Shown here: one piece after another, positions 1 to 64,000 of the stretch | How positions within the stretch are numbered: the stretch's first letter is position 1 | Layout: the number at the start of each line of letters is the position of its first letter | NCBI RefSeq assembly: GCF_000150275.1 | Contig: NW_002060962.1 | Span: 1,047,205-1,111,204, forward strand | Source: Trichoplax adhaerens | Lineage: Eukaryota > Animalia > Placozoa | Length of the DNA stretch: 64,000 nt | Direction: 5' to 3' | The notes under the pieces: model-generated | Seen by the model: the letters and a program-made list of their open reading frames with translations, nothing else | What the model was told of the DNA's origin: nothing | Databases searched by the model: none | Position numbers and translations under genes: made by a program

Positions 1-735
1 TTTAGAATGCGAAAGCAATCTGAGCGATCTCAAAACGGCATTATTCAGTTATTAAAAACGTGAATAGACAGGAGAGGATAGGATACCGTTAATGTAACCA
101 TGTTTTGATTGGCCTATCCCCTGGTCGATGACTGATTAGTATATAATTGCCTTTATACCAACTTAAGTTACTGCTATGTTTTAGCTTTCAAAAATCGTCT
201 ACGCATATAGTATTATTTCAAGCAAATATAACCTGTAGATAAGCAATATAGATCTCAAAAAGGAACGAATCTTGATAAATATATGTTCATCTCTAATTTA
301 AATGTTTTATTTTATGACAGAGTTTCTATCGTATTAAAGTATGATTATTTAAGCCTTTATTGCTTAAAAATTCATACTATATACTCATTAAAAGTTACGA
401 AACTTGTAAATGTAGATATTGATACATCTTTGATTCATACCTTAACACTGAAAATTTCAAGCGTTCAAAAGTTATCCACTATATAATTCAATTATACGCT
501 ACTGTATACTTTCAGTTATTGATAGTAGAGGTTCATTAGAAATTGACGTAATCCTTCAAACCGATAATTCTGAATCTTTAGCGCTATTCCGATCTATAAA
601 TTTTTGAAATTTAGTCTATACAATTATTTTAAGCTATGTTTTTTCTGTGATCGGTTTATGAAACTGTAAGGAATGGATAAAAATGTTTTAAGTGGTCTTA
701 TATTAATATTATTTAATGGTTTAATTTATCTATAG

Positions 736-2266
736 ACTGTTTCGGCGGTCCACTATCAAGGCGCTAATCAAGTAGTAACCATTCAGCAATACCCAGCACA
801 ACATCCAGCTCCTTATGCAGTCCATTATTCTGCTCAACCTGGTGCGTATCTTTTGTATCATTACAAATACTTTGCTTCCAAAAAACAGATATTACCCATC
901 ACTTTCAGGAAATATTAAATTGCAAACTTTTCGAATTTAATAAGAGAAATAATTGCTGCAACTCTATCAAAATAAGTAGCTATAAGTATCATTCATATGA
1001 AATTCCAAAATACCAGTAGGTAATTGGTAGTGTAGACATCCAAAGTAAAGTCTATTGACATACTCGTACTATTTAATATCTGAAATTTTACGATAGATAT
1101 TCTTTATATAAAAAGATTCATTCTAACAATAGACATCAATTCCGATACCACAATCATAACATTAACTTCTATATTTAATTATAATACTATACAGTTCATT
1201 TAAATTTCATCAACTGTAGTCCAAGTTAATGCGGAGCTAGAATCTCGTGAAAAATATTATTAATCAAGTATATAAAATACATATAATGCTCATCGTGATA
1301 AGGAATACTATGATATAAAATATTGCTTTTTAGCTTACATACGAGTTGTGATATATACCAATCACGAAATTCCAAATTTTAGAAAAATAAGGGCTTTATT
1401 CAATCTTATACAAAGATTAACTACACAACTCTACTCTAGCCGAATGCTACTTGTAAAGACTTCTAGAACGAACTAACAGAATAATCTAAAGTTGCATGCT
1501 TTTATACTTTCCGTAGCATTCGCAGCTACAATCCGCATGGCAACCTTTTACCTTATTTTACACATAGTTAAATTATTCTTAGTAAGACTATTCTACTGCG
1601 GACCATCATTAATCCAATATGGATACGACTACAGTACTTACGTAGACATTATTCACACCAGCCAAAGTACAATGAATTAACCATATCCTAATATATGATT
1701 TACTGTTCTATTTTTACCTATAGCCATATTAGTAACTCAACACCTTACTGTATATAGTCATCTGTACTCCAGCATAGAGTCTCTACCACTACAGTCTATA
1801 GTTACAGCTACCAAATATCTCTTAGGATAAATATCTACCGTACATTATACTAAGCATGGCTAACATTCTACAATCACAATACTAAGTTACATTACACGAG
1901 TATACTCGAACTAGATCCGTAATAGAATATCTTATCTGTATGCAGTCGAATTGTAAATACGTGGAATAAAGCACATTTAGCATAAAAGAATTTTATTTAC
2001 AATTTCAGGAAATTTGTTTAATAGCCTATTTGAAATCACTATGATCTCGGATGCTTTACTAATGTACTATGGAAAATAATTTTAAATTTACACTTTTATT
2101 ATTAGTTATGACTTTCCAACCAACTGTTCCGGTATATGTTCCCAATTCAACAACTGGGCAATATGCAGCCGCTGCTAATCGAACCGCTATTAACAATCCA
2201 GAGAAATCTCAATTGCCGTCTTATAGCAATTTACCAGATTTACAAAGTTCAGCTAACCAGCCTTAA
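736..2266 (+). CDS. Array gene 0 (partial): last two coding exons of an MS4A/CD20-like tetraspan paralog; exons 736-841, 2106-2266
   Basis: AG/GT-bounded exon TVSAVHYQGANQVVTIQQYP... matches exon 4 of the paralogs. Phase-1 splice to VMTFQP...QLPSYSNLP...*. Upstream exons lie before the window. Confidence 0.8.
1347..1896 (-). mobile_element. Solo LTR, family C (550 bp), antisense in the last intron of gene 0
   Basis: TG...CA ends and exact 5-bp TSD CGAGT (1342-1346, 1897-1901). Close copies at 33943-34504 and 51406-51958. TATA and AATAAA read on the minus strand. Confidence 0.9.
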
Positions 2267-3942
2267 ACGATAAATACACGGTGTAATTCAGAATATCCTG
2301 TCTATATACAATGGAAGTTATTCTATGCAACGATAATTACTATATAACATATATATTATCGTGTTTTTATCGCCTATGCAAATAATTATGACATATGACT
2401 TCATATATAAATAATGCTAGGTTATAAGTCTTGCTTTGCATACCAGTAATGTACCGTAACATATAAATTCCCATACTTACAAAATTGATGGCTTATACTA
2501 AAACATGGTTAGATATCATTTATTCGAAACCCTGTAAGAACTAAGCATAAGCAGCTATGCTATAAGTGATGGCATCAAAGTTGACCACATACTCTTTATC
2601 CTTAATTTCCATTGATTTGCCAAGCTGAAATGCTTAAGAAGACATTAGCATCAGAAAAATTAATTAAATTTCTTTAGAATCAAATCTAAAAGTGCAAGTA
2701 ATTCCTGGTAAGGCTAGCCAGTTTGCAATACCTGATGGCCTCTACTATCGAGATAATGAATTTTTACAAGCTCGCTAGTATTTATAGTAGCCTTTTACTT
2801 GCTTACTCAATAGCTTTCTAAAACAAAAATATTGCAAAATGTACAGCAGAATAAGCCGACGTAGAATCTTATTTAAATACTAATATTGTATTAATTAATT
2901 ACTCATAAAGCAAAACAAACCGCAAGTATGTTAAATGAGCACATTATCGTAAACCGTCAGTAAAACGACGGGAGTTTGCACTAGTATCTCCTAATACTTA
3001 TGAAGATAATGATGAAAAAGTTAACTAATATGGCTTTAGTTTGTTAACATCAATTAGTTTAGTACTTTATTTCGTCTTCGGCCTATTTAATAAACTTGTG
3101 TAGGCAGATATTGTCTCTGATAATTGAAATGTCCTTACCGTAAGAAGTGTAGTTGTAAAATATATCAGACTTTGCTCTGTCCTACTTTAATATATATATG
3201 TATGCATTAATTTATCAGTGTACTTTGCACCCGTAGAAATTTGTATTGCTTCGATGATTGGATCTTGCCTTGTTATTTTTGATCACACCATCCTTCAATG
3301 TACAGTATATACAGATTTTAGCATGTTGAAATTAATTGACTAGACTGTCGATTTGCAATGCTCGTATTTGACTTAATTTTTGATATGTGTATATAGTATT
3401 GATTGAAAGAAGTCATTAAACTCAATAAGTAAATTAATAATCCAACCTAAATCAGTTATAGCATTTAGTTAATTATTGAAAATTTGAAAAGGTAAGGTAT
3501 CTCATACATCTCTTGCTTATTCCTTATCGTATGACTGTTTTATGATGATCCACTTTCTAGTCAGTGTTCAAATAGACGATAAATCAAGCTTGTTTTAGGA
3601 ACTCAGTTTGTATACCGTATCTATTTTGTTATTTATGAACTGGAGAATTGAATACTAATTGTTTAAAAGAATATCATACTATCAATTTCTCATGATTAAT
3701 GCATTTGGTCGTACTACATAAAGCATAAATTTCTACTTGCATAATAAATATTTTCCAAATCTACAGTATTACGGAATAAATTCAAAAGCTAAAATTTATT
3801 AAATTATAATTTAACAGTTTTACGTTTTTACCCTTCGATAAAACGAATGAGCTTCTACTTGATATTTTTAGGAAACGTATTTGACAATTTGTAGAGTCTA
3901 AACAGATATTGCAAGTTTTAAAATACTATATCTGCCGCAATA

Positions 3943-6578
3943 ATGGTGCAAAACATGCCGCAAACCCAAATTATGGAGCAACCGCCAGAGCCTCATCAGC
4001 AATCGCAAATGCTTGCAAGTCCTTACATTATTAATCAGGGCTATGGCGGATCTGTATCCAGAGTCCTACCGCAAAGCATTCAAATCCGTATCCGCACCGT
4101 AGGCTTATTTATGTTGATTTTGGGTCTACTTTCATTAATTCTAGGTGTTATTGGGTTTTTTCTTGATGGATATACTATCTATGACGATACCCCCTCATTT
4201 TCTATTATTTGTAATGTACGAGCTTACGTGTACCTTGGAACCAACATATGGTGTGGATTTATTGTGAGTATACTGTTGTGTAAAGATCCTGTAAGCCTTA
4301 GCTTAATAATATAGTACGATAATCCTTGGTAGTTCTCTATGATTGAACGAGAATAGATTATTAATTCCTCATACGAATCGATTAATTCGTCTTTTGTGAT
4401 ATTGAGGCAAAAATTTCTTCTCATTGTTCATTCTGACTTGTTAAGATTTGCTAGTATCATCTAAGAATATCGGTATTAGCAATATTCATCTTCATCGTAC
4501 AGATTGATTAGGATTTCCTAAGATATTTTATACGATGGCTAATAATTTATTATCGTTAATAATACTTTCATTTGATTGCAGTATGCTCTCAGTGGAGTAT
4601 TTTCTCTCCTATCCAATCAATTCAGGGATAATGCTCATCTGGTATAGACTACGCTGATGTTATAATAGCTTAAACAGTTTATAACTGAAGAATTTTGCTA
4701 ATTTATTTCGGAAGCTTTCGATCTGATATGGCTTCTAAATGATTACTTTCTATTTGCAGATGAATACTTTTTATGCTTTCAGTATTATCAGTTTTATTAT
4801 GTCTTTGGCTCATTTTGGCTTAAGCTTCGGGCTAATGTTTCATGATGGACAGCATTGTATCTTATGGTATAATGCTGTTTCTATGCTGATATCTATTGGT
4901 AGTTTTGCTCTCTCTCTCGTTGTCATGATTGTACTTGGCCATCAAATATATTGCAGATCTAATCTTCGGGTAAGTTAAACTACTACTTCTGGCTGCTGCA
5001 TGCCATTGCATAGTTCACTCAGGTAAACGATTAGTATTAAGCTTAGCATATAAAACAACTACAATCGCATTCATATTTATGTTTCTGAGAAGTACTGCAT
5101 AGTATCATGTATAATTATGAATGTCTACTTTTTGCTTTGCTCTTTTTCAAGAATAAAGCATGTTGTTAATTGCTAAATCTGGCTAATAGCAAATTAAAAT
5201 CGTTTAATTTTAAACTGCTTTTATATAAATTGGTCTTTAATTACAGAATGCGATTTCAGTTCATTATATGACTGGCCATCAACTTGTTGCTTTCGGCCAA
5301 CCAGGTATTTTGTTAATTCTTTAATGATTACTCTTAATTGGGATATACTGTAATAAGCACTAAAATAGAACTACTTTAATCGTAGTTAGCCTAATTTCGT
5401 TCCAATTCATTTGAGAAATATTCTAACCTATATATTAATTGCCTCAATTATTTACGCTTTTAAATAAATCGGAAGTTTAACTTAACTACGAGCACTTAGC
5501 TTAACTATTATTCTTATTAGCCAGTAAGTTTACCTCAAAATTATTATGCATAAAATTAATATACCGAGATTATTATGTACAGTTACAAGGCAATTGCTAT
5601 TATAATTTAGTCCAAGATGTCAGTATATCTAAGGTAGCCATAATTTACGAAATCAGGCACTTTGCAAAGTTGAGTAACTTAATATTATTACACTACTAAA
5701 TTATTACATCGGTGCACACCGGTATACAGAATAGGAAAATTTGAGCAATTTACAGATTTCAATTCAATTCAAGGATGATTGTTAATATTTTATCATTAAT
5801 ATCATTAAAATTTTCAAATTATTATGGCATAATTATTATGTAAGAAAGAATCACGCAAAATTTATTAATTTAATTAAGATCATTCAGCGATAATAATTTC
5901 TTCTATACAGCGCATTATTATACTACTAGCAGAAAAGAGAGTAAATATAGAACTCTGACTTTTTATGATTGTAGCTACCCTTTAATTCTGTTCTTGAAGA
6001 AATCCAGGAACAAAAATAATTCTCTTCTCGATCGTAATTTAAGATCGATAGACATATTCTTTTTACTTTCTTTACAAACACTATAATAAGTTGTTTAAAA
6101 TTTCACATTAATCAATTTATAGAATACATTTAATTGAGTAATTACCATACTGCATACCAGTTTCTAATCGAGGAATAGTAGTTGCGAATCGCTACAATGA
6201 AATAATGTTTAGTATCAAGAACTAAACTCTTAGCGATTTTAATATTTTCTAGCAGCGATTATACTTAATAAGGCTACTCATATGATTCTCTAAAAGTGCG
6301 CTTAATTAAGATGCTTTAGCCATTACTACATTGCCTTGTAGCATAATTAAATGCCGGTATCATCTTAATTTGCTATGAATGCATTCTTAGTACCAATGGG
6401 AGTCGCTTATTCCGCTGGGCAACCTGTTTATGTCCAAACAACACCTAATCTACAGTATACAACTGAGATGAACCGGGCTGCAATCTTTCCACCACAGCAA
6501 CCGCCACCTCAATATGATCAATTGGTAGCAATAAATCGAAACGATAATTCGAAGGAAACAGAGAATATCATCGGCTAA
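3943..6578 (+). CDS. Array gene 1: MS4A/CD20-like four-TM protein, ~278 aa; exons 3943-4263, 4582-4641, 4760-4969, 5247-5304, 6391-6578
   Basis: Canonical splice sites and an open frame (837 nt). Four hydrophobic segments, IWCGFI|YALSG motif in TM2, PPPQY in the tail. Confidence 0.88.
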
Positions 6579-9500
6579 TTGTCTTGCACTTTGATTGCTA
6601 ATTTTTACTAACTTGATCTAAAAGCTTATGCAATGGATGATAAACAACTCATTAATTTAACCCTGTACATATAGTTTAAGTTAATGTTATAACTAACAGA
6701 CAAATGGATATATACTGAACTTACTCAAACTCACGAAGTACGCCGATTATATTTATTGGACAGTATTCTTCATTTAGTTCTATAATATTAAATTGCCTTT
6801 CTCTCAATGTAAAATCCGTGATATTTTCAACTTAAATTTATTTCTTAGTATGGTTCTTCAATAATGACAGATGATGTTAATCATGTACTTCAAATCGTTA
6901 TGAGACTAAAAATTTTGTTAACACAACTACTCATATTTAGATTTAGACGATCAGTAAGGATGCTAGTGGTAAAATTTTGATAATCTCTAAGGCAGCGTTA
7001 CAGACACAAATACGTGCAATATTATTATTTTTTACTAAGATACGATCACAGTCATTATTGGATTCTAATTACTACTATTTCTCAGTGACTTATGAGATAG
7101 CGTGCACTTTACAAAGTAGTACTCAATAATCTTAAATACGGTAGAGCTTATCATTATTAATACAAATATATCCATGTATCCATAGCGAGATTAACTAACT
7201 TAAATAACTATAATAGTACTGTTGACTAAAAGTTTATGAACAATGTAATCAGTTGTTATCTTTACCACATTTGGAAAGATAGATAAAAATATACGTTGCG
7301 ATGGTGCTAGTAAAAGCCTTTACTATATTAATTATTAGTTAACGTTGGACTGCAAATAAATTTTTACTGAAAGCTATTACTATCCGTTGACGTTCTTAGG
7401 TTTGAATTTTATTACAGCTTTATATTAAATTTTATTAAAAGGTGATATTTAATTCTAGATATATTATAATTTCGAATATCATTACCACAGTTTTTAATCT
7501 GTAACAAGTTGATTAAGGATCAGCGTTACAATTCCGGGGACATTGTTACGATTTGAGGTGGAATCCTCCCGACTTCGCCTCAGATCTACCTTAACCTCTA
7601 ACTATGAGGGTTAATCCAGAAGTACTCACTACCACTTCCTTACTTATATTTAATATTTAATCTCTATTCGCCTTCGTTTACAATTGCAACTACACTTCTT
7701 GCAACTCCGCTGTTGCGTTACATCTGCTATCAACTAAAACTAGACTGAACTAAAACCTGCATATTTGTGTAGTGATAATTCTTTTTAAAGGTATCGATAT
7801 TACTATGTAAGTATGTAGTGTATTTGGATTGTACTGTAACTGTAATCTACTCTTAAATATAGATATTTTATATTGCTATTAAATACAGACACATTTACAG
7901 TCTGTTCGCTCTACATTCAAATATGGCTTACTACATTTAGTTATTACAGTCCTCGCTATTTTCTACTATCATCTGCTATTCTATAACCTGTTTTGGTATA
8001 TGTTGTATCTAATCCTACAATCATGTTCTCTGCATGTGTTCTAACGCCATAGCTATAAATACCACCGTTTTCTACCTTAGATTTCTTAAGTTGCATTATT
8101 AGTCACAGTTAGAATTCACACTTTACTCACGGCAGCTACCACGCTGATCTACCGTAATTATCACATTGTACCTAACTACTATCTACAATATAGTATCCTC
8201 TTTTCTTAAGCTCCTTGTGCAATTCTCTGCATGGCAACTAAAACCACATTATCTTACTCTTCGAACCCTCCATAACAAAGTACAATACTTATAGTAGATT
8301 ATTGCACCTGTACCCTTAAAACGATGACCGAAAGTATTACTTAACATAGATATAAAAAGCAATTGACAACAGTCTTCATTAATCTAACAGGCATCTCAAA
8401 AGTAACCAACGAGGAATAACGACACTGTTAGAAAATTACAGAGATGCGTGACTCGATTCCTATCATAATTTACTGTAGATTGAATGATTGCCTGTTGATA
8501 AATTGAAAGCAACTCCATTTTACTACCTATATTTCAGCAAGTAGAAAAAATATCTTGATGAATAGACATTAGATTAGAACTAGTTACAAGTCTATTTTTT
8601 ATTCTTCTACTCTTAAATTTACTGGAATCATTTTTGAGAAATTTGAAAGAATTTTTTTTCGTTCGGTATCTATAGAGATTTAATTAGACTAAATTCTACT
8701 GAAGTTTATTTGGCGGTTGCATACTAATGTGATCTAATTGCCTATATGCATATGTGATATTATCAAGTCGAATCAATAGTATACAAGTATTATATCGAAA
8801 GGATCAATCCCTATTGGTGGTCTGAATAACTTTTTAAATTGATTAGATAGGCTCCTTTTGAACCAAGAACCAATCATATGATCATCAATTGTATCAATAT
8901 TAATATTTTACTACGCTCAGTTTTAGCTTGATTGGTTCCGCTATAACCCATTGTAGATTTAGCTACATACTAACAAATAAAAGTTAAATTTTAAAGCTTA
9001 CAATTTATCATATCTTTAGTAATGAACTAATACGCTAACAGCTGCGTTACTGTATGTCGTATAGCATCTCAATAGTGTTGACATTAGATGACGCATTTTA
9101 TGTAGATAGAAGTTATACTAGGGTAGCTTGTATTCCCAATTTTGTTAGTGTCGTGCTAATTCATTGTTTCAAGTTTTAATACTTGAAGCCTTATTAGTAT
9201 CGATAATCAACTAATAACATTACATTAATCCTAATCTGTGATATTTTAGATCATTACCGTAACAGTTTTCGGTCAGATCGGAAAAGAAGAAAAATCAATT
9301 TTCAAGGTAGTAGTCAAAAAAACTTGCTTATATTTATTTTATTTTACTAGTGCCTTTATTCCCGTATTTCGAAAATAGGAGAGAATAACAATTTTGTTAT
9401 TCTAATAAAATAGCACTCTTTGATTAATTAAGCATGAACAGAAAATTGTTAAATTTTTCTATAATGTATATGTACTGTATGAAATTTTACATTCTTAATT

Positions 9501-11230
9501 GCTTAATACTATAAATTAACGTTGATCAAAAAACAAATTGCTAAGTAGATCTTTATTAGAAAATTAATGCTCGTGCTTGCATTGATACTTTTGCTTCTAA
9601 AAAGTCATAATTTATATTGCTTATTGGTTCTTGACTACGAATACATCTTTACAAACGGCAATTATATTATAATTATTCTTCCATCGGCCTGCTATAATTA
9701 TGAATGTGCAAATAAAAATGAAAATTTTTCTTTATTTATATGGTGTCTCACAAATCACAAATTTGAAGAAAATTGAGTCGCCTATCGTTCCTAGTTGATT
9801 TAATTTTATTCGGTTGATTTTCGTAACATACTACTTGATGAAATATTTCATGAAGACATATTTAAGGGTAAAGTATGATTAGTATGCTTCCGTTGCTGCT
9901 TATAGCTACGATTTATTACTCGCATTTAACTAAAATGGACATAAAATCTTACTACAGAGCAATGAAATATGCCGTAGTATTCCATTTATATTTGAAAATT
10001 AATTCGCTCGTTTTTGTAAGCCGTTATCATTTGTTTCATGATTCATTCTTTAAACAAAATAATCAAGTAAACTGTGCAAGTTAATGTTTTAAATTAAATC
10101 TTTTCTTCTCGACTAGTATCTGCCAAAGCTAACTCAAAGTTCAATTTGCATAGGAAAAACTAATTAACTCATTTTATACGTATTATATCAATCTCCTGTG
10201 AACAAAGTCATCATTTTGGGTGGTTATAGTATTCTTGCAACTACCTTAATGCTAAAATATTGCCATATGGAAGTATATGTAAATTAAACTTTTCTTCTTC
10301 ATTATTACCATCTTATGAGCTTATAGTTCAGAGTAACTCGAAAAATTAGCGTCCTTTTCAACCATTTTCCATTTGTTATACCAATTTTTCAGTGAAACTA
10401 TATCAATATATTGTGTATGGTACTCTTATGTTGAATCTTAAGCTGCTATTTGCATACAAGAATTATAGCTATTTCCTTCTTATGTATGCACAATGTAATA
10501 GTAATAGCACTATTCTGCAAGTTTTAATGTATGCTACTCTGTGGTTCTACCTGAAAGTATACTTTTTCTTCGTGACTTATATCTATCCTAACACGTCCAG
10601 TTCAATTTACGATAAAAAATTTATCGTAACGACGTTTCCTGAATTGCGAAAACTGCTTCAATTTATTCTATGTGTCTGTTATGGAATCCGATTACTTTAT
10701 AACGTGAAATTAGCAAAAATGCAACATACTATACCTACAGTACTTTAATTAAACGTTTACGAAATAGGGATTTTTCTTAATGTTGCTGATCAGTGTGCTT
10801 GTAATTCACTTTACTTCAGATTACTTGCTAACTTTCTTCCAAAAAATTTTTTTGCCCAAGAGTATCGCTTTTTAATGTATGCCTCGTATTCTTACAAGGA
10901 ATCGTAAGACATTTTAGCAGACGATAAAGTAGAAAAATTTTCCCACAAATTCTTACTTTCTCAAATTCTTACTGCCAGACTATCTTCCTGAAAATTCTTA
11001 CATTTTTTTCAAGACTATAGCCTTTAATGCGCGCTTTGTATTCTCACAAGCAATTTTAAGTCATTTAAGTGACTAATAAATTTGTTATTGGAAACAAATT
11101 TTGTTGAAGGTATACTTGGTAATTTGTTCATGCACTATTTGAAACCATTTTTGTACATTTCAGCAGTCATTTTAGATAAATCATCTGGTTAGAGGTCGAA
11201 CTTGACGTGCAGCCAAAGCCTTTCTTCATC

Positions 11231-14102
11231 ATGACTACCGTAATTAATACGCCAAATTTGCAGACTATTCCAGCTCAGCAACCTCAAATATTGCAGCACC
11301 CACAGGTAATGCAACCGCCACAAATAATCCAACAACAACCACAAGTTATTCATACTCCAATTCAGCAAGGCTGCTGTGGTCCAATGCCAAAAATTATACC
11401 AGATAACTTGCGACCTGCAGTATTTCGAGTGGGCATTTGTGCGTTAGTGAATGGTCTTATATCCACCATTTTTGGTATAGTGGGCTTTTTTACCACCAGT
11501 GTTCGAATTCAAGGCCACCATTATACTTATTATTATTCCAACGTTCTGGCTTATATTGCTCCTGATATTTGGTGCGGAATATTTGTAAGTTGCTATAAAT
11601 TGTTGATGTGATCATTAATTGATAAGGTATTGAATCCAATTAATGACTGCATGACTAAATAATAGTGATTGAAATTACTACTAATCCTATTAATAATTCG
11701 GATCTGCAATTTTCTATACTTGCGCTGTCTAAATTAAGATGCTTGCGACAATCTTATAGTATGCTTTGAATGGACTATTTGCCATATTATCGGATCGTAA
11801 CAGAAGGAATGATCATCTAGTAAGAATTATAACCCATTTTGAACAGATAGTTTAAGATTTAATTTTACTTAGTCACTTCAATCTGAGCTCAATTAAGTAA
11901 AATTACGCAATAATGAAGTTGTATATAGTGAATTCTATACTATATTTGACGGACAATATTAACTTTATAGATAAACAGCTGCTATTCCTTCTCTATTATG
12001 AGCTTCATTTTGTCGCTCTTCCATATTGGTCTCAGCTTTGGCTTTATTTTTCATTACCCATCTCATTTCACAGTTTGGTTCAATATTGTGTCGCTGATAT
12101 TAGCGTTGTGTGGATCGGCTTTCTCCTTAACCCACCTTATAATCCTTAGCCGCAATTTATATTGCAGATCGAATGATTCGGTAAGTGTGAAGGTTGTTAA
12201 TGGTCGTTACTTCTGAGTTAAAATATCGAGAAATAAAATTGTCTAGGTCCGATTAAATTAGCATGCAATTACGCTAAAATATAGCAAATACAAATCTATT
12301 ATTTATAATCCTTGCTTAATCTTGAAGCTAGACCAATCGATAAATATAATTGTGAACTAAGGTTTCGGAAATGTGAAATATGCTGCTAGACAGCTTATTC
12401 GCATTCATCGATGTATAGAATTCCTTTAATTAGTACGGTAAATATCATGCCAAAACATGAACAGTATCTATCTAAAAGGTATAATTTCTTCAGACAGCTT
12501 ATTTGCATTCATCAATGGTCTATATTACTGTAATTAGTACAATATCATATAAAAACATGAACAGCATGCACCTGATTATGGATAATGCCAATAAACTACT
12601 AATAATCCATTCTTAGTCTTGATGCCAGACTGATCGATAAGTGTTTTTGTGAAGTAAGATTTCAGAAATGTACGGTCTCCTACTAGATAGCTTATTAGCA
12701 TTTATTGATGACCTGCAGTATTCCTCTAATTAGTGCAATGTAATGTCAAATATGAACAGCACGCATCTAAAAGATAAGATTTCTTAAGATAGATTATTTA
12801 TATTCATCGATGTGCAATACTCCTCTAATTAGTGCCATAAGTGTCAATGTGAACTAAAATTTTCAGAAATGTACGATAGACCGCTACAGTTTATTCGTTT
12901 TCATCGATGTGCAGCAGTACTCTAGTCGGTATAATATTATATCAAAACATGAACTGCCTGCATCTAAATAGTGTAATTTCTGTTGAGAATACCTATAATA
13001 TTATTCCAACTTCTCCATTCTAAGCTATTTAATTCGATAAATTATAAGTTGTTTTTTATGCAAGATACATCATTATTCAATGTCTATTTTTACTCATTAC
13101 AGAAAATGGTTGCTGTTCAGTATAACGGAAGCAATCAAGTTGTCACTTTTGGACAACAAGGTATTTCCAGCACATTTAATAGCACTTTTAATACAGCCAC
13201 CGGTAATTTATAGCGTAGACTTTCATTTATGATTTAAAGATAGTATACTGATGCAGTCTTGCCTAACAAATTTCCTCGTATAAAAATTATGATAACTTAG
13301 ATTACAGTTATTCAAATTACGATTAAATGATCACTTATAGAGGGTTTAACAGAACTCCACCAGGAAGTTGTTTGATTTTATTCTACTTAAAAGTATTAGC
13401 AGTCGGTCGATATAGAGAGTTTAGAGGAAACAGATTCATATGCAACCATGACTGTTAATGCATTAGATTATTTAAGAAGATAGCCATGATGGAATGGTAT
13501 AATTTGGGTGAACTTTATTAACTACATAATAGTAGATTTAGTTTAGATACCATATACCGTTGTTTTGCAATAATCTCATCAGATCGACAATTGGAGAATG
13601 TTTACTTTATGAATCAAGGTAGTATATATTCAAAGTATTAAACTTACTGAAAAGTTTTCATGCCTTTTATTGATGCACTTTTAATCAAACAATTGCAATA
13701 TCATACCATAAGTCACTACAGTAATCTTATTAATGCCCTTAAATAGAGGAAGCACTTGCTTCATAAACGTAGTTGATACACTGTACTTTAGTTGGGTACT
13801 TTAACTGAAGCATCATGTGCCGGCGAATTTAATCTCTATAATTGCTCTATATACAATACATTCTGTTGCAATTTAATCGTGATTAATATTCTATCACGAA
13901 AGATGGTATACCGCTTCTAATTCAGGATTTAATTTTTGTATTAGCTATCGTCTATCCAACGTCTCAGCCAGTATATTTACAGGCTGCACCCGGGGGACAC
14001 TATACTACAGCTATGAATCCTAATTCAGTAGCACCTACATCAATTCAGCAAGTAGCACCTCCACAATATGGAAATTTACCTCAAACCAAAATATCAAATT
14101 AA
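11231..14102 (+). CDS. Array gene 2: MS4A/CD20-like four-TM protein, ~279 aa; exons 11231-11584, 11760-11819, 11971-12180, 13103-13160, 13945-14102
   Basis: Same exon sizes and phases as gene 1, open frame (840 nt). Q/P-rich N-terminus, GCC, DIWCGIF|YALNG, APPQY. Confidence 0.88.
12345..12980. repeat. Degenerate ~100-bp tandem repeat in intron 3 of gene 2
   Basis: Core like GACAGCTTATTCGCATTCATCGATG recurs near 12389, 12494, 12686, 12788 and 12886, with recurring AAACATGAACAG. Confidence 0.7.
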
Positions 14103-16015
14103 GGAGAAGTTTAGTAATACCAATATCGCTTCTTCTTGGAAAACCTTTCCTAAAAAATAGCTACGGACGTGGATTAAGCCTTTTAAAATGTAAGAAACGT
14201 AGTATTGGTGTTTAAACTAATTTTCAGGGAGTTTAACTTTTACTATTAAACGAATTAGAATACGGTAGATGCAGGCTTTGCTTACAGTTAAGGGTTCATT
14301 CGAGCTGTTTTTATATCATGTAAATAAAGTACTGCAGATTGGAATATTCTGATTTTGTTGACTGTACTGCATATGTGGTATTGGGATTAGTTAATAGGAC
14401 TAGGAAAGAATTTAATTTATGTATTAAATCTGTGAAAGTGTGTGGTGCAGCCCCCCTCCCCAAATATAGCTTAGATTACGATTCAAGATTGTACGAAAAG
14501 AGGCTAAATTACGCGCAGGGTTGTAAGACTGCATAAGTGTCTAATTGTGGAAGATATTTACAGTACGTATTGCAGTAATTGTATTGAGATGCTTATTTTA
14601 AGAATTTGAGATAGTAATAGATAGCGTTAATTATGTTCGTACTATGAGATTTGTATTGTGACGCTTTAATTAGAAGTGCGAATTATGAATTGATAGCACG
14701 ATAGTAAATTTATATATGATTTTGAAACCTAATTGCTAAAATATGATTGTGTTTGAAAGAAAATCATTTTGTAACTAATTGTATGTAAATTGTGAATATT
14801 GCTGTGATAATTCATATAGTCCAGAGATAGTCCTATTGAAGCTAGCTAGTTCTTGGTAGTTGTAATACGAACCTAATCTATGTAATAAAGTGAAGTTTAC
14901 AAGAAACTGCATTTTTGGTATTTTTGAGAAGACAATTTATCATAACGTGATTTTAAGAATTCTATCTAACTGTGAAATCCAACTAGTATTACAGGCATCT
15001 TCATTAAGATTAGCCACAATTTTAAATAAAAATTTTACCTCAAGATTTAATCTCGCTCATTTATAATAGATTGAAAACTAGTACTAACTGCATTTCTGTT
15101 CATCTACGATTAGAAAGATATATTGTAACTTTGTATATCTACTTCAAGCAATAGTTTTAATAGATCTTGCAACTTTTAGAACAACATATTTGCTCATTTA
15201 ATAAATATTCTGCATATAAATATTTCTGATCTACAACCCTTTAATGTTCGCAAATATTTTCATATTATAATTATCGAAATTCATTTACGAATTAATATAA
15301 TTCGAAATTATTTGATGATGATACGGTAGTAGAAGTCATCGTCTATCGAAAGATTTAGTCTGATGCTTTGTTATTATTTTTATTCACCGAAGCATTCATC
15401 TATTACACAATCTAGAGCTTTTTACTGACATTGCTAGAGGGAGAGCGTATAAAAGCATAAATCTTCAATTAAATAGATGACTCATATACTTATTCTTGCA
15501 AACTCATCCACTTAGATGTGCGATTAATTTTCCTTGAATGAGTTCCGTAACGAAGATTATCCATAAAATTCAGTATAACCAGCAATCAGTTTAATCATTA
15601 TTGCAAAATTTAATTAGCACATTTTAATGGATTTAACAGAATTTGTGGCATATAGAGTGAAATAAAACTTTATACTGTAGCATTAAAACAACAGTAAACC
15701 CGTCTTTAATAATTATAATCGCATCACAAGCTATAAGAACAATTTCCATCAGGTGTTAATAGTACTTATAAGTATTCACTAACTTATAACTGGAATACCC
15801 ATAAATATGTGCATGGAATAATTAGTTAGCTCGTAGATAAAAATTGATACTACTCTTACTTGATTCTATGAAAATTTTTCAGTTAAACTATGCTTACTAT
15901 TGTCTTCTACTAGCAAAGTCGAACCGTAGAAATACACTTTCTTCATGCTCCATAAAACTGATCCATAGACGGAAACGTATACTTAAAGAGACTAAGAATC
16001 CATTAAGTATATACT

Positions 16016-16464
16016 TGTCACAAATCAGCTTCGTGACAAGGATAACGTACAACAAATCTCTAAATTACTAAATTACTATAGTCTCCGGGATTCAGTATCC
16101 CTCTACTATCTCACAAGAATTTAGACGCCTTTGATTCTATGTTAAACTCAACTAGATAATTGAGAACTACTTTATTCAACTATCTGACGGGCTTATATAC
16201 CCTTCTACAGCAGCTAACATTCACGAGTCCTCTTATAAAATACTTAGGCGAGAATATCTACTAACTAATTTTTCACACTTGTACTACAATATGTCCATTC
16301 ACAGAATCATTTCAGTGCACATTACAGCACAGCATTAAATTTACTGTAACACATTTATAATTAGTGTAATTCCTATTGTAAGTAACTAGTTGTAATATAT
16401 TATCACTATATTATATTAACCAAATTTAGATAGCTATTTCTTCACGGTAGTTCGTACCGTGACA
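16016..16464 (-). mobile_element. Solo LTR, family A (449 bp)
   Basis: TGTCAC...GTGACA ends. Flanks ATACT/GTACT (TSD with one mismatch). Near-identical reverse complement of 49363-49798. Confidence 0.88.
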
Positions 16465-17264
16465 GTACTATATTAAAGAAGTAAAAACTCTATTAGAAAC
16501 TAAATCCCTATAATTTGAAGGTTTTTTAATTTGTTACTTATCTAAAATAAACTTAACAAACATACGGCGTTTGTAGAGGTAGTTGATAGTGATGGTATCG
16601 CTAGGCATATCACCTTATATATATATATTATGACGTTTAACTGACAGCTATGACGTTTCTTCCTGTACTTAAATTCAACCATATGGAATTATTAAATATA
16701 AATTACTACGTGTCAGTGGTGAATGAAATATATCAGCGTGACTGGCCAAGTGCGGTATTAAAATGCATACAATATTGCAACCATATTTTTTTGGACTATT
16801 TGAGTTCATATTAAACTCCAAGATATGAATGGTTTTGAATTTCAACTATCCTGCTAAATTTCAGGTAAGATGCTCAGATAGAGTATTAATACAATAGCAT
16901 ATACGTGTATCCCATGTACTGTAATTGAGGTTCCTTAACAAACTAATCGAAAGACTTCAACTCCCTGTTCTGCCATAGGCATTCCATAGCAAAGATGATG
17001 AGTTATAAAATAAATATAATTATTTGTAGGAAGTAGCCTTGATAAATTTTATGAAATTAGCATTTAGCCCTTCTACTAGCATATAATCTGATAGAAAGGT
17101 ATAACTGCTAGCAATTACAGCATTGCTTGACTAATTTGCCACTAAAATGTAAACTTGGAATAGATAATATTTGGATAATATAATATCACCTAAATATCCC
17201 TTTTCTATTCGAATAGTGTTCATATTTGAAAGTATTTCATTGCCATTAAACCAAGTGTCGAATA

Positions 17265-20186
17265 ATGTCGGGTTTATCAAGGCAGCAATACGTGCAACAA
17301 CCGCAAATGATGCTGCAACCAGAACAGCAATTACAAGCAGCCCAGCAGCAACCTCAAATTGAATCACAAGTGCAAAGAATTCAACAATATTCAATGGCAC
17401 AACAAGTACAAACAGAGCAACAGCAACCATCATTGGGACAGCAGATGTACATGCAGTCACAATCAATGTCACAATCTTATCCCATACAGCAATCACACAT
17501 ACAAATAACTTATCAGAAACAAGCTGCACAACAAAGTTGCTGCTACTCTTGCTGCTGCAGTAGACCTAGAATTTTGTCGAACCAAATGCATTCCGTCAAC
17601 TTTAAACTTGGTATTTGCATGCTGATTGTTGGCGTAACTTCGCTGGTATTTGGCATTATTGGATTTTTTACCACTTCAGTCTACTACGCAAACGGTCCTT
17701 ATCATTTCTATCATTTCAATGCATTGGTCTACAGTATATAGGTCCAAATATTTGGGCTGCAGTATTTGTAAGTCCTACTTATATAAAATTAGGACTACTA
17801 CTGTTATATCGGTATTTCTTGTATTCTTGGGTGTCCCATCATTAAAGCTATCCGCCACACTTATGTTTTCTAAACTACAAAATGAACTCTTGCATCCAAA
17901 TTATACTTTATAGTTCGATGATCACTCACCTGCTCAATTATTAAGATATTTATTATGGTAATTATTTACTGCCCTTGAGTGAATATCTAATTAAAAATTA
18001 TATAGAATCATGATGAATGATTCTTGCACAAATAGTTACTTCTAGACAAGATTTTTTAATTTAACTAAGTATTATGACCGTCTGACACTAATCATTTAGA
18101 CAATGAGAAAAAAAAATTAATAGGTAATATGTTTCATTAGTAAGATAGCTGAGCTTCTAAGTAGTGCAATATTTAGTCGAACTCGCTTTAATGGCTAATT
18201 AAGATAGCGTAAAGCACATCAATGCTGCTAATCTTTCCATTAGTGAATGTTAAGCGAACAGATGTTTATTTAAATTGCTTAAAACAATTATTAAGATAGC
18301 AGATCGTTTATTGATGTATTCTATATGGCTCTAATAGTAAGAGCTAAATCGGCATTCTTAACGTATCAATGGTTCTATTTACCGAGTAATTATCAAGACT
18401 TTTTAATTGCCTGGAGCATTAACTGAATCTTTAATATATTTATTAGTAAAAAATGCCGATAAATTGCATAACCTCAATGATGAGAAATGATTAATATTAT
18501 ACTTATTCGGTTTTTAAAGAATTGCTATTTATGCAATATTAGATAGGTTTTAAGATAAGTAATCTTCTTATTACAGATTTTTAGAGAGACAAAAATAGAG
18601 GACTAGCTGAGGTTGAATAGTTTTCGTTAGTAAAGTTAGTAATTTTATCAAAGTAAGTTTTAGTTAGGCATAAGTAAATGATTAACTTTTGGCGGCGTTG
18701 TAGTCACAAAGAATGCTAATCATCTTATTAGTACAATTTTCAGCTAGGTACAGCTAAATAATGAATTAATTGGCATTTCTAAAAATTCCTTTTAAAATTA
18801 AATTACAATTTTCCTCAAAACAATAGTTAGTCTTTCATCTTATAAATTCTCCTACAAAATATAAGCATGTACAGTATGTGAGTATCGGATTATATTTTAT
18901 AGTAAGCCATCTTTTTAATAATAAAATGATTAAACTATTCTCATTTGAAATTATCTCAATAATTCATCAAATGCGTAATGTTTTCGTCTAATTTACCTTG
19001 CAGTACATCATCAATGGTGCTCTGGCAACAGCAGCAATTCGAAACAAAACCAACATTCACCTGGTTAGGGATATACCATATTTTGTTATCGCATATACCA
19101 TTTCTATGATTAATTTATTAGTTATAAATATTATTAGTGTATAACTTACCATTTTGCTAGATATGTCTGATTTATAATGATGGCTATTATAATATTGTTA
19201 AAAACAGAAAAGATAAAACCAGTTGCTACTTACTGTAGTTTACTAGATTCATATTAAATCATCATTGCTAAGTGTTTATATACTTGAACGTGACCGATTT
19301 CGCATACGGTCACGTTCATACTCGAGGTAACCAACAAATTTATCTTAGACATCATTAATAGCAGCCAAATAAGGGTGTTAGAAGTGTTTTAAACATTTTT
19401 TCTGACCTAAGTCAAACCTTAACTTATATTTACTGATAATTATCTATCCGCTATAGATGAACAGCTTTTATGCCTTTACGATCATGAGCTTTATCTTTTC
19501 AATGGTTCATCTTGGCTTATGTATCGGTACAATATTTATTTATGGCACTAGATCGTCCTTGTGGTATAATACTGTGTCCATTATATTATCTTTCTTTGCA
19601 CTTTCCATCGCCTTAACTTTCACAATAATTCTGAGCCGATATATCTATTGCAAGAAAAGCAACTCTGTAAGCAAATAACGAAAATGGCAAATTATGCATT
19701 ATAAATGCTCCATTTTATGGACATCTTAAAGTCTGCTTCAGAGGCTTAAATTATTTAGTATTTATATGTGTATTGCAAGTGTACTGCTTGTAAATTCTAG
19801 GTTAAATAGCAATTTCAGGACCACAATAGAATTATAACATGCACTGAGGCATAACCTTCTTTTAAATTTTGACTATTATTCAATTAATAGAATATACCTG
19901 CTGTCCAGTTTTATAATCAGCCGGAAGTTGCTCTACCACCAAGGTTGATGCAAGCAGGTAGATAGTTTCTCTTTGAATTACAAGTTTTATCTGTATAGAT
20001 TAGCAGATATCTTTAACTTTATTAATTTCTATTTACTCAAATTCATTAGGAACGGCCTATCCTTCTCCAGTCTATAGGAAAGACGAACAAATAACGCCGA
20101 CTGCATACAATCCAGGTAATGTAGAAGCCATGTCTAAACCAATTCCACAAGAGCTGCCTCAATACTCTAGTGTTGTAAATCGGTAA
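17265..20186 (+). pseudogene. Array gene 3, frameshifted by a 5-bp insertion at 17730-17734; exons 17265-17767, 19004-19063, 19457-19666, 19891-19957, 20050-20186
   Basis: The ORF stops at 17741. Removing TACAG restores NALVYIGPNIWAAVF and a ~323-aa frame. All other exons and splice sites are intact. Confidence 0.85.
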
Positions 20187-22820
20187 CATAACTGAATGGC
20201 ATAAAAGAAATAAATGATATCATATTTTATCACAAGATTTAAATCATCAACGGTCTTAAGGCTGAATACATTTTTGAGTAACTACCATAGATTACTGGTT
20301 AAGGATCTTAATTTTATGCAACTGAAAATCAAGTAGATCATATAAGCGAATTTCATTTTTTCTTCAATGCTATATACAGTAAATATTTTCTAATTTGAAT
20401 AATTTGTGTAGCGATATATCAAGTATTACTTCTCGGCTATTTAGTTCTAAAAATTAAGTCAGGGTAACTTATAATTTCTACAAGATCAATACGCAATCTT
20501 GTTGATTTAAAATTGTTTTTGCTTGATGCATTTGATCAAATCGAGGATGATACTACACTGCTTTGTATTTTATTTGATAGTATTAATTTTGGAATGGTTT
20601 TAGCTCATACAATATAAACGCTCTTTTAGAATACTTTGATTAATAAAAAATACCATTTTTAAGCTCGAATTGTATAATCTTCTATAACTATATTATGTCA
20701 TGATTGAGTCTGACCTAAACTGGAAAGTAATCATAATCTGCCGACATAGCTGAGACTAAACTGGGATATGTATGACAGTTCTGTTTTACATGGGAACAAA
20801 TTTATAAAAAGAAGTTCGTAGAATGTTCAATTTGGTACAACTATGGTTAGGAAGCTTACCGCTAGTGAACACGGCATCTGCTAAATCCTACTTGAATTTC
20901 TCTACCACCAGAGTAAAAAATAACCAGGAATATCTAAAGCGAAATTTCCTTTATAAGGGGAAAAAGTTCATAATAGGAATTCCGCAGAACTTTCAAAGCG
21001 ACACAACTTATAGTAAGAAAGCTGTACACGAACCTTACATTTGCGTAATTTTGCTGAAATTTTAAATTTTGTCATAGACAGTCATGATACTGATAGCTGA
21101 TTCTTACATAAGCAAATTTACCGAGATACAGTAAATATTGGTACGTACTAAGTTAGCTTCAAATCTCAGCAGTACACCGGTGTCTATTTGTATGTTTACT
21201 TTTACGGTTTGATATTGATTACGAACTGAATTACTTTGAAACAACATAAAACTATATCTAAAACTATGACGGAACTAATTAACTGTTTGTATGTACATTC
21301 AAATCTGTAATTACTATTTTACCATTATGGAAATGCTTATAGTTTTGGAAATTGTTGATGACCAACTACAGTCCGTCGTTAAAGTTAATATTAGCTATTT
21401 CTTTAATAATTACTACTTAAGCTTAGAGCATTACTTATAATTTTCAAAGATTAGACGTTAACAATTTAAACATCATGACTGACAACTAAGAGAACCTAAG
21501 TTTAACCAAGAAGGCAACACTGATAAATAAATAATACGAAAGGAGATTTTCGTTAGTAATGTAGATACAGTTTCTAAATTATAAGTTCACTAAAATTTTA
21601 ACTCATTCTGGTTCACTAAAGTAAAATACAAATTTAAGAGGTACTATTTTTGGATTCGATTGTATAATATGTAGGTAGGCTGGTTTAAGAGCCTATTCTG
21701 CAGACATAACTTAAAAATGATTCATAAATAACGTACAAAAAGCGAAAAAATTTATTAGTGATTGTATAAGGAACACTTTTGTACAATTATAAGTAACTAT
21801 GCTGATATTTTGATTAATTTTGTAAATTTGTCTCAAACATAGTCATTTGATAGCGTACTTATGAATAATTTATAATAGAATGTAGAGGTAAAATAGAAGC
21901 AAATCAAACTATTGGTTGAAGTTTATTCTAAAAGATATTTTTATATTCTCTTATCTGTTCTATATATCTAGGCAAAAATAGTGTTCTTCTATTGCTATAT
22001 CAAACGCAAAATTTAATATGGGTAATGAAATTTTAAAAATATGTTAGCTACTTTAGTAATGTTTGCTATATTTATAATACTGGTCTACATTAAAAAATTC
22101 TCATATTGCCATACATTTTCAGTTGATTCCATAAAACTATTTTACTGAATACAATGAAATTCGTTAAATCTTAAGAATTTAGTTGCCGAGCTACCTACTA
22201 GATAAGAATACTTTTGGATAGGTGAAACCTAATTTGCACCACGATACTCAAGCATATAAGTAGTCCAAAATGCAATTCACAAAGTAAGTTAATATTTACT
22301 TGTTAGATTTCAATGAAATCTTAATACTTTAGCTCTGTATTGATGGAAAATGAAGCAGAAAAAGCTAAAGTAGGAGAATTATATAATTTTATATCTTTTA
22401 ACCTACTTTTACGTATCAATCATCTTTCAATGCAAGGCTAAAATATTTTTAAAATTCATCCTATTATGCATCAATATTAGTATTTTACACGTTAATTACC
22501 TTTAGAGTAGCTCATAAATTGTTTTTTAATTACGCAACTTGTGCTTATATTCTTTCTTTAGTAATACAAAATGCTATCATAACACACAAACTTCACTAGC
22601 TAAAGTTATGGCATTGATCTGGGCTATACTATTTCATATGGTAAATTTTTACATATCCATATTAAGACTTACAAAAAAGACTATACGTTATTAAATATTG
22701 TATACTCACCCAATTTTACCTTGCAATTATAATCACTTATTTTTATAATACTGTACATAGCAATTTCTTTAACTGATTGACTTGCTGAAATCATATAAAT
22801 TTTTTAGATTAGTTACTAAC

Positions 22821-23633
22821 CACTGCTATAACTTTATAATAATCTTCTCTTCTTAAAAGTATGACGAAAGCTATACTGAATGTAAAGGCAGATAATGCTA
22901 TGCTCAATGATATAAGTTTGTACCAATAGATAGCTCGAGTATATCAGTAAAGCATGAAGCCAGAACTGAGACCAATATGTACACCAGAGAGAATTAAGCT
23001 AAGCATGGATGAAATTGAAAAGTAATTCATCTATTGAAAATAGCAAGAAAAAATGTTTAAGAATCGGTAAGGTAGGACAACGTAAAAGACTGTTATATTT
23101 TATATACTGTAGTGGTATCGACATCACACGAACGTACTATTCATACACTATTTTACTGCTCACAAGACACAGTTGCAAAGATGCCCCAAACTGCATACTG
23201 CAATGAAATATAAATGAAGACAAATATTGTAATTGATCATAGGCTTCGTATAATAGCTTAAGGAAAATCCACGCAGGAATAAGTAAAAAACATGCTCAAT
23301 AAAATGGAAACGGAAATATATTTTGGGTATGGAATAAGATATAATTGAAAAAAATTCCTTTCAGGAAAATAGTTTTAACATCCAACGAGTAGTGAAAATT
23401 CCAATGATCCCAAATCCTACACTCGCAACGCCAGTCAGACATAATACGATACCAAGTCTTAACTGAGCGGCATGAAGATGCAAGGGCAAAGATTTCTCGC
23501 ATGGTATACAACAATTTTCATTAATAGCTTCGTCGTGATTAATTATTTGAGGCGTCTGACCTGGTAACATTTTAGTAAGAGTTTTCGTTTCTTGTGCATC
23601 TTGGACATATTTCACTAGGACAGGAGTAGCCAT
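22821..23633 (-). pseudogene. Array gene 4, pseudogene; remnant exons 23633-~23385, 23197-23138, 23030-22821
   Basis: Exon 1 loses homology after GIFTT and lacks the IWxG segment. Exon 2 reads YAVWGIFATVSCEQ*NSV*I. Exon 3 has an in-frame TGA. Confidence 0.85.
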
Positions 23634-23709
23634 CCTGCTTTGAAATACTTTAATTTTATTGTTAGCTCTACAAGGGTAAATCAAACATAGGTTCCTCATT
23701 ATATCTTGG

Positions 23710-24297
23710 GTTCACAAAACAACTTTCGTGAACGTACCTAAACTAGTCTATCTACTCTTAAGGTTTCCCGACTAACTCCGGAGATCCTCAGTAAAGGAAA
23801 ACTAACTTATTCCTATACCATAGACAACGAGTCCAACGATAGGTTTAGGTTATTAAATATTTTATTACCAGCTATTGCAACTTAGTACCAGTGTACTCTA
23901 GCGTAGCCTTCGTGGAACTCAGATTAAAAAGTAATGATCAAGCTTATATACAGTTTCATATATCACACAAATAAGATCGGTACTAATCTTTGACATTAAA
24001 TTATAGAATGTACAATACAGATCCATACAGGCTTACTATAGATTCGACTAGCTCGAGTGTTACTTATCACTTGTCACAAATTAATATTATTAATTAGCAC
24101 CTTATTAACTAACATAATAATCTTTACAGCTTGACATCTTAATTGCTAACACCATATCCACGCTGTATATTACTAGGATAATTAATAACAAAACTCAATT
24201 AACAACTAGGTTGTTGCCGTGATCGGCAACCTCCATAATAATATTGTTACACATTTTAGATCAAAATATTATTCATTTCGGAGCGAGCTCCGTCACA
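23710..24297 (-). mobile_element. Solo LTR, family B (588 bp)
   Basis: Exact TSD CTTGG (23705-23709, 24298-24302). Close copy of 25970-26550. One terminal dinucleotide is altered. Confidence 0.88.
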
Positions 24298-25198
24298 CTT
24301 GGATATTAGAACAATAAATTTCGCACTAAACTTTAGCAGCCTTAATTGAAGTATTTAATTTTTTAGCACCTTTTATCTTACTCAGTGATCGATTTTTATT
24401 TGCTGAAATAATGAATACTAATCGATTGCGCCAAATACTTGACTATGAATTGATCAAAATAATCCGATCTGCATTGAATAAATAAATTTTGAGAGAAAGG
24501 TTTTTGCTTTTTCCATACTGACTTTCGATAGACGAATTCTTCATTGTATTTAAACTTTTGATCACGTTGAATAAGGTTTTTATTTCATATTGTTTGCTAC
24601 TCTCTACCCAGCATTGCAATGGCGATATATGGAAGATAGATTTTGTGTGAAGGAACCGCAATGCACTTAACTAGCACTGAATGATATATACTGATATTTT
24701 CTCTAAATCATGTGATCTGAAGACTCTACAAAAGCCATAATGACTACGATCGATACTGTAGATAGGCTTTTAATTAATTTTAATGACAGTCTGAGAAAGA
24801 TTATTAACAAATCATACAGAATCTATTGAAAAATTAATGAATAAATTCATCACAATATATAATTAGGATCATTTCAACACATTCCACTATATTTCGTTGA
24901 CAATGCAGCTCATCAATTTTTGACAGATACTTTAAAGACGAAAATATTTCATTATTACTAAATTTCTAATTAATCAAGATTTGCTGATATACAATATATA
25001 TTATTGCTAGGTAATAACTTATTATTTTTACAGCATTTTTCTTCATTTTCAAGTATAATTCTTTAAGTACATGTCATTAAAATGATAATGTGATTGCCAT
25101 GCTGTCAGTATTTAATAACAAACGCATTAAAAATTCCGTTTTTCTTTTCCTTGACTCATTGCTAACAGACAAAAAGCAATAGTAGCATGGATGCTAGC

Positions 25199-25680
25199 TG
25201 TCACGGTACGAACCACCATGAAGAGTTAATAACTAAATTAGTGTTTAACATTTATATATGGACTAATAATGACTTATAGTAAGAACTACGGTAGTTATTA
25301 TTTTGTTGCAGTAAATTATGCTATTGCAGTAAGAGATTTCATAAGGTAACTAATATGAATTGATTATAGTGTTATGTCTTGTAACGCTTGTGATGAATAT
25401 CCTGAAGATATTCAATTATAGATAATACATACCATAAATAATTCTGTGTGTGGACATACTGAAGTCTAATTATCTAGAATCGTTCAGTACATGTCCAAAA
25501 TTATGAATAATGTCTTTATTAATTTAGCTAACCAATATGAGCTGAATTTTATGAACTGTTATGACTCATACATGATAGCTGCTGCCGAAGGGTATTTAAG
25601 CTCGGCAGATAGTTGAATAAAAGAAGAGTTTTATAGTTGTTTTAACGTAGAAGCAAAGGCGTCTAAATTCTTGTGCGGTA
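25199..25680 (+). mobile_element. 3'-truncated, diverged family-A-like LTR
   Basis: Starts TGTCACGGTACGAACCACC and shares GCTGC.GAAGGGTAT.TAAGC and AAAGGCGTCTAAATTCTTGTG with 49363-49798. No matching 3' end. Confidence 0.75.
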
Positions 25681-25684
25681 GCTA

Positions 25685-26550
25685 CATATCTTTCACTTCC
25701 TCATCGGACAAGGCGGTAAGTTATTCCGTCCTCTGGCTTTCAGCATCTTCGGTTAACAGGTTTCAATCTACGCTTGAGTGAGCCATCTTCACTTATCGGC
25801 GTATCAGTTGATCAGGTTATCTTCGTAGACTCTTCTGACTTCTTTACAAGAACTGAAATTGGTCTTCTTACCTTTTTCTTGAGGTCAGTTTGTCGAGTGC
25901 TAGCGTACCAAGGAGTTCCAAGTTTTAGGGCAAAGTGGTTTCTTCTTCGGATCCCACCGCTGCCACCAGTGTCACAAAACAGCTTTCGTGAACGTACCTA
26001 AACTAGTCTATCTACTCTTATGGTTCTCCGACTAACTCCGGAGATCCTCAGTAAGGGAAAACTAACTTATTCCTATACTATAGTAATCAAGTCAAAACGA
26101 TAGGTTTAGGTTAATAAATATCTTTATTACTAGCTTGCTTACGTTTGTACCAGTGTACCTTACGTTAGCCTCAGTGGAGCTGAGATTAAAAAGTAATAAT
26201 CAAGCTTATATACATTTTCATATGTCACACAAATAAGATCGGTGCTAATCTTTCACATTAAATTATATATTGTGCAATACAGGCTTACTATAGATCCGAC
26301 TAGATCGAGTGTCACTTATTACTTGCCACAAATTAATATTATTAATTAGCACCTTATTTACTAACATAATAATCTTCACAGTTTGACATTTTAATTGCTA
26401 ACACCATATCCACGCTTGATATTGCTACAATAATTAATAACAAAACTCAATTAACAACTAGGTTGTTGTCGAGAACGGCAAACCTCTATAATAACATTAT
26501 TAAACGTATTAGATCAAAATATTATTCATTTCGGAGCGAGCTCCGTCACA
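25685..26550 (-). mobile_element. Truncated LTR retrotransposon: family-B 5' LTR (26550-25970), PBS, ~270 bp internal sequence
   Basis: TG...CA LTR followed after one base by TGGTGGCAGCGGTGGGAT, then a purine-rich leader. Confidence 0.85.
25951..25968 (-). promoter_or_regulatory. Retrotransposon primer-binding site complementary to the tRNA-Leu 3' end
   Basis: The plus strand reads ATCCCACCGCTGCCACCA, the 3' 18 nt (including CCA) of animal tRNA-Leu(AAG/UAG) as I recall it. It is directly adjacent to the LTR. Confidence 0.85.
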
Positions 26551-26896
26551 ACATGGTTTGTTCATCTTAGTTAAGTAGGTAAACTTAAAGTCTACGTAAA
26601 TACTGTAGCTTTTATCCCATTGGATTATTGATGGTCCACTACAAAATATTGTTAATAAGAATAATCTTGACAATTATAAAATAAGATAAAAATGTTACTA
26701 TGCTGATTGTAGCTGCTAATGCTACGAAAATTATATAAAAATCCAGCTTTAAGTTATTGTAATACTTCTTTCTAGAAGTCTTTCTTCCTGCTAAATTTGG
26801 CTAGAATAGAGCTGCGAGTAGATTATCATTGTATAAAGGTCTTGTAAGATCCTAATTTTCTACAAATTTTGTAATTTTACGATCAGTTTAATCATA
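26551..26896 (+). mobile_element. Old, degenerate 3' part of a family-C LTR abutting the family-B LTR
   Basis: Colinear similarity to ~51618-51958, e.g. TTGGATTA.TGATGGTCC, GATTGTAGCTGC.AAT.CTACGAAAA, TAGAAGTCTTT, TAGAGCTG. Confidence 0.72.
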
Positions 26897-27473
26897 GCCT
26901 CACATGATCCAAATTAAGGGGGCTAGCAGTATGGATTTATTTTAATTGCAACCTGCAAATCTGAAATTATAATATTAACAGATGAGACTATAGTTGAAAT
27001 ATGTTCACTTTATTCAAAGGGCATTCGATGAATAAAATCGTTATAATATTTAATCGGTTATTATTTATTGATTTTGCCGTCTATTCGAATCTTGGATATT
27101 ACACAAACTACCTACAAAGATTTTTAAAGCTTTCACAAATGATTCATCTATGAATAATAACGTCTTTATGATAACATTTAAAAGACTTGCTAAAATAAGC
27201 TATATGTTTTACGAATGATATTACTGCAATATGTTATCTCAGCACAAAACAAATCGTTAGCCTTATTAAAAGAATAAAAAGATTACTAAAGAAAATTTGG
27301 TAAAGAACGAAGCTCTTTGCATTACAATTATTGTGGAATTCATACAGTAAGTTGATAATTACGTAAGGGTAAAAGTATATGTATATAATATTTAGTTGCT
27401 ATGAATTTATCCATTTTGATGTATTCCATTATAATTAGAATTTCAGAATCTTATTTTGTCTTAATGGCATAAA

Positions 27474-29380
27474 TTAGGGATTACCACCCATAGTTTTTGT
27501 AGGTTCTGACTGATTGGTGGAAATCTGATTCGGGACTGCTGTGTACGGCCCAGGTTGAATAGCTTGCGTATATGTTGCCTGAGCGGGTTGGTATTGTATA
27601 GGCACTTTAATTATAAATAAGCATACAAAATCGAAATAGTTTATCAAGTATCATGCTTGAAATGATAATAAAAAATAGTATAAAGAGTAATTTGATAGTT
27701 TAATGTAGCTAATCCTATAGTGATATTACATTGCAAGCAGTTATTTGATGACATTATCATAATTTTATCCGGAGAAAGAAAATTCATAATAATAAATCTA
27801 GAATTATTTTTATCAATTAAAAAGCTATTTCATATCACTATACGATATGGGCGGACCATATTAAGCCATTTCCAATTGTCAAGTAAATCAGGCAGATTCT
27901 AAATTATAAATGCGTTTTAGTTAATCCTGAAATTGCTATTACCTTGCTGATTTGGATATTGTTGCATTGTTATAACGTGAGTTGCCGATTGATAGTGTGC
28001 AGAATGAGCACCCTGAATCAAAAATCATGGTATACCCGTATGTTAATGTGATATAGATGAGTTACCAATTGAATTGCTAATGAGATTATTTGTCTTTTCA
28101 AATACTACAGATGGTGATTTAATAGAAATTGAAGCTTTTATCACAGAATAGAACTATTAACGGTAGCTTCATTATTTGAATTCGTATGCGAAGTGGAATA
28201 ATAACAAAGTAAAAAACAATTCTACTCTGCAACGTCCAGTTATCTTATAATCAGCTTCTGAATATTGGAATGAAGATACTAGATATGGTTACTAACCCCA
28301 GGATAAGATTTGCAATAGAGTTCTCTACTGAGTATTACAAGGAAAGTTAAAGTGGTAGCAGAGCCAGTTACTGCTAAGGCCAAAGATACAATGTTGAACC
28401 AGATAGAAGGAAGAGTACTACGACCAATCAAATAACCAAAACTGATGCCAACGTGACCAATGGAGGATACGAAACCCAAAATGGAGAATGCATACAAACT
28501 ATTCATCTATTGTAATTAATATAAGTGAAATGGCAATCTTAAGCAAGCAGCGATGTCTTCCTTCTTTTTAAGTAATAAATTGGATCTTATTTATATATAT
28601 ACTGTCTGTAAGGTTGTATAAATATTTTGTGATCATTTAGAATTTACCAGATGAATGCTGGCTGCTTTTTGTTTCTTGTGATTTGCAATGGCAAAGATAC
28701 CTGCCAACAGATACTGTTGCAAAAGTAATTCAAAATATTAGCTGAATACAATTCTGATTTTGAAGTTCATGCAAAACTGTAACTTATATAAAGGTAGGTT
28801 TAACAGATATCCTGAATAAATACATCGCTGTTAACAGTATCGTAGAACGGAGATAAGAAAGACTTGGAATACAGTGTTCATTTGAAAAAGAACATATTAA
28901 TATGACTATGAAAGCGATAATAGTAGAAGCAGTTAGGAAGACAGCGGTCTTCTGGCGCTTATAGGTACGAACTAGTCATCGGTGAAATTTAAAAATACAT
29001 GAAGATTAGATCAAGGAAATATTACTCAGGAAAGTTTGCTTATCAATACTTACAAACAATCCAGCCCAAATACCGCAAGCGAAAAAGGTAGTTGGATTGT
29101 AGATTAAATATGTATAATTATAGCCATTGCCACTATAAGTATGGACAGTATAGGTGGTAAAAAATCCAACAATTTCGAGTATTAAACTCACAAGACCAGT
29201 CACAAGTAATGTAACACCAAGCCCCAGTTGTGCTGGTCGAAGTTCCTCTGACAATGCCTTCTCACGCGGTATACAGCAAGATGTACTAACTCTCTGAGTT
29301 TCGTATGTTATTTGAGGTTGTTGTACTACTGTACATGGTACTGGTTGTTGATTGTATTGCGGTCGGATTACAGCTGCCAT
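27474..29380 (-). CDS. Array gene 5: MS4A/CD20-like four-TM protein, ~267 aa; exons 29380-29054, 28713-28648, 28506-28297, 28012-27943, 27604-27474
   Basis: Canonical splice sites, open frame (804 nt), SCCIP, GIWAGLF|YLLAG. Confidence 0.88.
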
Positions 29381-29682
29381 TTTGTTCTAATACACATTGA
29401 TTGATTTAAAGCTTGCTTTTTACAGGATGCTCATAACTCTTCCAATTGCCGATAAGATAGGTTATATACTATTTACTACTTAGCCCTGCAGCTATCTACT
29501 GAGCATTTAAAGTCTTCTAATATACTGCTTGGAAGGCATTAAATACTCTAAAATTTATAAAATTATGCCTAATAACTGCTATAATGATTACTATGATTGT
29601 TATAATTTAATCTTTAACATGGTAATTTTAAATAGATTTGATTGAAATTCGAAAGGTGCATTTCTAATAAAGTAACTATATT

Positions 29683-29785
29683 CACTTACCTTCAAATTTG
29701 TGTTCTCTTCGTTATTCAAGAAAAATGTTTTAATCGTTAACCTTTATATAATGCTGCTTTCTGATTGTTGTATTATGACGTAGGA
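29683..29785 (-). promoter_or_regulatory. Candidate promoter and short non-coding first exon of gene 5
   Basis: Minus-strand TATATAAAGG (29741-29750), a TGACGTA CRE-like site near 29775, and a strong GTAAGT donor near 29689. Confidence 0.4.
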
Positions 29786-32700
29786 TCCATAAGTCCCTCT
29801 GATGGAAGCATACTTAATGAATTTATCCATCACAATAGCTAGAAAGATTATTATTTACTATTATAGCAAATAGCTTAATTTTATATAGAATGGAGAACTC
29901 TATTATCAATATATTCATATATGATATTTAACTTTTACACCCTTTATGCAATCTATTATAATTTCGTTTTAGCTACTTTATGCACATTATTTTACTAGAT
30001 ATATTATAATTCGATTTTCTAAATTTAATATCCGTTAGAGCATGAGCTCTGCATTGTTATTTGCTTTTATTCAAAAGCAGTCTCACATGTGCATAATACA
30101 TATGTAAATTTGTAGCTCTGTAACGTAATTTATTTTTATGGTCTACTTATCATTATATTATTTGCTAATATAAAAGGCATTATATTGTTGCTGATTTCAT
30201 AGTCCGATATAGTCGACCAAGTAAATAATTTAAACGTCATTTATCGCTACCTATGGATTAATCATCGTTTTACATGAGGAGTCCTTTCTATCAAAATTTT
30301 GTAGTGAAATAACGTAGAAGGTTGATAATATCCGCTACACTGCTTGAATTCAAGTTTCTTTGTGGCGATATTATGCAAAGAATTAATGTAACTGTAAATC
30401 TTTAGAGGCTTATCTTAATATGTTGAGATTTCTTGCTAAGATCTTGCTATAATATCAATAATAGGATGGCAAGACTTGATAACATAACATTAAGTTATGA
30501 ATAATAAAAGAACATGAGGTAATAAATCACTTGAATTGCAGATTTTGCAAAAATCATTGCCTGATATCAAACATGCTAAACTACTTGATTGGAGAACTTT
30601 GAGTTACTGCTTGAATTAAATTCAAAAATTAGCTTTACCAATAAGAAGATTTACCATTGTACAGGTTGTATTTTGCTTATTCTATGATTCCAAAGTGTTA
30701 CTTATTAGTACTTTTTCAAAAATTATATAAGCTGCGACTCCAATAGATGCACGGTTTGAAATCTGATACTAAAAAACGCGCTTTGAAATTGAACCAAGTC
30801 TAGTATGAGCAATAGCACTAATTATCCCAGCTACTAAATACCGATGCAATTATTGGATATTTGTACAAGCTGCTCTTTACTTGCAAATTTGGGTTTTATT
30901 ATTCTTTAAATGGACTATTATGATCGAATCGAAAGATTTGTATGAATTTAATAAATCAATTCCTTCATAAATTGCAGTAATATCGAGATATAAAGGGAAA
31001 AAGTACGAAAAGATCTACTCAATCTGATATTCTAATTATTCTTTTCTGTTCTTTTTATTTAATTCTGTAAAATATCTCAGGTAACTTTATAGAACTTTTA
31101 TGGACATATCGTCTATTGATTATTAGGAATTGACTTAGAATATATAGATGAGTCTAAACGACTATAGTTAAACCAATATTACATTTAATAAGTAAGTACT
31201 CATGTGCTGTAAGATAGATAGACGGAACATTGGTCCAAATTCAGCCTATCTTATGACATGTCATCTGAAGCAGCCCTATAAATTGCGGCCATAAAGGTAA
31301 TTACAAGCGAAGACGACTTTGATGAGTACATTTCGGTATTAAAATAATCAGAAGTACTATCTAGTCTATATTACTTTATATCAGCTTGTAAGCTCATCAA
31401 ATAAATTGTACTTTTCGGATCGATGTTATTAAGGAACCCCGTATTAAGTGCGAGCTACTTAACCATGAAAATTGAATGTTCATATATCCATCATCCTGCA
31501 TGTTTCAACTTTGTCGTAGCTACTTTCACTTCTTTTGTTAGATGATGTTGATCATTCATATTTATGTTCACTTAGGCTATAAGCGCTAGAATGCATTGTA
31601 CGCAATTACAAAAGTTCATGATACGTACTTATATCTCATTTAGCTATTTGATTTACCAGCATGGTATATATTAAATGCATTCTACGACATGCAAGTTCTA
31701 TGACGTAGGTCAGTTGTTAATGATAAATTACGTTATCATTCTTGGAATGAATGAACGTAAGTTAGACCTTGAGTCGAAATATTCTAAATCAAAAGTATTA
31801 TCAAATTTATAAATGATCGTATCATCAACAGAAGCCTTTTTAATGATGGCAAAGAGTTGTCAAATAGATTTTAATTTTGGTATTTATAATTAAACCCTGA
31901 ATATTAATTCAAGACATTTACTAAATTTAACGATACTGGTTCTTCATTATAAGGTCTGGTAACGTTTTCAAAGATTGAAACCAAATGCAATTAAAGTAAA
32001 AACTATTAAAAGTTCCATTCTGTATTTAATAGCTATCATCATTAGAAGGTTGATTTTTATTATTATGTGATGTACAAAGAATTGGACTACTATAAAATGG
32101 ATTAAAATAGTGAGAAATTTTCACTAAAAAGTAAATTTGCGGTTTGGCTTCGACAATTTAACTTACGGAAGAGACGATGGGTCCCAATCCTATTTTATCA
32201 AGGATATAATTGAGTGGTATTTTTGCACTTACTAACGAGCGGTAGCTTTCAAAGATTTTATTAAAATATTTCTCTACAGTGTGTATTCAATATTAAGCTA
32301 CGTAACAAATGCCATAATTATATGATTATAAAATTTGTAGTAATTGTAAATAATCGTCGGAGAAATTTAACGAGGTATTACTTAGAAAGTTTGCAACCGG
32401 AGCTAATCTTAACTGTCATACATATTTTTATATGTAATTCTAGACTATTCCGAAAAATTATTTGCAATCCCGATTCTAAATTACAATTAAATGATTAAGA
32501 TCAAACTAGCCATATTAAATGAAATGAAATGAAAAGTGTAGAAATCAAGCCACAAAACTTTTAACAAACTTTGATTCTACTTTCACAGCACTCTGGTCGA
32601 CTTAACGAACTTTGATACCAAATAAAATTGGGGAAATAACCAATCAATAATTTATTAAGAAAATGTGAGAGAATCTGATCAAACAATCTTCCAAGTACTG

Positions 32701-33942
32701 AATTCTAAGTATTATAAGTCAAGAAATAAAAACAACTGAGTTGAAACTGTCAACAACCAAACAATCTAACAAAAGAAGGACGTTTTCACTCACAACAAAC
32801 AGTTCGACTTAGATGGTCTTTAAAATCCAGCAAGTTTTTCAAAAGAATTTTCTTTTACTTTCTACTCTAAATATTTTGATTACACTATCATTTATAGACT
32901 TTGTAGAGCAGTCAGTGGTATTTAAAACTAAATTTTTATTAACCAATCGCTCTTAAGATTCACTTTAGAAAACTACTTTGCACCACTTAAGAAAACAAAT
33001 ATCATTCAAAGTTCAGACGCGATTTACCGTATGATTCCCTTACAAAACACTATAAAACCATCAAACTAACTATAAAATAATCATTAATACATTATAAAAA
33101 TCTAAAAATTAGCCTTTAAACATCAAGATTTAGCCCTAAAAATAGCATTCTAGCTACTTTACAATCAACACAACCTCTGCCATTTGCCATCTTATTTTTT
33201 ATTTTCTAAGCTAAACTTTCCTAATGTAACTTGCATGATATTGTACGATAACTGTACGATTATAACCCAAATTGCAGTACTTTACCGTCATGTTATAAAT
33301 CCCCTTTCTCTATGGATAGGGTTTTCTTACTAAGTCAAATTCATTTACAATCCCAATAGACTATCAAACGCACTTTCTTAAGGTTAGAAGATTGCTCCTA
33401 GGTTATTTCTATAGTAATCTATACAACACTTTGTAAAATAATGAAGAAAACATGGCGATATCACGATTTGGCATGGTAAAATTTAAAGATACTACCACTT
33501 TCAAGGTATTTTCTATAGTAAGTTAAAATATTCACATCCTAAAAGCTATAAAGGACTCTGCTCTTTGTCCTTTACGACATAAATTTCTGTAAAATTTATT
33601 AAAGACTTACTAATTCGTCTTATCAAAAAACAGTAAAAATAATTAAATAGTTTAAACTAATGAAATTGAAGTAGCTAAGGATTACATCCAAGCAAAAATA
33701 TGTTCTCCTAGAAGTAAAGTTATAATTGTTCAGGAATATATTTAACGATGGCACTATTACTACTAAAGGATAAGACTGTATGTGGCATTCAGTCGTTATA
33801 AATTAGTTGGAATTCTTTTATTACAAATTATACTAGAATGACATTATTGACTATCATTTTATCGTATTGAGCATTATTAGCCATAGATTTTGTAGGCTAT
33901 CATTGAGTCAAGGAACACTAATTAAGAGCTACAGTATATGGT

Positions 33943-34504
33943 TGTGATATATACCGATCACGAAATTCCAAATTTTAGAAAAATAAGAGCTTTATGGAAT
34001 CTTATACAAAGATTTACAACACACAACTCTACTCTAGCCGAATACTACTACTAAAGACTTCTATAACGAACTAACAGAATAATCTAAAGTTGCATGCTTT
34101 TATACTTTTCGTAGCATTCGCAGCTACAATCCGTACGCCAACCTTTTACCTTATTTTACGCGTAGTTAAATTATTCTCAGTAACACTATTCTACTATGGA
34201 CCATCATTAATCCGATTTGGATATGACTGCAGTATTTACGTAGGCATTATTCACACCAGTCAAAGTATAATGAATTAACCATATCCTAATATATGATTTA
34301 CAGTTCCATTTTTACCTATAACCTTATGAGTAACTCAACACCTTACTGTATATAGTCATCTGTACTCTAGCATAGAGTCTATAACACTACAGTCTATAGT
34401 TATGGCTACCAAATATATCTTAGAATAAATATAGAAGTTACCTTACCGTACATTATACTAAACATGGCTAACAGTCTACAATCACTATACTAAGTTACAT
34501 TACA
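33943..34504 (-). mobile_element. Solo LTR, family C (562 bp), inserted in the last coding exon of gene 6
   Basis: Exact TSD ATGGT. The flanks rejoin to ...QPGPYTVALN, homologous to gene 5 QPGPYTAVPN. Confidence 0.92.
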
Positions 34505-36124
34505 ATGGTCCAGGTTGAGCCATTTGCACATTGACTTGCTGAATGGGATGGTACTGCATGGGGACTTCAGTTATGGGTACATAAATATAGAGGCAAAAAA
34601 TTAAAAATTTGTAGTTTATTAATGATTTCAAAGAATACGTGCGTTTACTTGCAATCGAATAGAAACTACTTTGATAACATGCAACTTATTTGCTACTGAG
34701 TACAATTTGAGCAGTTATTTAACGATACAGTGATAGGTTGATTTACAGTAATACATACTTACACAATAATAGATACATAGATACTTGTACTATAGCATAT
34801 CCTTGCATATTCTTGTATAGTAAACGACAAGCGCATGTACTTTTATATATTCTTTTATATTGTTTTATAGGCGAGTTTATGTTATGAAGTATTTTTTCAT
34901 GTTTTGCTATTCATTTTACCGAGCTATCAACATTTGTTAAGTATATTAAGCGACTTATAAAACATTGCCGTATTTAACATTAAGATAATCATTACCTAAA
35001 AGTACGATGCAAGCTAGAGATACAGCAAAGCCAATTACTCCCAGGCCCAATGATACGATATTAAACCAGATAGAATGATAAGTACCATAGGAAAAAATAA
35101 ATCCAAAACTGACGCCAATGTGAGGAACTGAGAGGATGATGCTTATAATGCAGAAGGCATAGAAGCAATTTATCTATTAAAAATTACAACAAGTAAACTA
35201 ATATTATTTTAGGTACATAATCCTGTTTTTCTCTTTCCAAGTATAAAATTTTGTCTTTTTATAACTAAAAGTCTAAAGTATTCTGTGAGTGATGGATAGT
35301 CAGTTAAAATTACCAAGTGAATACTGTTTTCTTTCTTGCGGGTTGTAAGAGCGAAGATACCACCTAGTAGGTACTATAAGAAATAAGAGTGATTCAAACC
35401 ATTTGTTGAAAGTTGAGCTGCGATAGATTTAGACGAGATTTTAAAAGAGACTATCCAAACTTTAATAGAACTTTTATGGTATCACTTATCCTGTATTTCA
35501 AGTGCAAAATGGCAGTCATGTCAAATAAACTATCCAAAACGGTACCATACTTTTTATCACGTAATAAAGTTGGATAAATACTCAAAAGCAGGTAAGAAAA
35601 ATAGAAAACCATATGATGCTTTTATTGCAAATATGACGATGGTAGTAGTCATAAAAGCAGTAAGAAAATTACCCACTTGCACTTGTTGACAATAATCAAA
35701 CACTTAAACTATGGGAATTAAGCAAATCCGATATTCAGATTGAAGGAAAGCTAACTGTAGTACACGTATCAAAGCTTACAAAGACTCCTGCCCAAATGTC
35801 TGCGCCTATCCAAGGAGTCATATTGTAGATATAATATGTTGAATTGTAACTAATACCCTGGTAGGTATAAAGATAAGAGTTGGTGAAAAATCCAATGATT
35901 CCGACTAGAAGACTTGTAAGACCGATTAGGACTAATATTATTCCAAGTCCAAACTGTGCAGGTTGAAGTTTGAACGGCAACGACTTCTTACTTGGAATAC
36001 AACAAGATGTAGTAACAACTTGATCTTGATACATTACTTGCGGCTGCTGCGCTGTCATAATCTGTGCTGGTTGTAGTAGTATTTGTGGTTGTTGAATAAA
36101 TTGTGGTTGAGTTGGTAGTGCCAT
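34500..36124 (-). CDS. Array gene 6: four-TM paralog with rearranged, truncated tail (~215 aa, possibly a pseudogene); exons 36124-35780, 35373-35314, 35173-34996, 34564-34500
   Basis: TM exons are open. The end of exon 3 and all of exon 4 are not recognisable. A phase-1 donor at 34995 joins exon 5 in frame, and the TAA stop comes from the LTR terminus. Confidence 0.65.
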
Positions 36125-38017
36125 TTTGTTCTAAGGTACACCGATCTTGTTGCTGATACTATGAAACGATTATATTCCTATTAATTACTTAATTTATTTG
36201 ATAGTAATGGTAATAAAAGCTACTTTAGTTACACTGTTTTATTGATATTTGCTGAGTATTTGCAATCTTCTAATATCTACCTAATCTAGATAGAAACTAT
36301 TGAATAAAGTGGAATAGATATGATATTAAATGATTACTGTAAGAATACTATATCAATTCCTAAGTCAAATCTTTTATATCTAGATTTAAAGCATTTCTAA
36401 AAGCTCCACATCCTTTCCGTCATCGTTACTTACTTTCGATAAACGACTATTCGCTATTCGTTTGTTCCGTTAAATGCCGTCTAATAATTATTGTATCTTT
36501 TATATATTACATATATATACAGTATGAGACGCTGCATAGCTTATCTGCGGTCGAGATTAATTCACTCTTTTAATAAAGTAGACATGTGATATAATAGCTA
36601 GAAACAAAATTAGAATAACTATAAAAAACTATAAAATTCTATTTTAGTATTAGGTGAATGCCTATTATTAACAGACTCATAATATCAATAAGCATTAAAG
36701 ATTGCCCGTGAGTGGATGGTGCTAACATTAAAGTCAATATGAAGTTTAAAATAGAATTGATAGAATACGTAATCGGCTATATATTAATGATCTACTCATA
36801 AATAATTCATAAGATATCATAAAAGCACATGCGCTACATTGTTGTTGACTTTTAACCAATTGCAGCCATGCAAGTAGATCATTTGTGCAACATTGCTTCA
36901 AACTAGATGCTCCAAGTATAGTTGTCATCACGTCGTAAGAAGTCTATTCCTATAAAATTCTTAATTAAATATAGTAGCTATATCGGCGACCGATAAGAGC
37001 TATAAGGTACCGTAAGATACCTGCCTTCTATAAGCAATTACATAAGTTATAGGGCTAGTTTTAGTCTTAAACGGTTGTATAACTAAGAGATCTAGCACTT
37101 AAACTAAGGAAGAGCACAAAAGAAAAATACTCGTAAACTACAGTGTTGCGCTTTGATAATGGAGTATTGACGCTTTAGCTCTCGTAATATAGAAAACAAA
37201 GAAATATATGCAATATACTAGCGTTACAAATATTAATTTGATCAATTCTTCAACATTTATATTTTTATAACAGTAACATTACAATCTCACCCGGAATGGG
37301 CCCAAAATAAACTAGTTTCTTCTGGTAGAAACTATTTGACTAGATTTAAATTAATTTAACTTCATTTGTAGTTCTGCTGTAAATTTAGGCACATCATAAA
37401 CATTTGCGATTTCACTATTAGAAAATTGCCACTTCGAAAGAGGCAATTTTTACTTCGAGAAATTTTGGTATAGCATAAAATTTATGAGACTTGAAAGTTG
37501 TGAAATCAGTGATTTATTGTCTCATTAAGACTTACAAGCAAGGTAATTACCAGAAACTACAAATTCGATCATTTAGCTTAAGAATCTCAGTCATAACCTT
37601 ATCAAAAGCACGTTTGCTATTGCGGTGGAATTCTAAACTATCGATACATCATAATGACGTCTAGCGATATAAAATGTGACCTATTGTACCTATAGTCATT
37701 CTAAACAATTTTCAAAATATTTCAATAATGAGCGGCAATTGTAAACCATATTTTCTGTATGTTAAGAGAAATATTTCATCAATGTATGATAACAATTCTT
37801 CTTGATTTAACTAAAGACGAAATGACTGACACCTATACCGCAATGAATTAAATATTCCCGTACTATACTGCAATTAATTTTTGGTACAACTAATAAAATT
37901 AGTCACTTTAAGGATGAGGGTATGAAATCTAGTCGATTCTAATTGATTAGAATTGATAAAATTATAGTACAGAGAAAGATTTTGTAATTCTCTATTTTCA
38001 GCATTGAGGCAAAGAAT

Positions 38018-40097
38018 TTAGGCATCACCACTCGCAGTTTTTACTGGTTCTGGCTGAATAGTAGCAGTTTGAGTTTGAGTAGGGGCTACAGTATACCCCC
38101 CAACAGGCGCAACTTGCGTGTACGTTGGTTGAGCGGGTTGGTATTGCATTATGACTTGATCATTAATATGAAAACAAGAAAATTAGTATTTGCTACACTA
38201 ATTATTCTATTTAAATTATCTGTGCATAATCTTACGCAAACTACCATACTTAAACTATTTAACTTAACCTTAAGAGATATCATAAACACACGAAAAATAT
38301 CACACTTAATGCTACTGAAATGAGATAATTCATAAATGCATGGATGGAAGAGGTAAAATCTTTCCATAAATAGAAAAGGCAAACTCTTTCCCTAATAGCA
38401 TAGTATCCTCTGACAACACATGAATATTACAATTGATTTGATTTTCTTTACAAAATGATCATAGTATCAATTAGAGGATAGTCAGGAATAGCCTACAGAT
38501 CACAATTTGTGATCATATTTAACATGAAATTATTATTACCTGGTTGGTTAGGATATTGTTGGTTAGGGTATTGTTGGTTAGGATATTGCTGCACAGTTAG
38601 AACTTGACTTTTACCTTGAAATTGGACTGTGTAAGCACCCTAAAATTGAGGCCATGATATCAATATATCTATTTATGATTACTCAACAAATTCATATACA
38701 TATTTTAATCTATAAATCAGTAATAAATGCGAGCCAAAAATGGCTATTTAATAAGTGAAATTAAAGCATGAACATAGAAAGCTTGATATGTACAGTATCA
38801 TATGCAGTCTTATAAAGGATTAATTTTTTAACGAAGAGCAAGAACTGAAGAAATTTATTATTTTGAGATAAAATTTTCATATTTTATAAGATACTGAAAT
38901 TGTTTCACTAACCGGTGGGGTAGGTTTACAATAAATTTCTTTACTTAAAAGTATGATGAAAGTCAAACTGCAAGAAAAGCCAATTAATGCAAAAATCATT
39001 GAAACAATGTTGAACCATTCCGTGTAACGAGCGCCGTAGTTAAACATAAAGCCAAGGCTTAAGCCAAAGTGAGGTAATGATAATATAAAGCTCATTATCG
39101 AGAAAGCATAGAAGGTGTTCATCTATTAAAAATTACAACAGCCAGATAAAATGAAGTAATTAGTTGTAACGATCTTTCCAGTCGTTAAGGTAATTATAAG
39201 TAGGTAATTAGAATTTAATTGTTACAGTTTGGAATGTTTTACGCGCATTGTATTTGATAATCAGAATTACCTGATGAACGTCGTTTTGTTTCTTGTAAGT
39301 AACAGCGGCTAAGATTCCACATATGAAATACTGCAGCAAAAAGATTTCGAAACTTGAGTTAAAATTTATCTTATTTCGATGTTATGATACATTTTCAAAA
39401 TGTGACAACAATACTAAGGCATATATTAGATAAATGGTCATTGTATTATAGTATTCAGGGTATTCATTTATGACCGTAGACAGTTAAATTACTTAAACTA
39501 CAGTAGTTAAATTATACAAAACCTGGAAAACAGAATGATAGTGAAATAGTGTATCAGAGAATTGAAAACCTTGTATTACATCTACTGCAGTAACAATGAT
39601 AGTAATTGATTATACTGGTATTTATATTTGTCAAGACTCCCTTACGTTATGGAAGTACTAGATAGGAAACGAAAGCTCGTCAATATTAGAAATAGAAAGA
39701 ATTGCTCATTACTGTCAAACATATTTTCAGTAACAACTTTATCAATGCTTACAAATAATCCTCCCCAAATATCTCCGGCGTACCAACTGGTTGGATTATA
39801 ATAGGTATAATAAGTATGAGAATGGAACGAGTAGCCTCTATAATTGGCCTTGAAAATTCCAACGGTACCGAATATCACACTGGCTAGACCAGACAGGCTC
39901 AAGAAGATGCCAAGTCCTAATTGGGTGGAGCGAAATTTAATCGGTAAAAATTTACCATGTGGTCTGCACATACCGGTACCAGAAGGAGCCTTATTTTGTT
40001 TGTGTATTATTTGTGGCTGCTGGACAGGAATCATTTGTGCTGGCTGTTGAATTACTAGCGGTTGTTGGACGTATTGTGGTTGAGCAGGAGTAGCCAT
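38018..40097 (-). CDS. Array gene 7: MS4A/CD20-like four-TM protein, ~283 aa; exons 40097-39753, 39330-39271, 39122-38913, 38639-38540, 38154-38018
   Basis: Canonical splice sites, open frame (852 nt), DIWGGLF|YFICG, (QYPNQ)x3 in exon 4. Confidence 0.88.
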
Positions 40098-43000
40098 TTT
40101 GTTTTGTGTCAGTCTAGTGTAAAATCGAATGACATAAATTAGTTACAATTGGAGTTTATTACCTCTAATTAAGGCTTAAGCGTAAGGTTTACGTATCAGA
40201 CTTCAATTTCACTGTATACTCACTTTTTTCGTTTATTTTAAGGATAGAAGAAAAATTAACTATAGTGCATACGTATAATTCTATGCTATCGTGACAAAGT
40301 GTCTTCAAAATGCTAAACAAGAATTATTGTTTCTTTTGAAACTTCATCTTATTACCTAAACTTGGTTCCTTTAACGTACGACTATTATTACTCCGTGGTT
40401 TACTAATATTAAAATCTCACAATCGACGTTCAACTATTTCCGTACAATATTATTATTTTATCTAGACTAATTTGGGGCTGTGCTACCGTTATCGAGAGTG
40501 TTAGATCATGCTTTGCTGAAGCTGAAGTTAACTACTATTTAATAATTCTAAGTTAATATCTCTTGTTATAATTAGATAGACCATGTTTCGATAAAGATAA
40601 TTATCCTGATAATAATAGAAAAAAATTACTATTTCTCTTCTATATAAGCATGCAACTTACTGTAGTGTACTTGAGGTAAGTTACCAATCTACGGTCTTAA
40701 AAAAATGACTTAACTGGCTTTTGGTAGTCTATATATAGCTACAGCATTTATCGTATTGTCTGCCAGTCTATTGAAATATACAAATTACTTTGAGCAAATA
40801 CGGCATGATACGTATGACATCACGTAAAGCGATAGCTCACAGTTAATTATTGATTGAGACTGAAAGCCATGGCAACGGCATAAGAGTTACTATCAATAGT
40901 TGCGTGGAATATGATATATAATTAATTATTATAATTATTGGACATTTAATGTAGCTAAATAAATAGAATAGCGAAACGCCTAGATACCTTTGATCATCGT
41001 AGGCAACAGAATAGAATTATATTCTTCTAACAATTTGATTTTAATTGAAGGGGACTGATTTTATAGCATGTGCTGTAAATTTCAGACATAAATAGTCTAA
41101 TCCTGAAAAGTATCTCATGTTACAGTAACTATGTAAGCTAATTTTGATATGAGTAAGCACAAGCATAATTAAAACATTCTTATACAATTATGAAGCTTTT
41201 ATTCCATGATAGTTGATATTGCTACAAGTAAGCACTAGCGCAATTAGAAAAAATTTTTAAATTATGAAATATTCAGTCCTCATGATGGTCATTACTAATA
41301 CGAGTAACAACTACCATAATTAAGAAAACCTTATATAACCATGTGGTATTCTATCCTTAGTTAGCCCTTATTGATATGAGTAAGCACTCGTGTAAATTAG
41401 AAAAATCTTGAAAACCTATCTATTATTCTATAATCTTGTTAACTTTCACTGCTCTACATTTTAATTTATCTTTGATTGATTCCATATAACAAATTAAAAG
41501 CTGTATGATTAGCCATGATCGTTATCACATAGTGTAATATATTTTCTTGAAGATTTCCTTTGCATACGGCATGATTGCTTAAAAATTAAGAGTATGAGAT
41601 AAAACTTAGCTCTACCATTTATTAGTATGCTAGCTAGGTGATGTTTTAATATTATTGTTAGCAATTGATGATCTGTTATTGTGAAGATAATGACCAACTG
41701 CTAATAAAATATATTCGCACTGCCTAGAATGTTAGCATTCACATAGACCCTATATCTGTATTAATCATCTTAATGACACCGTTATTGCCTACGCAGAGAT
41801 AAATTAGCATAGTAAATGAACTGGATATTACAGATGTAGATCTGAGTACTAGCAAAATGCATCTTTTTTATAGTTACTGTAACGACTATCGTTATGTTTC
41901 AGTAAATGCTAATTAACCTACCAATTTAAATAGTAAAACAAAATTGTTGTATTATTGCGAATTAGATGAATATTCTAACGTTATTAAATTACTTACTTTA
42001 GCAAAAATTTTCTACATTTCAGACGTCAAAATACGTATGAATAGTGTAAAGGTTCTTTATTCACAACTATACGATAGATAAATTAAAAATATAATAAACT
42101 ATTTCCATAAATACTTGATAGTAATTCTGTCAGAGTGCGGTAATTTATATGGTAAATTACGTTTTTACGATCCATCATCCTCGTATGAAACTGTTTAACT
42201 TTGGCTGCGTTTGTATCAAACAGGATAGCATAATAATTATTAAGGCTGACATATTTATAAGATATTAGCATCAAAAAATTAGCTTTATGTGTTCTAAAGA
42301 TTATCACGAAGGTGAATAATTAAAATAACTTCGTACAAGCACTATGATCCCGTAAATTGCAGATTAAACTACAATACTAAGTATTTAAAGACAAGATAGA
42401 TCTAGATTTTGGCTTTTACCCTCTTTAAAACTTTAAACAATATGCGTATTCAACTGAACAAGTAATCCTTTAACGTCAAGTAAGTCGATTCGATGTATGT
42501 CTGTAACTTGCTATTAATTTTTGTGAAGCTAAATAATTCTGATACCCTCTCACAGCCCTATTTTGTTGTTATTTTATGTCAGTATAATGTTAAATTCCTG
42601 TACAATCAGCGCATTGATTTTAGTACTAGTAATCACGAGGAAGCAATAGATAAAAAACTAAAATAATGATGTAAACCTCATAGAATAAACCTAGATTGTT
42701 GCTTATGTAATTATTAACAGCAGATAGATGGTTGAGCTATGAATCTTTGATTGTATTCCACAGACACAATAATCCTTAACTTTTATCTACAATAACTGCC
42801 GTGTGACGCTATGGTTTTACTAATGGCATTTGTCTGCTATAGGAATAAAGATTTTAGAGGTTGCTGTTAACATTTTCAATTTTGTTTGCTTCCTGACAGT
42901 CAATTTCTAATTCTAGAATTAGTAAATCATTCGCCTGTTTGCATTGACATCCACACCCGATACTAGTAAAACTTGCTGCTGCCTTAAAATAAATCAGTTG

Positions 43001-45471
43001 CTTCCTGTTAAACTCATTAGAATGTTGTATTATAGTAAAGTTTAAATATGCTTTAGTAATTAAGATTTCCGACAACTTATTTTTTGTTCTTATATTTCTG
43101 ATGAAGTAAATTTCAAAAAATAAAATTTACGAAATAAAGAATACATGGAGAACCCCCGGCATTAGTAAAGTATTATGATGCCATACTCAAAAAGATCAGC
43201 AGATGGGATTTATTGTAATGAGGCAATAAATTTAATGTAATTCGCCCTTTTACACCTATTATTAGTCATTTAATCTTGAAAGAATACCCCGATATCTGAA
43301 GTTAATTGTTCTAATGTACAGACATTAATGCACTGTCAGCATTATTCAGTTACTCAAAGGCGCGATCGAAAAGTAGGTGAATTTTAGAAAACTGGTAGGC
43401 TTAGTTAATGCTCATAATTATCATAGCTATAAATCATGAGCTGATGACTTTAATATACAGTAATACACAATCAGTGCTATAAAATTTATCTATAACGCTG
43501 AAAATATCGCCTTTACATATTCTATGACAGCCATGGACAAGAGTTAGCAACATCCAATGTTGCCCTAACGCCAACATTGTTGTAATGATATGCAAGGGCG
43601 TAGGTACTAAAGACTCGCTGCCTAGCGATTATCGGTGTAACAGAAACGATTCTGCGTATTGCTTAATGAACGATATCTCTTATTTAAATTCTGATTGTTG
43701 GGAAATAGAGGTTAGATCAATAAGTGATGGGTTAGCTGAGAAATCTAGCAATAGTGACATTCATTTCAGTATATAACTTTGTTGACGGTAGATATTTCTT
43801 CGTAGATTTAGTGTACTTTACGAGTAATAATACTACAGCGTAACTATAATTTGAAAAGCTTATGTGTTTACCTAACATTTAAATTCAGAAACATAGATTA
43901 ATTACATTTTACTACTCTTAATGAGCATAATATACTGTGCTTGCCATTTCAGTTTATTTAATTGCACAATACGTAAATTGTGTTTCAATGTAACTGTAAT
44001 TAATTTTTTTAAAGAATCCTAGAGTCTGGTCAATCATCATTAAATAAAATAGAAGCGCATCTCCAACTTAACAACAGGATTATATTCTTACTAGTACTGG
44101 GAGTAATTACAGTATTTAAAAAATACATAATATTAAAACTTGATAGAGTAGAGAGAATGACTGACATAATCAGATACGGATAAAACTCGTTTATGTGATA
44201 TACAATCAAAATAACGACTTTTAGGTACGATACAGTAAATCTCCCAGGCAAGCTGATATATGACTATGCAATGATGATTAGAAAGAATGATATTTGCAAT
44301 GTCTCCCAAGTATTGTAAGAAACAACCGATTTAATCAGAGGTAATCTTTTCCTAAGGCTATCAAGAAGATGAAGAATATCTATTTTAAGCCGCGTAGGTA
44401 TAGGTTTAAACAGCGATGATTCCTCGCTTAGTCTGTAAGATATGCATTCTCATACTGCAATTAGATGTTATCAGGATGTAATTATGACAGGTTTAATAAT
44501 ATTAAACTTAGTAAAGGTCATTAATGCTAGAAATTATATTTGACTTATTCGTAATACCATCCTCAAACAAGTAGAATTAAGTAGAACTACAAACTATGCA
44601 ATAAAGGGTGTTGTATGCAAATCAGAAAGGCAATGTATATTTTGTTAATTATCGGGATCACATAAATGACTTTTACCGTTACTTAGTTAAAACTGAAAAG
44701 TCATTAAGGTCACTAAAGATTGTATTCACTTTGTTGTTTAAATTTAAAAATAGACAGGCAGCCAAGATCTTATAGAATTTTAGAGCTCTAGAGAAAAAGA
44801 ACGAAGCTTTATGTACCTCAGTTAAATGATTGGTTTCTATGATTAATCAAGAATCGATATAACACTTAAAAGAATTTCAGGACCATCGTTATCGTTAAAT
44901 AAGATAATGAGATTTTTTTGGAGAATTATATTTAACGATTTATTTAGTAATAATATCTTTGTATGAATATCAGTCAATCATTAATAGTAAAAGAATCTAA
45001 TTCTGATATATTAATTTCTTTTCATAACTACTCCTACGTATTAAAATTTGTGTTTCGATTTCCAAATTTTAAGTTTTATCTGTTATTAGAGTAGCATAGC
45101 ACCGGTAAGACCTATAGTAAACACAGAGTTAGATTCACAATATCAGCTGTTTTTGCGGTTATTGTAGAACTACATGTCTATTAATTTTATCAGATTTTCA
45201 TGCATTTCAGTAATGATAAAAATTTCGTAATGAAGTAGCTTTTGGTAGACAAAACATTATTTCATCAGCCTGGTATAAGTCACTATTAAACTTTGTATAT
45301 GGATGTGGCTATCTCTTACGCTATCATCAATGCTTTGCTTAACGATTACGTAGAGTATGAATGCTATTAATTAATATACTTGGAAATATTGCTTAATTAT
45401 GCCTAATATGATGGAAATAGAGTGCAAATAGTCTAAAAATTTAAATAATACCTAGATGATTCGGAGATTGA

Positions 45472-46917
45472 TTAATATCGAGCAGGATCACCTTGGAACT
45501 TGATTGCATATGGGGTCTATAACACATTAGTAAAAATTAAGAATAGAAACTTTATTTATAACCTATTCTATGAATACTTCAGTAATGTAATTCGTATAGT
45601 CTTTATGGCAACGACATCTGGCTATTTTCTACTACCGTACATTTTATTGCTTTTGCTATAACTACAAGTTATTGTACTAAGCATTTAGGAATAGAGCTGC
45701 AATGACTATTGGTCAACATTATGTTAATTTGGCATAAAGTACAATCTAAAAGCAGCATGTCTTAAATTATTAAATTCGAATTATGTGACTAACTTGTGGC
45801 CCAGAAATGCAGAAAATATTTTTTAGTAAAAATCTTATAAAAACGGCGGAAATAAGGAATCCAATCCCTGCCAAAACTAAGGAGGCGATATTGAACCACA
45901 TACTCAGTGCGACTCCATATACAAACATGAAACCAAAGCTCACACCAATATGTAAAACTGACATGGATAGGCTTATAATCGTGAATGCATAATAGCTATT
46001 CAGCTGTCCATTTGGAAAAGAAGGGATGCCACATATGTCAGTTTTATATTCATTTTAATTTAAATTTTTCGACAATTTATCTTATATTAATCTGTAGTAA
46101 CAATCTAATTCAATTCAGTTTTATTACTCCTAATTTACCAAATGAAAATTTTTTCGCGCATTCTGATGTTCTACTATAGCAAAGATACCACAAACAATAT
46201 ACTTTAATAAGAAATCAAAAAATGAACACAATCCACGTTAGTATTGCCTGTAGAGGGTATATAAATCAAGGAAAAATGGCAGGACCATGCTTATAAAACG
46301 CATTAATTAATTAAACTCAGTGCATCTCTTTCCATAAGTTAAAATCATAAAATTTGATTGTAATCCTGAAGATAATATTGTTTACTTTATTGCTGCTTCT
46401 AGTTAAGTTATTCATATATAACAATATTAAAAATGCTATCGTCCTTTACCTACTCATATTAATAACTCTAAAAATCTGTAATTTTTATTCTTTATCAACC
46501 CAACTTGGGCGTTATTATACACTAAATTATTAAAAAATGAATTTATTATACCAAAATAAAAATAAATCATTAAGAAATACATGATACAGGCATTCTTTAC
46601 GGCTAAAAATTACTATAAAGTTATTGACTTACGAAAAACCCTGCCCAAATGTCTGCGCCTACCCATGTTGTGGGATTATGGTAAACATAGCCTTGCAAAT
46701 GAGAGTCAGGTACAGTTGTGGTAAAAATTCCAACGATGCCTAAGACCATGCTAGCTAGACCACATATCATTAAAACGATTGCAAGTCCAAATTGTGCTGG
46801 ACGGAAATTAGAAGGTAATGATTTCCCATGTGGAATACAATATCCTGGATTCTCAGCGGGCAGATAAGAAATAACTTGAGGCATTTGGCTTTGCTTCGAT
46901 ACTACTGGAAGAGACAT
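45472..46917 (-). CDS. Array gene 8: four-TM paralog with shortened tail (~200 aa); exons 46917-46633, 46201-46139, 46003-45794, 45516-45472
   Basis: TM exons are intact. Exon 4 is 65 nt to its donor at 45451 versus 70 nt in gene 5, giving an early TAA at 45474-45472. Confidence 0.72.
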
Positions 46918-48440
46918 ATTGCTATTCGATGAAGATGCTGTAGCTCTAAAGATTTTCAAAAAATAACATTAATTAAAATCAATGGCCAACTTTTTATATC
47001 TCTATAACAATAACTTCAATGAACCTCAATCTCCATAATCATGTAATAAGCTTGTATATTTCATAAACTGAATACAGTATTGCACTTAATGTACTGTTAA
47101 AAGTAAACTACTTGGTACACAATCTCCATAATAATGTTAGCTGGAAAAATGAACAAGTTAAAAATGGTATGATACATGATCTAAAAAAAGACAATCTACG
47201 TTTATTTCCACAAATTTTGAAATCTATCATAGTATAATGTATACAAATTTTACGTTAGATCTGTATATATATTCATATACATGATTGATGATGGCATCTA
47301 TACCGTATTTAGATCTTGCAACTGTACCTTTTGCACTGCCTCTGCAAAATGAGCGGTTTAAAATTAATTTCGACTTAATAAAAGTTCCCTTTTATATGTT
47401 CCGATAATTGTATGCTCCTCCTTTTATCAAAATGGTACAGTGCGACAGCAACTGTAACTTTTGTCAGCTGAGCCTATATCATAATTTCGTTGCTATAGTA
47501 TATTGTTAAGAATATGGTAATAAACCAGAGTTATTAATAGTATCATTTTTGGCATAGCTGCATTTGATCATACTGTATTATATGTATTTTTAGTATTCAG
47601 AGATTATCCAGAAATAGAATGTCATTACATCAGTGATAATACGCTGCGCGTTCCGTACTCCACTTTAAGCACTGTATATAACGGTTTTTACCTTGATGAC
47701 ATATCGGTATTAAAAGGTCTTATTAATTGTAAATAAATAATGCAGCAAATTAAACATTCGCATTGTTACCATTGTTTCATGCAAATAGAAGTTAGACTGC
47801 AATCAGCAAATTAAATTTTAAAGGAATATTGATCATAAGAGCCGAAGCTACTGTGTTACAGTATTGATTTATATTGATGCAAGCTGTAATAATGAACTAT
47901 TTTATTAAATGAACAATAAAGGAATAATTTTAATGTAATTCACAATAGCTGCTGCAGTTTTGTCTCTATTGCTCCTGCTCACTTAGACTGCAAGCTCGCT
48001 ATCAAAGAGAACTGCTCTATTCGATAGGGTCTGAATGGTCTCTTAAGTTATAAAAATTTTGTCGCAAATTCACGTTTTATGCAGTGTATGGTGTTCTGCA
48101 TGGTAAAGACATTTATGATATCACGATGCTATACTGTGTAGTGCAACTACTGACAGCAAAGACAAATTTTTGTGGCACTTTTCTAAGACGCTTCTGCAAC
48201 ACTCTGTTAATTTCAATCAATTACATCATAGCTATTTTCATATTGACAAGCTGGAAGAAGAACTAGCAACCTCCGCATTGGAAGTACAATATTCTTAATT
48301 TTATACAGCTATTTTGGCATAAACTAACGAAAATAACCAATATTCTCTCTTAGCCCTTTAGTTTGCCTTCTTTACACCCTAACTCTTAATGTTGTAGAAG
48401 TAATATTCCTATCGATTAGACATGAATGTATAATGCATAC

Positions 48441-49060
48441 TGTCACAACCACGTTTTTGTGACACAGGATCTCTACTTATCGTGTAAAACTTAGCTAAGT
48501 ACGGTACAATCCCGACACTGAACAAGTGCTACTGGAACTACGCTTCCTATTAGAACACTAACTTCTCGGGTGTGGGACTACACTTCTTCGACCGTCACTA
48601 GGTTACTCGATTACACAAGTAGTTGAGCGTAGGCTTTAGAACAGATAACTATCACTACAGTTTATTCTTTTCTATGCCTTTCTCCTCGTCCACATGGCAT
48701 CATAGTTAGCCTTTATATACTTTCTAAGATATTTACTATTTACATTAATCTCACGTAGGAGATCTCACAACGATAACCTCCTATCCAGTAATAATCTTAC
48801 AACACGACTACAAATCGTGTCAGCATAAACAACTCTCTAACACAAAGGTTGCACATCATCAAGATTTATATTTATCTAGTCTATCCTCGTATTCGAATAC
48901 ATACAAAATAACTAAGGACAGTTGATCATCAAAACACCTTACTAACAAACATCATAACACATCAATTTCCATCAATAAAAAACACCATAACACTTCAATT
49001 TCTATCTATAACAAACACCATAACACTTCTAACTCATCACGGCAAAAAGGTACCGTGACA
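48441..49060 (-). mobile_element. Solo LTR, family D (620 bp)
   Basis: TGTCAC...GTGACA ends, exact TSD CATAC, minus-strand GTATATAAAGG then AATAAA, internal CATAACAC short repeats. Confidence 0.85.
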
Positions 49061-49362
49061 CATACATTTAAAGAATTTCGATTATGCGTACTTTGATTTA
49101 TTTGCTATATTTTATTAGTTGTTCCACAATTACAGCCAAGTTGCATATAAAGTCTATACAAAAATACGATTTAAAGACCAGTCAGCGATAGTAAGGTATT
49201 TTAATTTTTCAACAGAGCACTATTTCCATTTTTCTAATAATGCCCATAATCAAAGCTTAAAATAATATACAGTAATTCGCTAATATGTTGCCATGCTGCC
49301 TTGAGTAAATTAAAGTCTTAGATGGATAAATATACAGTACAGTCCTTTAGGTTTGACGCTAC

Positions 49363-49798
49363 TGTCACGGTACGAACTACCGTGAAGAAATAGCTATCTA
49401 AATTTGGTTAATATAATATAGTGATATTATATTACAACTAGTTACTTACAATAGGAATTACTCTAATTATAAATGTGTTACAGTAAATTTAATGCTGTAC
49501 TGCAATGTGCTCTGAAATGATTCTGTGAATGGACATATTGTAGTCCGACTGTAAAAAATTAGTTTGTAGATGTTCTCGCCTAAGTATTTTTATAAGAGGA
49601 CTCGTGAATGTTAGCTGCTGTAGAAGGGTATATAAGCCCGTCAGATAATTGAATAAAGTAGTTCTCAATTGTCTAGTTGAGTTTAACGTAGAATCAAAGG
49701 CGTCTAAATTCTTGTGAGTAGGGATACTGAATCCCGGAGACTATAGTAATTTAGAGATATGTTTTACGTTATCCTTGTCACGAAGCTGGTTTGTAACA
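49363..49798 (+). mobile_element. Solo LTR, family A (436 bp)
   Basis: TG...CA ends, exact TSD GCTAC, GTATATAAGC then AATAAA. Copy of 16016-16464. Confidence 0.92.
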
Positions 49799-51405
49799 GC
49801 TACTCATATAATATGAAAAATAAAGTAGCAAAAACCTAGAACCTTAAAACCAGAAAATTGGCAACGTATATTGAATGGACACGTTGATATGGCTTAGCGC
49901 ATTTCATACAGTACATCTCATATATTCTTACAATTATAGCATTCTCAATGTTAAAACACTGTAAATTTATAAACCACCATACTACTTAGTCTTTATCTTA
50001 GACGTTACTACAACAAGTAATCGTTGTCTGTGATACTGAACGCACTTGAAGCTAACTAAGCCGTAATTATTAAAGACGCATTATAGATGCATTTAAAAGC
50101 GAATATTAAAGTATCAAAATGATTTTCAAGTTGTATTACGGGAAGAATTAATTTTAACTATCGAATCATAATTCATTCCGTAATTCAAAACTGCAATTAT
50201 TCATATTTAAATGCTACAAATGTTGTGAATTATTTCTATGACACTGATATTATCAATATCATTAAAATCATACGGATCACATTCAGCTGTTCGCTTTTGC
50301 CGATAACCGAAATTTGATTACTCTACTAAATGAAGAAATAACCTACCTATTGCTTTTTGCAATAAATAGGCATGTTTAGTAATTATAAAATAATTAATTC
50401 AGTAGATAACCTTAAATTGATTATATACCATCTGAAGATGTCGTCTAAATTAAGCTTAAATGTTGCGGTATGATTTTAGAGATCAATTATATCTAAATTA
50501 CGGCAGCATCTAGGAAAATCAGTATAGAAATTTGAGCATGTTATTATGAATAAATGTTATATACATAAAAAATCATAGCCTAAATTTGTAAAGTATAACA
50601 GTCTCATGAAATGGTTCCTTACCTAGCAAGATATGGAAGTTAACACGTTTTATTCTGCAAGATTAAAACTATTTAATTTATACGCTAAATTACGGTAGAT
50701 TTTGTGAAAGGATTAGATGAATATCGCTATAATAATGGTACCGGTACTCCTAATAGTGTCCATTCGATCAGAATAGTTTGTAGTATCTATAAAATAAACA
50801 GACCTTATCAAATTTTAAATATAATTCTGCTCCTTATCTTTTGATCGAAATTTTAGCGTAATTCTTACTGTGAGTATTTCTAAATGATTAATAATAGAAT
50901 TAGAATCGATTTCGTCTTAAAATGAAAATGGACCATCATAACTCTCTGCTATGATTTTAAGTATAGTTCTCGTATTAGACTTTGACAGTAATCATGTAAG
51001 CACCAAATAAAGTAGTTTTGTCAATTTAGCCAAAACGTAATACCATTATTCGTGAATCATAGCACTAATAGTTGGACTCATCGGTAATTGCCCTCGAAAA
51101 GTAATTTACTCGTCCAGATATCTGTAACACTTTCCGTGAAAATTGATGAAATCCGTTAAACAAACTGATCACCAAATTATTATCACATTACTAAAATTCC
51201 ACCAGAAACGATGATCAACGGTTCAAGTATCCAAATACTGGTAGAATGCTAAATTTGATACCCTTTGTAATTATATCTGATAAATTTACTAAGTATCGCC
51301 ATATGTATTTGCTACTATGAGATACGGCTCTGAGATTTAAACCATTATATGTTTAAATGCCTTTTCAGTGGCAGTAGCCATCCGACTATAGGAGCCAAGA
51401 GATAC

Positions 51406-51958
51406 TGTAATGTAACTTAGTATTGGTGATAGTAGACTGTTAGCCATGTTTAGTATAATGTACGGTAGATATTTATCCTAAGAGATATTTGGTAGCTATA
51501 ACTATAGGCTGTAGTGGTATAGACTCTATGCTAGAGTACTGACGACTATTTACAGTAAGGTGTTGAGTTACTAATAAGGCTATAGGTAAAAATAGAACTG
51601 TAAATCATATATTAGGATATGGTTAATTCATTGTACTTTGGCTGGTGTGAATAATGTCTACTTAAGTACTGTAGTCGTATCAATATTGGATTAATGATGG
51701 TCCGCAGTAGAATAGTCTTACTGAGAATAATTTAACTATGTGTAATATAAGGTAAAAGGTTGCCATGTAGATTGTAGCTGCGAATACTACGAAAAGTATA
51801 AAAGCATGCAACTTTAGATTATTCTGTTAGTTCGTTGTAGAAGTCTTTAGAAGTAGTATTCGGCCAGAGTAGAGCTGTGTGTAGTTAATCTTTGTATAAG
51901 ATTCAATAAAGCCCTTATTTTTCTAAAATTTGGAATTTCGTGATTGGTATATATCACA
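51406..51958 (+). mobile_element. Solo LTR, family C (553 bp)
   Basis: TG...CA ends, exact TSD GATAC, GTATAAAAG near 51797 and AATAAA near 51905. Confidence 0.92.
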
Positions 51959-52844
51959 GATACAAAGCAACATGAACAGGTCATTAAATGACCAATTTTC
52001 CGTAGATTTAAGACTGCATGCATGAAACTTAATGGGTGACAGATAGACAGCTTGTAATCTTGCTATCTAGGAACTGCTGCTGCTTATTGAGAACTTAGAA
52101 CTAAGCTCTACTAAATATCAATGAAAGTAAGAAATGATAAATTTATGTTATTAATATAGAATTACTTAGAGCAGTAAATATAATAGCTAGATGAATACGC
52201 GTATTAATCATATTCTGATATTAACGCATCGAAATAAATTCGTTATATCAAACTAAGTAGTTACTTTCAGTTTAAGTTTAGCCGGCATCTTATACAATAA
52301 ATACTATTTAATTTTGATAGAATTTATAGCTTAGAGTACGGAACTATATCTAGCGTAATTTCTCTTGGTAAAAATTGGTTGATTTCTGAAAGCTACAAAA
52401 CGATTTGATCTTTGCAAATTAAGTTGCAATTGTCGTCATAATAGTATAATATGTAGTTTGTATAGCTTTACTTTAGTTGAGTTATGGAATTATCAATTTA
52501 TTATCTCAATGCTATCCGGTCACTGCCGCAGCCATCATTTGTACTATCAATTAGTGCAATGATGATTTATCATGTAAAGTTGATAAATTAACATCAAAGC
52601 TACTATAAATTTTATCATGACTTAGTAATGCAGAACTAGGCAACCAGCATTTCGCTTATAGCAAGCTATTGGACTAAATCTTAGTTTATACGGCCTTTAG
52701 TAAAAATTTTAAAGCAAGATGAACTGATAGTAGAGTACACGATTTATTGGAAGCTTTTATGCTCTGTGAGCGCTTCAGATATTATTTTATCAACATTTAA
52801 CTTTATCCATTTCTTAGTTTAATTGCCATCAAAAAGCTCAGAAA

Positions 52845-53846
52845 AGTACTTAGTCAATATTATAACAAAGCTGTAAAGTTTGCAAACAGTTAGGACCTTC
52901 AGCTATAATACAAAACGAGCCTTTCGATACTGTCACAAAGAAATAAAAGCTGTACAGTGTCGGTGAAGAAAACTTCATAAAAGAAATGACAATTTTTAGG
53001 TAATTAATATATCATCGTGCTTTGAGATCTTGCAATCAGTACTACTTTCCGGAGAGATCTAATAGTAAAATCTGTACGTGGTCATTATAGCGAAATGGAT
53101 GCCAAATTGCACTGCTGATAATACCAGGCTGATTATACTTAAAGCGTAGAAACGATTGACCTAAAATTGGAAAAGTTTAAAAGTGCGTACAAGTGTTATA
53201 GCAGATTTTATATTGATCATAATAAATATAACTTTTCGGGCAGGTCTAGAGTCATTATAGGCCCAAGTATGCAACTAAAGATATAATAAAAATCAAACTA
53301 TCCATACCATTAGCTGGTTAATTTCATTATACCGTAGTATAACAGCAAAGATTCCACCAAAGATATACTGAGGAAGAATGCAAGAATATCAGTAGATCAC
53401 CTAGCATTTCATCAATTAGAATAGAATAAATTCTGTATTTGTAATGAAAAACGATACTATAGATATCTAGGATTTGAAAGTACCACAATTTTATAATGAT
53501 AAATTACATGGTACTGAAAAAATAGCCATATGGTTAACTGAAACTTGTACTATTACGTTAAATAGGCCTTATCAAGAAAATCCATAGATTAATATCTACT
53601 TACAAACAAGGTAATCCATAAATCGATCGATATTAATGTGGCAGGGGTTCTGTTAAATAAAACAATAGAGAAAACAAGACATCCAAGCAGGCAAAAGACA
53701 GACAAAATTATCATCAAAATGGTAATCTTTGATCTTGGGCAAATTCGCTTAGGTATAGATCGTTTGGGCATGCAAGATGGATAAGCAAATCGGCGAAGTT
53801 TCTTTAACTGCTTATCACTAAGTTCTTGGTCAAGTTCCGTAGGCAT
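52845..53846 (-). pseudogene. Array gene 9: divergent paralog, probably a pseudogene; exons 53846-53604, 53367-53308, 53160-(stop 53059)
   Basis: Same splice pattern (DLWITLF|YIFGG...|VNRFYALS). TAG follows TM3. A TM4-like remnant SFVIILTKYF lies near 52880-52845. Confidence 0.68.
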
Positions 53847-56170
53847 TTTTGACAATAAAAAATTTGTTTTAGCTGATGTATTCTTCGAATGTTAAAAGTT
53901 TTTTTTAAATGACTTTAAAGAAGTTCTCTCAATAGCATATGCAATGTTAGTGAGCTCAAAGAAATTGTACTCCTCTTTACTTTTACCAGTAAGTTTTATT
54001 AGCTTTTATGAAATACATAATCGCATTATATTCTCTAAGCTATAATAATGTAATTGTTATAATACCATAAGGGGTTTTAATTACCGTCTTGCCTGCCCAA
54101 AATAAACAATCTTAAAGATTTAGCATCTTTCCCAGGTGTTTAACATATTCTTAGATGACAATATGAATACATATCGGCCGGCAAAAATTATTTTAATTTT
54201 ATAATAATATCACCAGCGCTAGTCAATATATCGTACAATATAGCGTGTAAAATTACTGCATGATGAAATCTGGTCGATCTATCTAATGTTGACATACGGT
54301 TATAAGAGGTATTACAATTAATAAAGGTATTATAGCAACGAATTCGTGAACATTCTAAAAGTACGATGCAGTCACGTGAACTAACTCTAGTTTAGCCTTA
54401 TTGCATTAGTATAATATTTGAAAATATCGAAATTGACTGCATAAGTGATATCATATGCTCTATTTTAATTATTTAGTATTCAGAGAATTAAAGATATTAA
54501 TTCGTGATGGAAATCATCATTTACGCTCACATAGGTCATGAAGGTTCTATTACGGAAAAGTTATGCTTTACACTAGAAATATCAAGAAATTGATGCCTTA
54601 ACGATGGAGAGTAATAGTCTGTATGACTAGGTATCCGCTAGACATTTACAGGCTATTTTATCTAGATTTGTTGTAGTCTACTAAGACACATATTGACAAT
54701 AGTAACTAGTTTCTGAACTAGTACATTTGATAACTGAAAATTAAACTATATAGCAAAATATACATTTCGTACGGCACTCCTTCCCAAAAAAGCTACGAAC
54801 ATAGTTCAACATGAAACACCACTTAATAACTACTTGCTAATAGCAGCTCAAAATTATAATACATCTTGTGGAATAGTAATTATGATAGCAAGACATGCAA
54901 TTACTGGACTTTTTGCCATGCTTAAGCTCTCTAACGTATAGACTTATAGATTTAAGCCGACCAAATTAAATTTCTTTGCTAAGCGCAAAGTTTTCGCATC
55001 AGAAAGGCCAATCTAGAAAATAATTTAGATATTTAATCTTCTCGAATGCCGTAACGTTTAACATTACCAACCAATTTTATACAATGAATGCTGAAAACTT
55101 AGATTGAACTATCTATATTTACTTTATGGACATATTTACTCCTTGTGAGCTATTACTTAAACTTATCCTACTAGAAATCCTAGGCGTATATAAGAGATTT
55201 CAAATTTCTAACGACTGAGGATCTGTCGAAAAAGATATTAACCTGAAGGATTATTCTTATCCAACCTTAATTCTTAATTTATTTGTTACTGCACCTTCTA
55301 TTCGGCCATCCACCTATAGCGATACTTACGAGTGTAAATGTTACTATTATTGGCATTAAAAATCTATTTTACTCTAGAATCAACTAAATTTTTGGTAAAA
55401 TTAACTAATAATGAAAGGATTTATTATCATGTTATTCTCATACAGATTTGATTTAGATTTAAAGTTTGTTCGTTATGGTCTAACTATTATCGTATGATAT
55501 AATACCGGTTTTATTATAACATTTCTGGCTTACATGAATATTAAACAACCTCTATAGCAATACAGTCTGTGTTTAGGCACTAGATATGTGCACAAGAAGG
55601 AAACACTGATATCAGGGGTTACACATCAGCTGGTAGTTTAATTGTGGTATCCAAAAGTCTTAAAATAATAAAGTGTTATTGTTATCGTATGATGATTTTA
55701 TATCTAAAGGCTTGGGCTATGTCATAAACAATGTATCTGTTGATATTTATCCAACAATTTATAAATGATTCCGAGATACAGCAGCTGCTAAGTGTAATTA
55801 GTAACCTACTTAATTAAGTAGTAGGAAGTATCAAGTTCTTTCGTATTTTTATGAATATCACATACATAATAGGAAGTACAGATTAGTCACAATAGCAATT
55901 TATCTTCATTACTCCTTTTAGTTTTTAAGATATTGGCATCATACTGATACGTAATTACTGCTATATTGCTAGATCATCAATATTAGATTCTTTTAATTGA
56001 AAGTTGTCCAAATTCATATATTGGTTTATTAATAATAAGCCACATTACTTTATATACAATAAAATGAAATGTTATAATTTATTCATAAAATGCAGATAAA
56101 ACATAGTAATGTGATGTATAACTATTGAGGATTTCTATTTATTGGCAGATTATATTTTAAATTGTGTGTA

Positions 56171-58386
56171 CTAAACAAGCTGGGGTGGATTAGCAGACAC
56201 TGGTTGAGGATACATCATAAATTGTCCATTTTGAGATGGTTGTGCATAAATACTTGCAGCAGGTGGATCAATATTTTCTGTCGGAAAAAATTAAAATTTT
56301 TGATTAGAGCGATTGCTCATACTTATTTTCAGAGGATCACTGATTATATAGTGTCAATTTTAAAATAAGTAAGAAACTTAATTCTGTTAGAACATAATAT
56401 CATTCGAAAAGCAGAATCTTAGTAATTTACGTTCACGACTTTGAACTTTCTAACAGTGATTATATTTGATATTGCAGTAATTAGCACTATAATATAGAAT
56501 AGTTCTTAAGTATTGCAAATGAAATTGTTGTAGTAATTAGACGAAAGCGATTTTATGTAGACTTTATTCAGGCATTCATTACGGTCGAGTACCAATAGTA
56601 GTGGTGAAGGAACTTGATAGACCGTAGCTAGGTTAAATTAAGATAAGTTTTCTTGAACGATTGACCAAAGTTTTTAAACTACAAACAACTGGATTAGATA
56701 CTTACCAGGTTATCATTACATTGCAAAGTGATTCTAATGACTTTTACAACCTCATCAACTGCAAAACTTTTCTTGCTTTAAGCAGGAATTGAATAAATTT
56801 TAAAGTCATAGATAAAATGCTCTATTACAGTAATAATTATAATAGCTGCAGAGTACATCCAACTTGAATTTTCAGCCTTCAAAATATTTAAGAAATGCGC
56901 ATACAATCTGTAAAGATATCGTTGCACAGGTACAGTATATCGCTACCTTAGTAGTGCAATATTCATAAAACTAGGAAATATTTTACCTGTTTGAATAGGA
57001 TACGGTTGGAATATTACCGTTTGATTTTGTATGTTCCCCTAAACCATTAGCAATTACAACAGTTTGTTACATATTTTATATGGTACTTTATGAAAGTCTA
57101 ATAAAATTCACAAGAACTGTCGAATTTGGTGATCGTTAACGTTTATTAAAGTCAATTTTATAATAGTGGCATAGATAATGAGTTGCAGCTAGCTTTATGA
57201 TTTATAATACTAATGCGATATTATGGCATACGCAAATGGCAACTGAAGGACATTGATTATCTTGCGGTAATACTACCAGGATGCGTGTAAACTGCATAAT
57301 ATTTATCTTGATAGAAGGTGATGAGCACATAATACAAAATAAACTATAATATTTTTTACTTACACTTTCAGCAGGTCGGCAGTAGATTGTACGTGAAAGG
57401 ATAATCATCATGGCTAAGGCTAAGGAAAAAACAACAACTCCTAAAAACATCGAGGCGATGTTATGCCAATACAAATAATGAGCACTGTGGGCAAACATAG
57501 ATGCCAATGAAATTCCAAATTGGAGTATGGAGAAAAATAAGCTGATTATTACAAAGGCATAGTAAGAGTTCATCTGTAATAAATTCAAACGTTATTAGTT
57601 ATTCAAGGCCCATATAGTATTCTATTAATAAGGCACTTTTAAAAGCTAATTATGGCGAGGGTATCTATATTAAAAGTCGCATTACTTAAAAGTATGTAAC
57701 GCCATATCAGACTTGAATATATCAATCAATTGCATATATCTTACCAAATGGTGATTGTCTTTATGAAAATGAATAGTAGCTGCAAAAATTCCACAAATGC
57801 AATACTAAAGAAATTAAATATTCTTCATGAATATCATTTAATGTTAGGCCAGTTGTAAATGGACCTGTTATTTTTGTCTGCTGATATCTTGACGGTTCAC
57901 CGATTACAGTACGATATTCATTGCACTACACGGTCGGTATACGAATTATTATTTATGAAATATGAATCAATACGGAAATACTGCCAAGATTTAAAAGTAT
58001 CAAATTATAGAATGCTAAAGTTTATTCATCAAGAATCAATAATATCAAAAATTTACTATTCATAAGTATATTTTAGTTTCTATAATCTCAATAGAATCAA
58101 GATAATTAGCAACAGAATTCATATTTAACCGAAAATTAAGTCATCTTACCGAAATCCCAACCCATATATCTAATGCTATGACAACAGAAGGGTTGTAGCA
58201 ATACCCATGGAAGCCGTATCCAATGCCACCTAAGATGATACTGACAAAGCCAATAACTGAAATGGTGATGCCGATTCCTAAAGATGTAGGACGCAAGTGC
58301 AATGGCAATAGGAAGTTGTTGTAATATCTTTGATAACTAAATGATTCTGGCTGGTACGGATGGTGCCCACTAATTTCAGCAGACAT
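56171..58386 (-). CDS. Array gene 10: short MS4A/CD20-like four-TM protein, ~221 aa; exons 58386-58150, 57804-57745, 57573-57364, 57038-56987, 56277-56171
   Basis: Canonical splice sites, open frame (666 nt), DIWVGIS|YCICG. Confidence 0.85.
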
Positions 58387-61300
58387 ATTGGATTAAGTTA
58401 CTAACAAATTTTATTGTAATGAAATAAGATAATTTATGGGCTAGAACCTGTGAAATTAAATCCAAGAGATAAAATAAGTCTTTGAACATTAGCATTCAAT
58501 ATCATAATTTCTTTGATAGTTTATCGTAGAATACGATTATATGATAGGTTAGGCTCGGTGATTACTCAAAATATCGGCAACGATCAATTGCATACGTAGT
58601 TAACAGAGTTTAAATTCAATCTAAGTATGTTTAAATCCTACAGCCCAGAGTACATATAGAATTTAATAAAGCACGTATTTCATTACAAAATAGTTATGAG
58701 CAACTGGTACGTCTTAATAATAATTCAAAAATATTTTTGATCTCTATCAGTACATATGCTTCTACTGGGCTAGAGGTAAAATTTCGATAAGAAAGATCGA
58801 TCTTACATTCAGGGCTTTACTTAGATCTATGAATCTTTTTGCTATTTTAAACGAGTGGAGTGAATTCTGCTTATAAGTTGACATTAATCTGATGACAAAG
58901 CAATAATTTAGAAATCAATTTGTTTGCGAATGGAAATTGATACTAGCCATTACAATTACTAAATTTTCTGCTTTTTCTTTCGGGCAAGAAATTCTTTTAC
59001 TGCTTTCAATATACCGGTATGTTACTTTTTATCGAAATCATTAGGCTGAAATGACAACAGAGTAATCGAGTATGTTGAAACATCAAAGAAATAAACTAGT
59101 TTCTAGGTATATTTTTAAATATAGTGATGCTGCCGACGAATGAATGTATTAGTACCAAAATTTTTCCATGGGTAGCATCATTTCGTATTAAAGATACGGA
59201 GGGTTATAAATTGTAAAGGAATAATTTTTACAACGAGCATCCGATTTGTCTTATGTATCAAGTCATAAATATTAGTGAAGTACATTTAGTACATACTTTT
59301 TAGGCCAGAATATGTGTTTCAGTGCAAGAAATATAATATGATGCTGGTCTTCCTCTACGTCTATTTTATTTTATCCTTTTTATCGGCGAGATGTACTTGG
59401 ATCTTGTAGCTTATAATAAATGTGGAATAGTCTGCAAGCTAATACGTGATATTCAGTAATTTAAAATCTTGAATAGTTTCTATAACGCTACGAACTATCC
59501 TTAAAGCCTTTCATGGACGATCAATTACACATTACTTCACATATTTCTTATTATACCGCACCTCTTAGATTCATGAGCGGTTATATCAGCTATGGTATAG
59601 CTAACAATAGCTATGACTTTACAATGCATCCATAACGCAGTAAGTAATTATTTGTTTATATTTTATTTTCAGAAACAGATCGAATGACTACATCAATAGC
59701 GTCATGGCAGAAAATAGCAATGTTCACATATTTAACCATATGGTTATAGAATACTCGAATTATACTAACAACACCATATAATGCGAAAGGGTAATTACAT
59801 AGTTTATAACATATTACTACATAAATACCAAGCTGTAGTGCTTACTGTAATTAATAGAAATTACTACACAAGCACATTATGTGGAATATTTCTAGACAAT
59901 AAACTCAATTAACAGATTATAAGTTGCACCAAAATAGCTGCATTTCACAATCTGCGTAAACATTCTTGACACTCAGCTACTTCCCGGTCAATCCTGATTA
60001 AAAAGGTGGGTCGGTTCTACGTTGCAAACCAATGTAGGTCTTCTAGGTGATAACTCCAAATTTTAAAATAGTGTAATAGCTTGTCTGCTACCACTTTTTA
60101 AGGTTCGTCGCCTATACGTTAAACATAGGCTATAAAATATGATCTACAATTGCTTTATTAACCATGATCGACTATTTCACGCCACATAAGCTTTATTTAT
60201 GCTATTATCGTACTAATGTACTAAAACACATAACTACTGTAGTTAGCTGAAATACTAGAATCACATCCTTTATATTATATGTTCAGCGTTATAGACGTCC
60301 TCGCATATTATCACTAATCTAAGCGTATGACATACGAATAGAATCATACCGTATCTGCATAGTTGAAATCATCTAAGAAAATTCATAACTAGGAGTAACC
60401 TAAAAGATCAGAGTTATAAAATCGCTTATGAAGGGGTAGAATCGTTATGTAAAGGGGCTCATAAACATAAAGCATCGGATAAAACGCGTTACCAGTCGCA
60501 ATAATTCGTTTACAGAGATTATTTTATTAACTTAAATCTGCCTACTTAAGGAATAGTGCTATTGCTAATAAATAGTAGCATTCATAATATGATTGGGCAA
60601 TTCAGTAATATAAGTAAATAACATCATTACGAGCAAGTTTTTTCTTAAGTAATACCATCTTTTTCATATTTTGCCTTCACATTATTTTTCGTTCATTGAC
60701 TTTGAAATCTATCCTTCCCTGTTACTATGTGAATTGAGACCTATCTATATCGTATCGAATAAATTCATTAGAAATAGCGTTGGAGGCTGCCGATGGTATT
60801 CGATTAGCAGATGGACTCGGATAATTATATGTTGAATCAGTTTTGGGAAGCAAAAAACAGGTTATCCCTCGTAACGCAAATAAATACCTATAAATTTCAC
60901 TTTTGAGTGTAAATTACTAGATTGACTTTAAAAATGGCTTCGCTATAATGTCACACTCTACTAATTACATTCTTATATATCATCGATATGCTTGCATTCG
61001 CTGTAAATATTTAAGGAGCTATGACTGCACTTGGTATAGCATGTATCACACACACTTGTACCGAAAATTACACAGATAAGATAGTTTCTGTATTCCTTCA
61101 CATTGATGTTTTATTACGTTTATTTCTTCCGAATATCAACAAGTACAACGCTACGTGAACTGAGAAAGATAAATTAAGAAACAAATAGTAAATCACAGTA
61201 ATGAAGATAATGTTTAATATACACGTATAATAGTTGCCATTATCTTGACCTTCTGATTCAAGATGATGGAAGTAGACTGAAAGGCATTTAAATCAGAATA

Positions 61301-61711
61301 AACTTTGAAGAATTATTAGTAGTTAATCATTACCCACTAATACATTTACAATGGCATCAGTTAAGATTCAGTTATGAACTCATATGCTAGCTTATAATAT
61401 ATAAAATTTTCTGATTACGAAAACGATAATGTTGTGTAAAGTCCAAGTGTGATAATTACTGATTTTACATGCATTTCAGCCGTAAAAGTTTAGAATTTCG
61501 TTTGCTAAATGGATATAGTATTGTCATCTCTCTACTACGACTACTTGAAGGAGGCGAAATACTGATATTTGGATAGCGTGACACAGAAATTAAAAGTGAG
61601 CTGCGATTTCATTTTTCTTTCGACGTGTGTGATCTTATCTATGCTACAGCATGATCAATTCCTTATTTGTTTATTCAACATTTCTTTAAAATTTTACAAT
61701 TTTCTGCTCTC

Positions 61712-63477
61712 TTATATTGAAGCCTCAGCTATGCCGGAATTGTATTTTGAATCTACGAAAAAGTAACTGGATGAAGAAGAAACGATGTTATTGTAGCTAT
61801 GGGAAGTTGAATCTATCAAGACATCATTTTGACCGCACTTAAGCATCAATTTCGTAAATGAAGTCGTAATTCGCTTGGAAAAATTAATTGCTTTATCTTC
61901 AGGAATTAATAGAATTAAGAAACTAAAGCTGATGAGAATTGCTCCAACAATTTTTAGGTTGTCAAATGCAATCTGATGGATTGCATTATCCACAATTGCA
62001 TTACCAGGTATTCCAAGGAGTAAGCCAATTGCCACATATATCGGATAACTAATTGCTGTTCCTAAGAATGTCAGACCAATAATAGCAACGCTTAAAGCAG
62101 AGGTCAGGTTAAGTGTATCCCAAGGCATTAAATCCCAGTTTATTGATTCAAATTCAGTAGCTGTAAAAATTAGTACAAATATCCACCCAGATAGCATAAC
62201 TGTCAAACTAACAGCGGTGAGTAATAGTAATGTCTTGCTTATACTAGCGTCAGGGAGTACTTTTTTCAGATACACCTATGCAAATTTAAAAAGTAAATAC
62301 AGGTAGAATTGATATATTAGCTTCGGTTTGAGATAGATTTAATGCTTTTATACTGCAAAGCATTTTATTTAGTTAGATCGACTCGCGAGGTTTTTTTCAA
62401 TAGACTAAATACTGCATATGATGCCAGTTTCTGCGTACTACCAAGAACTACGGTACCATTTACGTTACTCGCACAAATAAGAGCCGGTATAAACAGATAT
62501 AGAGAATTAATACCGACATCAGCTTCCTTGCTAAAAGTATTCAACTTTGATATTGCATGACTAAAACGCTTGATGCCTAAAAGGAGTGTTTTTAATTAAA
62601 GGATTACCCTGTACAAGGCCGACATTAGTGCTGATATCAACGTGATGACAATTCCTAACTCGTTGGAACCATTCTGCTTATATGAACCAGCATAAAATAG
62701 TACGCCCCCAATTGCTATAAAAATAGCCATAGTCTGTTGATGATAAAAATAGAAATAGCGGTATTGCTGATCAGTTTAACGGTATCAAATTGAGAATTAT
62801 AGGTAAAATAATTTGCAGAGTAGTAACTATAGTTTTAAATAAATGTTTGAAGTATTACCCGTATTAGTATCACAGGTTCTCGTAGCCAGGATACCGATAG
62901 AATATAGATCAGTGCGATATTTACACTTAAAATAGTTACGTAGTCAGTCAGCGAAACCATTTTGACAGCGTAGAAGAAAAAGCCATAAGTGCCAGTCAAA
63001 AAAATTGTTACTGGAATTATCTTGAAAATGAACCCTTTTAAGTATTGACCCTGATACTGTAAAACAACTGAATCTTCCCTATATCCAATATAATTTAACA
63101 ATTATTATGAATTTAGGGAGTAATATTTACAAAACATCTATATCCAAAGCAATAAATGATACTTTAATACTCACTTCCACATATCTTTTAATGATTTCCC
63201 AAATAACATGCCAATCGGACAGTAGATCGGATAACATATGATTGTCCATGATCTCGAATACCTGTTATACGAATGAGATAACAAAATCGATAGCATCAGT
63301 AAACCATAATTTTATGTGTTTGTCTTTTAAACTTACCAAGTTGCGAATGCAATAGCAGTAAAATTTCCTGATGTTAGATCGCGTACAAATTGACCTTCTA
63401 GCACAACAGAGACTGCTAATAATAGTACTGCGAATAAACCAGTTGAAGATTTGATAGAATAGTGACTGCAACGTCGC
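61712..63477 (-). CDS. SLC35F-like (EamA/DMT superfamily) multi-pass transporter, 5' end unresolved; exons 63477-63337, 63261-63175, 63078-62859, 62733-62608, 62275-61712
   Basis: The spliced frame is open. Motifs FTAIAFATWYSRSW, YILSVSWLRE, SALYRVYLKK and YPIYVAIGLLLGIPGNAIVD resemble SLC35F3/F4. Confidence 0.75.
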
Positions 63478-64000
63478 CTACAAGTTTCATTTTCTAATTT
63501 AATTTATTAAAAAATATTATACCTCTTTAGTGAATGTGGATATTATAGTTAACCGTAAGATCTAGATCGTTATAACAGTATAGCATTTACAGCAAGCAAT
63601 GATATTAAATATAATCATTACATAAGAATTTTAAAAATTGTATACCGTAATTCGTTAGAACGCATATATTATAATAATCGATAACAAACAATGTTATCCT
63701 CTAACATTGCTGTTTTCCTGCACTTTGCAAAGAAATTATCTTCAACCAACATTACGTTCGCAGGTTACAAGTTGTACGAAAAGACGAAATAACTAATCAA
63801 TTGACTTGATAATACAGCTGAACTGATTTTAGCTATGATAGTTATGAGAAAGGTGGTAGGTTAATGTAACTGTACTAAGATTGAATTTATTCTAATTAAG
63901 AAAGACTTCTAACAACTGTACTTTGCTGACTTTAAGCATCGAAACTGAAATTGCATTTGTTATATAGGTATTACAACAATAATTATAAGCTGACCATACG

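What the first reader, a model, noticed from the sequence alone, without database searches (positions are those of the whole stretch)
736..58386. Eleven-member tandem array of MS4A/CD20-like four-TM genes in active birth-and-death
Seen: 11 paralogs with a shared exon plan, strongly diverged proteins, five complete intact copies and five damaged ones. Known: MS4A proteins have four TMs, a W-G motif in TM2 and cytoplasmic termini, are clustered in mammals, and act as immune receptor subunits and as chemosensors in mouse necklace olfactory neurons. Inference: this is an independent lineage-specific expansion of a non-GPCR sensing or recognition receptor repertoire in a simple animal.
Basis: partly seen in the sequence, partly recalled or inferred. 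Interest (0 to 1): 0.85.

Follow-up and report, generated by a model that had tools for sequence, protein, structure and literature searches.

The report
Trichoplax CD20-like four-helix gene array
This stretch of the placozoan Trichoplax adhaerens genome holds eleven neighbouring, anciently diverged copies of a small four-helix membrane protein gene that are real distant relatives of the CD20/MS4A family; about half are intact, at least two are transcribed, and their function is unknown.

Summary
The window (Trichoplax adhaerens) carries 11 loci of one gene family with a shared five-exon plan. Five have complete reading frames (c1, c2, c5, c7, c9). c8 has an intact core but no tail was found. 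c3, c4, cX and the reference allele of c6 are damaged. c0 runs off the window start. RNA contigs confirm every intron of c7 and three of c6.

CD20/MS4A kinship is supported:
- The database protein of c1 just passes Pfam CD20 (28.3 bits against a cut-off of 27.9).
- 32 of 38 homologs found with a window-derived profile hit CD20.
- Profiles hit solved FcεRI-β (MS4A2) and CD20 first.
- The AlphaFold model's best structural match is FcεRI-β.

All 18 T. adhaerens members tested form one clade, so the expansion is lineage-specific. It is also much larger than the finding says: about 15 loci in this array and at least 34 in the genome. The window copies are old (35-55% identity), so decay is visible but recent birth is not.

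A sensory role is untested. The extracellular surface is small, and only c0-c2 keep a C-terminal PPxY-type motif. The scan has already reported several similar CD20-like clusters elsewhere in this genome. This is a new member of a known kind, of moderate interest.

The parts
736..2266 (+). c0: the tail exons only (E4 about 739-840, E5 about 2105-2263 plus stop). E1-E3 lie upstream of the window. The tail carries an LPSY motif.
   Evidence: The upstream exons are in L008 (E1 from 6903, E3 9053-9265).
3943..6578 (+). c1, complete, 278 aa. Exons: E1 3943-4263, E2 4582-4641, E3 4760-4969, E4 5247-5304, E5 6391-6578 including the stop. It has a PPQY motif near the C-terminus.
   Evidence: Identical to database protein P0008. 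Pfam CD20 28.3 bits against a cut-off of 27.9. AlphaFold model with four helices.
11231..14102 (+). c2, complete, 293 aa. Exons: E1 11231-11584, E2 11760-11819, E3 11971-12180, E4 13103-13202, E5 13945-14102. It has a PPQY motif near the C-terminus. Database model P0031 skips E2 and E3.
17265..19666 (+). c3, damaged. Exons: E1 17265-17767 with a frameshift, E2 19004-19063, E3 19457-19666. No tail exons were found.
17730..17736 (+). The lesion in c3: the sequence TACAGTA. Removing 5 bp restores the V-Y-I-G-P-N-I-W reading seen in the paralogs. This is the form of a Tc1/mariner excision footprint.
   Evidence: A comparable TACAG insertion polymorphism lies behind 37833 in RNA runs.
22833..23633 (-). 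c4, pseudogene. E1 23633-23382 is truncated before ECL1 and TM2. E2 about 23197-23144 has stops. E3 23030-22833 has an internal stop.
27474..29380 (-). c5, complete, 267 aa. Exons: E1 29380-29054, E2 28713-28648, E3 28506-28297, E4 28012-27943, E5 27604-27477 plus stop. No PY motif.
34500..36124 (-). c6, transcribed. Exons: E1 36124-35780, E2 35373-35314, E3 35173-34996 (shortened), E5 from about 34564. The reference allele lacks 33 nt of E3, intron 3 and E4, with the frame kept. A 5'-UTR intron lies at 36159-36232.
   Evidence: Joints in RNA contigs, and 100 extra letters at 34997. Protein P0006 carries the missing 34 residues.
34996..34997 (-). Junction of the internal deletion in the reference allele of c6. 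Contigs of the DNA-like run X1 also break here.
38018..40097 (-). c7 (TRIADDRAFT_61181), complete and transcribed, 283 aa. Exons: E1 40097-39753, E2 39330-39271, E3 39122-38913, E4 38639-38540, E5 38154-38018. The 57-nt mini-intron in E1 of database model P0001 is not spliced in RNA contigs.
45794..46917 (-). c8. The core is intact (E1 46917-46633, E2 46201-46139, E3 46003-45794). No tail exons were detectable downstream.
53059..53846 (-). cX, truncated. E1 53846-53604, E2 53367-53308, E3 53160-53062, which ends at a TAG after 33 codons. TM4 is missing.
56171..58386 (-). c9, complete as predicted, 221 aa. Exons: E1 58386-58150, E2 57804-57745, E3 57573-57364, E4 57038-56987, E5 56277-56174 plus stop. 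ECL1 is short. It groups with the 889-932 kb cluster rather than with c1-c8.

Best explanation
The window is the larger part of a tandem array of about 15 loci, roughly 82 kb long, of a placozoan-specific clade of the CD20-like superfamily (Pfam PF04103, the family of MS4A1/CD20 and MS4A2/FcεRI-β). Each gene has five exons and encodes a protein of 220-290 residues.

Shown: a Gln/Pro-rich cytoplasmic N-terminus, often with a Cys-Cys pair before TM1; four long helices; a Tyr/His-rich first outer loop that varies in length and sequence; a very short second outer loop; a Cys just after TM4; and a Gln/Pro-rich cytoplasmic tail.

Also shown: homology, topology, exon plan, splicing of c6 and c7, decay of four copies, and monophyly of the T. 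adhaerens members.

Inferred: like other CD20-family proteins, these are not enzymes. They are small membrane scaffold or accessory subunits that sit in the plasma or endosomal membrane and act through protein contacts.
- Copies that keep the ancestral C-terminal PPxY/LPxY motif (c0, c1, c2 and the upstream neighbours) probably dock Nedd4-type WW-domain ubiquitin ligases and so control trafficking or turnover of themselves or partner proteins (about 45%).
- Copies without the motif (c5, c7, c9) may have changed or lost that role.
- A ligand-sensing role through the variable first loop is possible but less likely (about 10-15%).
For: - Organism and gene: c7 is TRIADDRAFT_61181.
- Pfam CD20 is the top or only hit for c7 (19.9 bits), c6 (20.4) and c1 (28.3, above the cut-off of 27.9), and for the paralogs P0005, P0007 and P0009 (28.2-28.3).
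- A profile made from window exons plus two T. adhaerens proteins found 56 proteins among 1.84 billion. Of 38 full-length ones, 32 hit CD20, the best at 3e-28.
- A T. adhaerens-only profile hits FcεRI-β at E 1.2e-3 and CD20 next, with unrelated chains at E 0.2 or weaker. The wider profile gives 5.8e-15 and 7.5e-10 against 0.076 for the first unrelated chain, aligned over all four helices.
- The AlphaFold model has four helices with pLDDT above 90. The top three Foldseek hits are FcεRI-β. The exhaustive aligner puts FcεRI-β first at Z 16.8, then sarcospan at Z 16.
- The nearest ESM Atlas clusters are invertebrate CD20-like clusters.
- Lys+Arg counts are 17, 17 and 17 on the predicted inner segments against 4 and 3 on the outer loops.
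- Spliced RNA contigs exist for c6 and c7.
- In the tree, the 18 T. adhaerens rows form one clade with support 97.
- PPxY-type motifs lie near the C-terminus in c0-c2, P0005 and P0007, and in the C-terminal tail of about half of the 23 foreign homologs (14 carry a [PL]PxY motif somewhere), aligned in one block.
Against: - Direct scores of the window proteins against CD20 are marginal (20-28 bits). Single exons give no CD20 hit. P0002, from a sister cluster, weakly prefers SUR7/Amastin.
- The strong E-values rest on transitive homology through unnamed proteins whose organisms could not be looked up.
- Fold scores for four-helix bundles are inflated. A tetraspanin reaches Z 14.6, and the stated background for helical models is about 13-14.
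- The PY motif is missing from three of the six complete tails here, and no partner was tested.
- A homodimer prediction gave no answer.
- Nothing shows where in the animal or the cell the proteins sit.
Confidence: 0.8

Rival explanations
1. The array is a non-GPCR chemosensory or recognition receptor repertoire. The variable Tyr/His-rich first outer loop would bind ligands, as the outer loops of mouse necklace-neuron MS4A proteins are reported to do.
For: - It is a clustered, lineage-specific, strongly diverged family with pseudogenes, which is the pattern typical of chemoreceptor families.
- ECL1 is the least conserved structured segment (29% mean identity against 55% for TM3). In the window subclade it is expanded to 18-29 residues, against 6-9 in the other T. 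adhaerens clusters and in c9.
- Ascidian MS4A clusters have been proposed as chemoreceptors (bioRxiv 10.1101/2022.08.15.492342).
Against: - The outer surface is tiny: ECL2 about 5 residues and ECL1 at most about 29.
- No recent duplicates lie in the window, and some copies seem conserved as specific orthologs elsewhere. That is not the rapid turnover seen in chemoreceptor families.
- There are no cell-type data.
- The N-terminal and tail regions are as variable as ECL1, so the variability is not specific to the outside.
Confidence: 0.12
2. The family is not homologous to CD20/MS4A at all. It would be an unrelated or convergent four-helix membrane family (claudin/PMP22/amastin-like, tetraspanin-like or orphan) that matches CD20 only through generic transmembrane composition, as Zuccolo et al. 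2010 argued for invertebrate 'MS4A-like' sequences.
For: - Single exons give weak hits to Amastin, TMEM238 and PIRT, not CD20.
- P0002 gives SUR7/Amastin at E 4e-4 to 1e-3.
- Zuccolo et al. concluded that invertebrates lack MS4A-like genes (PMC2826416).
Against: - CD20 is the top Pfam family for every full-length window protein tested, and it passes the curated cut-off for c1 and three paralogs.
- The eight best PDB sequence hits of profile A4 are all MS4A2 or MS4A1, with a gap of 4 or more orders of magnitude to unrelated chains.
- Claudin-19 scores E 0.48, and claudin folds reach only Z 10-12.
- The aligned W-x-G and G-x-L motifs of TM2 and the basic TM2-TM3 turn are position-specific, not compositional.
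Confidence: 0.06
3. The loci are mostly decaying relics. On this reading the array is a dying family with little present function, and the apparently intact frames persist by chance.
For: Four of eleven loci are visibly damaged, and c8 lacks a detectable tail. A deletion allele of c6 is present in the reference.
Against: - Five copies keep complete frames of 220-290 codons with canonical splice sites despite 45-65% protein divergence, which needs purifying selection.
- c6 and c7 are transcribed and correctly spliced.
- TM3 and motif positions are conserved across the whole T. adhaerens clade.
Confidence: 0.05

Closest known systems
MS4A2 (FcεRI β subunit) and MS4A1 (CD20), vertebrate MS4A family, Pfam PF04103
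   Same: - Four TM helices with both ends cytoplasmic.
- A W-x-G motif entering TM2 and a Gly in mid-TM2.
- A basic TM2-TM3 turn.
- Genes in tandem clusters.
- Best sequence-profile and fold matches.
   Different: - Only 14-17% identity.
- The long loop here is ECL1 and it is aromatic-rich. CD20 has its long, disulfide-bonded loop at ECL2.
- Gln/Pro-rich termini, and no ITAM as in FcεRI-β.
- A C-terminal PPxY motif in part of the copies.
- Orthology to any vertebrate MS4A gene is not claimed.
Ascidian and amphioxus MS4A clusters (29 genes in Ciona robusta; bioRxiv 10.1101/2022.08.15.492342)
   Same: Invertebrate CD20-like genes in tandem clusters with lineage-specific duplication.
   Different: Those are chordate genes, with reported expression in sensory palp cells and signs of positive selection in the outer loops. 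Neither could be tested here. The placozoan copies are older and more diverged.
Sarcospan (dystrophin-glycoprotein complex subunit)
   Same: Second-best structural match of the model (Z 16.0-16.1, rmsd 2.0-2.3 Å over 131-135 residues). It is a small four-helix accessory subunit of a larger membrane complex.
   Different: There is no sequence-level hit in the PDB profile searches, and no evidence of a dystroglycan-type complex here.
PY-motif membrane adaptors of Nedd4-family ligases (NDFIP1/2, LAPTM4/5; from general knowledge)
   Same: Small multi-pass membrane proteins with cytoplasmic PPxY/LPxY motifs. c0, c1, c2 and many relatives carry one near the C-terminus.
   Different: There is no homology. 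This is 'works like', not membership. The motif is absent from c5, c7 and c9, and binding was not tested.
Other CD20-like tetraspan clusters of T. adhaerens noted earlier by this scan (s1-764959, s1-739343, s1-751086, s1-806462)
   Same: Same genome and the same kind of tandem four-helix genes with PY tails. The cluster on C1411 and the one at 889-932 kb fall in the same clade as the window copies.
   Different: The window subclade (c1-c8 plus the upstream neighbours) is set apart by its expanded aromatic ECL1.

Membership tests
CD20-like family (Pfam PF04103; MS4A superfamily) | Match to the family HMM at or above the curated gathering score | tested here: met
   c1 (P0008) scores 28.3 bits against the cut-off of 27.9. 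Paralogs P0005, P0007 and P0009 score 28.2-28.3. c7 (19.9) and c6 (20.4) are below the cut-off, but CD20 is their top hit. The pass is marginal.
CD20-like family (Pfam PF04103; MS4A superfamily) | Significant sequence-profile similarity to experimentally characterised members | tested here: met
   The T. adhaerens-only profile A5 hits FcεRI-β at E 1.2e-3, with 8 of the 9 best hits being MS4A proteins. The extended profile A4 hits FcεRI-β at 5.8e-15 and CD20 at 7.5e-10, with the next unrelated chain at 0.076.
CD20-like family (Pfam PF04103; MS4A superfamily) | Four transmembrane helices with cytoplasmic N- and C-termini | tested here: met
   AlphaFold places helices at 44-78, 94-120, 125-153 and 159-192 with pLDDT above 90. 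The Lys+Arg distribution is 17/17/17 inside against 4/3 outside. This is prediction only.
CD20-like family (Pfam PF04103; MS4A superfamily) | Conserved W-G motif at the start of TM2 and small residues in TM2 | tested here: met
   W103 and G105 are nearly invariant and G112 is invariant in A5. They align with the W-G-G of CD20 and the W-G-A of FcεRI-β.
CD20-like family (Pfam PF04103; MS4A superfamily) | Fold resembles solved MS4A structures more than other four-helix membrane folds | tested here: inconclusive
   FcεRI-β ranks first (Z 16.8; Foldseek E 5.9e-3, TM 0.67). However, a tetraspanin reaches Z 14.6, and helical bundles have a high background.
CD20-like family (Pfam PF04103; MS4A superfamily) | Intron positions shared with vertebrate MS4A genes | not tested
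The intron positions within the placozoan family itself are conserved.
Vertebrate MS4A clade proper (orthology) | Nested within, or sister to, vertebrate MS4A genes in a tree | not testable with these tools
The T. adhaerens genes form their own clade.
Claudin/PMP22 superfamily | Match to the family HMM; large ECL1 with a β-sheet and the W-GLW-C-C signature | tested here: not met
   No Pfam claudin/PMP22 hit at E up to 0.01. Claudin-19 scores E 0.48. Claudin folds reach Z 10-12. ECL1 is predicted to be coil or helix, not sheet.
Tetraspanin (PF00335) | Large ECL2 with the CCG motif | tested here: not met
   ECL2 is about 5 residues. There is no Pfam tetraspanin hit. The best Foldseek tetraspanin has TM 0.27-0.29.
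Nedd4-ligase PY adaptors (functional class, not a homology family) | Cytoplasmic PPxY/LPxY motif that binds WW domains | tested here: inconclusive
   The motif is present in c0 (LPSY), c1 and c2 (PPQY) and is conserved in relatives. It is absent from c5, c7 and c9. Binding was not tested.

The most novel reading that the evidence does not exclude
The subclade in this window (c1-c8 plus three upstream neighbours) has turned a CD20-like scaffold into a diversified surface-recognition repertoire. On this reading its expanded, hypervariable Tyr/His-rich first outer loop is a ligand- or partner-binding surface. Placozoans, which lack neurons, would then use MS4A-type proteins as non-GPCR chemosensors or self/microbe recognition molecules, so that the sensory use of this family predates bilaterians.
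Probability: 0.1. Interest if true: 0.8.

Novelty: new member of a known kind. Interest (0 to 1): 0.38.

Why it matters
This places well-supported CD20/MS4A-type genes, already organised in tandem clusters, in one of the earliest-branching animal lineages. That runs against the older conclusion that invertebrates lack MS4A-like genes (PMC2826416). It offers a simple animal in which the basic cell-biological job of this medically important family (CD20, FcεRI-β, the MS4A risk genes) could be studied without an adaptive immune system. It also corrects several public gene models: the false mini-intron in TRIADDRAFT_61181, exons skipped in the model of c2, and c5, c8 and c9 having no full-length model among the database hits. 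The gain is incremental. Pfam already lists invertebrate CD20-like proteins, tunicate clusters have been described, and this scan has reported sister clusters in the same genome.

Tried and rejected
- Pfam on single exon translations gave no CD20 hit, only weak noise. Full-length database proteins were needed.
- An alignment mixing full-length proteins with E1 and E2 fragments (A1) was misaligned and was dropped in favour of A2.
- The word-indexed protein search found only 1-5 relatives. The exhaustive search was the useful one.
They were used only inside local scripts. Database proteins P0008 (c1), P0001 (c7) and P0006 (c6) stood in for them, so c2, c5, c8 and c9 were searched only exon by exon.
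The organisms of the 23 foreign homologs and of the short fragments are therefore unknown.
- The homodimer prediction for the c1 core gave 'no answer'. It is not evidence either way.
- A conserved N-glycosylation site in ECL1 was considered and rejected. The conserved N-P-T/S has Pro at the middle position, and real sequons occur only in c5 and c6 (and in the upstream paralog P0005).
- No tail exons were found for c8 and c3, either by similarity or by composition.
- No papers mention TRIADDRAFT_61181, and none link MS4A with placozoans in substance.
- Rfam and the tRNA scan of the window found nothing.

Full report
**Origin of the window.** The window has about 30% G+C and only short open frames. 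The longest family exon matches protein TRIADDRAFT_61181 of Trichoplax adhaerens. The window lies at 1,047,205-1,111,204 of a 1.2-Mb scaffold of that genome.

**The observation.** A six-frame self-comparison of all frames of 35 or more codons gives two groups of nine related segments plus smaller groups. Using the annotated gene (copy c7) as a guide, I placed its five exons and then found the matching exons of the other copies with their splice sites.
- There are eleven loci. c0-c3 are on the + strand and c4, c5, c6, c7, c8, cX and c9 on the - strand.
- The plan is constant. E1 holds the Gln/Pro-rich N-terminus, TM1, the first outer loop and the W-x-G entry of TM2. E2 (60-66 nt) holds the rest of TM2 and a basic turn. 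E3 (210 nt wherever complete) holds TM3, a five-residue loop, TM4 and a Tyr-Cys.
- E4 and E5 hold the Gln/Pro-rich tail.
- All modelled introns are GT-AG. Their phases are 0, 0, 0 and 1.
- A profile of E3 scores the window copies at E 1e-28 to 1e-37.

**State of the copies.**
- Complete frames: c1 (278 aa, identical to database protein P0008), c2 (293 aa), c5 (267 aa), c7 (283 aa) and c9 (221 aa, tail predicted).
- c8 has an intact E1-E3 core, but no tail could be found.
- c3 carries the seven letters TACAGTA at 17730-17736. Taking out five of them restores the reading shared by the paralogs, so this is a 5-bp insertion of the form left by Tc1/mariner excision.
- c4 has a truncated E1 and stops in E2 and E3. 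cX stops after 33 codons of E3.
- In the reference, c6 lacks the last 33 nt of E3, intron 3 and E4. RNA contigs carry 100 extra letters at exactly that point, and database protein P0006 carries the 34 missing residues. The deletion is therefore an allele or an assembly fault, and it keeps the frame.
- c0 starts upstream of the window.

**Transcription.** Contigs from two RNA-seq runs (X4, X7) and from X5, whose RNA label is only a guess, show joints at all four introns of c7 and at the E1/E2 and E2/E3 introns of c6. They also show a 5'-UTR intron of c6. A DNA-like run (X1) is collinear with the genome. The 57-nt 'intron' inside E1 of the public model P0001 is not spliced in any contig, so the real c7 protein is 19 residues longer. 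Only this 5.8-kb stretch could be laid. Expression of the other copies is unknown.

**Family assignment: direct evidence.**
- Exon by exon, Pfam gives nothing for CD20.
- Full-length database proteins do. CD20 (PF04103) is the top hit of c7 (19.9 bits, below the 27.9 cut-off) and of c6 (20.4).
- CD20 passes the cut-off for c1 (28.3) and for T. adhaerens paralogs P0005, P0007 and P0009.

**Family assignment: transitive evidence.**
- A profile of two T. adhaerens proteins plus eight window E3 exons (A2) already put CD20 first among solved structures (E 0.0023, next unrelated 0.4).
- The same profile, run against 1.84 billion representative proteins, found 56 at E up to 1e-3. Of 38 full-length ones, 32 match Pfam CD20, the best at 3e-28.
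- A profile of twelve T. adhaerens proteins alone hits FcεRI-β at E 1.2e-3. Eight of the nine best hits are MS4A2 or CD20.
- The wider profile A4 hits FcεRI-β at 5.8e-15 and CD20 at 7.5e-10 over all four helices. The first unrelated chain scores 0.076.
- The W-x-G at the start of TM2, the Gly in TM2 and the basic TM2-TM3 turn line up with those of CD20 and FcεRI-β.

**Family assignment: structure and language-model evidence.**
- The AlphaFold model of c1 has four helices with pLDDT above 90.
- Foldseek ranks three FcεRI-β chains first (E 5.9e-3, TM 0.67).
- An exhaustive structural scan ranks FcεRI-β first (Z 16.8) and sarcospan next (Z 16). A tetraspanin reaches 14.6, CD20 11.4 and claudins 10-12. 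For helical bundles this margin is small, so the fold is supportive only.
- The ESM Atlas's nearest clusters are invertebrate (mollusc, echinoderm) clusters that carry CD20.

**Topology and surface.**
- Lys+Arg counts over eight copies are 17, 17 and 17 for the segment before TM1, the TM2-TM3 turn and the segment after TM4. They are 4 and 3 for the two other loops. Both ends are therefore inside, as in MS4A proteins.
- The second outer loop is about five residues.
- The first outer loop is 18-29 residues and 23-48% aromatic or His in c1-c8 and the upstream neighbours. It is only 6-9 residues in c9 and in the other T. adhaerens clusters.
- It is the least conserved structured segment (29% mean identity against 55% for TM3). 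The termini are equally variable.

**Extent and age.**
- The genome holds at least 34 E3-type exons. Three more genes lie directly upstream of c0 (four more E3 exons, counting c0's own) and none in the 10 kb downstream. This makes an array of about 15 loci.
- Other groups: eight or nine loci at 889-932 kb on the same scaffold, nine on another scaffold, and a few singletons.
- In a maximum-likelihood tree of 41 proteins, all 18 T. adhaerens rows form one clade (SH-aLRT 97) apart from 23 foreign homologs. c1-c8 and the upstream genes form a subclade, and c9 groups with the 889-932 kb cluster. I left out fragments, P0022, and the second half of P0002.
- Terminal branches are 0.4-1.0 changes per site, and the copies share no DNA-level repeats.
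- Several short foreign fragments match one particular T. adhaerens copy much better than any other, for example 65% to E1 of c9 against 42% for the next. This suggests that the copies predate a species split, but the source organisms could not be looked up.
- The expansion is therefore lineage-specific but old. Loss is visible in the window; recent gain is not.
- A 2,511-bp tandem repeat, identical over the 300 nt the tool reported, in the sister cluster may be a recent duplication or an assembly artefact.

**Function.**
- Nothing here is enzymatic. By homology the proteins should be small scaffold or accessory subunits.
- A PPxY/LPxY motif lies near the C-terminus of c0, c1, c2, P0005 and P0007, and in the C-terminal tail of about half of the 23 foreign homologs (14 carry a [PL]PxY motif somewhere), aligned in one block. 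It is probably ancestral and points to Nedd4-type ligase docking.
- c5, c7 and c9 lack the motif.
- I rate an adaptor or trafficking role as most likely (about 45%), a receptor-subunit or other scaffold role next, and ligand sensing through ECL1 at 10-15%.
- A homodimer prediction returned no answer.

**Literature and earlier notes.**
- Zuccolo et al. 2010 concluded that invertebrates lack MS4A-like genes (PMC2826416).
- A later preprint describes 29 clustered MS4A genes in Ciona and uses amphioxus MS4A proteins as an outgroup.
- I found nothing on placozoans.
- This scan has already noted several CD20-like tetraspan clusters elsewhere in this genome, with mixed verdicts on the kinship.
- In my tree, members of two other clusters fall in the same clade as the window genes.

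**Limits.**
- Intron positions of vertebrate genes were not compared.
- The c3 and c6 lesions were not checked against reads of the reference strain.

Noticed in passing
window 37833-37835: RNA runs X4 and X7 (another strain or species label) carry TACAG inserted behind 37833, in the 3' untranslated region of c7. This creates the same TACAGTA string as the lesion in c3. It looks like a second Tc1/mariner-type excision footprint, here polymorphic.
   Followed up: partly
window 1423-1877, 33943-34445 and 51426-51958: An interspersed repeat of about 450-500 bp in three copies (90-95% identical, one inverted) lies between family genes. There is no Pfam hit on its short frames. It is probably a non-autonomous transposable element. 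A second repeat pair lies at 16237-16467 and 49360-49590 (95%).
   Followed up: partly
window 23861-24229 and 26123-26481: Two adjoining direct repeats (160 and 205 nt, 84-92% identical) lie about 2.25 kb apart in the spacer between c4 and c5.
   Followed up: no
window 61715-63101, minus strand: To the right of the array lies an unrelated multi-pass membrane gene. One exon gives a sub-threshold EamA-like transporter hit (22.2 bits, E 1.8e-4).
   Followed up: partly
L004:44-343 and 2555-2854 (scaffold position about 915 kb): A tandem duplication with a 2,511-bp period lies inside a sister cluster. The 300 nt the tool reported are 100% identical, and the duplicated exons encode identical peptides. 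It explains the internally duplicated public protein P0002 (450 aa). It is either a very recent gene duplication or an assembly artefact.
   Followed up: partly
G000:C1409:5090438-5094878 and C1408:3618838-3618963: Weak exon-level hits of the Pfam CD20 model (E 0.04-0.8) lie outside the family studied here. They may be other CD20-like genes of T. adhaerens.
   Followed up: no
window 39915-39971 (c7) and 11585-13102 (c2): Two public gene models are wrong. P0001 removes 57 nt of E1 that RNA contigs keep. P0031 skips E2 and E3 of c2. c5 and c9 had no full-length model among the database hits.
   Followed up: yes
E4 of c0, c5 and c7, and paralogs P0005 and P0007: A conserved tail motif of the form V-x-Y-Q-x(3-4)-Q-V-[VL]-T-[IV]-Q-Q-Y-P has no known function. 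In c7 the Y-P-N-Q-Q unit is repeated three times.
   Followed up: no

What the first reader, a model, noticed from the sequence alone, without database searches (positions are those of the whole stretch)
4160..58230. Hypervariable Tyr/His/Ser-rich TM1-TM2 loop on a constant scaffold
Loops: g1 DGYTIYDDTPSFSIICNVRAY; g2 TSVRIQGHHYTYYYSNVL; g3 TSVYYANGPYHFYHFNAL; g5 TYTVHTYSGNGYNYTYLIYNPT; g6 NSYLYTYQGISYNSTYYIYNMT; g7 ANYRGYSFHSHTYYTYYNPT; g8 TTVPDSHLQGYVYHNPT; g9 NRTPAT; g10 FHGYCYNPS. Length and sequence vary widely while exon 3 stays at 210 nt in the intact copies. The Tyr-rich, central-Gly, hairpin-like composition recalls antibody CDR-H3 binding surfaces. Inference: a diversified extracellular ligand-recognition loop (microbial, food, self/non-self or metal cues).
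Basis: partly seen in the sequence, partly recalled or inferred. Interest (0 to 1): 0.85.

Follow-up and report, generated by a model that had tools for sequence, protein, structure and literature searches.

The report
Tyrosine-rich loop in placozoan CD20-like genes
A tandem cluster of Trichoplax genes for small four-helix membrane proteins of the CD20/MS4A type has an enlarged, tyrosine-rich outer loop that differs between gene copies. The loop changes no faster than the other non-membrane parts, so a receptor role remains a guess.

Summary
The window is Trichoplax adhaerens DNA. It holds ten tandem five-exon genes for about 260-280-residue four-helix membrane proteins.

**Family.** They are diverged CD20-like (MS4A/sarcospan, Pfam PF04103) proteins. 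The Pfam match sits at threshold, and the best fold matches are FceRI-beta, sarcospan and CD20.

**Observation.** The quoted loops are all present. They lie between helix 1 and helix 2 and are most likely extracellular. They hold 21% Tyr against 4% in the scaffold and 6.5% expected from base composition.

**What does not hold.**
- The scaffold is only 47-55% identical between copies.
- The second outer loop and both tails are as variable as this loop.
- The loop keeps a conserved end motif (Y-x-Y-N-P-T).
- Thr is enriched; Ser is not.
- The loop is identical between strains H1 and H2 in four of five genes.
- Paralogue dS is saturated, so diversifying selection is not shown.

**Origin of the long loop.** The 19-30-residue loop is confined to one tandem clade. 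Eleven other paralogues, g10 among them, have 7-17 residues, most of them 10.

**State of the copies.** g3, g4 and g9 are broken. g6 and g7 are transcribed and spliced as modelled.

**Earlier scan findings.** The scan had already noted other CD20-like genes (triple fusions) elsewhere in this genome.

**Verdict.** This is a new variant of a known kind. The binding function is inferred, not tested.

The parts
3943..6579 (+). g1 (TRIADDRAFT_61177, protein P0004, 278 aa). Exons 3943-4263, 4582-4641, 4760-4969, 5247-5304, 6391-6579. Outer loop 1 at 4162-4230.
   Evidence: Read from the sequence. The exon pieces agree with the deposited protein P0004. Pfam CD20 scores 28.3 bits against a cut-off of 27.9.
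11231..12180 (+). g2 exons 1-3: 11231-11584, 11760-11819, 11971-12180. Loop 1 at 11492-11551. A C-terminal exon with a PPxY motif lies near 13887-14099.
17265..19666 (+). g3 exons 1-3: exon 1 from 17265, exon 2 19004-19063, exon 3 19457-19666. Loop 1 at 17670-17729. A 5-nt insertion at about 17731-17735 shifts the frame just after the loop.
   Evidence: The H2 orthologue P0031 reads straight through this place.
22812..23699 (-). g4, a pseudogene. The loop and the start of helix 2 are lost from exon 1, and the remnants of exons 2 and 3 contain stops.
28297..29380 (-). g5 exons 1-3: 29054-29380, 28648-28713 (66 nt), 28297-28506. Loop 1 at 29087-29158.
34456..36124 (-). g6. Exon 1 35780-36124, exon 2 35314-35373, exon 3 from 35173 down to 34997, where the window lacks about 395 nt. 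The last exon ends its intron at 34567. Loop 1 at 35813-35884.
   Evidence: RNA joints 35373>35780 and 35173>35314. RNA and DNA contigs carry extra letters at 34997. H2 protein P0003.
37556..40097 (-). g7 (TRIADDRAFT_61181). Exons 39753-40097, 39271-39330, 38913-39122, 38540-38638, and a last exon from 38154 down. Loop 1 at 39786-39851.
   Evidence: All four introns appear as GT..AG joints in RNA contigs of two organisms. Proteins P0002 and P0028.
45794..46917 (-). g8 exons 1-3: 46633-46917, 46139-46201 (63 nt), 45794-46003. Loop 1 at 46666-46722.
53062..53846 (-). g9, a degenerate copy. Exon 1 53604-53846 lacks the G..S...G..G helix-1 motif, exon 2 is 53308-53367, and exon 3 (53062-53160) has a stop after 33 codons. 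Its 6-residue loop is at 53637-53654.
57364..58386 (-). g10 exons 1-3: 58150-58386, 57745-57804, 57364-57573. A short (10-residue) loop 1 at 58183-58212. It groups with the short-loop paralogues.

Best explanation
**What it is.** The window holds part of a placozoan-specific, tandemly duplicated, birth-and-death family of CD20-like (MS4A/sarcospan superfamily) four-helix membrane proteins. At least 33 copies exist in the genome.

**Topology.** The N and C tails face the cytoplasm. They are Q/P-rich, with juxtamembrane Cys residues, and a PPxY motif in one branch. The helix 1-2 and helix 3-4 loops face outward, and both are rich in Tyr (about 20%).

**Origin of the long loop.** In one clade of about twelve neighbouring genes (C1395 about 1,025-1,094 kb; g1-g8 here) the first outer loop grew from about 10 to 19-30 residues. 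It grew by gaining a Tyr/Thr-rich stretch in front of a conserved end motif (Y-x-Y-N-P-T).

**Predicted shape.** The alternating Y-x-Y pattern, frequent central Gly and a medium-confidence model point to a short two-stranded hairpin standing on the outer face, next to the second Tyr-rich loop.

**Evolution.** Selection keeps the loop's composition and end motif. The rest of the loop has diverged between old paralogues at the rate of the other non-membrane parts.

**Inferred function.** The two loops together form a paralogue-specific extracellular contact surface for a ligand or a partner protein. This follows the precedent of MS4A proteins, which act as chemoreceptors or receptor subunits.

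**Shown:** gene structure, family, expression of g6 and g7, composition, clade restriction.
**Inferred:** topology, hairpin, binding.
For: - **Identity.** P0004 is XP_002117090 of T. adhaerens. Only 23 proteins among 1.84 billion representatives match the exon-3 profile. Those looked up by name are Trichoplax proteins, apart from one weak hit to a coral protein and several unnamed records.
- **Family, by sequence.** Pfam CD20 is the top match for 13 of 15 family proteins, with E 2e-6 and 28.3 bits (cut-off 27.9) for four of them. In the ESM Atlas, 25 of 30 nearest clusters carry PF04103. A profile search of PDB sequences ranks FceRI-beta and CD20 first, though weakly, at E 0.06-0.5.
- **Family, by fold.**
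  - The model has four confident helices.
  - Foldseek's top three hits are FceRI-beta.
  - VIA-align gives FceRI-beta Z 16.8 (rmsd 2.4 over 139 residues), sarcospan Z 15.8 and 15.5, and CD20 Z 10.8.
- **Topology.** The positive-inside counts fit N and C termini in the cytoplasm.
- **Composition.** Loop 1 has Tyr 21% and Thr 15%, with K, E and D near zero. Loop 2 has Tyr 19%, against 1.4% in the cytoplasmic loop.
- **Clade restriction.** Loop 1 is 7-17 residues in eleven paralogues and 19-30 in nine intact neighbouring genes, plus 20 in g3. On an exon-3 tree the long-loop genes sit on one side of a branch with support 86/90.
- **Hairpin.** Strands 87-90 and 95-98 are predicted in P0028.
- **Expression.** Every intron of g7 and two of g6 appear as GT..AG joints in RNA contigs of two organisms.
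Against: - No binding partner or ligand is known, and no cell type is known.
- The Pfam match is at threshold and fails for g6 and g7 (about 20 bits).
- Helical bundles reach Z about 13-14 by chance, so the fold match alone is weak.
- The hairpin has pLDDT about 64. In g1 the loop is modelled without structure, with pLDDT below 50 for residues 80-89.
- Tyr is also common at membrane interfaces, so part of the enrichment could be structural rather than for binding.
- Three or four of the ten copies are broken, so individual copies are dispensable.
Confidence: 0.55

Rival explanations
1. The loop is a hypervariable, CDR-like recognition element kept diverse by diversifying selection, as in immune or chemosensory receptor repertoires.
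For: - The family is a tandem array with pseudogenes, the birth-and-death pattern typical of receptor repertoires.
- Loop length and sequence differ between copies.
- In g7, three of the seven amino-acid differences between H1 and H2 fall in the 22-residue loop.
- Against run X1 the g7 loop has three nucleotide changes, all replacing an amino acid, in 66 nt. The whole 5.85-kb stretch differs at about 0.65%.
- Mammalian MS4A1 is reported to be a chemoreceptor (PMC11026480).
Against: - The loop is identical between H1 and H2 in g3, g6 and two upstream genes.
- Pooled over the four pairs, the loop has 3 differences in 96 residues against about 11 in 691 elsewhere, which is not significant.
- In the closest paralogue pairs (g5/g6, g5/g7) loop dN is 0.29-0.38 and scaffold dN 0.38-0.39, with dS at or above 1.
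- Loop 2 and the tails are as variable as loop 1.
- The loop's end motif is conserved.
Confidence: 0.15
2. The loop is a loosely constrained linker. Tyr and Thr accumulate because they sit well at the membrane-water interface and in beta structure, and because the genome is AT-rich. The loop binds nothing specific, and the protein works through its helices, for example as a scaffold or chaperone subunit like FceRI-beta or sarcospan.
For: - The loop is as variable as the other non-membrane parts.
- Tyr is also high in the short loops (12%) and in loop 2 (19%) across the whole family.
- The closest solved relatives, FceRI-beta and sarcospan, are accessory subunits of larger complexes (their roles are from established knowledge).
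Against: - Neutral codon expectation gives only 6.5% Tyr, and gives 6.5% Lys and 12% Leu, both of which are nearly absent from the loop.
- The enlarged loop has been kept at 19-30 residues in about ten genes that are saturated at silent sites.
- The loop is unchanged between strains in four of five genes.
- All of this points to constraint, not a free linker.
Confidence: 0.22
3. The loop length variation comes from replication slippage of short Tyr-codon repeats, that is, a mutational origin and not a selected one.
For: The g7 loop has a 9-nt unit (Thr-Tyr-Tyr) repeated in tandem with one mismatch. Its best near-tandem repeat is 12 nt, reached by 2.1% of codon shuffles.
Against: Over all ten loops the repeat score is not above codon-shuffled controls (sum 71 against 66.9, P 0.17). 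Most loops show no tandem unit.
Confidence: 0.08

Closest known systems
MS4A family: FceRI-beta (MS4A2) and CD20 (MS4A1); Pfam CD20-like PF04103
   Same: - Size of about 250-280 residues, with four helices and both tails on one side.
- Tandem gene clusters.
- Pfam PF04103 is the top match.
- The best fold matches are 8k7t_B at Z 16.8 and 8y81_B at Foldseek rank 1; CD20 gives Z 10.8.
   Different: - Sequence similarity is marginal, at the Pfam cut-off.
- An earlier phylogenetic study found no clear MS4A genes in invertebrates (PMC2826416).
- Here the long outer loop is loop 1 (19-30 residues) and loop 2 is short (5-13). In CD20 it is loop 2 that is long and carries the antibody epitope (established knowledge).
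- Only g1 has a Cys in each outer loop. The other copies have no Cys pair across the loops, so they cannot form a loop disulfide.
Sarcospan (dystrophin-glycoprotein complex), a PF04103 member
   Same: The four-helix bundle matches at Z 15.8 (8yt8_S) and 15.5 (9c3c_n), equal within error to the MS4A2 match.
   Different: Sarcospan is a single-copy scaffold subunit. It has no tandem repertoire and no Tyr-rich enlarged loop 1 (established knowledge, not tested here).
MS4A chemoreceptors of mammalian olfactory neurons
   Same: A tandem family of tetraspans with variable outer loops. MS4A1 responds to small ligands with calcium entry in HEK293 cells (PMC11026480).
   Different: - No functional data exist for the placozoan genes.
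- Positive selection on outer loops is reported for mammalian MS4A genes (my recollection of Greer et al. 2016, not checked here) but is not shown here.
Tyr-rich antibody CDR-H3 and minimal Tyr/Ser synthetic binders
   Same: A composition dominated by Tyr with small polar residues and Gly, on a hairpin-like loop.
   Different: - This is a resemblance of composition only.
- There is no somatic or germline diversification mechanism, no immunoglobulin fold, and Ser is not enriched.
- The loops are conserved between strains.
Triple CD20-like 12-helix genes found earlier by this scan in the same genome
   Same: The same superfamily, in the same organism.
   Different: Those are three-unit fusions on other DNA. 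The genes here are single four-helix units with an enlarged loop 1. I did not compare them.

Membership tests
CD20-like family (Pfam PF04103: MS4A, TMEM176, sarcospan) | Match to the Pfam model at or above the gathering score | tested here: inconclusive
   - 28.2-28.3 bits against a cut-off of 27.9 for P0004 (g1), P0006, P0011 and P0013.
- 17-25 bits for g3, g6 and g7 orthologues and others.
- PF04103 is the top family for 13 of 15 proteins.
CD20-like family (Pfam PF04103: MS4A, TMEM176, sarcospan) | Four transmembrane helices with N and C termini in the cytoplasm | tested here: met
   - Four helices have block-mean pLDDT mostly 80-94, lower at the helix ends.
- K+R density is 0.11-0.15 on the proposed inner segments and 0.05-0.06 on the outer loops.
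- This is a prediction only; there is no experimental topology.
CD20-like family (Pfam PF04103: MS4A, TMEM176, sarcospan) | Helix-bundle fold like solved members | tested here: met
   - The top three of 48,161 chains are FceRI-beta and sarcospan (Z 16.8, 15.8, 15.5), and CD20 gives Z 10.8.
- Foldseek's top three hits are FceRI-beta.
- Caveat: helical bundles score high by chance.
MS4A proper (vertebrate clade) | Long second outer loop (CD20-type) and orthology to vertebrate MS4A genes | tested here: not met
   - Loop 2 is 5-13 residues, and loop 1 is the enlarged one.
- The exon-3 profile search found no vertebrate protein.
- I file the genes at superfamily level only.
   - Paralogue dS is saturated, and loop dN is about equal to scaffold dN in the closest pairs.
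- H1 against H2: no loop change in four genes and three changes in g7.
- The g7 loop differs about nine times more than the stretch as a whole (0.65%), based on three nucleotide changes.
   At least 33 exon-3 copies lie in four genomic clusters. g3, g4 and g9 are broken.

The most novel reading that the evidence does not exclude
The long-loop clade is a placozoan recognition or chemosensory repertoire built on the MS4A-type fold. A Tyr-rich hairpin in outer loop 1, together with Tyr-rich loop 2, serves as the binding surface. MS4A-type ligand sensing would then predate nerve cells and would use a different loop from the mammalian receptors.
Probability: 0.12. Interest if true: 0.75.

Novelty: new variant of a known kind. 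Interest (0 to 1): 0.42.

Why it matters
Whether invertebrates have true MS4A/CD20 relatives has been disputed (PMC2826416). Predicted folds now tie a placozoan-only expansion of at least 33 genes to FceRI-beta, sarcospan and CD20.

One clade has remodelled the outer face by enlarging loop 1 into a Tyr/Thr-rich probable hairpin. This arrangement is not described for known family members.

If these proteins sense ligands or partners, they would give a handle on how a nerveless animal reads its surroundings. They would also bear on the ancestral role of the MS4A fold.

As it stands, this is an uncharacterised lineage-specific gene family with an interesting loop, not a demonstrated receptor system.

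Tried and rejected
- **Pfam on single exons** gave nothing. The family only shows on full-length deposited proteins.
- **No joined models were searched.** Exons were searched one by one by reference, and full-length work used proteins returned by the databases (P0004, P0028 and others). For g2, g5, g8 and g10 there is therefore no full-length search or fold.
- **The search for homologous proteins.**
  - With the family alignment it hit the candidate cap and returned three proteins.
  - With g1 it returned only g1 itself, so no H2 orthologue of g1 was found in the length range.
H2 DNA could not be fetched, so strain comparisons are at protein level, plus one read-laying run.
- **Pairwise dN/dS between paralogues.** pS is 0.56-0.85, which is saturated, so the result is not usable as a test of selection.
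- **Slippage origin of the loops.** Not significant overall (P 0.17).
- **PPxY as a family-wide tail motif.** It is present only in g1, g2 and three upstream genes, and absent in g5-g8 and g10.
- **Literature.** No paper links Trichoplax with MS4A/CD20-like genes or names these gene ids.
- **Tree.** It was built from exon 3 alone (70 columns). Most forks are unsupported, and a single origin of the long loop is compatible with it but not proven.
Full report
**Source and gene content**

The window is 30% G+C eukaryotic DNA. It equals contig C1395:1047205-1111204 of a 105.6-Mb, 1414-contig genome. An exact protein look-up identifies the genome as Trichoplax adhaerens (Placozoa): g1 is XP_002117090 / TRIADDRAFT_61177.

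Open frames and self-comparison show ten tandem copies of one gene. g1-g3 lie on the + strand and g4-g10 on the - strand. Each copy has the same exon plan:
- Exon 1 holds a Q/P-rich N tail, helix 1, the loop in question and the first half of helix 2.
- Exon 2 (60-66 nt) holds the rest of helix 2 and a basic inner loop.
- Exon 3 (210 nt) holds helix 3, a short second loop and helix 4.
- Two further exons encode a Q/P-rich tail.

The g1 model read from the sequence agrees piece by piece with the deposited protein P0004.

Full-length analyses used proteins that the databases returned.

**Check of the observation**

All quoted loops are present at the stated places.

I defined the loop as the stretch between the end of the G..S...G..G helix-1 motif and four residues before the D/N-I-W-x-G motif of helix 2. 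Its length is then 19-24 residues in g1-g3 and g5-g8, 10 in g10 and 6 in g9.

Composition of the nine intact long loops (202 residues):

| Residue | Loop | Scaffold | Expected from base composition |
|---|---|---|---|
| Tyr | 21.3% | 4.2% | 6.5% |
| Thr | 15.3% | 3.9% | 5.9% |
| His | 5.9% | 3.0% | 3.0% |
| Asn | 7.9% | 4.8% | 6.5% |
| Ser | 9.4% | 9.5% | 8.7% |
| Lys, Glu | about 0.5% each | 1.5%, 0.5% | 6.5%, 2.9% |
| Asp | 2.0% | 1.1% | 2.9% |

The Tyr excess is significant against the neutral expectation (P 4e-12) and against the scaffold (P 2e-14).

The 'constant scaffold' part is overstated. Mean pairwise identity per segment:

| Segment | Identity |
|---|---|
| Helix 1 | 0.47 |
| Start of helix 2 | 0.51 |
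| Helix 3 | 0.55 |
| Helix 4 | 0.49 |
| Loop 1 | 0.21 |
| Loop 2 | 0.14 |
| N tail | 0.25 |
| After helix 4 | 0.25 |

Loop 1 is therefore ordinary among the non-membrane parts. It also keeps a conserved end motif, Y-x-Y-(x)-N-P/M-T. An Asn four residues before helix 2 is kept even in most short-loop paralogues.

**State of the copies**
- g4 is a pseudogene. The loop is deleted and exons 2 and 3 carry stops.
- g9 is degenerate, with a stop in exon 3.
- g3 has a 5-nt insertion right after the loop. The strain-H2 orthologue P0031 lacks it. This agrees with the other first-stage note on that site.
- g6 looks truncated in the window. DNA contigs of two organisms carry about 395 nt at 34997 that the window lacks, and an RNA contig carries the missing coding letters. 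The lesion is therefore specific to the reference sequence, either an assembly gap or a private deletion.
- RNA contigs of two organisms show every g7 intron and two g6 introns as GT..AG joints at exactly the modelled boundaries. These two genes are therefore transcribed.

**What the family is**

An exon-3 profile found only 23 proteins among 1.84 billion representatives. Those whose names I looked up are Trichoplax adhaerens or Trichoplax sp. H2 proteins, apart from one weak hit to a coral protein and several unnamed records.

The genome holds at least 33 exon-3 copies in four clusters.

Evidence for the CD20-like superfamily:
- **Pfam.** On full-length proteins PF04103 is the top family for 13 of 15. 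Four of them score 28.2-28.3 bits against a cut-off of 27.9.
- **Predicted structure.** AlphaFold2 gives four confident helices.
- **Foldseek.** The top three hits are FceRI-beta, which is MS4A2.
- **VIA-align.** An all-against-representatives search puts FceRI-beta (Z 16.8, rmsd 2.4 over 139 residues) and sarcospan (Z 15.8, 15.5) on top, with CD20 at Z 10.8.
- **PDB sequence profile.** FceRI-beta and CD20 rank first, weakly.
- **ESM Atlas.** 25 of the 30 nearest clusters carry PF04103, from echinoderms and cnidarians.

Each line is weak alone, and helical bundles score high by chance. They all point the same way. I file the genes in the CD20-like superfamily, not in vertebrate MS4A proper.

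**Topology**

K+R density is 0.150 in the N flank, 0.130 in the helix 2-3 loop and 0.112 in the C flank. It is 0.053 in loop 1 and 0.059 in loop 2. This fits termini inside and loops 1 and 2 outside, as in the solved relatives.

Tyr is 19% in loop 2 as well, against 1.4% in the inner loop. The whole outer face is therefore Tyr-rich.

**Where the long loop came from**

Across 21 genes with a readable exon 1, loop 1 has 7-10 residues in ten paralogues (g10 among them) and 17 in one. It has 19-30 residues only in nine adjacent intact genes at C1395 about 1,025-1,094 kb, plus g3.

On an exon-3 tree the long-loop genes lie on one side of a branch with support 86/90, together with one long-branch stray. 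A single origin is not excluded, and the label is clustered (0 of 500 shuffles reach it).

The model of the g7 orthologue gives strands at 87-90 and 95-98 with a four-residue turn, at pLDDT about 64. The atypical g1 loop is unmodelled.

**Is it hypervariable?**
- **Paralogues.** Silent sites are saturated (pS 0.56-0.85). In the closest pairs loop dN (0.29-0.38) equals scaffold dN (0.38-0.39). In older pairs it is 1.5-3 times higher.
- **Strains H1 and H2.** The loop is identical in g3, g6 and two upstream genes. In g7 it has three replacements out of seven in the whole protein.
- **Run X1.** The g7 loop has three nucleotide changes, all replacing an amino acid, in 66 nt. The 5.85-kb stretch as a whole differs at about 0.65%. 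This is a hint for one gene only.
- **Pooled.** The excess is not significant.
- **Slippage.** It does not explain loop growth (P 0.17).

**Conclusion**

It is best described as a clade-specific loop expansion in a placozoan CD20-like family, maintained by selection on composition. It is not a CDR-like hypervariable element.

A paralogue-specific extracellular contact surface is the most likely role, but this is inferred. Mammalian MS4A1 acting as a chemoreceptor (PMC11026480) is the precedent. An earlier study denied MS4A relatives in invertebrates (PMC2826416), and no paper treats these genes.

The scan had already recorded other CD20-like genes (triple fusions) elsewhere in this genome.

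Noticed in passing
window 17730-17736: g3 carries a 5-nt insertion (a TA-CAG-TA context) that shifts the frame right after the loop. The Trichoplax sp. H2 orthologue P0031 reads through uninterrupted, so the lesion is specific to the reference strain or assembly.
   Followed up: partly
window 34997: DNA contigs of two organisms (runs X1, X3) hold about 395 extra letters here, and an RNA contig holds about 100. In the window these letters (the end of g6 exon 3, intron 3 and exon 4; 34 codons) are missing. This is either a reference assembly gap or a private deletion.
   Followed up: partly
window 37833: A 5-nt 'TACAG' insertion relative to the window appears in an RNA contig of run X15, downstream in g7. 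It is the same kind of short footprint as in g3.
   Followed up: no
window 1423-1877, 33943-34445, 51426-51958: Three copies (90-95% alike, one inverted) of a roughly 500-nt element lie between the genes. Contig word depth at 34300-34495 is about 1000 times the flanking depth, so this is a high-copy dispersed repeat.
   Followed up: no
window 16237-16467 and 49360-49590; 23861-24229 and 26123-26481: A further inverted repeat pair (231 nt, 95%) and a direct repeat pair (about 370 nt, 84-92%, 2.25 kb apart) lie next to the g4 pseudogene.
   Followed up: no
window 61712-62275 (-): A 187-codon open frame for a different multi-helix membrane protein. It gives only a weak Pfam EI24/CysZ hit (E 0.023) and is not part of the family.
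   Followed up: partly
L002/L003 (C1395:904766 and 912286): Two nearly identical short-loop paralogues lie 7.5 kb apart. The deposited model TRIADDRAFT_61155 (P0001, 450 aa) contains the helix 2-4 and tail block twice, which may mean that it fuses tandem copies.
   Followed up: no
C-terminal exons of g1 (about 6500) and g2 (about 14060), and three upstream genes (L006-L008): A PPxY/LPxY motif lies 10-20 residues before the stop in g1, g2 and three upstream genes. It is absent in g5-g8 and g10. It could mean Nedd4-type regulation of one branch only.
   Followed up: partly
L017 (contig C770, 2.5 kb): A small separate contig carries an exon 3 that matches the g8 type about as well as g8 itself. 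It is probably an unplaced allelic copy.
   Followed up: no
exon 1 and exon 3 of most copies: A Cys-Cys pair lies about 15 residues before helix 1, and an invariant Tyr-Cys lies just after helix 4. Both are on the proposed cytoplasmic side and are candidate lipid-attachment sites.
   Followed up: no
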